Positions 1 through 64,000 of a stretch of 64,000 nucleotides of DNA are shown piece after piece. Location of the stretch: contig RSEE01000044.1 of assembly GCA_003971905.1 (NCBI GenBank), forward strand, positions 1-64,000, in the 5' to 3' direction. The position numbers and the translations under genes were made by a program. Numbering within the stretch: position 1 is the stretch's first letter; every line of letters begins with the position of its first letter. This DNA comes from Moniliella sp. 'wahieum'. Taxonomy: Eukaryota. The notes under the pieces were generated by a model, which was not told the DNA's origin, searched no databases, and was given only the letters and a program-made list of their open reading frames with translations.

Positions 1-12
1 TAACCCTAACCC
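1..12 (+). repeat. Two telomere-type TAACCC units at the window edge
   Basis: Window begins TAACCCTAACCC. Only two copies are visible, and they abut FAR11 coding sequence. Confidence 0.3.
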
Positions 13-2513
13 GCTCCCATCGGTACGGGAACGCCAGCGCCCACTCCGCCTCCCTCGCCACCACCTAAGAACAAACAAAAGTTCCAGACCGATCAGCGGC
101 GTCCCTTTGTCTTTCCTTTTACGGCGTCGGTACAGGCTGGGAGGACAGTTCCGTATGCTGTGGACGAGGCAGCGGATCTCTACAAGCGCCACATGCACAT
201 TGCTACCGAGTTATGGCAGACGTGGCGCACGCGCGAGGAGGCGATTCAGGAAGAGCGCGGCGTCGGCGAAGACCAAGCTTGGATTCACTCATATCAGGTC
301 GCGTCAGGCCCGCATGCGCGGCACATGCACGAGCGTTTGGCTGAACATGGCGCCTACATGGCATCGCGCACTGAAGAGAAGCAGGAGAGTACGCAGACAA
401 GCGAAAGGCAGCACCCCCAACCTGGGTATGTCTGTGGTGTCCGTCTCCAGGGTCGCGGTGAACCCACGCTATCTCTTCTCACCCAACTCGAGGAGGAGCT
501 CTCGGCCGAGGCGAAACGTGTCGAGGCAGACCATTCACTGGCAGTTCTGGATTCGGACAAGTATGTGGAACTGCTCCATGTCCTTGGCCGGGTGCGAGCT
601 GATGTGCGCCGACTGGCACGGGTGGAACAGATCTATTGGTCTATGCAACCCCAGTTGCCTTCGGCTGTGATTGTGTTGCTCAAGCTTTTGCTCGCCACCG
701 TCACAGCACAAGGCAACCCGCAGACCAGCTCGCCGCATGAGCGAGCGATGCAGTCGGGCATGACAGCCGAGGAAGCACCACTTCCCACTCTGGAGGATGT
801 GGACGTAGCCCGGCACCGCGAGATCACAGCTAAGGCCATTGCTGCGATTTTGTTGTGGCTCCTCAAGTGGTTCAAGGCATCGCACGCGATCAAGTTCCAT
901 TACCTGTCCCTCCTCCTGACCGATTCCAACTGTCTCTTGCTGATTCTCAAGATGTTCTCTTCGCACGAGGTGGCACAGTCTGTCTGCACTATCAACGAGG
1001 CGCCACTCTTTAACTTTTTCGAGTACTGCGCTACTTTTTGTGGTCCGAACGGTCGCATGCTCCAGCCCGAAGACTCTATTGTCAAGCAGCCTTTCCGCCC
1101 GGGAGGATATGTCCCTCCTCCCCGGGAGAGGGAGAAGAAGGAGAAGGAGTATACCAAGAGCCGGAGTATAGCTTCCGCAACTTGTTTGCTACCATTGCCT
1201 TTACTCGTATCCTGCAGAAGCTCACCAAACGACGTGTACACCGCATCCTCCTCCTCGTTCAGTACAAGTCATCCGCGATTCTTAAGCGGAGCCTACGTGT
1301 GTCGAATGGTGCCGTTCAGCGGTATGTTCTCAAGATCCTTCGGTCCCAAGTCCCATTTTGTGGTCGCAAGTGGCGCCAGAGCAACATGAAGGTCATCACT
1401 GCCATTTACCTTGCTCTCACCCCGAACCTGCGCAACGAGTGGCTTGCTGGCGCTGATGTCGACACGGATATTAATAATTCGGTCCCGCAGGAGCAATCGC
1501 TTCGCTCCCTGATCGGATTCTACAACGGCTTAAAGTCTCGGGTGGGAAGGAAGAACGGCACAGCCCTCTTGAAGAAGGGCAAGAGGGGGCCGAGGCCTAT
1601 GCAGCTGAAGGTGCACCTCCGCGGCGTACTTCCGGTGATCGTGCGGCTGCAGGTTCATTCTTTGGCTCGGAACTGTTGCCTCCGGTGCGGAGAAACGCAG
1701 AGCCAACGGCCGGCAGTCTGCGTTATATCCCCGACGATGTGGTGGAGGGTTATTTGGACAATTATGAGGATGTGCTTGGGGAAGTATTTGGCTTGCCCTC
1801 GACCGAGGAGGGGATGCACCGGAATGGCCCGGTTGAGTGGGGTTTGACCCCTCAAGCTGCTGAGGCTGCATGGGCCCGCCTGGGGGAGATCCTGGGCGAC
1901 GACCCACCCTTTAGCGATACCGAATCGGTCTCATCTGTCAGCCAGTCAGTGCCCCTCGCCAGCGATCCCCCTGAACTTCCTGCCACGGCGTCCGGGCCGG
2001 GATCGCCAGCAGGCATACCAGAGGATAACCCCGCTGTGGCGGGAGCGATGGAGCATGCCTTGGCCCCGCTCAAGGACGAGAATCGAAACGAGTGGGAGCA
2101 CCTTTCGCCTAAGGAGATGCGCTTCCTTTCCCACTCGGTTAACCCTCCTTGCTTCGCCTTCCTATACGCGCAGGAGGGTGTCCCGCGGGGCTGTTCCAGC
2201 CAGCCCAGGCACCAGCCCTGGCATCGGTGCCGCTGTTACTCTTGGCCCGCCGAACCCTGGCCAAAGTCCCGGTTGACGTTTGGTCCGTCTCCGCGCACGT
2301 TAGGAATCGGGTCCTCTCCCTCCTCTCACCTCTCGCCTGCATCGCGCGTTGCGCCCGGTGCTCCCATTCAGTCTGGAGGAGCTGGAGCGGGAAGATGCGC
2401 TGGACTTGGGCGAGGCTGATACCGATGCCCAGGAGGACAATGGGTTTGTGCCGCCGTTGGCAACTCCCAAGGAAGGAGGGATCGATGAGGTGGAACATAT
2501 CTTTGGAGCGTAA
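13..2513 (+). CDS. FAR11: STRIPAK subunit Far11/STRIP (N1221/DUF3402 family), 5'-truncated, frameshifted in assembly
   Basis: Motifs TPAPTPPPSP..KQKFQTDQ, RHREITAKAIAAILLWLLKWFKASH, LLLVQYKSSAILKR, QVPFCGRKWRQSNMKVITAIYL; ends IDEVEHIFGA* (TAA 2511-2513). Split over several frames. Confidence 0.9.
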
Positions 2514-2769
2514 CTGGCTTTTCCCTAAGGGGTAAGCCAAAACGCTCTCTCTTTCCATGTCCTGGTTCGTCTCTCCCACTAAACCCCACCTTTTCATCCA
2601 ATCCCATGACTCGTTTCTGTCCATTCGATCGTAGCCACAGGGTCCTGGTAGCGGGGGGGGAGAGGTATTAGGTTTTTGTCCAAACCTCTCCTGCACACCC
2701 AACAGCCTCCCGCCCCGCTGGTGAGCCTACAAGCGTCGACCTTTCGTTTTTTTGTAAGAGCGCATGGTG

Positions 2770-3720
2770 CATGGCCTATAACTTGATCCGCGTTGAAACG
2801 CGAAAGGAGCGAAGACCAGAACAGGCGAGGCACCGAGGAGTCCAACGAGCGCTGGGAGCTGCCATAATGCATAAGTCCTGTTGCCATAACCGCGGACTAG
2901 TGAGATTGAGAAGGCGAGATACTACTTGGCCACGTTCAGTGGCGTTCCTGGCATGAGCGCGAGGGCCACCGGTTTCTTGTACTTGAGTTGGACCAGTTCA
3001 GTATTCTCCCTGGCCCTCTGGGGGTGAGATCCATACCCTGGGGCTCCAAGTGTTACAACAGAGCAGTGGTCCCTGTAGGACTAGTAGGATAAACTAAGAA
3101 AAGCCATTAGCGCTTGTTACCGTCGATAGTACTAAATGCATTGGAGCCAATGAAAGCGCTATTTTTTTTCGCAACCGGCGCTCGTTTCAAAGCTAGTTGA
3201 ACCAGTTCGGTGTCTTCCCTAGCCCGTCGGACCCGAAGAAGAGAGGGAGGTCGCCGCAGCCAGTGACCAAACGTTCTCTAAACTGTGGCCGCACTGCGAG
3301 ATTGTTCCGTCGATGGTCACTTAGCAGTCGTGCTTTCGCTCGCAGCCTCCAGTTTGCCTTTGGCCTTGCCCGTATGCTCGTACGGACCTGTGCGGAGGAT
3401 CCAGTTGATGGAGAGGGTCACCAGGCTTACTCGGCCACCTAAGTATACTTGGACCGCATTCGGCCTCTCTCATCCAGAGAGTATGTACAGCCCCCCTTTC
3501 GCCACGTCGTCTGATGCAGCTGGCCGATACGCAATGTACGCCAAGTAGGGGCTAGGTACCCATATTTCGGGTGCAGCCCGTCGGGACGCTCGCGGGAGCG
3601 TCCTTCCCTGCCTCGTCCCAACGTGCTCCGCGTGTGCGCCGACAGCAGCAGCGTAAATGGCCTGGAATGGCCAACGCGCTACGGCCAAGCGGAGACGCGG
3701 TGCTTACGTATACACCGCAT
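2770..3720 (-). other. Probable unidentified or decayed gene with an internal repeat
   Basis: Two minus-strand copies encoding RAREDTELVQL / RARENTELVQL differ mainly at third codon positions. A GCTAAT..TTAG acceptor-like signal lies near 3095-3112. No continuous ORF. Confidence 0.3.
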
Positions 3721-3859
3721 GGTGTGCTCAGACAGTGATACCGGCTGGCAGCACGGGGGCAGTGCTGGGGGCGGCAGCGGAGCTGTGCTGAACAAACGCA
3801 ACGCCGCTCGCGTCTCGATTGCCGCGTCGCCACCACCACGTGCCGTCTTCCTCCGCGCC

Positions 3860-5818
3860 ATGGCTGCCTTGTCGCCCGCGTCGCCCGCGGCGCCGTCAGC
3901 CGCGCTCCCGGCGCCCCGCGTGCCTGAATGCTTTGTGTGGGACGACGCGTTCTGGGGCCACATATCCCACGTCGCCGAGGCGGACCCCGGCGCAGAGTAC
4001 TACCTCACCGCAATCCCTTGGCCTCGTCTGTGTGCTGCGCTCAAGTTCCAGCTCCACGCCATCCTCTTCGACCTGCCTGCTCCCCAGCCCCCGAAGGAGG
4101 CGCTGCAGAGCGACTATCCGTCTCTCTACCCACCCAACGCTGCTGTAGGCACCGCCGCCACCACCGCCACTGCCACCGAGCTCCCCCGCAGGCCAGCCGA
4201 GTGGCCTCTCCGTCTCGGAGGGCACTCTCCCTCGTGGACGCGGGTTTCCATCCCGCCCTCTCCCCACCTTGCACACCGCCCTCGCCACCCGCCCTGAATA
4301 CCGCCGCTACTTTCCTCCCTATCCCTCCGACCCTCCCGTTCCCGAAAAGGAGCCGTCCCCCCAGTCTGCTCCAGAGGTTGCCGCCTCCGCCGCCCTGGCC
4401 CTTCAAAATCGCTTCACTGTCTCCGTCCCGCGGCGCGAGGAGGAGCCACAAACCCTCGATCCGCAAGAAACAGTGCGAAAACCTCCTTCTGTTTTGGAGA
4501 TGGCGAGGGACCAAGGTTTGGACGTACGCCCGGGCGACCTGGACCGTTTCTACCCTGCACCGCTTCTACCGCCCCCGGGCAACAACGCGTCTTGGGGCCG
4601 CACCTTCAACCCAGATGAAGTAAGCGGAGAATATGGACTGCTCTGCGATATGCTGGACGAGTTCTTGGGGGAAGAAGACCCCCTGCCTCCGTTTACAATC
4701 CAGAGGTTGTGCGAGTTGGTGCTCGAACCTCAGCGGTGGTACACCTCACTCCCTAAGTACGTGTATGCCGTCAAGCGTACTCTCGCCGTCTCGCGCAGAG
4801 GGGCCTTTCCGGCCCCCGAGGCGGAAGATTCCGAGGCAAAAGAGGTGCACGGGGAAGTGCCAAGGGAGGAACGGGGCGTTGAGGAGGCACTGGATATTGC
4901 GCACCCAGAACCTGAGCCGCCTCTGCGTGCCATGAGCCTCCCCCCGGTGGTCTGGGCTCCCCCCACCCCAAACGCCTTCGCACACTCTCCAATGCGTCCG
5001 CCGTGCCATGGCATCGACCCAAAACACAGGAGCCGCTCTGGGTACCGATCCCTTTCCTCCGCACCTCGTCTGAGGAGGACGCCCCGCCGCCACCATCGGA
5101 GGACGAGACCGCGACTACGGCACCCGTGGGCCTCAAGCGCACCTTGGAGGAGGAAGAAAGCAGCCCCCCCAAGCGGGCTAGAGTTGACACGCCCCTTGCC
5201 TGGACCCCCACCTCCAACACCGGGATCCGAGATGGCGACCTGGGTGTGCCTCCCGGCCAGGTCGATGAGGTGGACGACCTGGATGCGCATACCCGTGCTC
5301 AGGCCAAGGGGCTGCAAGCCCGCCCCGCTCCGGCGGTCCCTCTCTTAGCAGATCCGGGTCATGAGCAACCTTCTCTAGCCCCAACTTTGCAGGTTGAGGG
5401 GAGCAACGACCTGACGCTGGCCGAACCTAGACCTGAAAGTTCGGCCATGATTGAGTCAGCCAACGAGAAGGTGGGAGAACCCTCCGAAGGTTCCCGTGAG
5501 GTGGAAGCATCCCATGAGGTGGAGCAGGTCTCCACTGACATCAAGTCTGACGACCCGCACAGGACGCCTACACAGCCGGAAACCGAGGGAGCCCCTCCCA
5601 CGGAAACTTTGGAAGGTCGTGTGTCTGTAGCGAATCCGACTCTGGATGAAGCTGCCTCCCAGGAATCCCAGCCTCCTCCTAAGGAGGATCCGGTACGGAA
5701 AGGCTTGGTTTCCACTTCTCCCAACGAGGAATGTGTGAAGGAGGAACCCAGTTCTGCGCCCGACGCTGACTCTAGCACGGGACAGCCCGCGCCCGGGTCG
5801 GCATCGGCGACTGATTAA
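3860..5818 (+). CDS. Protein phosphatase 4 regulatory subunit 2 (PPP4R2/Psy4-like)
   Basis: PPP4R2 core motif PPFTIQRLCELVLEPQRWYTSLPKYVYAVKRTL followed by a long acidic low-complexity tail. Frameshifts near 4290 and 5000. Confidence 0.8.
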
Positions 5819-5930
5819 CTTAGTTGGGTCCTATTGGCGTCCCTAATATATGACACGTCTCCTCTGCCGGTCTATCCAAGGGAGTACAGGAAACAGAGTA
5901 GATTGCAGGGGATAGACATAATGGGCAAGT

Positions 5931-6844
5931 TTAGGTCCAAAGCCGCATGCTTGTGGTCATTCCTCTTTGTGTGCCGTTTTGGTCTTGTTCTTGTTCTTGT
6001 TCTTGTTCCTGTTCTTGTTTCTCCACCATTCCTTCATCGTCTTCATCTGTCCTGGCTATAGTCTTCGCCCTCATCCTTATCCCGATCCACATTGGCCCGG
6101 CTAGCCTGACTGCGTAGTTTCTGCGCCACCATATAGGCCCCAATTCCTCCCTCAATAATCACTGCAGCATGCTGCTCGACCGCCTGTTGGGCCTGCGCCA
6201 CCATGCGGGCTTCCCCCATGCTTCGGTATCGATGTGGGGCGCATCGAATGAGAGCGGGAGAAGAACAAAAGCCCCGCGACTTTGGTCCCGGGGCCTGTGC
6301 CGCACTGTCGGCATTTTTCTGTGGCTATGGTAGATGACGCAGATGGCCCTGCTTGCCCGCCATGTAGGCCGGCTGCGGGGTCGAGTGGAGGCGCTTGTGC
6401 GGGCCCTTAGCTGCCGGGCATCCCCTTTAGCCCCGGTCCTTTCCCGCCCTGACTGTACGTGCTAGTAGTACCGAGAACTTGAAGCTCTGAATGGCATGAC
6501 CCTCATCCTCTCGCAACCCATATCCACCACCACGGTGTTCAAGGAGACCATGGCATGCGTCGTTTCAGCCTTGGTGCGGTGCAGCGTGTGCCGGTCCTTG
6601 ACCCCGTCGCAGCTGCGGAAGGCCAAGAGTACGCTGATGGGTCCGGTCCACAGCAACAGGTCGCGCAAGTCGAAATTGGGTTTTCCGTGCGGTTGTTAGA
6701 GCCCGCCGGGATGTACGCTGTGGTCAGAAAGAGGAGAAAATCTCACGACCTGCAACACGGACTCACACCGCAAAATCTTCTGCCGCAGAGAGAGATGGAC
6801 TCGAGTTCAGCTTGGCGAAGGAAACAGGTACGTTGATCACACAT
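5931..6844 (-). CDS. Hypothetical protein with acidic/EQ-repeat C-terminus
   Basis: Textbook minus-strand intron (GTGAGT...CTGAC..CAG, ~6718-6766); ORF fragments end in DEDDEG..KQEQEQEQ. No family recognised. Confidence 0.35.
5982..6019. repeat. (TTCTTG)n microsatellite, short
   Basis: About 6 imperfect hexamer units. Confidence 0.85.
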
Positions 6845-6989
6845 ACGCGAACGTTTCTTCTAGGGGCTACCACTGCACTGCCTTTCTATCGTGCCACCCA
6901 TGCCAACACACATGCAAATAGCAGTAAGATTCTATGCAGAAAGAGCACATTGATGAGAGGTAATAACCCAATCAGAAAGGATCATGAGC

Positions 6990-8940
6990 TCAAGCAATCA
7001 GCTTCAGGTCCTTTTCTAACTGGGTCACCGCGATAGGGTGGTAGAACGCACGGGCCTCGTCGAAGGTGGAGCGTGCCAGGTCCTGGTCCAACTTGAACAG
7101 GGCACGGTAGATGGGGCGCGCAAACTTCATCCGCCCCTGGGTCTGGACCCACTTAGCTGCCTGTAGAGTAAACTCAGACTTTTCCTCCTCGAGTGCCACC
7201 TCGAAGAAACGAAGGAGGATCTCGCCATTGGTCTCTTACTCAATTCGTAGACCTCGTCCAGCTCTTTCACAATGGAGAGGGGGACCTGGGGGCCAGAGTG
7301 CAAGCGTTCGAGGAAGACCACGACCTGGTTGGCATTAAAGTCGGCCACATCACCCTTGACAAACTCCTCGTTTGCCTTCTTGCTTGAGCCCGCTGCAATG
7401 GCCCGCTGCCAGCGCTGCGCCAAGGCAAAGGCTTGCACAGCGAGGGTATCATCATAGTAAGGGGTCATGTCGATGGGCAGCTGCTCCCCTCACCATGCAG
7501 CCAGGCCTCCCACTCAACCGATTTGAGCTTACCCAAAATCTGGGGTTGGACTCAAAGTAGGTGAAAAGGTGGGTCTGCCACTCGGTGGGTGACGGAGCGG
7601 TCGAAGAAGGCCTTGAAATACGCCTTGACATAGGGAAGGAAGACGTCCAAACCGCCGACCAGGTGCTCAAGGTAGAGAAGCAGGTTGCTTCCCTTTTCAT
7701 ACGGGATGGAGCTAAAGGCATCATCGGGGTCCTCAAAGCCGTGGAAGACAGGCACCAGACGCTGGAAGCGAGGGTTGTTCCGGAACTCGGCCAGCGCATC
7801 CTGTAGCGCCTTGGCACCAATAATGTACGAGAAGCCGCGGGCAGCGCGGCCATCGGCGGAGTTGTATCCGCCATGCACTTCCTGGAGCACGAGGCGTTCG
7901 AGATACACGGTCCAGGACTCGTTGCACCAGAACGAGGGCCAATCGGCACAGGAAGTCAAATTGCCCGCCCACGAGTGCATCAGCTCGTGAGCCACAACGT
8001 CCGTCAGGCTCCGGGTGCCAGTGATGAGCGAAGGCGTAAGCGTGGTAAGGTTCGCGTTCTCCATCCCACCCATAGGGAAGGAGGGGGGCAGGATGACGCA
8101 GTCGTACCGGGTCCACGAGTAGGGGCTCACCAGCTTCTCTGCCGCAGTAAGGAACTTCTCCGCATCCGCTTCGAACTCCCACTGCGCCTTGTCCGCCAGT
8201 GGCGGTTCCGCGTACACCCCCGTGCGCGGGCCCAGGGTCCGGAAGGCAACGTGGCCCCCGAGAATGGCAATCAGGTAGGTGGGGATGGAGATCTTCTGCT
8301 CAAATGTGTACTCACGCACCTCGGACGAGGCGTTGAGTTCGGCCCCGTATTTGTGCCCGTGGGTAGGCAGGGCAGACATAAGCACCGGGATGTCCGACTT
8401 GACCGAGGAGGTGTAAGTCAACTTGTATGCCGGCGTGTCCTGGCACGGCAGGAGGGAGCGCCCATGGATCGCCTCGCACTGGGAATAGAGGAAAGGGGCA
8501 GTCTTGCCTGCAGTTTGATCTTTGGTCAGCCAGCCGAGAGCGGTGCACTTGTCGGTGGTCGAGTAGGTGATAGCCACCTGAGGAGTTGCACCCTTTTGCC
8601 ACGAGGCTCACGTGCAGCGCCGCGCCCAGCCGGCCCTTGCGCGAATCGATGGTAAAAGTAGCAGGCTTGCCGTCAACCTCGACCGACTCGATAGCCAGGT
8701 AGGAGGTGTCAAAAATAGCCTCGGTCACGCTGTCAGCAGTGACGAGCATGCTGTGGGTGACGGTGCCTTGATAAGCTGAGCAGACCAGTCGATGGACCAG
8801 GCAATGTGCGTGTGGCGTGTGCGGATGTCCTTGGGGTTGGAAAGAGTGTGCTTGTCCTCGCGCGGGAGAAAGGGGCCCGGGATAGCGTCGGGCGGCGGGG
8901 GGGTCCAGCCCTGGAGAGCAGAAGCAGGCACAGCGGACAT
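6990..8940 (-). CDS. LTA4H: Leukotriene A4 hydrolase / M1 aminopeptidase
   Basis: SQCEAIHGRSLLPCQDTP, FPMGGMEN, zinc motif HELMHSWAGN, DDAFSSIPYEKG, C-terminal QGRMKFARPIYR. Confidence 0.95.
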
Positions 8941-9439
8941 GGCGCGTAGATGGGGGACGAGGGGGGCGGCGAGGGCGGAGGGAGGAGACGAGGCAGACCG
9001 AGAGGGCAGGCGGGCGCGGAGGCCAATGGGCAGCACGGGCGGGGCGGGAGGAAAGGTCGGGGGGCGGAGGAGGTGATGGAGGCAGGAAGGGGGGACAGAA
9101 GGCGGCGCATAACCCTTCTGGCGCTGGGACTGACTATCGCGGGTGGTCGAACATTCGGCCCACATGGTACCACAGCCATTGCGCCCTCCTGGCGCGTGGT
9201 GCGGGTGGCACGCGTACGTAAGCACCCCTGCGCCAGCTCGCGTCGCACGAGCAGGCCAGGCCGCAGGGCAGCCACGTGCACACCCATCCACGTTCAACTT
9301 TCAGCCCAGGCAAATGCCACATTTCAGTTTCCAGCCGGACGCGTGGCAGCCCTAGCACCCACATTCGTCTTCCCAAGTGCCATCCGCCACGGAGGCCCAA
9401 TTCCGTTTCGCCACTGGAGAGGTCGCAGTCACGTGCAAT

Positions 9440-11790
9440 GTTCAACCTGATTAATGATTACGCGTTACGATTAGGCCTGCATGAACAAGGCCTTAAGGCT
9501 TAGGCCCCTATAAAAGCGCTAAGCGCGTACAACCTGTTTATTAGCGCGCGCGCGTTTAGCTCTCCTCCCATTCTTCTGACGGCAGGTTGGGCCGCAGATT
9601 CGACTGTGCATCCACGGTGCCCCAGTCTTACAACAATCGCTTTGGCTATATACCACCAGGCACCCGAAAAAGCGATTGGCTGCGGCGGGGCAAAAAGAGG
9701 CAGGCCCAGGGTCCAAGGAAGAAAAGGACGGGGCATGATGCATGATGTGCATGATGCATGATGCATGATATATGACGCCTGACCGGTGACCTATGTACGT
9801 GGCCAGGGAGTTATACGGATCTTTCCAAAAGTGTGTGCTTGCCTCCTTCTTTTGGCGGCATCCGACGTTGTCGGCGAAGGGGCAGCTTACGAGCGCATTT
9901 TCAGGAATGCCAGCGAACCAATGCTGAACGTTCAAGTTGAACGTTCAGTTGAACGTTGAACGTTGAACGTTGAACCCTTGAACCTTGAACCTTGAACCTT
10001 GAACCTTGAACCTTGAACCGTGAAGAGCTTGAAGGTGGAGAAGTGTTGAATCAACGTTGACGTTGACGACGTTGAACGTGAAGTTGACGTTGACGACGTT
10101 GAACGTGAAGTTGACGTTGAACCAACGTTGAATCAACGCATGAACCATTGCATGCATGAGCTCGATGAGATCGATGAACGACGAGATCAATGATCAATTG
10201 AACACCACGTATCACACATCCATTCAATCCTCGCCTGGTCTATCCTTGATCGTGATCGTTATCAGGGTGCAGGGGAGAGTGGTCAGTTTGAGACCCGCCA
10301 TCGGGAAAATAGAGTGCTGCCCCTTTGCTGCGTGGGACGGGGTGCAGTCTCTGCAGGAACAGAGGTGGAGGGGCGGAATGCGGCAGAGGGCGGCACAGAA
10401 GGCTGCAGAGCTGCACCGTCCGCAATGTGTATCAGGCCAATTAATAATTGGCCCTCCGTTCGGAGGACCGATTCGGACCAAACCCGCTCATGGACAAGTC
10501 GGGCAAGTCCGGGAAGTCCGGGCTAGCAGTACCGTATCTGCATGCGCACCCTGCCGCCCATCCTCTCCTTCCGGCCTTAGCGCTTAGCGAGCTCGCGCTC
10601 ATCTACAAATTCATAACGCAGACCCCTTTTACTTACGTAAAATTACACAAGCATGCCACCTGGCACGTTTCACCCGGCGCGTTCCAGGCGGGCGCAGCCA
10701 GGCGGATGCACATGGGTGATAAATTCCGCCCGAGGCGTAGTGGTGAATACTATTCCGCTCTCCACGTGGAACGGTGGACCGGTGGCTACGGTGGCGACGG
10801 GGGAGCGGTGGCTAAGGTGGCGAGCAAGCACAAAGCACACCAAGCTGGGGCGAAGCCCCAGCTGACCGGGCCGTAGGCCCGGTGGTCTTCTAGTTCTCTG
10901 AAAACGCACTATCAGTGAGAGGGAAAGCCAGTGTGGCACCATACATGATGCATGATGCATGATGGGGTCGCAGTCTGAGAGCGAATAGTGCAGCTCATGA
11001 TGCATGACCGGTGACCGGTGACCTGAGGCCTGAGGGCCTGATGATGCAGATGATGGGCCTGACGCGCTGACGGCTCGATGATCGATGTTGGCCTCGAGGG
11101 GCCTGTTGCATCACATGTTAGGGCATGGAACAGGGGGCACAGGATTAGCGCAGGGCGCAAGGAAGGAGGATACTAGATCATCGATGTTAGATATTAAATT
11201 TAGGCATTCTGCTGGGCCTTAAACTTAAAGCTTAAGCTGCCAGCATATCATGATGCATGACATTCAAAGTATATAACTTGTAGCTCTTGCAGTATGATTC
11301 TACGCTACACCCATCATGCATCGCTGTCACATGCGTCACATACCAGATCACACAGATTTGATTAGGCTCTGAGATCTGACCCTCGGCCTGAGACTATCTC
11401 AGATCTCTGAGAATTGAATATTGAAGCTATTGAATTTCTTGAAGATACGTGGGACGCTTTGACGATCAATTGGGTTAACGCCAAGTTGACTATAGATGGT
11501 CGATTTCGATGCGACGCAATTATGCATGACACGATGGATTCAAGAAAGCGTGATGCGCATGTGACTTGTCATAGATGTCATGCATCATGCGCATCATGCG
11601 ACACATGTGAACCGCATGCCCCCAAGAAGAAAATACGAGGGGAGTGTTCCCGTCTGCAGTGGTTGGTGAGCTCACCGGTCGCCTAGTAACCCAGTAGCGG
11701 GCGGGTGACTAGTAGCCAGTCACATGCAAGTCACAGTCACTAGTAACTAGTAACTAGTAACCTGTGACCCGATGACCTCACCGAAGGGAC
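9440..11790. promoter_or_regulatory. Long divergent LTA4H/PMA1 intergenic region packed with 7-bp-periodic palindromic arrays
   Basis: (TGCATGA)n 9734-9770 and 10943-10962; (TTGAACG/C)n 9925-10020; (TGACCGG) and TGAGGCC ~11005-11040; (TAACTAG)n 11737-11760. Confidence 0.75.
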
Positions 11791-12216
11791 AGCCGCGTGC
11801 GTCTTGTTAGTCTGCCGCGTAGAAGCGCACGGGCCGTGCGACACTGGCGCCCGCTGCAGGCCGATCGAACGAACGTGCAGTAGAGTTCGTCGGCAATGCG
11901 AAGAGCGCTTCCGTGCCTGATCCAACGCTGGCAGCACGGGGGCAGTTGCTGGTCCCTCGCACTAGCCCCCACGCGACACCGGCGGCGCTCATCCACTCAC
12001 TGGCACACTGACGTCGTGCCCACCCAAACAACGGATGTAGTTGCTCAAGGCAAGAATGTTGCCGTGCTTATAAGCCCACCGTCTCCGCCAGATTTGGGCG
12101 GACGTCTCTCTCCCGCCACCCCGACTACCCCCGCCCCCCCACCACCGCCGCGCCCTGCCGTCCGGCCGCGCTCCCCGCCCGCCTCCCACCCACCCCGCTC
12201 CGCAGGCATTCCGACC

Positions 12217-15193
12217 ATGTCTGACGAGCACCCCAAGGGCTCCTACGGGGGCCAAGTTAACGACGAGTACGCCTCGCTTCTTGACTTCATCAAGGCCCAG
12301 AAGGCTGCCAACGCCGACGAGGGCGAAAACAACGACATCCAGATCGTGCGTAAGCGCGAATTCCTCCGTCCCTGGAAGGTGCGCGAGATTCGTGTCAACA
12401 AGGATGGTGAGCAGGAGACGGTCGCTCCCAAGGTTCCTTCTAGCTGGTACGTGTCTCCCTTTCTCTGCTCGTTCCGGACTTCATGTTAACCGATGCATAT
12501 TTTCTCTAGGCTCGAGACCTCGATGCAGCAGGGTGTTCCGACTCGGACGTCCAAACCGCCGCGCTCAGTTCGGCTACAACGAGCTTGAGGCTCCCTCGGA
12601 GAACCTCTTCCTCAAGTTCCTCGGTTTCTTCAAGGGTCCTATTCTTTACGTGATGGAGTTGGCCGCTGCTCTCGCTGGTGGTCTGCGTGACTGGATTGAT
12701 CTTGGTGTCATTTGTGGTATTCTGGCCCTTAACGCTTTCGTCGGTTGGTACCAAGAGAAGCAAGCTGGTGACATTGTCGCCCAGCTGAAGGCTGGTATGC
12801 TCTTCGCGCCTTTCGTTGTCCGTAATGGTCAGGAGGTTGAAATTGGGCCCGTGAAGTCGTCCCCGGTGACATTGTTATTGTCCAGGACGGTCAGACCGTT
12901 CCTTGCGATGGCCGCCTGCTTGCCGACTACGCCGACAAGGACGGATCTCAGGCTGCTGCCATTCTCGAGAAGGCTCGTGCTACTGCCCACGGTGACGACG
13001 ATGACGAAGGTGTCGACAAAGGCCCTGCTATCATTGCCTGCGACCAGTCGGCCATTATGGCGAGTCGCTTGCCGTTGACAAGCACATCGGTGACACTGTC
13101 TTCTACACCACTGGCTGCAAGCGCGGGAAGGGTTTCGTGCTCTGCACGGACATTGCCAAGCAGACTTTCGTCGGCCGCATGCTGCCCTTGTGCTCGGCGG
13201 TGAGTCGCAGGGTCACTTCCAAAAGGTCATGGACTCGATCGGTACCGCTCTTTTGGTTCTTGTCATGGCCTTCGTCGTTGGCTTCTGGATTTCGGGCTTC
13301 TTCCGCCACACGGGTATTGCTGAGCCCAAGGAGAACAACTTGCTCACCTACACCCTGATCTTCCTCGTTGTCGGTGTGCCTGTCGGTCTTCCTTGCGTTA
13401 CCACCACCATATGGCTGTCGGTGCCGCTTACCTTGCCAAGCGCCAGGCCATTGTGCAAAAGCTTACCGCCATTGAGTCGCTTGCTGGTGTCGATGTGCTC
13501 TGCTCTGACAAGACGGTACCCTTACAGCCAACAAGCTTTCGATTCACGAGCCCTTCACTCGGGGTGTTGACGTTAACTACATGATGGCCGTTGCTGCCCT
13601 CGCTTCGTCGCACAACGTTCAGTCTCTTGACCCCATTGACAAGGTTACCATCTCGACTCTGAAGGACTACCCCGGTGCCCAGGAGGAGCTCGCCTCGGGC
13701 TGGATCACCACCGCTTCACTCCCTTCGACCCGTGTCCAAGCGATCACTGCCGAGGTCGAGAAGGACGGCAAGCAGTACATTGCCGCCAAGGGTGCCCCCA
13801 ATGCTATTCTTAAGCTCTGCCAGCCTGACCTGAGCAGGCCGCCCAGTACCGCAAGGTTTCGGGTGACTTTGCCTCGCGTGGTTTCCGTTCGCTCGGTGTC
13901 CATCAACGATGGCGAGTGGCACCTCCTTGGTCTCCTGCCTATGTTTGACCCTCCTCGCTCGGACACGGCTGCTACCATTGCCGAGGCCCAGAACTTGGTA
14001 TCGCTGTCAAGATGCTTACGGGTGACGCTGTCGCTATTGCCAAGGAGACTTGCAAGATGCTTTCGCTCGGCACCAAGGTGTACGACTCGCAGCGCCTGAT
14101 TGGATCCGGTGGTCTCGCCGGCTCGGCTATTCACGACTTCATTGAGGCTGCCGACGGTTTCGCCGAGGTGTTCCCTGAGCACAAGTACAGGTCGTCGAGA
14201 TGCGCAGCACCGTGGCCATCTTGTTGCCATGACTGGTGACGGTGTCAACGACGCTCCCTCGCTCAAGAAGGCTGACTGTGGTATTGCTGTGGAGGGTGCC
14301 TCGGACGCTGCCCGCTCGGCTGCCGACGTTGTGTTCCTGGACGAGGGTCTCTCGACCATCATCACCTCGATCAAGGTTGCCCGCCAGATTTTCCACCGTA
14401 TGAAGGCTTACATTCATACCGTATCTCGCTGTGTCTCCACCTCGAGATCTACCTCCTTCTGTCGATCTGCATTCGTGACGAGGTGATCCGCGCCGACCTG
14501 ATTGTCTTATTGCTCTCTTTGCCGACTTGGCGACCATTGCCATTGCGTACGACAATGCCCCCGCTGCCAAGGAGCCTGTCGAGTGGCAATTGCCCAAGAT
14601 TTGGGTCATCTCGACCATCCTCGGTGCTTTGCTTGCTGCTGGCACCTGGATCGTCCGTGGCACCCTGTTCCTTCCCGACGGTGGTATTGTCCAGAACTTC
14701 GGTAACCTGCAGCTTATTCTCTTCCTTGAGGTTTCGCTTACGGAGAACTGGCTTATCTTTGTCACCCGTCTTGGATCGGGTACTTCGGACGAGAACACCA
14801 TCCCTTCGTGGGAGCTGGTGGGTGCCATTCTTGGTGTTGATGCCCTTGCCACTCTCTTCTGTCGTTTGGCTGGCTCGGTGGCCCCATTGCCCGCTACATC
14901 CACTCGCCCGTTTGCGCCACAACAAGCACAACTGGACCGATGTGGTTACCGTTGTGCGCGTTTGGGCCTACTCGATTGGTGTGACTATCATTATCACGGT
15001 GGTGTACTATGTGCTGAACAAGCTCGAGTGGATCAACCGTATGGGCCGCCGCGTTCGCTCGACCAAGAACGAGGTGCTGGAAGACTTCTTCACCAACTTG
15101 CAGCGTCTCACTGTCGTTCACGAGAAGTCGGAGGAGGGTGAGCCCGACATCTACTCGTTCGCCACCCGTCTCGAGGTGGACGACGATGAGTAA
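12217..15193 (+). CDS. PMA1: Plasma-membrane H+-ATPase (P3A P-type ATPase)
   Basis: [19 protein letters not shown](GTLT), [39 protein letters not shown]. Intron 12447-12509. Many 1-nt indels. Confidence 0.97.
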
Positions 15194-16618
15194 ACTTTTC
15201 AAGTTGTACTCCTGTCCCCATGTACATGCACCACATGTTTAATCTCTTCCCCCTCCGTTTGGCTCTACACTCATTCCCTTATTTCTCCCTCCTTTTCTCT
15301 GAGAGCCATTCGCTATGCTTTTTACCCGGGCCTTGTTTTCCGTCCACCCCGGCCCTGCCTTGCCGCGCGTGTGCGCCGTGTATTGCATTCCCTGTCTTGC
15401 CTAGGATCTTGCGTTCGTTTCTTGTAGTCCGTTCCTTTGCCCCATAGCGGTTGAATAGAAAGATGCTTACAGCTTTTTTTCGGGGCTGCCGAGGAATTTC
15501 AGGGGTTTCAAGCCGTCGCCGTTAGTATGGTACCCTATCTACCGCACTAGGCCCCAGAGGCGAAATCAGCATGAATCTGATCGCCAACTTTCTCGTCGCT
15601 AAAAACCGTTCATTTTCCCCCCGTTGTCTTCTCTCCAAGATCGATAGAGAGAAGACCACTTCCATGTCGTGTTGCTTCGTACACACTCTCCGTGCTCTTC
15701 GCGATGCGCTTCCCCGCCGCGCCTTTCATCAAATTCTCAAGGAGCCATCACTATATACTACGCTTCTGTGTCCTCCGTAATCTGTATGAACGTATCTATC
15801 TCGGCTCCTTTTCTGGTGGAGACATCACATGTACGGTCTCTTTGATGTGGATTATATACTCACCCCACTCTGATGTATCAGTCTGCTGGTGGCCCAACGG
15901 CAGAGGTCCGACCGGGAGGTCCGAGGCGCCGTTGCTTCAGATGTGATGTATCAACGGTCCTTTTTGTTTCTTGCCGGGCTGTCCGGCAGGCCCACTAGAT
16001 GTCTATGTGCTTGGGGCTATCCGGCCTAGTACTAGATATAGGCACAAACACATACTTATAAATGTCACCACACCAACATAGGTGCGCCACCCCCAGCAGC
16101 ACTCCATTCGCACAAGCACAACATTCGCACAAATACACACAGCATTCGCACAACCAACATTCGCATAAGCCGCATCATCCGCAACCACTGAGCATTCGAG
16201 TGTTGTTGCTATAATAGTAAGGACCGTGGCTGATCATAACATGGAAGACATACTCTGCATCCACATCATTGACAAAGCTTAAGGCTGGGACAGGGAAACA
16301 AAATATGGGGCACACTGTGTTCTGTATATGTTGGGCGACGTTGTGAGGAAATCACAAAACAGAAGCAGCTTTTCTCACAGGGAGAGAGACTGTCGAAGAC
16401 ACAAGAGGAAGATGCTTCAAACCACGACATCTAATTGAGAAGAAAGCGGCTGTGGATATCCCATTTTACGCCTGCAGACACAACCGATATTGTGTGCAAA
16501 AAAGCCGTTATAGAATAGTGATAAAAGAACATTGTTGGGGGCACTGAGCGACCTCTCCTTGTCCCCATCACACCCTCTGGCGCAAGTCCATTGGCCTTAA
16601 CACCTCACGGTCGCAACT

Positions 16619-17580
16619 ATGTCCCCTCCACCCCCACCTGTACCCTTAATAGAGAATCGCGATGGCGGGATCACGCTCCATGTGTCAACACATGTCCCAA
16701 CCTTACCGTATGAGACGGAGTACGACATACGTCTCCAGTTGCGTATCCGACCCAACTGCTCGTCTTCGTGCGAAGAGGCGCCGGTGACAACTGTGGAAAC
16801 GCGTTCACCCCCGCGCTCTGTCACTGCGGCAGAAGATACTCAAGGCAGCCTCCCATGAAGGGGTTGGGCTTTGATCCGGGGAACCAGGGGCCCTTCTCAT
16901 TCACCACTAATAGCAGGGCTAGCACCTTCGCACCCCAGCGTATGGGCCCGTTCATCTCTCAGCCCAACAGTGGTTTCATCCCCTCCCCTCCGGCCCCTGT
17001 CCAATCTGGCCCTGACCTACGTCAGAACATCGGCCTTCCTTCCCCCAAAAGACGCACCAATCCAAGCCATGTTCACGTCAACCTCATCCCTTCTGGTGAC
17101 AACCACACGCATGACCAAGTTCCAGGAGATCGCTCCCTTCAAGTTACAAGTCAGAGAGAACCGACCCTTTCCCAATAGAGGTGCCTGGCCATCCACACGA
17201 TCTCCGCGTCCGTTCCGGTTTTTGGGGACCAACACAGCCCTGCCCAGTCCCCCTCTTAGCCATACTAATGGGGGTGCGGCGAACTTGACGGAGACCGCTA
17301 CCGAAGATAATCGCACCCGTTTGGGACGCTATTGGTGCTACAGGGCCACTCGCTCCTGATACGACCTACCTCGTTCCCACCCAGCTCCCGTGCGAGACAG
17401 CCGCAGTTCCAGGTCGTGCCAAGTGAGGTGCCGGGCCAAGCCATTCTTTTGAGTCATCCCAGCGCGGTGCCATCTGACCACGCTATCCCGTTGAACATGC
17501 AGTCATCGGTGGACGGTCAGCAGGCCCAGGCATCCCGTCCTCGATATCCAGTACGGCCGGCTCAGCTATTACGGACCTGA
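16619..17580 (+). CDS. Hypothetical Pro/Ser-rich protein
   Basis: Overlapping + strand ORF fragments of similar composition starting MSPPPPPVP. No domain recognised. Confidence 0.35.
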
Positions 17581-17926
17581 GTGTCGGCCCCGTCCGGGGG
17601 GAGGGGGAGCTGGGTTTGTAGTGGAGGGTAGATTCTGCGGCTGACGTGGGACCATCACGTACGTTTTCTCATCCAAGCTTGTTGATGGGCGTGTGTTGGT
17701 TTAATGCGCCTTGCGATCATCATTATCCTTCCTGTATGTATCCCCCCCACCACTGTCCTGACATACGTTCAGGCAAGGCGCCCCACTTATCAAATTAGCT
17801 CTTGTGGCTGCTATAACATCACTGAATCCCTACGCGCATATAGAAGCCTGTACAAAACACCCTTCTCCAGCTGAGGTTGGATGCTTTCAGACCTACTCTC
17901 ATCAACTATACACCACAAACGCTATT

Positions 17927-20021
17927 TCATTCCTGGAAGTTCGACGAGTATGACCGAGCGAATTGAAGAGCAAGGGGGTGGATAGATAGCGGGGCTTCCC
18001 AGGCGTAACCTGAGGAGACTATCCAGACACAATTCCCGTCGGACATGAACGAAATAAGTAAATACAGATGGACAGAAGCCACATATACAAGCCAAAAGGA
18101 ATGGGGGAGCTTACGCTGTCGACAGATCTCAATCGCCTTGGCGAGCAACTCTGCCTCCGGCACCCAGTCGGCCTTCTTGACCTTGTGGATGGTGTAGCGG
18201 ACACGGCCCGTATCCTGCAGAATGCAATATCAGTATCATTGGGCAAGCAAGGAAGAGGGATACGTACGTTGAATACATCCCACTTAGCCTTGATGGAAAA
18301 CACGTACATCCCGCCCGTCTTCGACATGACATACTCTTTGAGGTCATCTTCATCGCCAAATTCTTTATGCAGTTCGTTGGCGGTTCCCCATAAAGAACTT
18401 GCCAATGTCATTAAAACCATTGACCCAAATAAAACCACTGAGGTCGGTTATCCCACCAGTAAACAGGTAGCGATATTCTGGCTCAGGCCAAGTCCTTCGC
18501 ACTTGAGGCAGTGCCATTCACCACTGGGCTCAATGGTGACCTTTTTGTTGCACCCTCGCTTTGCAGCGGGATACCACATGTTGGTGTTCTTGACCCAGTG
18601 CAGTGTGGCCAAAACGGAGAAGGTATCCACCTTGCCCGTCTGGTCCCGTCCCAACCCCTCGTCAATGACCTGGCCAATCAGCTTGCGCTCATTGGGGTTG
18701 TTCATGTCCGCCCCACTTGTCCCGCCACCCTTGTAGGCCTTGAACTGTGTTTTGGCTCCCTCGCCTTCGTACCAGGCCTTGAGCTGATAATACCCCTCCA
18801 CATCCGCATTGGCGAATGATTGTGGTCCTGACCATGCTCAGCGAGCGCCCGTCAAATTCACTTACACGAACATGCTTGAATGCCAGTACGGGATGGGCTC
18901 ATTGGAGCGGAACTGCTTGCAGTTGCGCCCCAGAGGGTAAGGCGCACGCTCATTCCGGTTTGGTCAACGAGTGAGATCGCGTTTTGGCACTAGCTTCTGG
19001 GTTGACCGAGTCATGACCTCGGACACCTCCCCCACATCTTGCACCACACCAATCACATCAACAAGTCGGGTGGGCTCCACATCTGCAGCCTCGAAAGAGG
19101 AGTAAAGTTGAAAGTGATGCTGGGCACCGAGTCAGCATTGGGGGCCTCCACAATTTCGGTTTCGAAGTTGAGGGTGAGCTCATAATCATTCTTCAGCGTG
19201 TTGAACTGTCTATTGGCGATAGCTACCCGGGCACGCGCAATATAGTAAACCTTGCTCTCCTGCAGTCGGTGGTAGAACATGTCCACCATCTCGTTAAAGC
19301 CGATGGCCCGGATCTCGGCAGTCTCGTCCAGCAGATGGACCCAGAAGAGTTTGCCGGGTCCACGGGCGTTGGTGTAGGTCTTGACATCTCTTTTGGATGT
19401 AACACGGGCTCGGATCATCCACCTGTGCTGAAAAGGGGACAGCGCCTCAATGGGGCAGTACGGGAACCGCTCAGGGTCCATCCCCCGAGCGGCATTATGC
19501 GTGGGCCGAACATGTAGTTACTCGACCTGAACGATGGCCTCATGCCGGGGTCCGGATTGAGCCGCACCGCGGCGGCCAAGAGGGTGGATGAGATGATTGG
19601 CTTGCTTTCGGGCGCAGAATTGCTTTCGGAGGCAGAAGGTGCGGCCGAGGCAGGGGAAACGGTGGAGCGGTATGTGACGGGCACGCCAAAGCGTTCCTCT
19701 GCATCGCCTACTTTCTCGGCGTTGGTAACAATGACGATAACATGGTCGCCCACAAGGTTAGTCTGGTACTGGGTGATGCGGAGAAGGGTGTTGCGCTGGA
19801 TTTGTTCGAGCGGTAGGGGTGGGGCTTTGGGGAAGACCATCATGGCCTGGGAGAAGGTTTGGCCATCAGAGATCACGAGGCGGACGGGGTGGCATCGGAG
19901 TGCTGATGGGCAGCACCTTGATGCTCAACACCTGCACGACAAGGTTGTCGGGCTGCATGGGCAGCTCCCGGCGGATCATCATGGAGACCGCATTCGGGGA
20001 TAGGTCTTGGAGCGTCAGCAT
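17927..20021 (-). CDS. RFA1: Replication protein A 70 kDa subunit
   Basis: N-terminal OB fold (VVQVLSIK..ISDGQ), PIEALSPFQHRWMIRARVTSK..LLDETAEIRA, YQLKAWY, Zn finger WYP...CNKKV...WHCLKCE. Intron ~18218-18268; 3' end approximate. Confidence 0.95.
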
Positions 20022-20796
20022 GGGGGTGGCGGGGGACACGATGGTGGCAATCGCGAGGAGGAGGCAGGCAGGGCGGGCGGAGCAAGGGGCAAAGCAAAAA
20101 GGAGCAAGTCACGCCCGCGAAATGGACGCGTCTCCGCCGCCCTCCGCACCAGGCCAGTTTGCTGCAGGAGGCTGCCTGGGGCAGCTGCGTCGCCCGCCCG
20201 ACGCGTGCGGTGCTCCCCGTTGCCGCTTATCCAAGCTACGCCAATGGCCCAGAGGAGTCAAGCGGTCCTGACCAGTCAGCGGTCCTGGGCCAGTAGATTA
20301 GTGGTGGCCGGTCAAGGTTCAAAGTTGAAGCTTCAACTTTCAACGTGCACTTCATTTGAAATGTGAACGTTCACGCTCACGTCGGGCATGTTGGGATCTG
20401 GGACGCGTGGGAGTGGCGTTGGGCGGCGGGGAGTTTCTCTGGGATCCGGGATCGGTGAGGGGTGGTTGATGATCGGCAGGCGGGGTGAAAGTAGATTTGG
20501 CGGGCACTGCCCCAACGCCAGGGGAGACTTGTCCCGCATCAGGGCGCAAGGGCAGCATTCATATTCCCCGCCAACCACCAGAATGCGGCGTGAGGCCTGA
20601 GGGCAGTCTGTCAAGTGCACCCTGATCTTCGGCTGTGATGCATGTGACATGCGACACGTGATATGCGAAGCGGGGCCTTTGGCTAGGACTACGCATTGCT
20701 GCGGTACGCCCTGCTGTTAGGTGGGAGAGGGCCAGATGCGGACCACAAGGAGCAGGGCAAGCCCACCGGCTCCCATCTGCGCCCATCCATCCCGCC

Positions 20797-22695
20797 GTGC
20801 CCTCCTTTTTCCACCACCATCTACGCCATTCCTTCCCTCTGATGAGCATCGCACTCCACCTCAAGTCTTCTCGTGGTTCCCGCTCTTTCGGGGACTTGGG
20901 GCCTGCCTATGGCCTCGCCTCGCCGGCCTCGGTTCCCGAATTTGAACCAGACTTGGGGCTGTACGACAATCTCTACCTCTATGGCGACCGCGAGTTTGCC
21001 AGTCGTCTCATGCGTTCTGCGAGAGGGAACAATCAACCCCTGAGATTGCCCCCCCGCGCTTAGCCAGACCCCAAGTATACGACAGCGCCTCGCACGCAGC
21101 GAGGGTCACTTGCCTGCATCGGTCGAAAGGTCTTTTCCACCGCGACAGGTCCATATGACTCGCCCTTCTCCTGCGTATCACGGAGCAGAGGGCAGCCTCA
21201 CATATTGCACCACCGGCTGGACAAGGCTCGCTTACACCTCTGTTCCAGTTTTGCAGAGGGATTGCACGACCTTCCTCCCGTCGATGACGGCAGCTCTGTC
21301 ACCTCCGATGAAGGCGACGTCTTTTTGAGGTTGAGGAGCCACCTGCTTCCGCACTACGGCCCCAATCTTTTCGTTCGGGAGGCCCATCGTCTCGTCGCCC
21401 ACATATGATTCCCTCTCGGAAAGTCCTGGAGCAGCAATGCGAGAGCTCGTCACCAGCCCCTCGTCGGCAATCGAACCCACGGCAAGTAAGCCAACAGCGA
21501 GCAGGCCTACCCCAACCTAGTTCTCGGAAAGTGAACCAACCACAGGAAAGCTATCCACCCCGCCATGCATCCGGCATGATTTCTCCCAGGGATGCTTCGC
21601 CCATCGCTCGGGAACGCAATGAAGTCTGGAATAGTGCATCTCAGACATCCCCCCTTCCGCGTATGGCTGCGTCAGAAGGGAGGCATGCTGCCCCCTTTCC
21701 TTTGGCCAATTCTAAGGACAGGAAACACTCTCCATTGGCCAAGGAATATGCCTCCAAGCTCCACTCTATCCATTGCCACGCGGCCCTGCAGAAGCCCCCA
21801 CTCGCCCACATATGCGCCGATCGAAGAGTTTCTTCGAGCTCCTCAAGATGCGCAGTACGTTTCCTGCTCTGATCGCTGAATGAAGCGAATACTGACCATT
21901 GCCTAAAGCCAACACAGCAGTTCCTCCCTTGCCAATGCAAGGAACGAAGAGGACAACCAGGAGACTCGCCCACCTCAGTCCCGTGCCCTCTCAAGGCAGG
22001 ACTGTATTCCGCTTTTCGGCCAGCACTGGCGACCTAAGAAGACCGGCGAAATCGATTCGTTTGTTCGTTCTGCTCGATCGCGCAATGTGGATGATGAAGT
22101 GCAATTTTAGGAGGGCTGCCCAGTACCACTATTTCGTCGCAAGACGGCCCACATTCCTCAGCCAAGAAATTTCTCCCTTTTCCCGGTACACTTCAACCCG
22201 TGATCTCGATTCCGAGGAAGGCGGTCGTCTGTCAAGTCCTCCTTCACTCGTGCGAAGGACTACCGCTCCGACGACAACAGCATGAAGTATCGTACCCCCG
22301 GCCCCACCTGGAATCAGCCTCGTGGACATGTGGGCCGGCAACCTCCCGCGTACAAGTCCCGTCCGTTCATCCCTCCCAGGGACAGAGCGTGGTCCACCGA
22401 TGGCGGCCAGCGAGGCCCGTCGTATGGTGATCGCCCGCCTCCATACGACGGCCGACCAACTCGGTCCTACGACGGGCCTTCTCAAAGAGCTGGCCCCATG
22501 AGTAGTTATGACGCGTACGTAACCCGGATGGGACGGGAAACACGGTTGCCCGCACCTCCCAGGAAGGCCAGGGGCCACGACGACTTTGATTTGCGCAACA
22601 GCATGGAACCACGTCCCGATCCCCATCCCATCCTGTCCCAGACCCCCACGGGATCAAAGCAAAAGAGCCTTTTCAACCGCTTCATTCACAGCTAG
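20797..22695 (+). CDS. Hypothetical low-complexity protein
   Basis: Chain of + strand ORF fragments with an intron signal (GTACGT...ACTGAC..AAG, ~21855-21908) and an R/G/Y/D-rich C-terminus. Not identified. Confidence 0.4.
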
Positions 22696-23485
22696 GTTGC
22701 TACGCTATTTGGCTTGCTCTATCCACTTGTTTTTGCTATTTTGCCACACTCATTTGTGCCTACTCTCTCGTTTTGTCAGTTGCCTGTCGCTTGCTATTGC
22801 ACGGATGGTCTTAGTTTGAATCGATGAATCTCAAACGTACCAAACAACCTTGTGGGTTAGTTCCTTAGGCCCTATTGGTAAAAGGCTACTTATAGACTGG
22901 AATATGAGTTTTCGTGCGTAAGTTTCTCTTCCGATATTCTTCCCGGGGGGGTTTCCATGCCATATGCATTCGCTTTAAAGTCAGTCGGCCGCTCTTAAAG
23001 TCGTATTCACCATTCATGCCGCACGTAGTACTGTGCCCCCCCTCGAAAATCATTTGGCATGTGGTAAGGAAAGCGTGCCGAGGGAGTCTGTCGGGATCCA
23101 GGTGGTCAGGATGCATAGTCGCGTCGATGATTGATCGTACGCTCAGTCCTAGAGTCTCAGCCCATCCGTCCTGCGCGGGTGCCAGGGTACGATGCATGAT
23201 GCATGATGCATGATACCAGCCAATTAGTGAGGCGAACGGGCAGTGGGCATGGAGATTCGGCTGCAGGCACCCCCGCAGAGGGGCAGTGCGAAGCACGATC
23301 GGCTATCATATTCATCTGCAGCTATCAGCGCATCAGCACTCTGAGATCTGAGGCTCAGTCGCCAACCAGTTTCAAGCGTAGCTCTTAAGCGCGGGCTGAG
23401 CTGCTAGCGACGCGTCGCGTCTCCATCTCCCATCCCCCCCCACCATCACGCAAGAACCAAGCCGCAGGCGAACGCCACGACAAAC

Positions 23486-25609
23486 ATGACAGCCGCTTTT
23501 GAAGCGTGGCGCTCGCCTGCCCCCGCGGCCAACCTTCGCTCCTCACCTTTGCCCAATCATCCCTCCTCTCCTGCGCCGCAACCCTCCGCTGTGCGCACGA
23601 GCAGCACCGCCGACCCATTCAGCGCTGCGTCCAAGGCTCCCCCTCATGCACTCCCTCTTTTTGCTAAGCATTCCCACACGCCAAGCACCCTGCGCCCATG
23701 GACGCGGTTGACGCCGATGACGCCTTGCGAGGCATTTTCCATGATTCGGATGGCATATCGGACCATCCTCGCCCCCCTCACTCCTCCGATGAATCACCCG
23801 AGTTCAGTAGGCTGGATCTCTCCCTCTCGAACCCCAGCTCACCTCTCCCCCCTGATTCGCCCGCGGTTGGTCATCGACGTACCTTTAGCAGAGCATTCAG
23901 TCGCGTCCCATCCCACCTTATGAGGCCTTGGGGCCCATGGGATCGCCCCCCTCGTATTCTAAGCGGGACGTCCTTTCTCCCCACACTCATCTTTCTCTCC
24001 CTCCCGCCCCCGCGCCAGAAGGCACGTCTGAGCTACCATTCAACCACGCGGCCCTTGTCTCGCAGCCTGCCTGAGGCCGGTACCCATCTAATTTTCTTCC
24101 TGGTCCCGGGTTTCCCACATCCAATCCAGGTCCAAGCGTAGACCCGGAGTGGAATGTCGTCCGTCATGCCGTGACCCAAGCATTCGACCAAGTACGACCG
24201 CTGGTGCACCTCGACAAACAAGGCCTCACCTATCTCCCCCCCTGATTGCTGATCTGGGGATTTCGTTGCGTTAGCCTCAGAGCCGAGAAGGGCCTGCCCC
24301 GCAACGTGGGAGGGCGTGCCCCGTTGGGCTCGCAGGGCATCTGAGGCAGTGCCTCCGGCTCATTGAACGGGGGAGACCCCTCGGGGGTGCAGATCTTTCT
24401 GGGCATGAACCCACTACGCAAATTACCCAGTGCCTTGTTTAGTATTTCCAATCTCTCGGTCCCTCTCTCCGCGCCGTTGGCCTCTCTGCGCTCCCCCCCG
24501 CTGTGGGCACTTTGATCAATCTGCGCGAATTGAACATTGGTTGTAATGAACTGGTAAATCCCTTCTCCCCCAACGCCCCCCTAAGGAGTGAAAACTGACA
24601 CTTTGAATCAGACCTCCCTTCCCGCTGAGATACAAGCGCTGAAGCTTGATACGCTGTTTATCTGCCCAACCCATTCCGTGCGCCCCCCGAAAGGTGGGGG
24701 CAAGCGAGTGCTATCACCCCTTGTGACTCGAGGAAACGGTATCCCCTCTTGAAAGATCTCTGCATTCGGCGTATCCTGGCCTACCAGACGGAGGAACACT
24801 ATTATCCACCCTTGAGTCTTCGGCACTGAGCGACATGGCAGAGGAGAAGATGGGACGTACGGCTTTTGGCTCGTCTGGACGCCGCCCGACGCAGCATGAC
24901 GTCCAGCTGGGCATCGAGGCCATTGCCTCCGGAAGAACGTGATGGAGAGTCCCCTCGGGCCGACGGGACCACTGCCTACGCTCGATGGGCCCGCAGCATT
25001 TCCCACCCCACCTCGCTGGCCAGTCTGCTGGCCAAGGACGATGCCGGGCTCAATCCCTGGTTCAATCGCTGTCCTGGGCGCAGCCATTGGTCCGTCCGAA
25101 TTCCCACGGAAGATTGGCCCCAGGGGACCTATGTTGGCCCCCGATTCCTGGACGCGGTGGAGGAACGGATGGAATGGGTGGCGAGCGTTGCAGGTGTTAC
25201 GATCGTTGGTGGGGGAGGCTGGATCGGACCCTGGAGCTGGTTCGGGCGCCGCCGCAGTCGGCGGCGAGGGTGCCGCTGCTGTGGCGGGGGTGTGGGCGGG
25301 GGTCTGGCGTTTTTGCAGGAGGAGGCGTAACTGGGCTCGGACTGCTGGGGGCTGCTGGGGCGGGGCATGTGTATTTTGTTGTATCCAGTTTGGAGAGGAG
25401 AAATGCCTTGCATTCTGCATGCCTGGGGCCTGATACGGTGGGTGGCGCGTGTTACGCGTTACAAAAGACCGGCAGTCACTGGCACGCACTGCCGGGCAGC
25501 GGGGGTCGGGTGGCGTGCCTGATGGGCGCGATGTGTGATGGATGACCTGGACAGGGCCGGGGGTGGGAAGGTCGTGCTCATCGATCGCGATAGCCGATCA
25601 AGCACGTAA
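23486..25609 (+). CDS. Leucine-rich-repeat protein
   Basis: LRR-like segments such as LDKQGLTYLP, FLGMNPLRKLPSALFSISNLS, LINLRELNIGCNEL and LPAEIQALKL; intron near 24553-24611. Ends approximate. Confidence 0.65.
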
Positions 25610-25894
25610 CCGCGCACATATAACCGCGGGGGCCTCGCATGGCGGCGTGCCTGCTGGGCGCTGGGCGGGGCCCCGTGCGGAATTTTGGGGGCTGGCCCAA
25701 CGAGCGGAATGAACGTGGGCACGGGGGGAGTGGCTGCCGATTGGGCGCCTGGCTCCCACGCGACGCATCGCCGTGCGGTCGCCCGTCAGCATGAGCGCTC
25801 ACCGTGGGCCCACCCCCTCCAGCACCCTCGCCGCCAGCTCCAGCACCCTCGCCGCCGCCGTCCACCTCCACTTCACGTCACCCCCACCCCCGCC

Positions 25895-27942
25895 ATGGCA
25901 TCCTCTACCGCCAAGGCGCGCCCCCGCAAGAGCAAGGAGGGCGAGCCAAGCGCCGCAAGGTGTCGCTGGCGTGCGTGTACTGCCGCCGCTCCCACATGAC
26001 CTGCGACTCGGAACGCCCCTGCCAGCGCTGTGTCCGCCGCGGCATTCCCACCTCTGCCATGACCGCCGCGTCCCGCCTCCGAGTCCCCGGCGCCCGCTCT
26101 GGCACCGACCAGCCGTCACCTGCATCGGCCTCCCGCCCCGCCCCCCCCTGCCCCCCCCGCCCCCGCCTCCCCCTCCGTCCCCCCCCGCACCAGCATGGGG
26201 CATCCTCCCCGCCCTCGGCTTCCCGCCCTCCGCCCAGTGGCCCCCGCTTCCCGCCGGCGCCCCGCCTGCCCCCCACCCGCAAGGAGCTGGCCTTATCCCC
26301 CCACAGCCATGGCGCAGCCACCCATCCCGCCACGCAACCCTCCTGGTTTGGCCTACCCCCCGGCCAACAGCAGTGGGATGGCGCGCTGCCCGAGACGACC
26401 ACCAGCACGAACGAATACCAGATGCTCAGGTACGTCGCCTTCTGTCCCTTTTTTCGCCACTAACATGGGGTGTGCAGTGACTTTCTCGAGAACCTCAACA
26501 GCGTGATGGGGTACCCAGGATATTCGCAGCCGCCCAACCAGAACATGCATGAACAACGCGGAATGTCTCTCGGGGCCGGCTCAGCGTTGGATAACCCCGC
26601 CCAGGTCATCCGAGAGTCCTTCCCCTGCATCGAGCTGCATCATCCAGTGCCATTGGCCGCAGTGGAGGAGGTGGGCAAGGAACACGGGCGTCAGCGCCTG
26701 TGGTGTCGGACAAGAGCGATGGACCGCCTGACCTCCATTGGACGAGCAAGACGGAAAAGTTTATTATGACCGCGGCGACAGCATGACGGTTCGCGTGCGT
26801 CCGGTTAGGAAAAGTGATTCGGGCCAAGCACGATGCCGGGCTTCTCAAGCCGTACAACCACATCAGGGCTACGCCCGTCTGCTCAAGTGGATGGATTGCA
26901 ATGTCAGTGCGGATTCGCGTCGTCGCATCCTGCAGCCTCTCTCCGTATTTCGACCGGCTTTCCGCGCCGTTGCTCAGCGCTTGACCGACATTGACCTGAT
27001 TTACATAGAGGAGGCGTTCGAACGCCTTCTTCTCGACTACGATCGCGTATTTGCCTCCCAGGGCATCCCTGCCTGCCTTTGGCGTCGCACGGGAGAAATC
27101 TACAAGGCCAACAAGGAATTTGCCGAGCTGATCGGTGTTTCCATTGACGCGCTTCGCGAAGGCAGACTTTGTATTTACGAACTTATGGCCGAGGGTACGT
27201 CCTTTTCTTGGAGGTGGTTTGGTATGGAGGGACTAACTGGAGTCGCAGAAGCGCGGTCAACTACTGGGAACGATACGGCGCCGTCTCATTTGATCCGGGG
27301 CAAAAAGCCGTACTAACAACCTGTGTGCTCAAAGTACGCAAGCCACCACGCCAACGTTCTTCAGTTCCTGTTGCACGGCAGATTGCGGCCCAACTGCCCA
27401 TTTCCTCACAAGCTCAGTCTGCCGCTACAGCGCCTCCCGCCGCCTCCAAACCCTCCTCTCCCAAAGACGATTCTGAACGCCATACCCGTCGAAGATCATC
27501 GGGTTACTCGGCGAGCGGTGGTTTAGGCCCATGGAAAATGACCACGAAAGATGAGGAGAGGGACGCCAGTCCGACCTCGGGACCCCCGGTCTCGGGTCCT
27601 TCCACCTCGGGTCCATCCACTTCGGGTCCATCCACCTCGGGCCCATCCGCCTCAGGCCCGTCTGTGCGCTCAGGTGCCACAGCGGCGTCAGTATCGGGCG
27701 CGCCCGTCCCTCCACGCCGGACGGCGGAGGGGTTGTATGAGCTCAAGTGTTGTTTCTCCTTTACTATTCGACGGGACCAGTGGAACATCCCCACTATGGT
27801 CGTCGGCAACTTCTTGCCCTTGACCCGGCCTGACACCAACGATCTCATTAATGGCTTTTGCGCCCGACTGACGTGTTTTTTGCATGGCCGTAGCTGCTGC
27901 AGTGAGGTTCAATGTGGAAGCAAGGCGATGACTGTGTTGTGA
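25895..27942 (+). CDS. RDS2: Zn2Cys6 + PAS transcription factor of the Rds2/AcuM gluconeogenesis regulator family
   Basis: KRRKVSLACVYCRRSHMTCDSERPCQRC; FERLLLDYDRVF..IPACLWRRTGEIY; CCFSFTIRRD..IPTMVVGNFLP. Introns ~26430-26478 and ~27195-27248. Confidence 0.9.
27592..27660 (+). repeat. 15-bp coding minisatellite encoding (SGPST)n
   Basis: TCGGGTCC(T/A)TCCAC(C/T) repeated about 4-5 times inside RDS2. Confidence 0.85.
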
Positions 27943-28328
27943 CGATGGGAAATGTATGGACAGAGTGCAAAAGGAACGAAAACGGATCACATCTTTTGCC
28001 CATATATCGCCAAGCCAGTTGGCTTGCCCAACTCACTTTTGTTTCCACCGTTCCCTTTGGCTGCTAAAAGAGCGGGGTCAGCGTCATGCCATTCTGCCAA
28101 AAAGAGCCCTTTTGGAGAGCAGGGCGTACGCACATGTGAAGATGAGTTGTGCCCAACCCCAGTCTCAGCGCTCAGCTCGTCATGGACAAACATGAGAAAA
28201 TGGATGGGCCACGGATGAGGGAATGGTCTGATCGCTTGGCATCGCACCCTGCCCCCATGTATCTGTTAGAATGTCACAGTCAGGATGGTAAGTGTGGCCG
28301 TGTCTTGCTTCGACACCAGGCCGCGACT

Positions 28329-29116
28329 TCAAGCGATACACTCAACCCACACAAGGGCTTTTGCCAGGGCTTCTGTTCCTTCTGTTGATTGGCTTTGGTT
28401 TTTTTGCGGTTGGTCAAGTTGTGGCTGCGTGCCTCGACTGCTTTGGTGTGCGTTGTACATCTTCCTCCTCCCCCTTTTCTTGTTCTTGTTCTTGTTCTTG
28501 TTCTTGTTCTTGTTCTTGTTCTTGTTTTGTTCTGTTCTTGTTCTTGTTCTTGTTCTTCTTGTTTGTTCTTGTTCTTGTTCTTGTTCTTGTTCTTGTTCTT
28601 GTTCTTGTTCTTGTTCTTGTTCTTGTTCTTGTTCTTGTTCTTGTTCTTGTTCTTGTTCTTGTTCTTGTTCTTGTTCTTTCTTGATCATCATCACCACCAT
28701 CAGGATCACCTTCATCTTCATCCTCCTCATCATCATCATCATCTTCCTCTTCTTCCTCTTCGTCTCTGTGCGATTGCGGGAACAACTGCTTCAGCGCATC
28801 GCGCACAGCTGGCAGATTGGCACCGTTGATGTGATGCAGGAGATGGTGCCACGGAGGAAGATAAACGTCGGCACAGAGTCGACGCCAAAGCTGTTGCTCA
28901 CCTCGGGCTGGGCCTCCGCTTCAACCACACCACCAGCAGAGGTGGGCAACGCGCACCAAGTTGTACGATCAATGACTTGATTTCCTGGCAAACAGCGACC
29001 CAGGGAGCGTAAAAGTACAGTAGACTGACCCGTTCCAGGTTGGATGACATGAGGTCCGTGAACTGCGTGGGCGACACAATCTCCACCACGTTGCATGCGC
29101 CTTCTGTTGAGGCCAT
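28329..29116 (-). CDS. Thioredoxin-like domain protein (Grx3/Grx4-type N-terminal domain) with acidic and repeat tail
   Basis: VSLLYFYAPWVAVC..EAEAQPEVSNSFGVDSVPTFIFLRG, then a D/E run and the (AAGAAC)n tract. No CGFS Grx domain found downstream. Confidence 0.65.
28477..28678. repeat. (TTCTTG)n microsatellite, long
   Basis: About 200 bp of hexamer units with a few interruptions. Confidence 0.97.
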
Positions 29117-30036
29117 ATCGTATCCAAGCGTCCACCAAGTCGCGTGGTCAGTGCTGTGGTTCGGCCCTGTGCCTCGGGGTATTGTCGGAGAGAGGTGTTC
29201 ACTCTGCCTATCTATATATTGGGTCGCACGTCCAACGAGACGTTCTGTGTGGTACCCCCCTCGGTAGGTATGAAGAGGTTTGCGTTAAATGATGCTTCCA
29301 AATAAATTGAACACTCCCCCCCTGCCGGATACCATGCTGCATTACTAATGCCCAGCACGGGCCCTGTCTCCCAAAAATGTGCTGGGTGATTGAGTGGATC
29401 TTTATGGTAGTGGAGGGTTGGTATCACGACAACCCAACTATACCGAATGAGCAGCTAATAGTCGCGCTCTCGATCACCATGTATACTAGAATTCCTTCAT
29501 CGCCTCCTTGTTCTACCGTGCGCCCTATTTTGGGTGAGAAGTGTTGGGTGCAGATAACTGTCCCGCACGGAACTTGCGCCAGAAGGTGGGGGAGGGAGAG
29601 ATCCGATCTCCACTCGAAAAAGGAAAAAGGACAAAAAGGTGAAGACGCATTTCGCGCGAAGACTTGGTTCAGTCACTAGAGTCACTCCTTTCCATCTGAG
29701 TTCGAGGCAGAAGTGCACATCCGTGTCGCGGATTGGGGGTTCAACAACCGTTCCCGGATGTGCCTGCGGCATCTCAGTTTACATGGAAAGGAAGCGTTTA
29801 CCCGGCACACAACGTGAGTGGGGAGCGTGAAGGAAGCTGTTGTCCGAAAAAAAAAGAAAGAACACTGTCACTCTGAAGCTGCTGAAATTGGCTTATTGGC
29901 CGTGTGGTTTTGCTGGAGCAACATAGAGACGATACCCAATCTACTTGCCTGGATTCAATGCGAACTGAACATGGTATTAATGAACGAGCAATGGAGACAG
30001 GGAGCTTCATCCAAGGAGTAAAGAATGTAGTGGACG

Positions 30037-32242
30037 TTATGCGTTCACGTCACGAGGTTGACGCATCAAAATGTCTCCAGCTACACGAGTAGTATAAGGC
30101 GTACGCAGGCCCTCAGGAGCTAGAGTGAGGGGAAAAAAGCTGGGCCAGCCATCAAAGTCGGGACGTTCGTCTTCCCTCGGTGCCAAGGGCAGTGTGGGGA
30201 GCGACGAAGTGCCATTGAAGTTATCGTCTGGGAGAACCATGTCCTCGTCCACCTCATCTGGTCCGGCTGCGCGACGAAGAACGGAGACACTCTGGGATGC
30301 CTGTTGCGCTTCAATATGCTCCCTTGCCTGGCGCAGGGATGAACGGGCAAAGCTTGCCCAGGCGCGCACGAAGAACGGGTAGTCTCCTCTCGGTTCCGCA
30401 AGGCCGCTCGTCGCTGAGCTTGGGCTGCTGGCCAGAGAGAGGCCAGAAAAGAGGCCAGCAATTCCCGAGCTGTCCATGCGGGATCCGGGGGAATATCGCG
30501 CGGGAGTTTGATGCGCCTAGGATCAGGCTCACCTTGGGGACGTTCCTCGCCCGCTAACCCAGCCACAATTGCGTGAGGTAGAAACTGGCGACCCTCATGG
30601 TCGGGAGGTGGAGCAGGAACGGGAAGAGACAGCCTTTCGTTCTCCTCTCCCAAATCCCATGTCCCAACCCACTGGGCCCAGCGAGTAAGCGAGAAGGCAT
30701 TATGCATCCAGCGGAGGGGGAATCGTCGTACCCCTGTTGCTCTTGGGCTTGTGCGGGTTCAGGAGGTGCAAGACCATCGGGAGGGGGGATGGTATTTGCA
30801 TCGCGCGCTTGGCGTAGCAGTCGACGGTAATCAACCAAAAACATCGCGATGATGAATAAAAGCAAGACGAATATCGCTCCCTGACCCACGCGTCTGTCCG
30901 TGTACTCATCTTGCGTGAGCGGGTGTGAGGGTCGCGGCTTTAGCGCTGTGCGTACCGAGGGAAGCAGTCTGGTAATGGCCAAGGCAAAATAACGTTCAAG
31001 AGACGGAACATGGCACGAACGGTTGTTCGCACTATGATGGGGAAGTGCAGCATTGCCGCCTCCCGTGCAGCAGCGATTGTCCGTCGTGCATTTTCGTCTG
31101 CTAAGGCTTGCCGCGCGGCCAATACATCTGATCCAAGCCGCATGTCAGGCCCCGGTTGCACGTGCCAGGGTGGGAGGGCTGGGCGACCAGGACCTGCTTG
31201 GGCTCTTAGCGCTGGGAACCTTGGTTGCTCCGTTTGCCTTAGGGGAGCCTCAACAGGGGTGGATTGCAGTGGATATGGAGTACGCGACATGAGCATGTCC
31301 ATTGCCGCTGCTAGCCCCTCCTCGTTGGAAAGAGGCGGAGAAGACAAAGTCATCAACGCGGCTTCCAAGGGGGTAAACCGGTTGAGCGACACCCACTCCA
31401 GGTACGACAGAGGGGACTGGAGTTGGCTCCACATGGAAGGGAAGGAGCTTTGACGTAGTGTGAGAACAGAAGCGCCGGACTGGACATGGTACTCGTTCTT
31501 TCCAGGAACAGGGATGCGAGTATCGGAGAACAGAACAGATGCTCCAAATTGAGCCCAAGGGCAGAGGGGTAGGCCCAACAGACGATCAATATTGTTGTTG
31601 GCTTCCAGTACCTCCTTGATTGGACTGGGCGCAGTCTCCGTGTTACCCCAATATACTTGCAAGGCCGATATAGGACTCAGAGGAACGGGCAGGCCCGGAG
31701 GTACTGCGATTGGAATAAGTTCGTTCACCACCCCCCACACATCGGCCATTCGCCGCGCCCACAGAGAACGTGAGGTGTAGATGAGCTCATACACCTGGTG
31801 GGGGGACCCAATGACTGCATTAAAGAGAGGACTGCACCGCGCGCATAGTGATGTCGGTTTGGTCGGCTGGATCAGGCCGAGGAGGGGATGATGGGGGCTG
31901 TTCATTAAATGAGGCGCTCGGTGGACCGGACGGCGCAACCGACGGGTACTGAGGGCGGCCAATGGGTACCCTCTCGGTCCATGCGTTGGGGGGTATGGAG
32001 ACGTGAAGCATGGGCGGCGGAGCGTCCTCGTCGCTTGCGGGGAGGATGACAAGGTCGTCATCAGCGCACACGCGACCAGCGCGGATGACTCGGATTGCTT
32101 CCATGCGGGGGCGGCCGGGCCACTGCGACACAAGCGCCTTGACATCGGCCACCACGGCCCCAGATTGGATCTGGAGGGGGGTGTCGTCGATAACTCTGCC
32201 AAGCGCGTCCGGAGATGGGCACTTGATCAACACTTGCGGCAT
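30037..32242 (-). CDS. Ubiquitin-like-domain membrane protein, Usa1/HERP-like (ERAD)
   Basis: N-terminal UBL (VADVKALV..WPGRPRMEAIRVIRAGRV..LHVSIPP), a central hydrophobic segment, and C-terminal LLASFLASLWP. Confidence 0.65.
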
Positions 32243-32505
32243 GGCAGCGAAGCGGTGGCAGGCGGCCCGGTGAGGTCGGAGAGAGGCACAGCGGTGGCAA
32301 TTGCGCCGCTGCTATAAGCGCAGCGTTCTGAAATATCTCCTTCATTACGCAATCTGTCACTGATGTTCAGATTTCCCCCTGCCGCGACACACCCATTTTT
32401 GTTGCGGGCGGACCACCACGCCAACGTCCGCAACGCGTCGCTCCCAAGACAGCCAGTGCAAGCCCCAGCACTACCGCAAACACCGAGAACGGACACGCAC
32501 AAGTC

Positions 32506-34318
32506 ATGGGCCACGGAAACACCAATGCTCTATATGTCCGGTCATCGGAGCGCACGACGGCGCCTCCCGGCACGAGCGCTTCCTCAGCCACTGCCGGGCA
32601 CGAGGCTTTGACGTTCGATCACTGTGCTCTGACATTCCAGCCGTGGGAGCATCCTGTGGCGGTGGGCATGCCCGACGGCAAGACCGCTCGAGTGTACGAA
32701 CTGACCAATATTGTCCCGTACGCGGCCAAGTACAAGTCTGATCCTTGGTCTGGGGAGCCGCTGGAGCCGAGCCAGCTAGTGCCCCTGCACTTCCACAAGA
32801 ACGAAAAGGGCGAATATGCGGACCCAGTCACCTTCCGCGCCTTTGGATCGCACACCCACCTGGTTGTTGTTGTTCCCACTGGGAATGTGTATTCGTATGA
32901 AACAGTCCGAGAGCTCAACGTGCGCGCACGCAATTTTGTCGATCTTGTCGATCAAGAAACCCCGTTTGACAAGCAGCGCGACCTCTGGACCATTCAAGAC
33001 GACCAAGGCGCCATCAAGGCTGACCAGGTTCCGGCGCATGTCGCCCATCACCGTACCCTAACCGAAGCTGACCGCCAAAAGTTTGGGGGTGGTGATGAGT
33101 GTTCTCAGCAGGTCAACCATGCTGCCGCTGGTGGTGCCGCAGCGCGACTGATGCAGCAGCTCCGGCAAAAAGAAGAGGAAAAGACTTCCAAAGAACAAGG
33201 GGTTAGCAAACCCACACATCCATCTGCTTCCAAGCCCGTATCCCAACTCGCACTATCTAAGGCAGCCAATCCTCCAACTGGAGCTAAGCAACTCATGACG
33301 ACTGGTGCAGCAGCAGCATCGTTCACCAGCAGCACTATGACCCCGCAAACAAAGAATGAGCAGATTGGAATGACCGAGGAAGATGAGCTATTTGGTGCAG
33401 TTCGGGCGTTGGCACAACGTGGTGGAAAGCCAGTCCGAGCTTATGTTCGTCTCGAGACCAACTTGGGCAAGTTGGATTTGGAGCTGTTCGTGGACAAGGC
33501 ACCTGTTACCGTACGTCCTTTCATCCAAGCCAAGCGAAAATAATTGAGCTGACATTTCCTCCAGTGCTGGAACTTCCTCCAGCTTTGCCGTAAAGGATAT
33601 TATGCGGGCACCACCTTCCACCGCGTCATTCCCGGTTTTATGGCCCAGGGGGTGACCCTACCGGAACGGGGAGGGGAGGCGAGTCGTATTATGGCCACAT
33701 GTTCGGGGATGAGTTGGCAGCTCAAGGGAACCCCCATCGACACACCCAGAGGGGCACCCTTTCCATGGCCAACCGAGGGGCCAACACCAACACTAGCCAA
33801 TTTTTTATCACGTTTGCTGCCAGGCAACACCTTGATGGTAAACATACCGTCTTTGGTCGGTTGGCCGACCAGGGAGGGTCCGAGCGTACCCTTACCGCCA
33901 TCGAACGTACCCCCACTGCTGCCAATAACAACCGACCCTTGAAACCGATTGTAATTGAGGTTGCAGATGTGTACTTTGATCCCATGGAGGAGCAAGCGCA
34001 GAAGCTTCAGGCCAAGCGACTACGTCAGGCCCAGCCATGGCTGACAAAGAGGCCAGACAAGCTCATCGCCGGGCGCGGGAAACCGATCGCACCACATGGC
34101 TTGGGACCAACCTGGACGAACCCAAATCAATGGCATCGCCCCAGGGAGGAGTAGGCAAGTATCTCTCGATTGCTTCTTCTGGCGAGGCATCTGCCCAAGG
34201 CCCGCATCGATCTTCGGTTGTCAAAGCCAAATCCAGACCCCCGCCTGCGGTCCCTGATTCTCGAGGAGGAAAGAAGCGTAAGACCCAGGGTGGGTTTGGT
34301 GACTTTTCTTCTTGGTAG
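32506..34318 (+). CDS. PPIL2: U-box cyclophilin PPIL2/Cyp60-like
   Basis: [85 protein letters not shown], ends GGFGDFSSW*. Intron 33511-33564. Confidence 0.93.
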
Positions 34319-34729
34319 TTGCATGTTAATCTACACATCGTCTCATTATTCCTCTTTATCAGACTCGGGTACAGAGAGGTATGTAGATTCTTTAGAGAGG
34401 AGGAAAGGAATGTTACGCTCAAAGCAGCATGGACTTGATGGGGTAGGTGGTGCTACTACACGAGAGTCACAGGACTCTGCCCGGATGGTGACAGCGTCCA
34501 TCGGCCAGCGTTGGGGAACAGGCTGCCAACCTAACTATTAAACTTGATGGTGCTTCTTGGCCATTCCCACACCTTTCCCCGCTAATGCGTATTGGGTCAC
34601 AGAGGGGCAGCACTGAAGCCAAATTGATGGTTGAACCGGTCCACAGCCTGACACTCTGCTCCGGTTGATACCATGGGTTGATTCTCTTTCGTGGTGAACT
34701 AAAAAGAAATACGCTTTAGGAGACATCAT

Positions 34730-36028
34730 TCATTCCTCCAGTGCAGCAAGTACGAGGTCATTGATCTGGCTCACGTGGCGCATCGCGTTGTGGTTGCCAT
34801 CCACCAGGGTGGGCGCATAAAGATGACCGTCAAATCATGTGCTGGGTCGTGCATGAATGACGCGGCTCCCGATCCTTGGGATCCAAACGCTGAGGGGGAT
34901 GCGAGTTTCCCCAGGTGGGTAAGGAAGTCGCCTTGACCCCGAGAAGAACCACCCAGCAGGTTGAATTGGGCTGGGAATGTTTCTTCGTCCTTGATGGCGG
35001 CTTTGGTCATGCGGGCAGATTTGAACATACCCCAAAGGCCAATGGTACCTCTCAACTGCGTAATGACGGATGCCTTGTCAAAGGCAGTCATGGCCACGAA
35101 CGGTCGATCGCCCACATGGTTCTTTTTGGCAAGCGCCAGCAATTCAGGGGATAGCGCTGCAGGTCCACGCCCCACAAGCATCTCGCTGAACTTGAACACA
35201 TCCCGTACCGTACTGGATGCACCCGAGGATGAGGATGCCTTGGTCTCGTCCAGGCCATTCATAACCTTGGTGAAAATATCCGTGTAAGGCGTCCGAGAGG
35301 CAACTGCATACTCCATCGGAACCCGAGCAGGATCATCTACTGGCAAGCTGAAGGTAGTGCCCTCCAGACCCAAAGGCTCAAAGAGCTCCTCGTGGGCAAT
35401 CTCGTTAAATGACCTTGACTTGGGATCGGAATTTACCAAAAGTTGACCTAGAACGTCGTATCCAGCTCCGGAGGAATACACACACCCTTCTCCGGGAGTG
35501 AAGAGCGAGTCCAGGTCTGCCGCAGCAGCCGCAGACTTTTCCAGCTCACCCATTGCCTGTAGCGGGAGGGGGGGCGAAATGGTGGCGGTGGGAAGGCCCG
35601 CCATATGGCACAAAAGGTGTTCGACGGTAGCGTTTTCTTTTCCCTTGACGGCGAACCCAGGCATCAGCTCATCGACGTGAGTTGTCAGGTCGAACCAGCC
35701 CTCCTGGATCGCACGCAAGACGAGCACAGCAGTAAATGCCTTGGAAGAGAGAGAACCATATGCTTGTCATTCTCTTTAACCTGTCTCCCGGGAGCAGCCT
35801 GGCCAACAAGGGCCTGGTGCACCACATCCCCCTGTGCGCCACAAGCAAATTGACCCCAAGATGCACTCCGTCCTCAACGTACTGCTCGAGCGCCTGGTCG
35901 ACCTGTGCCAACTTGGCCCGATTCAGCTGTGCATGCGCGACAGCTGTTGTAGAAATGGTACGCCGAGCACACCGCGGCAGTGCAGCCGCGTACACCGACG
36001 ATAGCAGCGACGCTCGTTGCAAAAGCAT
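34730..36028 (-). CDS. Beta-lactamase-fold serine hydrolase (class C / EstB-like esterase)
   Basis: SxxK motif FSLSKAFT (across a frameshift), TVEHLLCHMAGL, YSSGAGYDVLGQ, ELFEPLGL, AFGSQGSG. Arg/Ser/Leu-rich presequence-like N-terminus; no intron seen. Confidence 0.85.
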
Positions 36029-37037
36029 TGTGGGCTGCCGGCGGCTTGGTGACGGGGTGCGGCAGAGGGACGGAGCGAACAACGGAAGAGAACAGGCTTT
36101 GAATATTGAAGCTACTATTGAAGCAGGCTGAGGCGTTGAGGGCGAAACCACATCGAGTCGAAATTGAACATTGCAGCGTGGTCGTTTTGGATGCTTTGAA
36201 ATCATAAGCAAGATAGTTTGAAATTGTAGCATTGCAAGATCGTACTCGATCGAAGCTACTAACTACTCAAGATGCATGATGGATGATGGCACGTGACGGG
36301 ATGCATGATTGGGACCGGGAGGCCGGGGACTGCGGACCAGAGACGGACGTAATGCATAACGGTTGTAACACGTAATCGCGCGTAACGCGTAACCGCGTAG
36401 CCGGCGTAATCAGCGGGGTGTGTGCACCACCATAGTGGACAGTCGTCACGTGCCTGCACAGGGCAGCTGTACCCAGAGCCGCGGGCCGGGTTGCGGGTTG
36501 CGCTTTCCGGTTGCCACCCGGTAAAGTACCGGTACTCGGGTTGTTGATTCCCGGTAGTAAGAAGGTTCCCGTGCGGAGTAAAAGCAATCCCGGACGCTGC
36601 CCCAACCGCGCCTCGCGCCGGCTGCGCCAACCTGCGTCTGCAGGCGCCAGCGCCTTGTCCTGGTGGGGTTAACGTGACGCCTGGGAGGACAGCATTTCAA
36701 GCAGCCAACACACCCATCATGCATCAACATCAAGCCCCACGCACTGGGGATTAGGTCGGTTAGGCATTGACGACCGGGGCCGGCTATCGGGATGCCTTCG
36801 GCCCGGTGTCATTACTCAGTACTCAGCGCCCGGTCTGGTTGCCGCCTCCAAAAGACGGGGAATAAGCTCCGTTGCGGGGCGATGCGCTGTATAGCGTTCA
36901 AGTGCGTTCCGCTATAAAGCAGCCCAGTATCTCACCCCCAAAGCCCTCCTTGTCAACAGCTCCTCCTCCTCGCCTCCATCGGTGCTCTGCCGTGTTCTTG
37001 CCCGCTCTGCTCTCGTGCCCTGCCCCCTCCCTCTGCC

Positions 37038-38743
37038 ATGGCCAGCATCCACAACCCACTCCCCGTTCCGCCGCCGCCCACGGGCAACGCGATTTTGACC
37101 GTCCGCTCCAACCCCAAGCATGTGCCTGACAATGCCCCTGCCTACGTCCGCCTCGACGGAAAGACACTGACTCGCGGTGAGTTTAACCTCAAGGCCGATC
37201 AGCTGGCATGGGCCCTGCGTTTCAAGCTCAAGCTTGCACCTGGTGATCGTGTGGCCGTCGTGGCTCCCAACTCGACGTACTATCCTTTGCTGCTGCATGC
37301 ATGCCTCATCTCTGGCGTTGTCGTCGTGCCCGTTGCTCCCATGTACACCGCCGATGAGTTGATGCACCCTTTCAGCGATTCGGACATCAGCTACGTCTTT
37401 GTCCATCCCGATCAAAGCTCAATGGTCGCCGTCCGCACTGCCCTCGAGAAGGTCAATCACCCCCGCGCCAACGACAAGGACATTATTTGGCTCCTATCCG
37501 ACGCTGATCAGCTGGCTGAAGGTCCCCTGGGAGAGAAAGACGTCCGCACCCTCTTGGGATCGGAACGGCTTGAGCCCATTCACGTCGAGGACGCGACCAC
37601 TATGACGGCGTTCATCTGCTACTCCAGTGGAACATCGGGGAAGAGTAAAGGTACCATTCTGACCCACGGCACATGAGTGCCATGGCCAACATCCTTATCG
37701 TTGCCGACCCGACGTGTGGTATTGACGCCGGGCGCTTGCCGTGCTGCCGATGTACCACATCTTTTCGTTGACCATCTACTGTCTTGAGCACTTCACCTGT
37801 GGCGCACCGGTGGTTGTCATGCCGGCGTTTGAGCTTGAAGCATGCTGCCGTGCAATCGAGAGGTACAGGATCCAATGGATGGCAGTCGCGCCTCCCATAA
37901 TGGTTCTCTTTGCCAAGAGCCCCGTGGTGGACAAGTTCGACCTATCCTCGCTTCACGGAGTCATCTCTGGTGCCGCTCCACTCTCGGACGAGCTAGCCTG
38001 CCAGGTGGAAGCCCGATTGCCCGGTCTCCATGTCGCACAGGGCTATGGCTTGACTGAAACCAGTCCCGTCATGGCCATCAGTCACCCGGCCGAATACAGC
38101 AAGGGCCCATTCCGAGGTTCGGCGGGACAGATTGTGCCCGGGATCGAGATTCGCCTGGTTGATCCCGAGACAGGGGACAATGTAAGCAACACCGTGGGTA
38201 AAGGGAAAAACGGGGGCACGTTGGAAGGGGAAATTTGGGTCAAGGGACCCACCATTTTCAGGCAATACTTGAACAATGCTGAGGCCACCCCAACTCCTTC
38301 CCGGAACCTGATTGGTTCGCCACGGGCGACATTGGCTATGTCAACCAGAACCATCTCTACATTACCGACCGCCTCAAGGAACTAATTAAGACAGGAGGGA
38401 GGCAAGTGGCACCTGCCGAGCTGGAGGGGATTCTACTTGATTCACCTCTTGTGGCCGACGCTGCTGTCGTGCCCGTCTATGTCAAAGCCAAGGCCACTGA
38501 GTACCCACTTGCATTCATTGTCCTCTCTCTCACTGCAGAAGGGATGGACCATGCTGAGGTGATCAAGGCCGTGCAGAAGCATGTGGATGACAAGGTTGTC
38601 TTTTACAAGCGTCTACGGGGCGGTGTGCGCATTATTGACCAAATCCCCCAGCGCAAGATCCTCCGCCGGATCCTGAAGAGCCAAGTACAGGCCGAGCAGC
38701 AAGCACTTGAGGCCAAGCAGGCTGGACTCTCGCCAAGCTGTGA
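37038..38743 (+). CDS. 4-coumarate-CoA ligase-like AMP-binding acyl-CoA synthetase, probably peroxisomal
   Basis: YSSGTSGKSKG, LPMYHIF, SGAAPL, QGYGLTETSP, GEIWVKGP, DRLKELIK, APAELEGILL. An adjacent frame ends LAKL-TGA (PTS1). Confidence 0.92.
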
Positions 38744-38968
38744 TTAATTATCCCTTCATATGTCTGGTCTCACTTTCCTTCCATTTCCCACTTGTCCATT
38801 CCTTCCAAGTATTTCTTCGTGTACAGAGATGCATACTGTGCTGTGCCATCACAATTACGAGACTCACAAAGAGCGAACGAGATTGATGGCTGTGAAGTGT
38901 GTGGCATGATACATAGACGATCGGGAAACCTGCGTGGGGGATCTGCCAGCACCATTGAATTGTACGGT

Positions 38969-41900
38969 CTAGTCCATGTTGCCCTCGTCGTCGGACGCAA
39001 GCATGTGCGCGTAGTCCTCAGCCGAAGCGAACGTAGACAGGTTCTTGCGCTTCTTGCGTTCGCGCCGGGCCAGTTGGGACTTGGACAGACCTTCAGTCTC
39101 TTCATCCTCTGCTGCTGGGCGCTTCTTGCCAGCCAACTGGGACTTGGCCTCCTCCGCATCATCAAGTCAGCAAAGGGCAAGAGATCCTCCTCGTCTCGAG
39201 CATGTCGTCCCCGTCAGAATCCGAATCCGAGACAGATGAGACACCAGCTTCGAGCGCCTCGTCCTCATCATCATCATCATTCCTCGTCTTCGTCCTGGTC
39301 TGCCGGGCCCTCGACTGCTGGACAGTTGCAATCGCCGTATCGTCCGCCTCTCCCTCGTCGGAGGAGTAGCCGTACATGTCCAAATCGTCATCGTCTTCCG
39401 CAGTCATCCCGGCTTGCTGCAGCTCCTTGGGCAGCGTTCGGCGCATTGCTTTCCACACTTGCTCCTCGTTCATCCCAAGCTCCGAGTCCACGTCCGAATC
39501 ATCCTCCGTTGGACCGGGGCTCCGTGGATGGTGCAGGTGCACGTGCCGCCTTGGTTGTCATGAACCGATGGAAGAAGGCCTGGTCGGGCGCGACCTGATC
39601 GGCGCGTTGCTGAGCAAACGCTGCGCTCCGAACATCCTCTTCCGGAAGCAGCCCTGTACGGCGCAAGTTGACCACCCCCGCGCCCCCGTCCATACCTAAC
39701 CGCAAACTCGCCACCGACGGCTGCATCGCCGAACCGCCCCGGAGCGGGATGACACTCGCCATACCTTCACCTTTGGACTTGGGGTTACGGTAGACGAACC
39801 GATCGAGGAAGTGGTGAGCGTGTGCAGACTCAAGTCCCCATTGGAGTAACCTTAGAACCCTGCAGAAGCTGCCGGGCGTTGAGGGCGACCGAGGGATGGA
39901 AGTGATGCGTGAGCGGGAGAAGCTCCCACCAACACGTTGTCTCGGCCAACGCGTACCGGGGGTCACGCTTCTTGCCGTCATACGTCGCGTGCTTGTGAAT
40001 CGAGGGCAGCGCGGCGGGTGCCTTCTCATCATCGGGATCAGGGGCATCGACAAAGTGCTCCGGCTCCCCGTCTTCGGGATCAGTGAGCATCGCGCTCAAG
40101 CCGGGGACGTGCTTGAGCAGCTCTGAGAGAAGGTAGAGGGCACCACAGATAAAGGACGGGTCCATCCCGGCTACCAGAACCTGAGTGAGACGCTTGACAA
40201 ACGCCTTGGCTCGGTTCGGTTCCGGGTCAGCCTTGATCGCCTTGAAGAGCAGTTGAGGTACATGGTTGCTTGTTAGATGTTGCGAGACGGGGGTCGAGAA
40301 GCGAATCGTAAAGTGTGCGGTAGAAACGGTCGGTCATCGGACCCAAATTCACCGAAAGAGGGCCGCGGTCTTCTTCTCTTGTCCGTGTCGGTCTTAGCCA
40401 GACGAGTTGGAAGAGTAGCTGGAGGGACTGCACTGCCAGCGTCACGACCCAGTATGAGTGACCTTGAAAAGTTGTCTCGACGTGCTTTGTCAAGCAGTTC
40501 CTGCGGTACCGCTGCAAAAGGGAATGCACGGCGCATGCCGGCCAGCAGCGCACTAAGCATCCTCCCATGTGCCTCGGTCGCGGAGAGAGCCGAGACAGCC
40601 TTCACCTTGCCCTTACCCTTACCCTTACCCTTGCCCTTTTTCCCCTTGCTGTCTCGCCGCGGTTCTTATCCTTGGGTTCGTCTTCTTGGCTTGCTCTCAT
40701 CTTGCGGCCTCCTCTTCGGCTCCTCCAGTCCGCCTTGGGCCATGAGTGCATCAAACAACTCAAAGTACAAGCAACCAGGGCTGTGGCCACTGCGGTATCT
40801 TGAGTAGTGAGAACCGTCTGGTTCAAGGTGATCACACCATAGTATTGGGCATGCACGTTTGCCTTGGGTTGCTCGGTTGCTGTGCCCGTTTTTCGCGCCC
40901 TCTGCATCTCTTCCGCCACCTCACGAACGACGATCGCCTTCATAGCCGGTGTGTGGTAAGCAAACTGAGAAGATGAGAGAAATCTTGGCCGCCACGAACG
41001 GTCGGGATCGCCAATCTTGGTAACGCGGAGGCGGAGTACGTTGTGCTCTTGCTCGCCTTGGTCGCGCAAGAGGTGGTAGGCATGCCCCACAGCTGCAATT
41101 CGCACAAAGGGGAGGGGTGTCGTGCATTTGGGCCTCGAGCGCGCGCAGGAAATGGAGGTAAAACTTCTTGAGCTCGTCTTCAAACGCAAACTTGGCCAGA
41201 TGTTGGTCCACCGCCCGCACTACGTCTTTCTTCGTCGACGAAGAAAGCGAGGCAACGAGTGCAAGGTCGGGCTGGTCGCGGAAGTAAAGAAGCTTCCCCC
41301 ACCAAGCCCACCCGGGCTCGCCAGCCAGTCCACAACTGCTCGGGTGGCAGGACCGGACTCGTGCCGGGAGTGCTTGCGCACCATAGCAAACAGCTTGTCC
41401 AGCGTCTCAAGGTTGTGCATGGGGCTCGACTGGATAAGTAGGGTCAATGCAGAAATTCGGTCGGACAACGTGGCACCGCTCTTGCTCTCCCCGTGCCATA
41501 AAGGAGGTCAGAGATGAACCTTGCATCACCTGCTGAGAGCGACCCGAGCGCCCAAGGAAGCAGCCTCCTTGCGCTTCCCAGAGTCTTTCAGCGCATGGAA
41601 AAAGGCCTGATTATCCGCAATGAGTAGCTCCTGTGCCCTCGTGCGCAGCGCGTCAACTTCCTCGTCGACGGCGGGGGGTGACCGTGGCGCCATCCGGCAG
41701 AGGCAGGAGGGGTACCGTAATCCACGAAGCCTGAGGGGGGACAAGTAGCTGTCCAGAGCCGACGCCTCCACGAGTATGGTGGAATGCTGCGAAAAGAGGC
41801 TCCGGCTCGGGAGCGCTCTTGTTCTGATGCGGCTCGCGCTGCCGATCGGCCGGGGGTGCGGAAGGCACTGAGCGCGCGTGGCCGTCGTCGTCAAAAGTGG

Positions 41901-42060
41901 TGTGGGACTTGGGCTTGCCCAGAGGGAGGCCGGCTGGGGTGCGCGGGGGCGGACGCTTGTCCTGCTTGGGCGCCTGCTGCTGTTGAGGCTTCTCGGCGCT
42001 CTTGGGCTTGGGCTTGCCAGCGCCCTCCCGGGCACCCTTGGGACGGAAGTCGCGGGCCAT
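38969..42060 (-). CDS. MAK21: Ribosome biogenesis factor Mak21/Noc1/CEBPZ
   Basis: SDRISALTLLIQSSPMHN, HAQYYGVITLNQ, DRFYRTLYDSLLDPRL, YDGKKRDPR, HFLDRFVYRNPK, ends LPTFASAEDYAHML. Confidence 0.92.
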
Positions 42061-42772
42061 GGCTCGGTGGTGGGAGAGAAGAGCACCGAAAAAATTATAT
42101 GTCGCAAAGGAAAATTAGGGATTATGTCATCCACACAGGGTGCCACCACCCGTGAGGATCACCGGTCACCGGTCACCCGAGCTCAGCGCTCCCCGCTTAC
42201 TACCCGCTCACCGGCACCAGCTCCCAAATTAGAATACTTCTCCACTGGATTGCTCCTCGCCTCAATGCGGCCCGGGAGGCAGGGGACCCAGTCGCACACG
42301 CCGTTCATTGGTACGGCCTCGCCAGAATGAGGATAAGCTGCCACCATGAGGCATGGCATCCGATGCCTCTACTTGGGTATATACACCAACTTGGTCAACT
42401 CCCTTGTCTGTTCATGCTGTGGCCTGCCGGGGGCCAGACTCCAAACCGGCATCATCAGCGCCACCACAATGCTCTTTCCAGACGCTCTCATCCAATCCTT
42501 GTAGGGTTCTTCCGATTGTAGCTGATAGAATGGCGCCCACCAGGGAAGTAGGGATGCTTGCAGTGCCTGTTCTGTAACACGCAAATGGGTGTGCGGTTAT
42601 CGATTGGCCTGGCACGATTTTCTCTGGAACAAGGAAGCCGAGGCGAGATGCTAAGAACACAACAGCAGGCAAGGAAGTGGGAAATATGCTCTAGTTTCAA
42701 CCGGCGGGAGGTAGGGGGGTAGGGTGCTCATTTTGGGGGCATCCTGCCTAAATTTTTTCTCTCCCAGGGAGT

Positions 42773-43655
42773 TCAGACACGAGGTCCGCCCGGGTAGGTG
42801 GCCTTACGCCCCATGTCAAACGGAACATACTTGTACTTGATCATGTGCTGGATCTGACGGCGCAGGGTCAAAATCAGCAGAGTGAAAAAGTAGAAGACCA
42901 AGATGGGCCAGAAGACGGGGACGTCAAACATGGTGAACAAGGTGCAGAAAATCGAGATGAGAATGGCCTTCGTCGCTGAAAGCCAGAACTGGATGCCTGT
43001 GTCAGCCACTTTGCAACAAAGATCAGGTGGGGGGGGAGACATACGGAAAACTCTGGCAACCGCCGTACAAAGGGACGGAACTCATCCTCGGCCTGTGGGG
43101 GACCAAAGATGCCACTCATCAGCCCCCCGATGATGGAGGAGGAGCCTCCGGGGTGGCGGGCCCGCCAGCCTCGATGTTGTCAACCTCCATGTCGTCATCA
43201 AAGGAGGGATCAAATTTGGGAGTAAGGAAGGCAAGGAAGAGGTTAAGAAGAAGGTGAAGAGGGGGCGTAGCAGACAATGTACCACCCTTCGGAGATGAGG
43301 ATGCGCAGCATAAAGACGACCAGTGCACCAGCAGTAAAGCCCCAGCGCTGAGGGGAAGGGGGTGGAACGGTCGAGGATCAGCTGATAGCGTTGCTGGGCA
43401 AGCTGGATGAGGTGCTGACCCTTCTCCAGTGCAGGAGGAAGGGAGCTGTCGCTGGTGGCAGCAGGATTAGGGCAGAGAAGCCGCTGGCAACAAAGCCACT
43501 GCTGCTGGGGCCAAAGCTAGAGTCGAAAGCGGGCATGTGGGATTGGGGTGGGGGTGGGGCGGGGGCTGGGCAGCAGGCGAGGGGGCATAGAAACCACTGC
43601 TGGCGTCTCCGCCACCCATAGGCGGGTACTCGCCAGGATCCTCAGCGCGCATCAT
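42773..43655 (-). CDS. RER1: ER retrieval receptor Rer1
   Basis: LLNLFLAFLTPKFDPS, DEFRPFVRRLPEF, FDVPVFWPILVFYF, RRQIQHMIKYKYVPFD. Start codon uncertain. Confidence 0.93.
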
Positions 43656-44012
43656 CCTCAGGTCTCAGGGGTCGGCGTTGGCGTGGCAGGAGGTGGAGTC
43701 GAGCCAGGACGTTGTGCCTGGGTGGCATCCAGGGCGCGCCTCTGCGGGACTTTTGAGCAGGACTTACCTTAGCTAGGGGGGGGTCACCGCTCACCGGCCG
43801 TCACGCGTCACACCGGCCAGGCAGGACAAGCTCCACGTCGATCCGAGGCAGGCAGTAGACCTGCCACATGCCCCGCGTCAGATGCTCAGATCCGGACTCC
43901 GAGTACCCAGTCTGCGTCCGAAGCCTCCGAAGGCGCGTCGCGTAGCCGCGTGCTGAAATTTCGACCGCTGGCGTCTTCCACCACCACCACTGGCTCGGCC
44001 CCTGCTCGTCCC

Positions 44013-45148
44013 ATGTCTGCCTCGACCGCCGTCTCCGACACGCAGATGCACATTGCTGAAGAGCATGCAGCCCAGCATCCAGCAGTAGCCGACAACGCCG
44101 CCTCCGCCTCCTCCGCCAAGTTTGGGCTTGAGCTTCCCTGGGTTGAAAAGTACCGCCCCCGTGTGCTAGCGACGATGTGGTGGGCAATGCGGCGGTGGTG
44201 GAGCGGCTCAAGGCTATTCAAAAGGATGGCAACGTGCCTCATATGATGCTCTCTGGTCTTCCTGGCATTGGGAAAACCACTTCGTCCTCTGCCTTGCTCG
44301 CGCGCTCTGGGCGACCAATACAAAAACGCAGTACTCGAGCTCAATGCTAGCGACGAACGTGGGATCGACGTGGTGCGATCCAAAATCAAGAGCTTTGCTA
44401 GCAAGGCCATCACCTTGCCGCCCGGTCAGCACAAAATTGTGATTCTCGATGAAGCGGATAGCATGACGGCCGGTGCCCAGCAGGCGCGGCGCACGATGGA
44501 GTTGTACTCTGGACCACCCGCTTTTGTTTCGCCTGCAACCAGAGCAACAAGATCATTGACCCGATTCAATCCCGTTGCGCCATCTTGCGCTTCACCAAAC
44601 TTTCTGATCAAGATGTGCTCGACCGTTTGACAGAAATTGTCGAAGCGAAGGCGTACGTCTCTCCGACCCCTGATCCCCATACCAGTTCAAGCTAACCCTC
44701 CCTCCAGGTCAAGTACACGAATGAAGGTCTTGGAGCGCTCATCTTTACTGCTGACGGAGATATGCGACAGGCGATCAACAACCTCCAATCCACCTGGGCC
44801 GGCTTTGGTTTCGTGTCACAAGAAAACGTGTTAAGGTTGTGGACCAACCCCATCCACAGGTTGCCAACCAGATCCTCCAGCCTGCCGTGACGGCCAGCTC
44901 GACTTGGCCGTCGAGATCCTTGACGAGGTGTGGATCCAAGGCTACAGTGCTCTGGACATTATAACCACTCTGTTCCGCGTGTCCAAGACAATGCCCACTC
45001 TTTCGGACCAAGTAAAGTTGGATTACATTCGTGAGATTGGCCTCACCCACATGCGCATCTTGGAAGGAGTCGCGACTCGGTCCAGCTTGGGGGTCTACTG
45101 GCCCGGCTAACCAAATTGTCCCTGCCCAAGCAAGCATTTCAACTTTAG
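44013..45148 (+). CDS. RFC4: Replication factor C small subunit (yeast Rfc4 / human RFC2 type)
   Basis: [67 protein letters not shown]. Confidence 0.92.
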
Positions 45149-45259
45149 CGATCAAGCCCAGACAATGTACCACTACGATCATCCACTGTGCCACCTGTAT
45201 AGCCTACTCCGCATCCTAGGCACTGATTAGCCCCGGTGCGCGTGTTCTTGCATAGTACT

Positions 45260-46212
45260 TCATCTCTTGTGCGGCATGCCACACGTTCTCCTCCGCTCCC
45301 TCTTAGCGAATAGCGAAGGGCACTCCCTTTTCTGTCTCTCCATGGGAGGTGCGTACCCGGGTACACGGCTCGAGACGCCATGAAACCAGTCATCTAAAAT
45401 CTTCATCCGCAGATAATCATCCGGTTTTGCCAGCATCAGGGAGATGGATGTCATGCAAAACATCCATAGCGAAAAAACACGCCACAGTCGCCAATTCAGA
45501 ACCACCCGCCCCGAATGAACCAACGTGACCACCTGTCGGTGGTACGCTTGCTGGTCGAGCAGAGGGGCGTAGTAGATGAAGCACCATCAAGCAGCGAACA
45601 CGCTCGAAACTACACAAGAATAGGCTGGTGTTGTACAGTTGGAGGCGAGCAATGAGCAGTCTAATCATTGGTCGAGCCATCAATATCGTGCTTACGGCAC
45701 CGCTTGGAGATGAAAGCCAAGAGCCAAGAACAGGATGAGTATTGCATCAAAGACCTTCCCAACGAGAAGACGACAGTATGTGAAACAGTTCCCAAGACGT
45801 GATGGGACACCATTCAAGCAAGCACTATAACGCCGAAAGCAGAGTTTGAAAAAGAAGTAAGTACATTGGAAAACATGAGGATGAAGTAGAGCAGACTTAC
45901 ATTAAACGACGAAACGATCGACACTGCACCTGGGTATGCAAGTCGAACCTGGATGTGTCACAACGTGGGTCAGCATTTTGTTGTGCAAACATGGCTGGAT
46001 GCAAATAGCCCACGACATGCACGACACAAGGAGAATTCAGTGAAACGAGAACGAAAAAGAGTCCTCAACGGCGCGAGGCCTAGGTGAACGTAGGTAAAAA
46101 GTTTGAACATCCTTATGCTCCTTGTGTCCAGTCGCAAGCACCAGTATAAGCAACGCACCTTAAAAGTGATCAAAATATTACCGTTGACTGACGCAGGGTA
46201 ACAGCCAATCAT
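45260..46212 (-). pseudogene. Multi-exon hydrophobic gene or gene relic, unidentified
   Basis: ATG at 46212 followed by GTGCGT..CTAG and GTAAGT..TAG intron-like segments, with in-frame stops. Very weak resemblance to TB2/DP1/HVA22 proteins. Confidence 0.3.
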
Positions 46213-47098
46213 GGTGAAGGCGGTGGTGATGGTGGTGGGTTATGCCGTCGAAAGGCATGTGGTACTGGTTTTGACGGCAAAGAAAAATTGGTCCAGGGTC
46301 AATATTCAATTCCGCCTTTAGACTTCAGACCGACCTCCACTTCGCCCAGGTGAGTGAAATTTCAGCTAGGGTAGTTTCAGCGAGGTAGATCCATCGATGA
46401 TTCGCCGGGCTGCCGAAGCCACTGGGCTACTCAATAATTGCATTAACTGCAACGAGTACTAACGTCCTGTTTCCGTACTGAGTTACTGAGTACTTGTGCA
46501 ACACAACCACGTCGTCGCGAATGGGGTTGAACGTTGATGACGTTGATGCGGTTGGGGAGAAGGGACGACACTACCTTGCTCGCGACTCGGACGGTCCTAT
46601 CTTCCTCGTTTAGAGGGATAATCGATCGATAATCGATATTGCGGAATACCCGCATATAACTGGTGGTCACATCGAACACATGTCCGCCGTGGGGATAGAA
46701 ATGTCCCGTTGTCCAGATATTGACTGCCATACCTGTGCAATATCTCTGGGCTGTTGGTGTCAAGTGCAATGTATAGGCGACATTCTGCGCGTCCATAGGG
46801 CAGGCCATTCGGCCACCGAGCATCGTGAAAAAATTTGGCGAAGTTGGCGCCCATTGCCTATTATGGCTGGTTTTCTGTACCTGCGCGACGCAAGCAGGTC
46901 ATGGTCTCAACAGCATAATATACGAGGCATGGCCCCTCTATGGTTCTTGCGTTAATGTCTATGTTCGCCCTCCACCTCTTCCACATACTTTCCGGACAAG
47001 TTAAAGATTGCTACGGTATGCGATTGGTATGCTTTGAATGGGTGGGTGCGCGGCTGCTGGTGGGTTCACACGTTCACAGGCCAGCTTTAGCCAAGTCC

Positions 47099-49177
47099 TC
47101 ACAGATCTGAGGAAGAAGATGGTGCGTCGAATGGTTCTTGAGATGGCTGCTCAGGGTCTGTTGGTTCCTCCTTGGTCGCTGGCTTGGACGGAGACGGCAA
47201 ATTCTCCGCCGTACTTTCAGGAGCGGGCTTGGCTTCTTCCGCCGTACCCGTCTTCTTGAAAGGCTCCACGTGGGCGGGTCCACGCAGGCGGGGTCCAGGT
47301 AGGTAGCCAGGAAGAGCTCGAGGCTGGGGCAGGACGGGCGGCGGAATTGTTCCAGCCAATGATGCCAAGGTGGCTGACCCGTCAGGGTGCCCTGGTATTG
47401 ACCCCAGCGGCAACTGTCCACCGAAACCAACCGTCGTTAGGGCCTTCGGCCTCCAGAGACCCCGTGAGAAAGCGGAATTCTGAGAGGAGCGTCGGGGGAA
47501 CTGGGCGCCCCAGGAGAAGTACTGCACGTCCGGACGATCGGGACAGGTGAGATTAAAGATGGCCATCCGTTCTGTCGTTAGATCTTCAAACGCCCGTCCT
47601 CCCCCAGGCACACCCAGCGCGGTCAGCATCGAGACCAGACGAGGGATCCGGCTCAGGCCCACCACCTTTTCTAGCATATAATCCGCAAGCTACTGCCACG
47701 GTGAGGAGTGGTGATGGTGGTTGCGAGGCCACCTTGACGAGTAGCGGCTGCGCCCATGACTCAGGCGAGAGATGAGGTAGCGCAGTCCAAGCCGCCCATC
47801 GAGTGGGCAATCATGTTGACCTCCCGTCCAGAAAAGCGCTCTTCCACCTCCACTTTCAGCGCCGCCGCACGCTCTTGAATGCTTGCTGCCGTCGGCAGGT
47901 GGCAGACCAACACCTCCACACCCATTGGCCTCAAGCGCCTCGGTCGCTCCTCGCCAGTACGAGATGGAGATATTGGACCACTTGAGCTCACTGAAACCAA
48001 ACAGCCCATGAATGAACACAACGGGCAAGCGTGGAGGTTGCCAGTCCTTTTGTTTGCGCAGGAGCTGCGGAACTTCGGTCGGACCAAGTGCTGAGGCTGG
48101 CTGGGTGGCGGCGCTTCCGACGCCTCATGCACCCGAGCTGCTAGGACCGAAGCCGGAGCTGTCGTCCAACACAGGGCCTTGGGAGGCGGGGTGAGAGGCG
48201 GCGCACCCCCTTTCCCAGGGCGATCGAGGCCACCAGCTCGTCCGCATGAGTCGGGCGCGGGTCTTCGACGTCCTGCCCGGGGCGACTGCGGGAGCGGTTG
48301 AACAAGTTTTGAATCCGGGCACGCTGTAGCGCAAGCCAGTCAGCCGGCACACTTCATCCTGCGGCTGTGCCATGCCTCGACCTTGCCGGGGTTCGAGTCT
48401 TTGCCCTGATCCTGGTCCTTATCCGTATCTTGGGCAGCGGGTTGAGTGGGGTCAGGCCTTGCAAAAGAGGGCAGGCAAGGTTTGAAAAAAGTGCGCAGTT
48501 GCCCTCCCGCTAAACTAAGCTGGTCCTTAAATGTCGGCACTTCGTTTGGCCGTGGCGGAAGGGGGGCGGTTCAGACTTGAGCAACGTCTTCAGTCGTCCT
48601 TCCACCGGAGTAGAGTAATCCAGTTTGGCACGCACATCCGCCGGCAGGTTCGCCCGAAGCAGCATCTCCTCCCCGGGAGTCGAGTACGTCCCAATTGCCG
48701 TCTGGCCTAGTGCGCTGTGAGGCGAGGGGGGGCTGGAGGGATGTCGGGGGGATGGGTGGGCCGCCATGCGCGCCCCGGCTTGCGGATAAAGGCACCATCG
48801 CCGGAGCCGGAAGCCAGGAATCTGTGCCTGACTCGCCTGTGCACACGTCAGGTTCATGTCTGGAGCAGCGTGGGAGGGGGCGGCGTACCATAGTTGGCAG
48901 CAAGGTCGGGGGTGTTAGGGGGCATAGGTGCGTCCATGGCCTCCTGAAGCTCGGTGTCGAGACGAGGATGGGGCGTGTGGGCATGCCATGCACGGCATTG
49001 GACGTGGAGCTCTCTCGGCGGCCAGAATGAATGAAGCAGAGGGAGAGCGGGGTGGGCTGTGTGCAGAGGGGGCTCGGGGGCAGGATGTGCGGAGAGAAGG
49101 AGCCTGGAGGGGGAGCTGCTGTTGGGGTGCTTCAGGGCCGGCGGCGCGGCTGCTGAGGGAGCGGGACCGTCGGACAT
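47099..49177 (-). CDS. Triacylglycerol lipase, Tgl2-like alpha/beta hydrolase
   Basis: PVVFIHGLFGF, ASIQERA, nucleophile motif IAHSMGGLD, AFEDLTTERM..FN..CPD.PDVQYFSWGA. Confidence 0.85.
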
Positions 49178-49723
49178 GATGGCCGCGTGTGGGGCGGCTG
49201 AGCCAGGGGGTGGCGGGAGACAGGCGCAGGCGCAGGCGCTGGATGGACGAGTGGGTGGCAGCGGCTGCTGCTTGGGCGTTACCACCCGGCGGTAGATTGC
49301 GCCGCTTCGGTCAGACGAGTGCGCATCGACTAATTACGCTGCTGCGCTCCGCCATCCCCCACCCATCCATCCATCCCTCCCTGCAACATTGGCATCATCA
49401 TCACGACGATCATCCACCCCAGCCTGGCGGGCACAACGGGTTGTGAAAATAGGATAGGCAGGAACATTTCATTTGGCCTGCAGGTCCTCTCTTGCCTGCT
49501 GTTACTATCGCCCAACGCTACGACCTGCTACGACGCGGGTCAAGCAAAGCAGTACTCAACTCAATCCTGACCACAAGTATGAATGGTGTCGATGAACGTG
49601 CAGGCGGACGATGTACAAAACGCGGTACATCAGCAGAAGCATGCATGGGCTGGGCCGAGGAAGCCCACAGGCATATGGAATTCAAGGGCAAATGCAACAA
49701 GGGCAGGTAAACTTGAAGCCGAG

Positions 49724-52622
49724 TTACCAAGGCGCCTGGTATACTGAACGAAACGACAAACAAGTGCTAGGAGAGATGGCATGGATGATAGCCGCTCCCA
49801 CGGGGACATGGCAATCCGCAAAGGACGAAGAGACGTCCTGGCCCAAGTGGAACCCCACCGCCAGCAAGTCCCTTCCGCTTACATCTCCGACGCAGCTAGT
49901 GTCACGACTGCAACTTAGAGCAGGCCGGGGCAGGACTGCTGGGGACGAAGAAATGGGGCAGGTCGCCTGCAAGTCCTGTGCCTCCTCCTCTTCCTCCAAG
50001 ACAAAGACTGGGTCACAGGTGGGCTTGTGCAGCGGCTGGAGCCCAATCAAGTCCGGGGGACATGCTGGGGTCGCACGACGAGCCAGGCGGAATTCCCGGC
50101 GCAACGCCCAACCTTTGATAAGAAGCAGTGCCGCAGTAAAGCAGAAGCAGAGACAACAACTGCCACAAGGAAGCACAGAATTGCCATCACGTCGTCATAC
50201 CCTGCTCGCATGGCAGCAAAGGAAACCTCTTCCGAGGAAAGCATGAAGGCCAGGCCGCCGCCAGAAAGGCAAAACGCCGCCAGCGCCTCGGTGGGGGGGC
50301 GCGAGGGAAGAATGGAGGTTGGCGGACGAAGCCAAAGGAAGACATATGTTAACAGACGGAAAACGCCAAACCCTGCGAGAGCGTTACCCCACAGTACATG
50401 GATCTGTACCTCATACTCATAGTCCTGGTGGGGGCTGCCATCGCGCTGCCTGTGAGACCAATGATAACAGCTGGGAACGGGTTGAAGGACGATGCGTACG
50501 AGGGTGGCGGGGCCTGGACATTGACCAGTTCGTCCGCATCGTCCCGCGCCGGTACCCCCTCCAAACTGTAGGCGCCGCTACGCGCACGCCCAGATGCGGT
50601 GGGCGAGACTCCATGCTCCGAGGGAGTAGGCGGAAGGATGGTTGAGTGCACCAGTGAAGGAGAACAGTCGCGCAACCGACGAGTCTCCAGGAACAGCCCG
50701 ACCAGCCCCCAAACCAGAACATGACCGCGATGGAGATGTGTGAATTTGCTTAATGGAATAAGGATCGCCCGGTTTGGCCCCAAATCGCTCCATCCACGTG
50801 TTGGTGATGCCATAGACAAAGATGACCATGCACTCGATGAACTCGCCTGTCACCACATTCCGGCGCCAGCGGGTAATGCCCGGGCGTCGGGACGAGCCCA
50901 AGGTCGGTTTCCGGTTCCATGCCCAACCAAACTCGGCTACGCGCCCAGGTAGCGTGCCCAAGTCAGGACCATACCAAAAAGATGGCGCCCTTGATCCCGT
51001 GAGCGGCACAGGTGTTGACGCGGTTGCCACGGCAGGTGCCCGTGTAAATGGCCAGACCCGTGTAACCACACGCAAAGCCGAAGACAGGCAAGGAACGGTT
51101 GACCACCACATGAGTATAGCGGAAGATAGTCAACATCTTGCAAAGCGAGGTGGGTCGAGGGGTAAGCTTGGGCTGCTCATTGCGTAGATTGTGATGACTG
51201 GCCGGTACGGTAGAAGAACTCAAGAGCGTGCTTTGAGGCGAGAACTGCGGCTGCTTCCACTTCGATAAGATGGCAGCTTGGAAGTGGCATAAGACAGCCA
51301 GTCAGGCCCCACGTGGTGCGGCGCATTGACCAATGTCCCCACAGGTGATGGTGGGCTTTCTGTCCGCTCCACGCCCATTTCAACCGCCATATCGTCCGGG
51401 AGGGGCTCAAGGACTCGTTCTTCTTCTTGAAGAAGCGCTCGTGCTTCTCTGGACGAAAGGGTTGATCCCGACCCAGAGCGATGCGAACAAACTGGGACCA
51501 TCGCGCCCGTGGCCTGCCTACGAAAGACCGTTTGTCTCAGGGGGCGAGGAGCGACCAAAGCCGAAGGCGGCTGCTGCGGCATGGAACAGCTGTCCCACGA
51601 GACGAACACGTCCTTTCCCAACGCAGCGACCGAGACACCCAGAACAGGATGTGTCCCATCTTCCCGTGCGCATTGGACGGGTACAAGGGTGGGGTCAAAG
51701 TATTGTATAGTTGGCAAGAAGGATAGAACCTCCCAATGTGGCCAGGTATACAAGGCAAGCCAAGGGAGCCAAAGAAGAGTGTCCTGCCTTCAGGGCAAGT
51801 GCTTCGGAGGTGGGAGGAAAGAAAAACAGGGATCAGCTGGACTCCCAAAGAGCAAGAAATGGAGGCATACCAATCGGACATAAGACCACCGTGGCAATGA
51901 CACAGCCAACAATGTGGGCCACATAAGTCGCCTGTGACGGCGTATGTGTCCATCATCAGGGACAAAAAAACGATGCGTTGCTCCTGTTTGCGCTCAGCTG
52001 CGGAGATCTTGTCGGTGTCAAATAAGGTTCGCCATATCCCATTCACATCGCCCATCAAGCGTTCTGGGCGGGCGAGTGCTTCTGAATCCACAAAGCGCGC
52101 CACTTCAGCGTCGCTTCCCATATCCTGCCATTATCCCATTCGATATAACTCAGCGGTGTTGGGCCAGAGGAAAGGAAAAGGTTAGTCTCATTGAGGTGTG
52201 CGAGTACGGGCGTGATTGCCTGTGGTGGTGCGCTCCAGCCCACCTCCTGGGATCCAGGGAACAGGTACCAGTTCCCCAGGCTCGGCATATGGAATGGAAA
52301 CTGTGTGGTGAAGGTTGGTGTGGGTAATTGCCTCTTCTGGCTGCGAAGACGAGCCTTGCACATGGTTGTGGTCGGGCTCCGGTTGGTGCTGATGCAGATG
52401 CTCATGCGACGGGACGGGTTCGGCGTCGGCGATGGGGTCGGAATGGGAATGGCTATCGCTTTCCGCAATGGAGACGGGTGAGGGGAGAGGCGGGGCAGGA
52501 GGGTCGTTGTGGGGTTCGTCGCCGTGGCGGATGCGCAGGTCTGGCAGCGCGGGGGCGAGAGCAGCAGTAGCACCGCCCGAAGCGGCAAGGGCCACGAGGG
52601 CGGCGGTGGCGAGACGAACCAT
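49724..52622 (-). CDS. Ytp1/DUF2427 multi-pass membrane protein (YCR061W-like)
   Basis: Signal peptide, His-rich N-terminus, ECMVIFVYGITNTWMERFG, SFNPFPAVIIGLTG, LPSRPPTE-like motif, FMLSSEE. 3' end approximate. Confidence 0.8.
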
Positions 52623-53718
52623 GAAACAGTGCGTCGGGATGGGGAGCTGGTGGTGGTGGTGGGCGAGGAGAGAAAGCAGCGGGGAAGGCAGGGGAGTAAG
52701 TAGTAGGGACGGCCGATGGGCTGAGCGTCGCTAAGCGTTCGTTCGCGTGCCCAAGCGGGTGCTGGGTCTGGATGCGCAATGTCCACGGACAAGGGAGGCT
52801 CAGCGCTCGTCGAGCGTACTCAGCCTGCGGCCTGAGCGCGAGCCTCGTCGCCTCGTGAGGCAGCTGGTAAAAAAAAAGAGGCAGCTCGGCGTGTGCAATC
52901 TCCGGGCGCACGGGGGCAGTGGTGCAGGCAGCCGGCAGCCGGTAGGCACCAGCCAGCACTGATGATGACGACGGCCGATGACGCTGAGGCACGGGCTGGT
53001 GACCAGCCGCAGCCTGTAACGATGCAACTACAGCGAGCAGCCAGCGCCCCTGAGCAACACACCGCTCTGGGCCACAGGGGCCACCCAGCCAAGCAGAGCC
53101 AAGCAGGGCCAAGCGCCAAGCCCCCCCGCAACAATTCTCCCGGCGCTGCCCCCACGCCCCCTCCTGTCGGTGACGATGCCGCGGCGCTGCCTTGCCCGGC
53201 GCCGCTTCCCGAGCACCCCCCACCAGGCAAGCCAAACGGATGTGCTTGCCCAAGGATCAGCGCCAGCACTCAGCCTCAGCCATGAGATCGGTGAACGCCG
53301 GCTTGGATTAGCTAAGCCAGCGGCGCCGCTCCCTGTCGCCTTCCGGAGCTTGGAGCAGTTGAACGATTAATCAGTGTGGCTCAACGGCCCGCGCTGAGGG
53401 CCCGAATCCGTCCGAGTGCAGCTTGTTGGCAGCTAGCCTCGGCTCAGCAGGTGTTAATCACACGAACATAAACGACAGTTCAACTTACATGTGTGGCGTG
53501 GATGCCTGCGGGTGCTGCGTAGTTTTGCGTTGTTCGAGACGACGACGCGCGCACACCGCACACGCCACAGTCTGAGTCTACGAAACAGATATTGCTAACC
53601 AACTCGGACCAAAAAGCATGCCAGGGAAGCACTTCCTTTCCGCGGCCTCGCAGATCGGACGAGTGCGGCCAAGTCCAACACGGTTCATGAACCAACCTAC
53701 TAGCAGGATGGGTGTAGT

Positions 53719-53765
53719 TTGTTAACTCCACGGTAAATCAGTCATTGTTAACTCCACGATAAATC
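53719..53765. repeat. 21-bp direct repeat with 26-bp period
   Basis: TTGTTAACTCCACG(G/A)TAAATC at 53719 and 53745. Confidence 0.85.
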
Positions 53766-54374
53766 CGGCATCCCACTTTTGAACACTGACTAAGAACGTG
53801 AACGTTGAACGTCGAACAGAGCCTCGGCAACACACTCGCCTCCGCCTCCTCCATTTTATAGCTTCGGACTTGTTTATGCACCCCCTTCTTCTCTGAGAGT
53901 CAAGAATCCATTAATACTGTATCTTAGTTTGGCATGAGCAGGGGAAGAACGCGGATATTAGCAGGGTCCCTGGTGCTTGGAGTTACTCCTTCTCCTCGCA
54001 ATCCTGGCTCGATCGAGCCCCCGATGCAATGCCGTTTCTCGGCATTCCCAACGCGTGACGACTCTTCACATCATCGGTATATCCCTTTTCAAGTGAGCTT
54101 ATTCTGCCCTAGTACCACCGACACCACAAGTCCAAGCGGGCACACATAGGCTCGCCCAATCGCATACCCATTCGCCACGGAGATAACAGCGCTCTGTCTG
54201 CCTCACCGGGTCAATCGACACTGGTTTACGACTCACGGCTTACATGCGTAAAATAGTCTGAATCCCGTGTCCGAGAAGTGAACAGCCCTCATTAGTATAT
54301 TCTACCCACAATTTGGCGCCCATAGCAGATAGACGACCTAATGCATAGTACTTGAGTTTGATCCTCTTCGCATG

Positions 54375-55393
54375 TCACATGATATCCCAAGCATCTTCGA
54401 TCGCGCAAGTAAACTACCACCAACACGGCGTCAGCAGCCAAGTTCTCAGCCCTCCAGTATTTCTAGTCCAACATCCAAAGGGAAAACGTACCTTACTGCA
54501 AGCCACAGCCGCGCTCAAAGCATACTTTGAAACGGACAACTTTTCGTCCACCTCCAGTCCTCAAAGTCATCCCGTTCGTGGGCCATCGCGCCAATGAAGA
54601 TTGCCAGAGAATGGTCTGCAGGCACGCGGGGGATCCATGTCGACAAGCGTTGCAGAGGGGCATGGTGGGTAAGGGTGACTTTGTGTGTGCCTGCAGAAAA
54701 GCACGGGAGGGAGGAAATCACAGTGAGAAGTCGATCGCCCTTCTCGCTCGTAATCTTTTTGCGCGAAAGAAGCTGCACCATGAGTCCGCTGAAGCGCTTG
54801 AACGTCCGTGGGATTCGACACGAGGATTGACCTCGATCCAGACACCCTGGGCGGTGTGGATGTAGACCTGCAGTCGCCCTGCCTTGTTCAGTGGCGAATC
54901 CAACAGAGACAACAGACATTGGTGCGTAATGTCCGGGCGTGCCTCGGCAATGTCCCGCCCCATCTTGGCCAACGCACTCTGGTGGTCGTCACAACTCAGC
55001 AGCGCCAACTTGCCTTCGTTTGTCGCGGAAGCCGCGGGCGTTGGGGGAAACAGGGACCTGGTATAGCTCCAAACTTGCCTGCTCCAGAATGACGATCAGC
55101 CGTGCCGGTCCTGTGCTCGCAACGAGAGCCATGTCGGGGGAGGACACCTCTCCTTTGGCTCTGCCGATGCCGAAACCGAGGCCGAGGCCAACGTCGACGT
55201 CGGTGGGGCGTGTCGCCCTGCAGGTTTGGGGGGTAGGCCACGGGGTCGCCAGGGCCGTGGATCAGAGTGGTCAGGGCAACTTGAAGGCGAGTTGGATATC
55301 GGAGCGGCTCGTCTGGCTGCTTTTGAGGGTACATTATGCTCCCCCGTGGAGCGAAGGGGAGTAGCGGTGGTCATCATTGGTGGCGTTCTGCAT
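54375..55393 (-). CDS. EMG1: 18S rRNA pseudouridine methyltransferase Nep1/Emg1
   Basis: [59 protein letters not shown]; terminal exon [12 protein letters not shown]. Confidence 0.95.
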
Positions 55394-55830
55394 GCCTCCA
55401 AGGTGACCCAGGCTGAGGCTTAACTTAGAACGGAGGAAATGAACAGAGGCTACTCGCTTGCGTGCTAGCCTGATTTTGTGAGACACAAGGCCCACAAAGG
55501 GCGAGCCGATGGGCCGGAATTGAATCTTTCAGTGTCACATCACCGTCACCCGTCACGGCACTTACGCCGCTTGAGCTGCATGAGCAAGTCCTGGCTACCA
55601 GCAAGTTACAAGCCCCAATTAATGACCGATCCTGTCGTGCATGTGATCCATGAGCCAGGCGCTTATAAATGCTTTGATTCCCAACATAACCGTCAAGAGT
55701 GAGGAGGTCACTTGACCTTGATCAATCATGGATGTAGAAGAAAAAACTAAGCAGAGGGGTATTGGGGCCGCCCAAGGTGAAAGCATTCGAGGTTGGTGCA
55801 GGTCCGAACTACGAACTCTTAGCAGCTCAC

Positions 55831-55915
55831 GGGCGGATAGCTCAGTTGGTAGAGCGCACGCTTTGCATCCTGGTGCCACTGTGTGAGGTCTGGGGTTCGA
55901 TTCCCTATTCGTCCA
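55831..55915 (+). tRNA. tRNA-Ala(UGC) with 12-nt intron
   Basis: Acceptor GGGCGGA/TTCGTCC with G3:U70, D arm GCTC/GAGC, anticodon TGC at 55864-55866, intron 55868-55879, T loop TTCGATT, T-run just downstream. Confidence 0.92.
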
Positions 55916-56452
55916 TATGTTTTGTTTTGCACGTTGGCTTATACCTTTTTGCCGTAACAACCTGCTTCACGTCGACCCCTTCCAGTTGCATATGAAGCTG
56001 TCACAGCTACCAAATCTCCAGCCCCATCCTGAATCTAGCCTAAGTCCCCCCCCTTCCTGACATTCATCATGATCAAATGGACGAAGAAGATCGTACTTGG
56101 CCTCTCTCGCGGGTCACGCGGTCACGGCGAGTTAAGTGAGCAGTGACAGGTTTTCGTGCCAGTCACCGCCAAAAAGTTTGCACGGAGGTAGTTACTGCCT
56201 CGTCTGTTTAACAGCGCCTCTGATCCCGACTCAGCTGTGAAGCTGCTAAGGAACGCCCCATACGCGTGCCCCAGACAGATTCGCCTTCTATTTTGCACAA
56301 CTTAAAAGATACCTTTCATCACTATCGTACAGCATGTCTATGCACTGAGCACAAGGCCTCCCCAACTTAGCCCAGACCAGAAATCAATGGCAACGGCACA
56401 ACCAAGACGTTTAATTTTTCATGTTAAAGCGCAATGAGCTGTCATGCGACGT

Positions 56453-57219
56453 TTAGAGCGCCTTTTTGGCCGCCTTTGCGAGATGAGCAGAGTACTCCCA
56501 CGAAGGGCGTAGGAGGAGGGGGGATGTTGTTCCACAGGTTGGGCGTGAGGAAACCGTACGTCTTGGACACAGCCTCGAAGGTGGCCTTGATAAAGTTGCC
56601 CATGGTGGCCGTCTGGCCCGAAGACTGGGTGTAGCAGTCGGTCACACCGGCAAGCTGAAGCATGCGCTTCGACGCAGGAGCGGCAACAATGCCCGTACCG
56701 CGGGGGGCGGGAACGAGACGGCACATGACCGAGGCAGTCTTACCGCTCACCTTCATGGGGACCGTGTGGGGCTCACCAAGAGCAGCACCCCAGTACCCAC
56801 GGCGAACCGGAATAACGGAGAGCTTAGCCAGATTGATGGCAGCGCGGATGGCGGTGGCAACCTCCTTGGCGCACTTGACACCAGGCCCAAGTGACCGTCC
56901 GAGTCACCAACGGCAACGAACGCCTTAAAACGGGTACGCTGACCAGCACGGGTCTGCTTCTGCACAGGGTGGATCTTCATCACCTCATCCTTGAGCTTGG
57001 GCAGGAGCAGGTCCACCACCTGGTACTCTTTGATGGGGAGGGAAAAGAGGTAGATTCCTCGATCGACTTGATCTTGCCGTCCTTGACGAGGCGGCCAACG
57101 GAGGTGACGGGCACCCATTCCTCCTTCTCGCCGCCACGGGCACCACGACGGCCACGACGGCCACGGCCACCACGGTCACGGCCAAAACCACCACGTCCAC
57201 GAGGAGCTGCGTCAGCCAT
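56453..57219 (-). CDS. RPS2: 40S ribosomal protein S2 (uS5)
   Basis: RGG-rich N-terminus, [47 protein letters not shown]. Confidence 0.97.
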
Positions 57220-57577
57220 GTTGGTTGCTTGGATGGGGAAGTCTCGGGTACCAAGCAGCAGCAAACCATAGCAATGACAAGGGCGCCTGCAAACAAATAG
57301 GGTTAGTGCCGCAGCTTTTTTCGGTTCCACGGCCCAAACAAAGTGGGGTGTGGGGTAGGATGGGTGATGATCGATGCATGATATTTGATGGTGATGCATG
57401 ATGCTGATCTGGTCGATATTGGGAACTGCCGTCAACCGGTTACCGATTATCGATTGCCGGTACCGATAATCGATAATCCCGAGTCAGCCCGGGCAATCAA
57501 TGATCAATGATCCCAACCAACCATCTCAATCCAATCGGGGAGGGTGGCCTGCCCTCTCTTCTATCCCCCTCCTGTCT

Positions 57578-59041
57578 ATGTCCAAGCCCACTGCCTCCCC
57601 CCGGCAGCGCACGCGTTGCCCAACTGAGCGCACATCTCTCACCGATGCTCGTCACCCCCCATGTGAGGAGCGTGCACTACTCACCCTCACCCGCCCCGAG
57701 GCACTTAATGCACTGAACTTGCCCATGGTTACTCAGCTCACTGCAAGACTTCAAGCCTTTCTCAAGGAACGCGGCCGCACCCTTCTACTCACCCACGAAG
57801 GCCGCGCTTTCTGCGCCGGCGGGGATGTCCTTGCCGTTGTCCGTGCTGCGGCGAGCGCCACCCAGAGGTCCAACAAGCCAGCTTGACCTTTTTCCAGAAA
57901 GAGTATGAGGTCGACTACCTCCTGGCTCGGATCGCAAACGACAGCCACCACGTCGCGTTGGCCATCTTAGATGGGATCGTGATGGGCGGCGGTGTAGGGC
58001 TATCTTCCCCACTTCAGATACGGGTGGTAACGGAAAACACGCTTTGGGCTATGCCTGAGACTGGCATTGGCTTCTTTCCCGATGTCGGGGTTGCTCGCAC
58101 CCTCGCCCAGCTGGACGGGGGGGTTGGGCTGTACCTCGCCCTAACAGGGCACCGGCTAGCCGGGTGGGAGCTCTATTACCTTGGCTTGGCGACGCACTTT
58201 GTCCCTGCATCAGCAGTGGCAGCGGTGGTTGCGCAGGTGACGGCGGCCCAGCCGCAGAACACTGCGCTAGTGGACAAGCTTCTGCTTGAGTGGAGCACTG
58301 ATCCGGCTCCGGCTACAGATCTGGCAAGCAGCCCCTTCTTTGGTCACGTAGGGTGGCCTTGGATCATGTCTTCTCCCTCACCTACCCCCAGTACCGCATG
58401 CAAGACATTCTCCAAAGCCTGGAGGAACTACAGCGCCCCGGCTCGGACACTCGGCGTATACTTGAACCTCGACTAGAAAACGAGGGGTGGGACGACATTT
58501 CCCTCTGGGCTATTAAGACACTGGCGGTGCTTCACAGCAAGAGCCCCCGATCACTTGTGGTGACCCATCGGCATATGGGAGAGCCACTGCCGTCGCTTGA
58601 GGCGAGCTACGAGCGCGACATGCGCCGTGCTACTGGATTTTGCCGTCTGGCCCGTGGGGAGCGTGACTTCTACACAGGCGTGACTCATGTCCTCGAGAAG
58701 GATGCAGAGGGCAAACGGAAGACTGGACGGCCGGATGGGAACCCGCAAATATTGATGCTGTGGACGAAGAAAGGGTGGACCAACGGTTTTTCCGTCCTGA
58801 CATTAACATCCCACACTTGGACTTTCTTTGGCCGATGGGCTGAGCCTCAGGGAAAAGTCGCCAGACACAAACGAGTATGTGTTGCCTTCAGACCGTGAGT
58901 GCACCCTACTTCTGCGCAACAAAGGGGTGTCTACCCCCGCAGAGTTGGTGACTGCGTTGTATGGCTAAATACGGCCCTAAACCTGGTCTGGAGCGTAAGA
59001 TATTGGAGTGGGCAAGTCGCACACACCAGTTTGAAAAATGA
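57578..59041 (+). CDS. EHD3: 3-hydroxyisobutyryl-CoA hydrolase (crotonase family)
   Basis: LTRPEALNALN, RAFCAGGDV, DGIVMGGGVGLS, AMPETGIGFFPDVG, KSPRSL, DFYTGV. Confidence 0.9.
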
Positions 59042-59182
59042 TCTGCATTACTGTTGCATGGCCACCCTTCCCACTTGAGTATCATAGGGTGCCATCATGA
59101 TGTTAATGATAGACCTTAGCAGGGACATCATGCATCAATACAAACGCATACCTCAATAGGACTCCTGACGAATGGGTATAAG

Positions 59183-60119
59183 TTACATGTCTTCTTGCCG
59201 CCATGCTGGGACGCCAAACGAGTCAGTACTCCGTATCTACAAAGAGGAGAGACGTACCTTGAGCAACTTGGTCTCGGCGTTTGCGCTCATTGATGCGTGC
59301 GAAGTACTTCCGCTCGAATCCATTTGAGCGGTCCACGCCATCCCCGATACCCTGGAGCAATTCCAAACCGGTTAGGCGGTGGAGTAGGGCCCGCGTATTT
59401 GGCATCCGCGGCCCCTGCTCCTTCTTGGTAGAAAGAAAGGCCAACGCCGGATCGTCCGCTCGGACAACAGCACGCAATTCAGCGTTCATCTTCTCATCGG
59501 TAGCATAACGGGCCACACCTTCCTCCTTCATAGCCTCCAGTTCTTCTTGTTTCCGCCTCGCTTCGCAAGTTGGACTTGTCCGCGCCCCCAATTCTTACGC
59601 TCGGCCTCCTTCGCCTTCCGTGCCCGCTCTTCCTCTGCCCGTTCCGCCGCCTCGGCCTCGACATCAATTTTTCGTCCCGAGGCATCACGGTAGACCGTCT
59701 GCTGTTCGCTATTGTTCGAAGGGGTGGGGCAGCAGCGCGCCGCAGCTTCTCGGGCCAACGCTCCTCCTTTTGCGCACGAAGATCTGCTTGGTCATCAAGC
59801 CTGCGCGCGGGCGGGCGGGGGCGGGGGCAGAGTGACCATCTCGGTCTCAGCCCAGCTTGGGAAGCAGAGTCGGACGAGACCACTTGCGATGAAGTAGCAG
59901 AGGAAAACGCCTTTTTGAATGCGGGCTTCTTGCCCTCGCTACGCGGAGAACGAAGGGGTCTTCTGGCCCTGTTTCCTCTTGTTCGGGCACAGGCCAAGGG
60001 TTGTCATCCTGGATAACCAAGCCAGGCTCAGCATGCTTCGACTTGCGCTTTTTCTTGCGAGACTCATCAGGTTTTTCAAGGTAGCGGGCAAGGTAAGCTT
60101 GCGTCTTGGGGTCAGGCAT
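59183..60119 (-). CDS. BUD13: RES complex splicing factor Bud13/Cwc26
   Basis: QTVYRDASGRKID, WGRGQVQ, DGVDRSNGFE; terminal exon WRQEDM* after an intron near 59205-59258. Confidence 0.92.
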
Positions 60120-60487
60120 GTCAGGCAATTGACGACGCTGGTGGCAAAGTGGAGGCGATTGGGGGCAGTTGGCGGCGATGGTCTGTGGTAAATTCAAAGA
60201 TTGAGGGATGCACAAAAACAACTTTGAAATATGGATATTCTGAGCCTCCAGAATTATCGAGCCACTGGTAACAACAACAAGTATCACACGTCCGCGTTAC
60301 TACCAGAGAGCATAGTACGCCAGGGTTTCTGTTAACCAGCGGCAGCCTTTTACCACCTGTCCCTTCCTTTTATGTGTGTCTCCATGAAAAGGTATGTAAC
60401 CTGTGGACATATCATGTGAAGTGCAATCATACAAAAGGGACACGAAGACGAAAAGTACAAATACTCGATCATGACTCCGGGACAGAG

Positions 60488-61470
60488 CTACCTAGCCCCC
60501 CCAGCTCCCCCGGAACGGCAAGCATCACGCCTGGATCCCACGTCGTCGTTTGGAGGCGCCAGAGCCCTTGTCGGAACTCGTGCCTCATGGCCTTGATGAA
60601 AGACCATGGGTCGCGCGTGCGGTTCATCTGCTCCACCAGTGCATGAATCGTACCCCCAGGCAGGGGTGGATGAGTGGAGAGTACGCTGTACGGCTTCCCT
60701 TTGCCGCCGAGGTCGAGGAGGCAAGTCGATTGGAGTAAAATCGTCGGGATTGAGAAGGTAGAAAATGATTTTGAGTTGGGCTGCAGCGTGGTCAGTACCG
60801 ATACACCAGGAACAACGAGTGGACGTACAAGAGTGTTTCGTAGGCTGGATCTCGATGCCAAGCAGGTCTTGGAGACGTTGATGCTCCCAAGGTGTTTTGG
60901 ACCGCTGGAGATGAATGGTATCGCGTACCATCTCGAGATGTGTCCGTTTCCTACTGGTTTGGGTCGTGACTGCTGCTAGCTGTGCGCGCAAATCATCAGC
61001 CTTGGAGCTCAAACTGGCCTGGGTGGCACGGAGGTGAGCGAGCGTGTCACGCTCCTCGGCGTCGGCTGCTTTTTGAGCACTGATCGTTTCCCACAGTGCA
61101 GACTGAGCCTCCTTTGCATCTGTCACCTCCCCCTCAGCCGCTCGCACTTCGTCCCGCGTTAACGCCAACTGGGTCTCGTGCGCCTCCCGTTCCGCCTCGG
61201 CACGAGAACAGGTGCTGCTCACGGCCGCTTTGAAATGGACTAGAAATCGGTCCATTTGGTCAAAGAGCGAACCAAAATCCAGAGGAACGGGGCGAATTGC
61301 CAGCTCTTCTTCCTCCTCCATACGCGACCCAGAGATTGGCAGGGAGTGGGGCATACAGCGACGCCGGGGCCGGGGCCAGGGAGGGGCGCACCCGCCGTCC
61401 CGCCGGTTGCACCCGGCGCACAGGTGCAGTACTCTTTCTCGTCCGCTTGTGGGGTGGCGGTGTCTGCCAT
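60488..61470 (-). CDS. SPC25: Ndc80-complex kinetochore subunit Spc25-like
   Basis: Coiled coil followed by LLGIEIQP..LKIIFYLL..CLLDL..YSVLSTHPPLP..LVEQMN.TRD..SFIKAMR (RWD-like head). Confidence 0.7.
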
Positions 61471-61949
61471 AATGCTGGTGATGCTGGTGGTGGCGTTGGT
61501 GGTGGCTAATGCAGAGAGATGGTTCAGAAAACAACGGGGAGGTGTGGGACGCTGCTCCTGACTTTTGCTGCGGCCGGGAATGTTGAGTGATGCTCTCGCT
61601 GTTGAGATGGGACGCGCTAGAACGGGGGCAGTGTGCCGAGTCATGCGCTCTGCAATTTCCACGGGGGTCAGCTTATTTCAATGTTTAAAAGCCGCTCACG
61701 CTATATCGAAATCCCTGGGCCCTGTCAGCTTTGAATATTAAGGCGCCAGTGGATTAAAATCCACTACCCACGTTGGTGGGGCTGATGATCCAGCTGTGCC
61801 TCTTCGCCACATCCTGAGGGACGCGCCGATACCTACTTGTTTTGCAGAAAACAGCCCCGGCAACCAAGTTCCTCACACACAGTCCCGCCCCGCTGCCGCA
61901 ACAGCGCGCGATGGAGAATCATCCCCACAGGACACAGGTCAGGCAGTGA

Positions 61950-63470
61950 TCGCCCCCTACGTAAATGCCCATACTGCCTCCACTGCTCTCAGCAGGAGGA
62001 CAACCAGCGCTCTTGGCAGTCGTAGAATACGGGCGAGCTTTGTCCCCTTGGGAGACTCAGGTTGCCTGCCAAGTCAATGTCAAGCGCGAAGCCAACCTGC
62101 TCATGGCAATTACTACTACGATTCGCTCTGCTACCTGTCCGCCCGCAAGGCTCTCATATGAGTCGCGCTTCCCAATTTGAGCCACACCCTCAAAAGCTCG
62201 TTTCAGCAAGAGGCGCAAGAGAGATAGCCGCGTTCATGCCGATGATCAGAAGGGACAATGCTCCGGAAACTCGTGACCAAGCTCTGTGCTCCCACTCGTT
62301 CCACATCATCACGCAAGTGGGACACAGCCAGGTATGGCGAGTTGTTCTCTTGCGATAAAAGTCAGGAGAAAATATGAGCACTTAACAGGAGACTAACCAA
62401 AAAGGCATGGTCAATGGATGACGCGCGCCGTCTTCATTGAGCGCGACATCCTCAGTGCCACCGTACCCCGTGGTTAGTGAAATCATGCACGCCTTCCATG
62501 ACCAGGAGATTGTGTGTCTCGCCACGGAGTAATATGTCCCTGACGCGGTTTCGATACCTTCTGCAAGTCCGGCTTGCAACGCGAGCACCATGCCCACTTC
62601 TATGGAACGGAGATGTTTGTTGCGGTCCATGAGCTGCATGCTGGAGCATGTTCCCCCCAGCCTCAAGCCGGTTCCTCGTTCGACGCCTCGGGCTACTTCA
62701 ACTTGACGGACTTGGACTGGCTTCGGGTTCTAGGACAAACTCCAGTCGAGTTGCCTCATTATGGAAAAGTCTACACGGAGTGATGGATACCGACGGCGTC
62801 TACTGCACTCCGCTCCCTGTTCCAGGCGTGTCAAGAGCATATGTTGAAACCCCCAATTCCATTCCGGCTTGCACCATTATACGGCGACTGAGATTATATT
62901 CTACCGGTCACTTATGGCATTCGCGTTGATTAATGAGTACGGATCATCGAGATCATTGACGAACACTATATAGAGAGAGGCGGCATCCACTACCTCGCAG
63001 ACTTCCCACCCTTTTCGGGTCACCTAACATCGATATGTGGGCAAGTCTGTAAAATTGGAAGCGTGTGTGCTGCATCAGTCCGTGTAATACATGGTACACC
63101 GCTTCGGCAGGAGTTGCACTTCAAAACTTCTCACCAATGTTGAATGGGATTGTGGGAAGGCACAGCCCGGGGGAAGAGAGGCTCGAATAGGATTCGAACC
63201 CATGTCATCGCCTATTGGCCAGGGGTGCGTTACCACTACGCTAGTATCGAGCCGGGATAAGAGCAGCTGCACACAGGATCACAGTCTAACAGTGATATAG
63301 TTGCACGATAGGTTGTGTCCCTCTGTTATGAAGGGACGAAGGAACCACGCATCATCACCAAAGGGGGCGCAGAGGGGAGATATCGACACCTGGTATTAGA
63401 AAGCGCAATCAGAGAAATGAGATGACAGCCTCGTCTCTCTCCTCTTTTGAGCAAGTGGAATGTGAGCGAT
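61950..63470 (+). pseudogene. DBF2: Decayed Dbf2/Sid2-type NDR kinase pseudogene
   Basis: Colinear fragments: NVKREAN, YYYDSLCYLSARK, MLRKLVTKL, FHIITQVGH..YGELF, VFIERDIL, PWLVK, HAFHDQ..LATE*YVP, HFYGTEMFVAVHELH, SLKP (no HRD), DASGYFNLTD, FPPFSG, WASL*NWKRV. In-frame stops and lost catalytic motifs. Confidence 0.85.
63179..63253 (-). pseudogene. Aberrant tRNA-like element (pseudo-tRNA or SINE-like)
   Basis: Perfect acceptor GGCTCGA/TCGAGCC, D arm GCGT/ACGC, B box GGTTCGAATCC. Aberrant 5-nt linker, a C-C mismatch in the anticodon stem, and loop GGCCAAT lacking U33. Confidence 0.7.
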
Positions 63471-64000
63471 GGGGGAGGGCATGTGGCGGAAGCCAAACCG
63501 TGCTGATGTCCTGAGCGGCTGGCGACGCTATTAACCAGATGAGATCGATGAGAAGGGAAAGCGTGGTGAGCGCCGGTGAGCGGCTGAGCCTGCTGAGCTC
63601 ACCAGCGCTCACCCGCGCGAAATCTTCTCCCTGTGCACGCAGGCTTCGTAAACGATAATCGATAATCGTAGAGACGCATAATACCGTGCGTAGGCTTTGG
63701 GTGGCGGATAATCGATAACAACGCTCAGTCACTCATAACGATGTAACAAGAAGCTCTATTGTTAACGGCGTTCTTACAGCGACGCCCTGCGACACCTGGC
63801 GGAAGGGGGAATGGGAAGATCGGAGGATGGGTGCATTATAGAGGGGTGTGTTGGCTGTATCCCTGCTTTTGCATGGCATTCATCGATCATCGATCATCGA
63901 TCATCGGGATAGTACACTTGGCCAGGCTCCGAGCAGAGCACGCAGTAGCACGCAGCAGCAGACACAGGCGCCGTGGGGAGCACCAGGAGCAACTGCTTAC

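Follow-up and report, generated by a model that had tools for sequence, protein, structure and literature searches.

The gene-free DNA of this locus raises the question of why short words of different sequence obey one rule, in which a 4-nt palindrome is enclosed by two T-N-A triplets spaced 7 bp apart, and whether such words are sites that a protein reads or traces of a mutational process. The window, a single 64-kb stretch from which all word, chain and run counts were taken, comes from an intron-rich, smut-related host of the Ustilaginomycotina, and the top named match was Tilletiaria anomala (74%, one exon). The gene map of the window is crude and was built from Pfam matches on 271 ORFs of at least 100 aa; coding-like DNA makes up 50.4% of the window. 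No published description of such repeats was found, nor any paper bearing out the Ustilago maydis 7-mer repeats named in the initial annotation. The 7-base repeat pattern between genes is genuine and greatly exceeds chance.

The word TNA-[4-nt palindrome]-TNA with identical N was matched 52 times in the whole window, and by phase these matches group into 40 chains, of which 32 are single, 4 double and 4 triple. The expected number was 2.15 ± 1.5 in 40 dinucleotide shuffles, 2.34 ± 1.44 with a maximum of 8 in 100 shuffles of 500-bp blocks, and 2.0 and 4.4 under the 3rd-order and 5th-order Markov models, respectively, so the count against shuffled controls that the initial annotation had proposed bears out the enrichment. 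Without the large spacer at 9172-12053 there were still 28 matches in 24 chains, as compared to 2.0 expected. The cores comprised 13 of the 16 palindromic 4-mers between T-N-A triplets set every 7 bp, which supports the earlier inference of a conserved period and symmetry without a conserved sequence. All examples named at that time were located within a few bases of their positions, but two of them are partial, i.e., the one at 36271 is ATGCAT-GA with the 5' TGA missing, and the sequence at 57370 is ATCGATGCATGA.

The signal is local and confined to this word form. No comparable enrichment was seen for the 15 remaining flank classes a.c in the whole window, and the runner-up, A.G (12 vs 3.5 expected), represents the ATGCATG arrays in shifted register. 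The 6-bp palindromes overall were not enriched in the window (965 vs 981 ± 29). Core lengths of 2, 4, 6, 8 and 10 gave 8, 52, 4, 1 and 0 matches against 7.8, 2.6, 0.33, 0.17 and 0.07 expected, respectively. The three flank conditions were satisfied jointly by 52 words and any two of the three by 13-16, and of the 65 TNA-pal4-TNA words, 52 had the same N in both triplets, 7 a complementary N and 6 another combination.

Same-core pairs of A....T palindromes numbered 13 at distance 7, and the T....A, G....C and C....G classes had none at this distance. With the threshold for exact arrays set at 2p+3 bases or more (p being the period), ten period-7 arrays of 17-44 bp were found, nine of which contained a 6-bp palindrome, and the TRF rows agreed; periods 8, 10, 11 and 12 gave no array, period 9 gave one, and period 6 gave 11, none of them palindromic. 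The proposed comparison with 6-bp and 8-bp periods came out in favour of 7, with no same-core pairs at either distance, no period-8 arrays and only non-palindromic period-6 arrays. The autocorrelation at lag 7, which had been proposed as a check, did not appear as a window-wide signal (0.2676, vs 0.2923 at lag 6). The perfect tracts measured 19, 19, 21, 22, 23, 24, 27 and 28 bp, and their ends did not all keep the 5-nt phase. The ten arrays consist of head-to-tail copies as in simple tandem repeats, but the copy number is below 2.3 at 32 of the 40 places.

The cores are interchangeable, as had been claimed, since different-core A....T pairs stand in phase three times at distance 7 and four times at distance 14 (0.2 expected each), and mixed chains occur in which the core differs by 2-4 bases yet remains palindromic. 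One of them, a composite at 9733..9791, leads from an ATGCATG array (22 bp exact, 9748-9769) in phase into TGA-TATA, TGA-CGCC and TGA-CCGG-TGA, and reads TGA-TGCA TGA-TGCA TGA-TATA TGA-CGCC TGA-CCGG TGA at 9752. Another, at 10998 (TGA-TGCA TGA-CCGG TGA-CCGG TGA), belongs to a composite lag-7 run at 10996..11035 which goes on to TGA-GGCC-TGA. Two abutting units, TGA-TTAA-TGA and TTA-CGCG-TTA, form a lag-7 run at 9448..9469. At 9925..9975, two copies of TGAACGTTCA, a 10-bp palindrome carrying the AACGTT unit, precede a 28-bp exact AACGTTG array (9948-9975). The sole non-palindromic period-7 array, an exact CCTTGAA x6 at 9976..10019, differs by one substitution from the neighbouring AACGTTG unit, and variant units adjoin perfect ones as ACCT/ACGT, TTAC/GTAC and ACGA/TCGA. 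Further exact arrays are ATGCATG at 10944..10964 (21 bp) and 23191..23214 (24 bp) and ATCGATC at 63880..63906 (27 bp), all three lag-7 runs, together with ACTAGTA at 11739..11761 (23 bp, with the inverted repeat GTCACAG / CTGTGAC on its flanks), ACCGGTC at 42159..42177 (19 bp, 5' of a CBF/Mak21-like gene on the minus strand) and ATCAATG at 57496..57512 (17 bp), whose palindrome TGATCA is of the T....A type and is an exception to the A....T rule.

Most of the remaining features, none of which was assigned a strand, are single units that form lag-7 runs. These are CATAATGCATAA (TAA-TGCA-TAA, 2863..2874, between STRIP-like (+) and PPP4R2-like (+) genes), TTA-GCGC-TTA (10576..10589), TAA-AGCT-TAA (11224..11235), TGA-TGCA-TGA (11249..11260), TGA-GATC-TGA (11368..11379 and 23340..23352), TGA-ATAT-TGA (11413..11425 and 36099..36110), TGA-GGCC-TGA (20591..20602, 5' of an RPA1-like gene (-)), TTA-CGCG-TTA (25451..25462, 5' of a Zn-cluster gene (+)), TCA-GCGC-TCA (28164..28176, convergent spacer), TCA-TGCA-TCA (36715..36726, and 59126..59137 in a convergent spacer), TCA-GTAC-TCA (36813..36826, about 100 bp 5' of an AMP-binding gene (+)), TCA-CGCG-TCA (43799..43811, 5' of the Rer1 gene (-)), TCA-ATAT-TCA (46299..46310), TGA-ACGT-TGA (46526..46537) and TAA-TCGA-TAA (63707..63718), and the bare 10-mers TGA-AGCT-TGA (24640..24649), TAA-TGCA-TAA (36350..36359) and TGA-TTAA-TGA (62927..62936). 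Lag-7 runs are also formed by TAA-CGCG-TAA with a 4-nt left extension (36379..36393) and by TAA-TCGA-TAA in a 16-bp run (63653..63668). A 4-nt right extension accompanies TGA-ACGT-TGA at 53799..53812, 5' of a Ytp1-like gene (-), and the divergent spacer between RPS2 (-) and enoyl-CoA hydratase (+) holds a single TGA-TGCA-TGA (57392..57404) and TAA-TCGA-TAA in a 15-bp run (57464..57478). Variants of other periods are TCA-TGCGCA-TCA, a period-9 form (8-bp palindrome plus one base) that follows TCA-TGCA-TCA at 11578..11600, and the period-11 form TAA-TCGATCGA-TAA, followed by ATCGAT, at 46617..46637.

From the 42 exact lag-7 runs of this one window, the basic unit seems to be a 12-mer, in which a 5-nt direct repeat flanks a 2-nt inverted copy. 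The run length has its mode at 12 bp (15 of 42), and only 3 runs are 10 bp long, as compared to the 75% without extension per side that a hard 10-mer boundary would predict. An extension of at least 2 nt was present on one side in 30 runs, on both sides in 6 and on neither in 6 (Fisher p=0.012). The period-7 forms D4+3, D5+2 and D6+1 were 8- to 16-fold above expectation, and the forms of periods 8-10 were mostly unenriched with the exception of D6+2, form A (5 vs 0.6). The modal form, D5 + rc(2 nt) + D5, has the inverted copy abutting its template, as is characteristic of P-nucleotide junctions, where inverted copies of 1-4 nt lie next to a direct duplication.

Thirty-six of the 40 chains lie in non-coding-like DNA, and on the crude gene map four divergent spacers contain about 25 chains, as compared to 2 chains in convergent spacers. 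The initial annotation had described the arrays as clustered 5' of genes and scarce in coding and convergent regions; this is correct for the mostly divergent 5' DNA and the few convergent cases, but only roughly, with 4 of the 40 chains in coding-like DNA.

Quite possibly, the units stem from a local copying error that has occurred repeatedly and are not a family of protein-binding sites, and we prefer this reading tentatively. The identical N on both sides and the pairing of arbitrary core bases argue for copying rather than protein recognition, and the repeats look like the signature of an undescribed copying-error or break-repair process. In a first step, a break or replication stall at T-N-A in gene-free, mostly 5' DNA would be repaired with the addition of 7 bases, 5 of them direct copies and 2 reverse-complement copies of adjoining bases, so that TNAxy would become TNAxy-y'x'-TNAxy and the palindrome AxyyxT (6 bp) and the direct repeat (7 bp) would arise together in a single event. 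The inverted copy of 2 nt may come from the opening of a hairpin-capped end, similar to a P nucleotide, or from synthesis that moved briefly onto the other strand; we know of no hairpin-forming enzyme for these repeats. In a second step, slippage between the 5-nt repeats would lengthen or shorten the tract by 7-bp steps and produce arrays with at most 4 perfect units (6 in the derived array), and expansion and contraction by replication slippage are standard microsatellite behaviour. Point mutation produces the variant units found next to perfect ones, and if a further event struck the outermost TNA of a unit already present, the result would be an in-phase chain whose palindromic cores differ. 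Against copying stands the strict requirement for T in position +1 and A in position +3, which base-pairing models do not account for; these models also predict G.C, C.G and A.T flanks, and those classes are not enriched. A copying or template-switching repeat generator is the best fit among the three mechanisms suggested earlier, with the strict T and A unexplained. The 271 ORFs of at least 100 aa contained no nuclease or transposase candidates by Pfam.

Several known systems resemble these repeats in part. P nucleotides, as portrayed in the portion of PMC5499845 drawn on here (V(D)J coding joints and the donor-site repair of hAT, Transib and MULE elements), share the loopless 2-3-nt inverted copy abutting its template next to a short direct duplication, which is the exact geometry of the 12-mer; the T-N-A site rule, the 5-bp duplication and the one-sided inverted copy are differences. 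Replication template-switch mutations likewise produce perfect inverted repeats in one event, with arbitrary bases pairing without selection, but the cases in the consulted parts of PMC8794818 and PMC8604942 are looped hairpin stems at scattered sites and show no 7-bp word bound to T-N-A. The heptanucleotide SSRs of bacteria (STRR-type, Xanthomonas/Nostoc), in the excerpt of PMC4692102 used here, are also intergenic head-to-tail arrays of variable number with a 7-bp period, and both kinds probably grow by slippage; unlike them, with one or a few fixed non-palindromic units per genome, the repeats here comprise numerous units that share a single symmetry rule, and most of them occur singly. The palindromic (A)n/(T)n microsatellites of Fusarium mitochondria, for which the authors suspected mobility, are fungal, intergenic and variable in length and combine repeat and palindrome, but those in the extract of PMC7218506 available to us are (A)7-12-TATA-(T)9-11 blocks without a 7-bp period, TNA rule or variable cores.

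It is possible, although we consider it unlikely, that the arrays, however born, are promoter elements retained because they act, whether in nucleosome exclusion, as a mark of bidirectional promoters or through a two-fold symmetric protein, which might touch the T and A of both strands once every 7 bp irrespective of the core. The marked preference of the chains for DNA outside genes, mostly 5' and divergent, agrees with selection, but is equally expected from mutation confined to open or unconstrained DNA. The invariance of T-N-A with a variable remainder also agrees, as do the enriched 10-bp palindromes TGA-core-TCA (6 vs 0.7 expected). Perfect units, at 35 places against 2.0 expected, far exceed the relics, since places with one-off versions alone barely exceed chance (60 vs 49 ± 6.7 expected); the elements are therefore young, quickly removed or kept by selection, and the last of these would favour a functional reading. 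A factor reading T-N-A every 7 bp, as suggested earlier, needs no matching N and accounts neither for the same N on both sides (52 words, vs 7 complementary and 6 other) nor for the pairing of the core. The 52 words show neither the conserved core of a dimeric transcription-factor site, only T and A being fixed among the 13 cores, nor its two-fold symmetry over the whole site, N being identical and not complementary. To our knowledge, no protein demands self-complementarity of arbitrary bases. A stable hairpin or cruciform, also suggested earlier, is weakly supported, because two of the nine array stretches folded better than all 200 shuffles (z of -5.3 and -3.8) but the other seven were unremarkable (-0.3 to -1.3). 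These seven, which fold no better than shuffles, favour the copying reading, in which neither sequence nor fold is under selection.

Ordinary microsatellites, arising by slippage alone with no special birth event, are an improbable explanation. Slipped strands of self-complementary units can pair, so that such units would slip at a higher rate, and the sequence itself shows that the array strands can pair with a single mismatch in every 7 bases; the tracts are perfect head-to-tail arrays of variable length, and ATGCATG arrays of at least 3 units occur in at least 120 unrelated metagenome contigs. But the 32 single units were never expanded and already obey the full rule, for which chance gives about 2 words per window; G....C, C....G and T....A units would pair equally well or better and have no same-core pairs at distance 7; and the cores within chains shift by 2-4 bases in phase and stay palindromic. 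Among the matches listed, only 5 of the 82 remaining period-7 arrays in the 120 other ATGCATG-bearing contigs contain a 6-bp palindrome, as compared to 9 of 10 here (Fisher 2e-8), and the palindromic period-7 arrays are specific to this genome relative to those 120 unrelated contigs among the matches listed.

Transposon excision is the least probable source, by which an element would duplicate its T-N-A target and leave two bases of each inverted end between the copies, chains being repeated visits to the same or a neighbouring TNA. TNA/TWA is the target of PIF/Harbinger elements. A fixed-length duplication around filler is indeed present in the 52 words (3-nt TNA and 4-nt filler), resembles mariner-type footprints in its order of direct repeat, short palindrome and direct repeat, and would account for the period (3+4), the identical N, the different-core chains and the 5' bias; Tc1/mariner footprints, with a target duplication and a few bases per inverted end, are likewise perfect at birth and lie preferentially in 5' regions. 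In the passages of PMC4561436 considered here, excision of Stowaway/Mariner elements leaves a small duplication with short element-end sequences, and Tourist-family excision is contrasted with such footprints, mPing sites being repaired precisely, which speaks against excision scars. Unlike footprints with constant filler from the element ends, the repeats here have no single core, and the 13 fillers would need about 13 element families with different terminal dinucleotides; the window holds no element or dispersed repeat family, the 271 ORFs of at least 100 aa contain no transposase domain by Pfam, and a 3-bp duplication does not predict that the 2-nt extension is one-sided (in 30 of 42 runs). 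The arrays of identical units are a further difference from Tc1/mariner footprints.

The copying reading has a more specific form, which we regard as rather doubtful, namely an endogenous site-specific mutational process in basidiomycetes, in which a nuclease or domesticated transposase would cut T-N-A in open promoter DNA and repair would leave a 5-bp duplication and a 2-nt hairpin-derived inverted copy. The same words are contained in an agaricomycete-like metagenome contig, which hints that the process predates this lineage. With each event a promoter would gain another 6-bp palindrome, which slippage would then multiply. If this is true, promoters would continuously acquire new palindromes of every possible sequence, on which dimeric transcription factors could draw as raw material.

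The upstream regions of the window had been described in the initial annotation as carrying tandem 7-mers that obey one rule of period and symmetry with differing core sequences, and all the 7-mer examples it listed were found in the window. We recast this rule as a word composed of T-N-A, a 4-nt palindrome (the core) and an identical T-N-A. The window holds 52 such words, grouped into 40 in-phase chains, as compared with 2.15±1.5 expected from dinucleotide shuffles, 2.34±1.44 (maximum 8 among 100) from 500-bp block shuffles, and 2.0 and 4.4 from 3rd-order and 5th-order Markov models, respectively. With the other 15 choices for the first and third base of the flanks, no comparable excess was seen, and the largest other flank class, A.G (12 vs 3.5 expected), is the ATGCATG arrays in another register. 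When T.A triplets repeat at lag 7, the core between them is palindromic in half of the cases (6% expected), and palindromic cores of 2, 4, 6, 8 and 10 bases numbered 8, 52, 4, 1 and 0 vs 7.8, 2.6, 0.33, 0.17 and 0.07 expected. Period 7 is dominant, with a small period-9 tail, e.g., TCA-TGCGCA-TCA at 11585. The proposed preference for 7 over 6 or 8 was borne out by A....T palindromes with the same core, for which 13 recurrences were counted at distance 7 and none at 6 or 8; the T....A, G....C and C....G classes gave no recurrence at distance 7. A 6-bp palindrome is present in nine of the ten exact period-7 arrays (binomial 2e-8), and the tenth, CCTTGAA in six copies, is one substitution away from the neighbouring AACGTTG. 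None of the 11 period-6 arrays is palindromic, and exact arrays of period 8, 10, 11 or 12 were not found in the window. The heptad signal is local and not window-wide; lag-7 autocorrelation does not stand out across the whole window, and 6-bp palindromes as a class are at 965 vs 981 expected window-wide. The heptad observation as a whole, and with it the existence of the rule, is confirmed. The fully symmetric 10-mer TGA-core-TCA occurs six times vs 0.7 expected (9925-9947, 20326, 20364, 25792 and 46355), and TCA-core-TGA, with the flanks exchanged, does not exceed chance (1 vs 1.0).

The G+C of the window is 50-63%, its short, interrupted reading frames reach 420 aa at most, and eukaryotic domains are split across neighbouring ORFs, including STRIP/Far11, PPP4R2, leukotriene-A4 hydrolase (LTA4H), P-type ATPase, RPA1, a Zn2Cys6/ERT1 factor, cyclophilin, Rer1, EMG1, RPS2, Bud13 and Spc25. 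The LTA4-hydrolase exon matches a Tilletiaria anomala protein at 74% identity, with other Ustilaginomycotina following, and two further proteins match it at 97% and 88%. Short split frames and this similarity together indicate, at the level of sequence, that the DNA is that of an intron-rich, smut-related basidiomycete. The evidence for the arrays comes from the 64-kb window and one metagenome scan, and the gene map is a rough one, based on Pfam matches of all 271 stop-to-stop ORFs of at least 100 aa. On this map, about 25 of the 40 chains lie within four divergent spacers, namely LTA4H(-)/ATPase(+) at 9172-12053, beta-lactamase-like(-)/AMP-binding(+), Rer1(-)/unknown(+) and RPS2(-)/enoyl-CoA hydratase(+). 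Four chains lie 5' of a gene in tandem spacers and two in convergent spacers (28165 and 59128), and for nine the neighbouring genes are not callable. Coding-like DNA, defined by a codon-usage score and making up 50.4% of the window, holds four of the 40 chains, all with borderline scores (binomial 7e-8), a figure affected by the stop codons that the word itself adds on one strand. This score is moderately good, marking 83% of the positions in Pfam-supported ORFs and 14% of those in two spacers; a first codon-based map, which marked 28% of the window as coding, was weak, and the region classes are approximate since the codon-based maps are weak. The depletion of words in coding DNA is real and its size approximate. 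The clustering in divergent 5' DNA noted by eye was thus upheld in its direction, with class sizes that are approximate.

The spacer at 9172-12053 is 2.9 kb long, which is unusual for a compact fungal genome; it contains 24 of the 52 words, and neither a Pfam-matching ORF nor an Rfam match was found in it. It also carries other short repeats (GGTGGCTA-like and CAAGTCCGGG-like units) and, at 10056-10120, a 27-bp unit in 2.4 copies of 100% identity that is made of ACGT-containing 6-7-mers. In the RPS2 promoter, the interval from the start codon to the arrays contains a telomere-repeat-like AGGGTTAG motif (57297-57312); in many fungi, motifs of this kind are the Tbf1-type sites of ribosomal-protein promoters. 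The longest palindromes of the window are a perfect 20-bp one, AAAGTTGAAGCTTCAACTTT, at 20321-20340, 5' of an RPA1-like gene, and a perfect 22-bp one at 41226-41247, inside the coding-like part of a CBF/Mak21-like gene. A (TTCTTG) array of about 34 copies (28477-28678, 94% matches) is located inside overlapping minus-strand ORFs, which gave weak low-complexity acidic matches only and adjoin a thioredoxin-like piece, and it probably encodes a long two-residue repeat. Rfam and tRNA scans of the window gave nothing besides one tRNA gene of 85 nt, distant from the arrays (55831-55915, plus strand), which probably carries an intron because ARAGORN assigned it no anticodon.

Thirteen of the 16 palindromic 4-mers are used as cores, AATT, CATG and TATA being absent. 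Different cores stand in phase three times at 7 bp and four times at 14 bp, with 0.2 expected for each. That the cores are interchangeable, as had been suggested, is seen directly in the mixed chains at 9752 (TGA-TGCA TGA-TGCA TGA-TATA TGA-CGCC TGA-CCGG TGA) and 10998 (TGA-TGCA TGA-CCGG TGA-CCGG TGA). A segmental duplication linking the chains at 9757 and 10996 was rejected, because their alignment shows similarity in the repeats only. The ATAT-core units at 11413-11435 and 36099-36125, located in two different divergent spacers, have a longer stretch in common, TGAATATTGAAGCTA..TTGAA, which may reflect either a genuine common site or coincidence.

Comparison of the middle N of the two flanks gave 52 words with an identical base, 7 with a complementary base and 6 with some other difference, and the three outer conditions are found jointly in 52 cases, with 13-16 cases for any two alone. 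The identical N argues for copying, since a protein reading T and A would be indifferent to N and a copying step would not; the core bases pair whatever their identity, which argues for templating by base pairing and not for recognition by a single protein. A promoter element kept by selection would fit both the location of the arrays and the scarcity of their relics, but it leaves the identical N and the pairing of arbitrary bases unaccounted for, and just two of nine array stretches fold better than all shuffles (z = -0.3 to -1.3 for the other seven), so we consider this explanation unlikely. One of the two well-folding stretches, 9920-9980, contains true 10-bp palindromes; the other, 11730-11770, folds via a flanking 7-bp inverted repeat. 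As for relics, one-off words, deviating by one from the perfect rule, exceed chance by about 43 and perfect words by about 50 at the level of hits, and at the level of places the excess is about 11 and about 33, respectively. Places with one-off words alone number 60 vs 49±6.7 expected, and places with a perfect word 35 vs 2.0. These counts would fit units that are of recent origin, that are soon deleted, or that selection preserves. Readings of T-N-A as a stop codon, a branch site or a bZIP half-site were set aside, as none demands a palindromic core or an identical N.

A hard 10-mer edge would predict that more than half of the exact lag-7 runs stop at 10 bp; three of 42 do so, the mode is 12 bp (15 of 42), and the unit is longer than 10 bp. 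Two extra bases are present on exactly one side in 30 of the 42 runs, on both sides in 6 and on neither in 6 (Fisher 0.012). The mode and the one-sided extension thus give TNAxy-y'x'-TNAxy, or its reverse complement, as the modal object, in which the copies of a 5-nt direct repeat are separated by a 2-nt spacer reverse-complementary to the two bases adjoining it. When the general form was scanned, the period-7 splits 4+3, 5+2 and 6+1 were each 8- to 16-fold enriched, and splits of period 8-10 were mostly unenriched, except for 6+2 (5 vs 0.6); cases without T.A were few and at background level. Of the 23 words that could be oriented by the side on which they extend, 9 have G as N, 8 have C and 6 have T, and none has A (p about 0.001 for the absence of A), a slight asymmetry which suggests a real orientation. 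Birth as a 14-mer, i.e., a duplicated 7-bp odd palindrome, was rejected, because extension by at least 2 nt on both sides occurs in just 6 of 42 runs.

Public metagenome contigs were scanned for three ATGCATG units plus TGA, which gave at least 120 loci, 80 of them with flanks and 611 kb in all; therefore, ATGCATG arrays of three or more units are common in nature. Words with other cores are near expectation in most of the loci listed, many of which are rich in other, non-palindromic heptamer arrays. Of the 82 other exact period-7 arrays in these 611 kb, five contain a 6-bp palindrome, as against nine of ten in the window (Fisher 2e-8), and the multi-core palindrome rule is therefore not general to heptamer repeats. 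The same comparison counts against ordinary slippage favoured by self-complementary units, an explanation that also fails on 32 single units and on the silence of the G....C, C....G and T....A classes, and that we regard as improbable. A faint multi-core rule is present in a few eukaryote-looking contigs among the matches listed: L031 carries TAATCGATAA, TCAGCGCTCA and TCATCGATCA within 300 bp, L061 carries TGA-CGCG-TGA-ACGT-TGA in phase, and L034 and L014 have further matches. L031 is agaricomycete-like, a RhoGAP piece on it being 74% identical to a Mycena chlorophos protein; L061 had no named match and hit generic TPR clusters only, and Pfam gave TPR and RhoGAP alone on 40 ORFs from seven of these loci. 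These contigs give a hint that the rule may reach beyond this lineage. Transposon excision scars with a TNA target duplication would match the layout of the units, but they would require about 13 element families, do not predict the one-sided extension and are joined by no element or transposase found in the window, which makes them very improbable.

Our tentative preference, held with somewhat less than even confidence, is a recurrent 7-bp insertion at T-N-A, in which five bases would be copied directly and two reverse-complemented, followed by slippage. From the observed anatomy and counts of the units, we infer a break or stall at T-N-A as the step that would lead to this insertion. When a hairpin-capped DNA end is opened, the inverted copy that results directly adjoins its template with no loop between them, as with P nucleotides. 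The loop-free inverted copy of the units may stem from hairpin-end opening of this type (cf. PMC5499845) or, alternatively, from a brief polymerase switch onto the opposite strand, which would have the same result (cf. PMC8794818). The 5-nt repeats would then permit slippage in 7-bp steps, giving perfect arrays of 19-28 bp, variant units beside perfect ones would come from point mutation, and a fresh event at an outer TNA would produce the mixed-core chains. Against the insertion model, pairing would also allow G.C, C.G and A.T flanks, none of which is enriched; the strict requirement for T and A is not accounted for; array tract ends are not all in 5-nt phase; and places with one-off words alone are scarcely above chance. 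No candidate enzyme was found in the window. The initial annotation had offered a factor, a structural element and a template-switching generator; its rule was right and copying is the best of the three, while its interpretation overall is only partly supported.

The arrays are tandem repeats in form and work most like microsatellites that began with a special birth event, and we rate them as a variant of short tandem repeats. They do not belong with the bacterial heptamer repeats, whose units are fixed and non-palindromic (PMC4692102), and are also distinct from the palindromic (A)n/(T)n blocks reported in Fusarium mitochondrial DNA (PMC7218506). Their geometry is common to P-nucleotide junctions and to transposon footprints, some defining features of the latter being absent from the units. 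A full-text literature search, with most subscription journals excluded, returned no account of a fungal heptad rule that combines T-N-A with a palindrome. There is a real chance that the arrays mark an undescribed mutational process.

Even if they are neutral scars, the arrays would still serve as hypervariable markers, and they would be a caution for motif discovery in these genomes. If the copying model is true, new units should arise as 7-bp insertions of predictable form. If the rule holds genome-wide, the arrays would be a rare eukaryotic repeat class defined by symmetry and period, not by sequence, and could point to an unknown behaviour of a nuclease, transposase or polymerase in basidiomycetes. 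On that condition, the rule would also be a clean signature, open to counting, of a process that introduces short palindromes into promoters. Since dimeric transcription factors bind palindromes, a generator of palindromes of all sequences, limited to 5' regions, would bear on the origin of regulatory sites.
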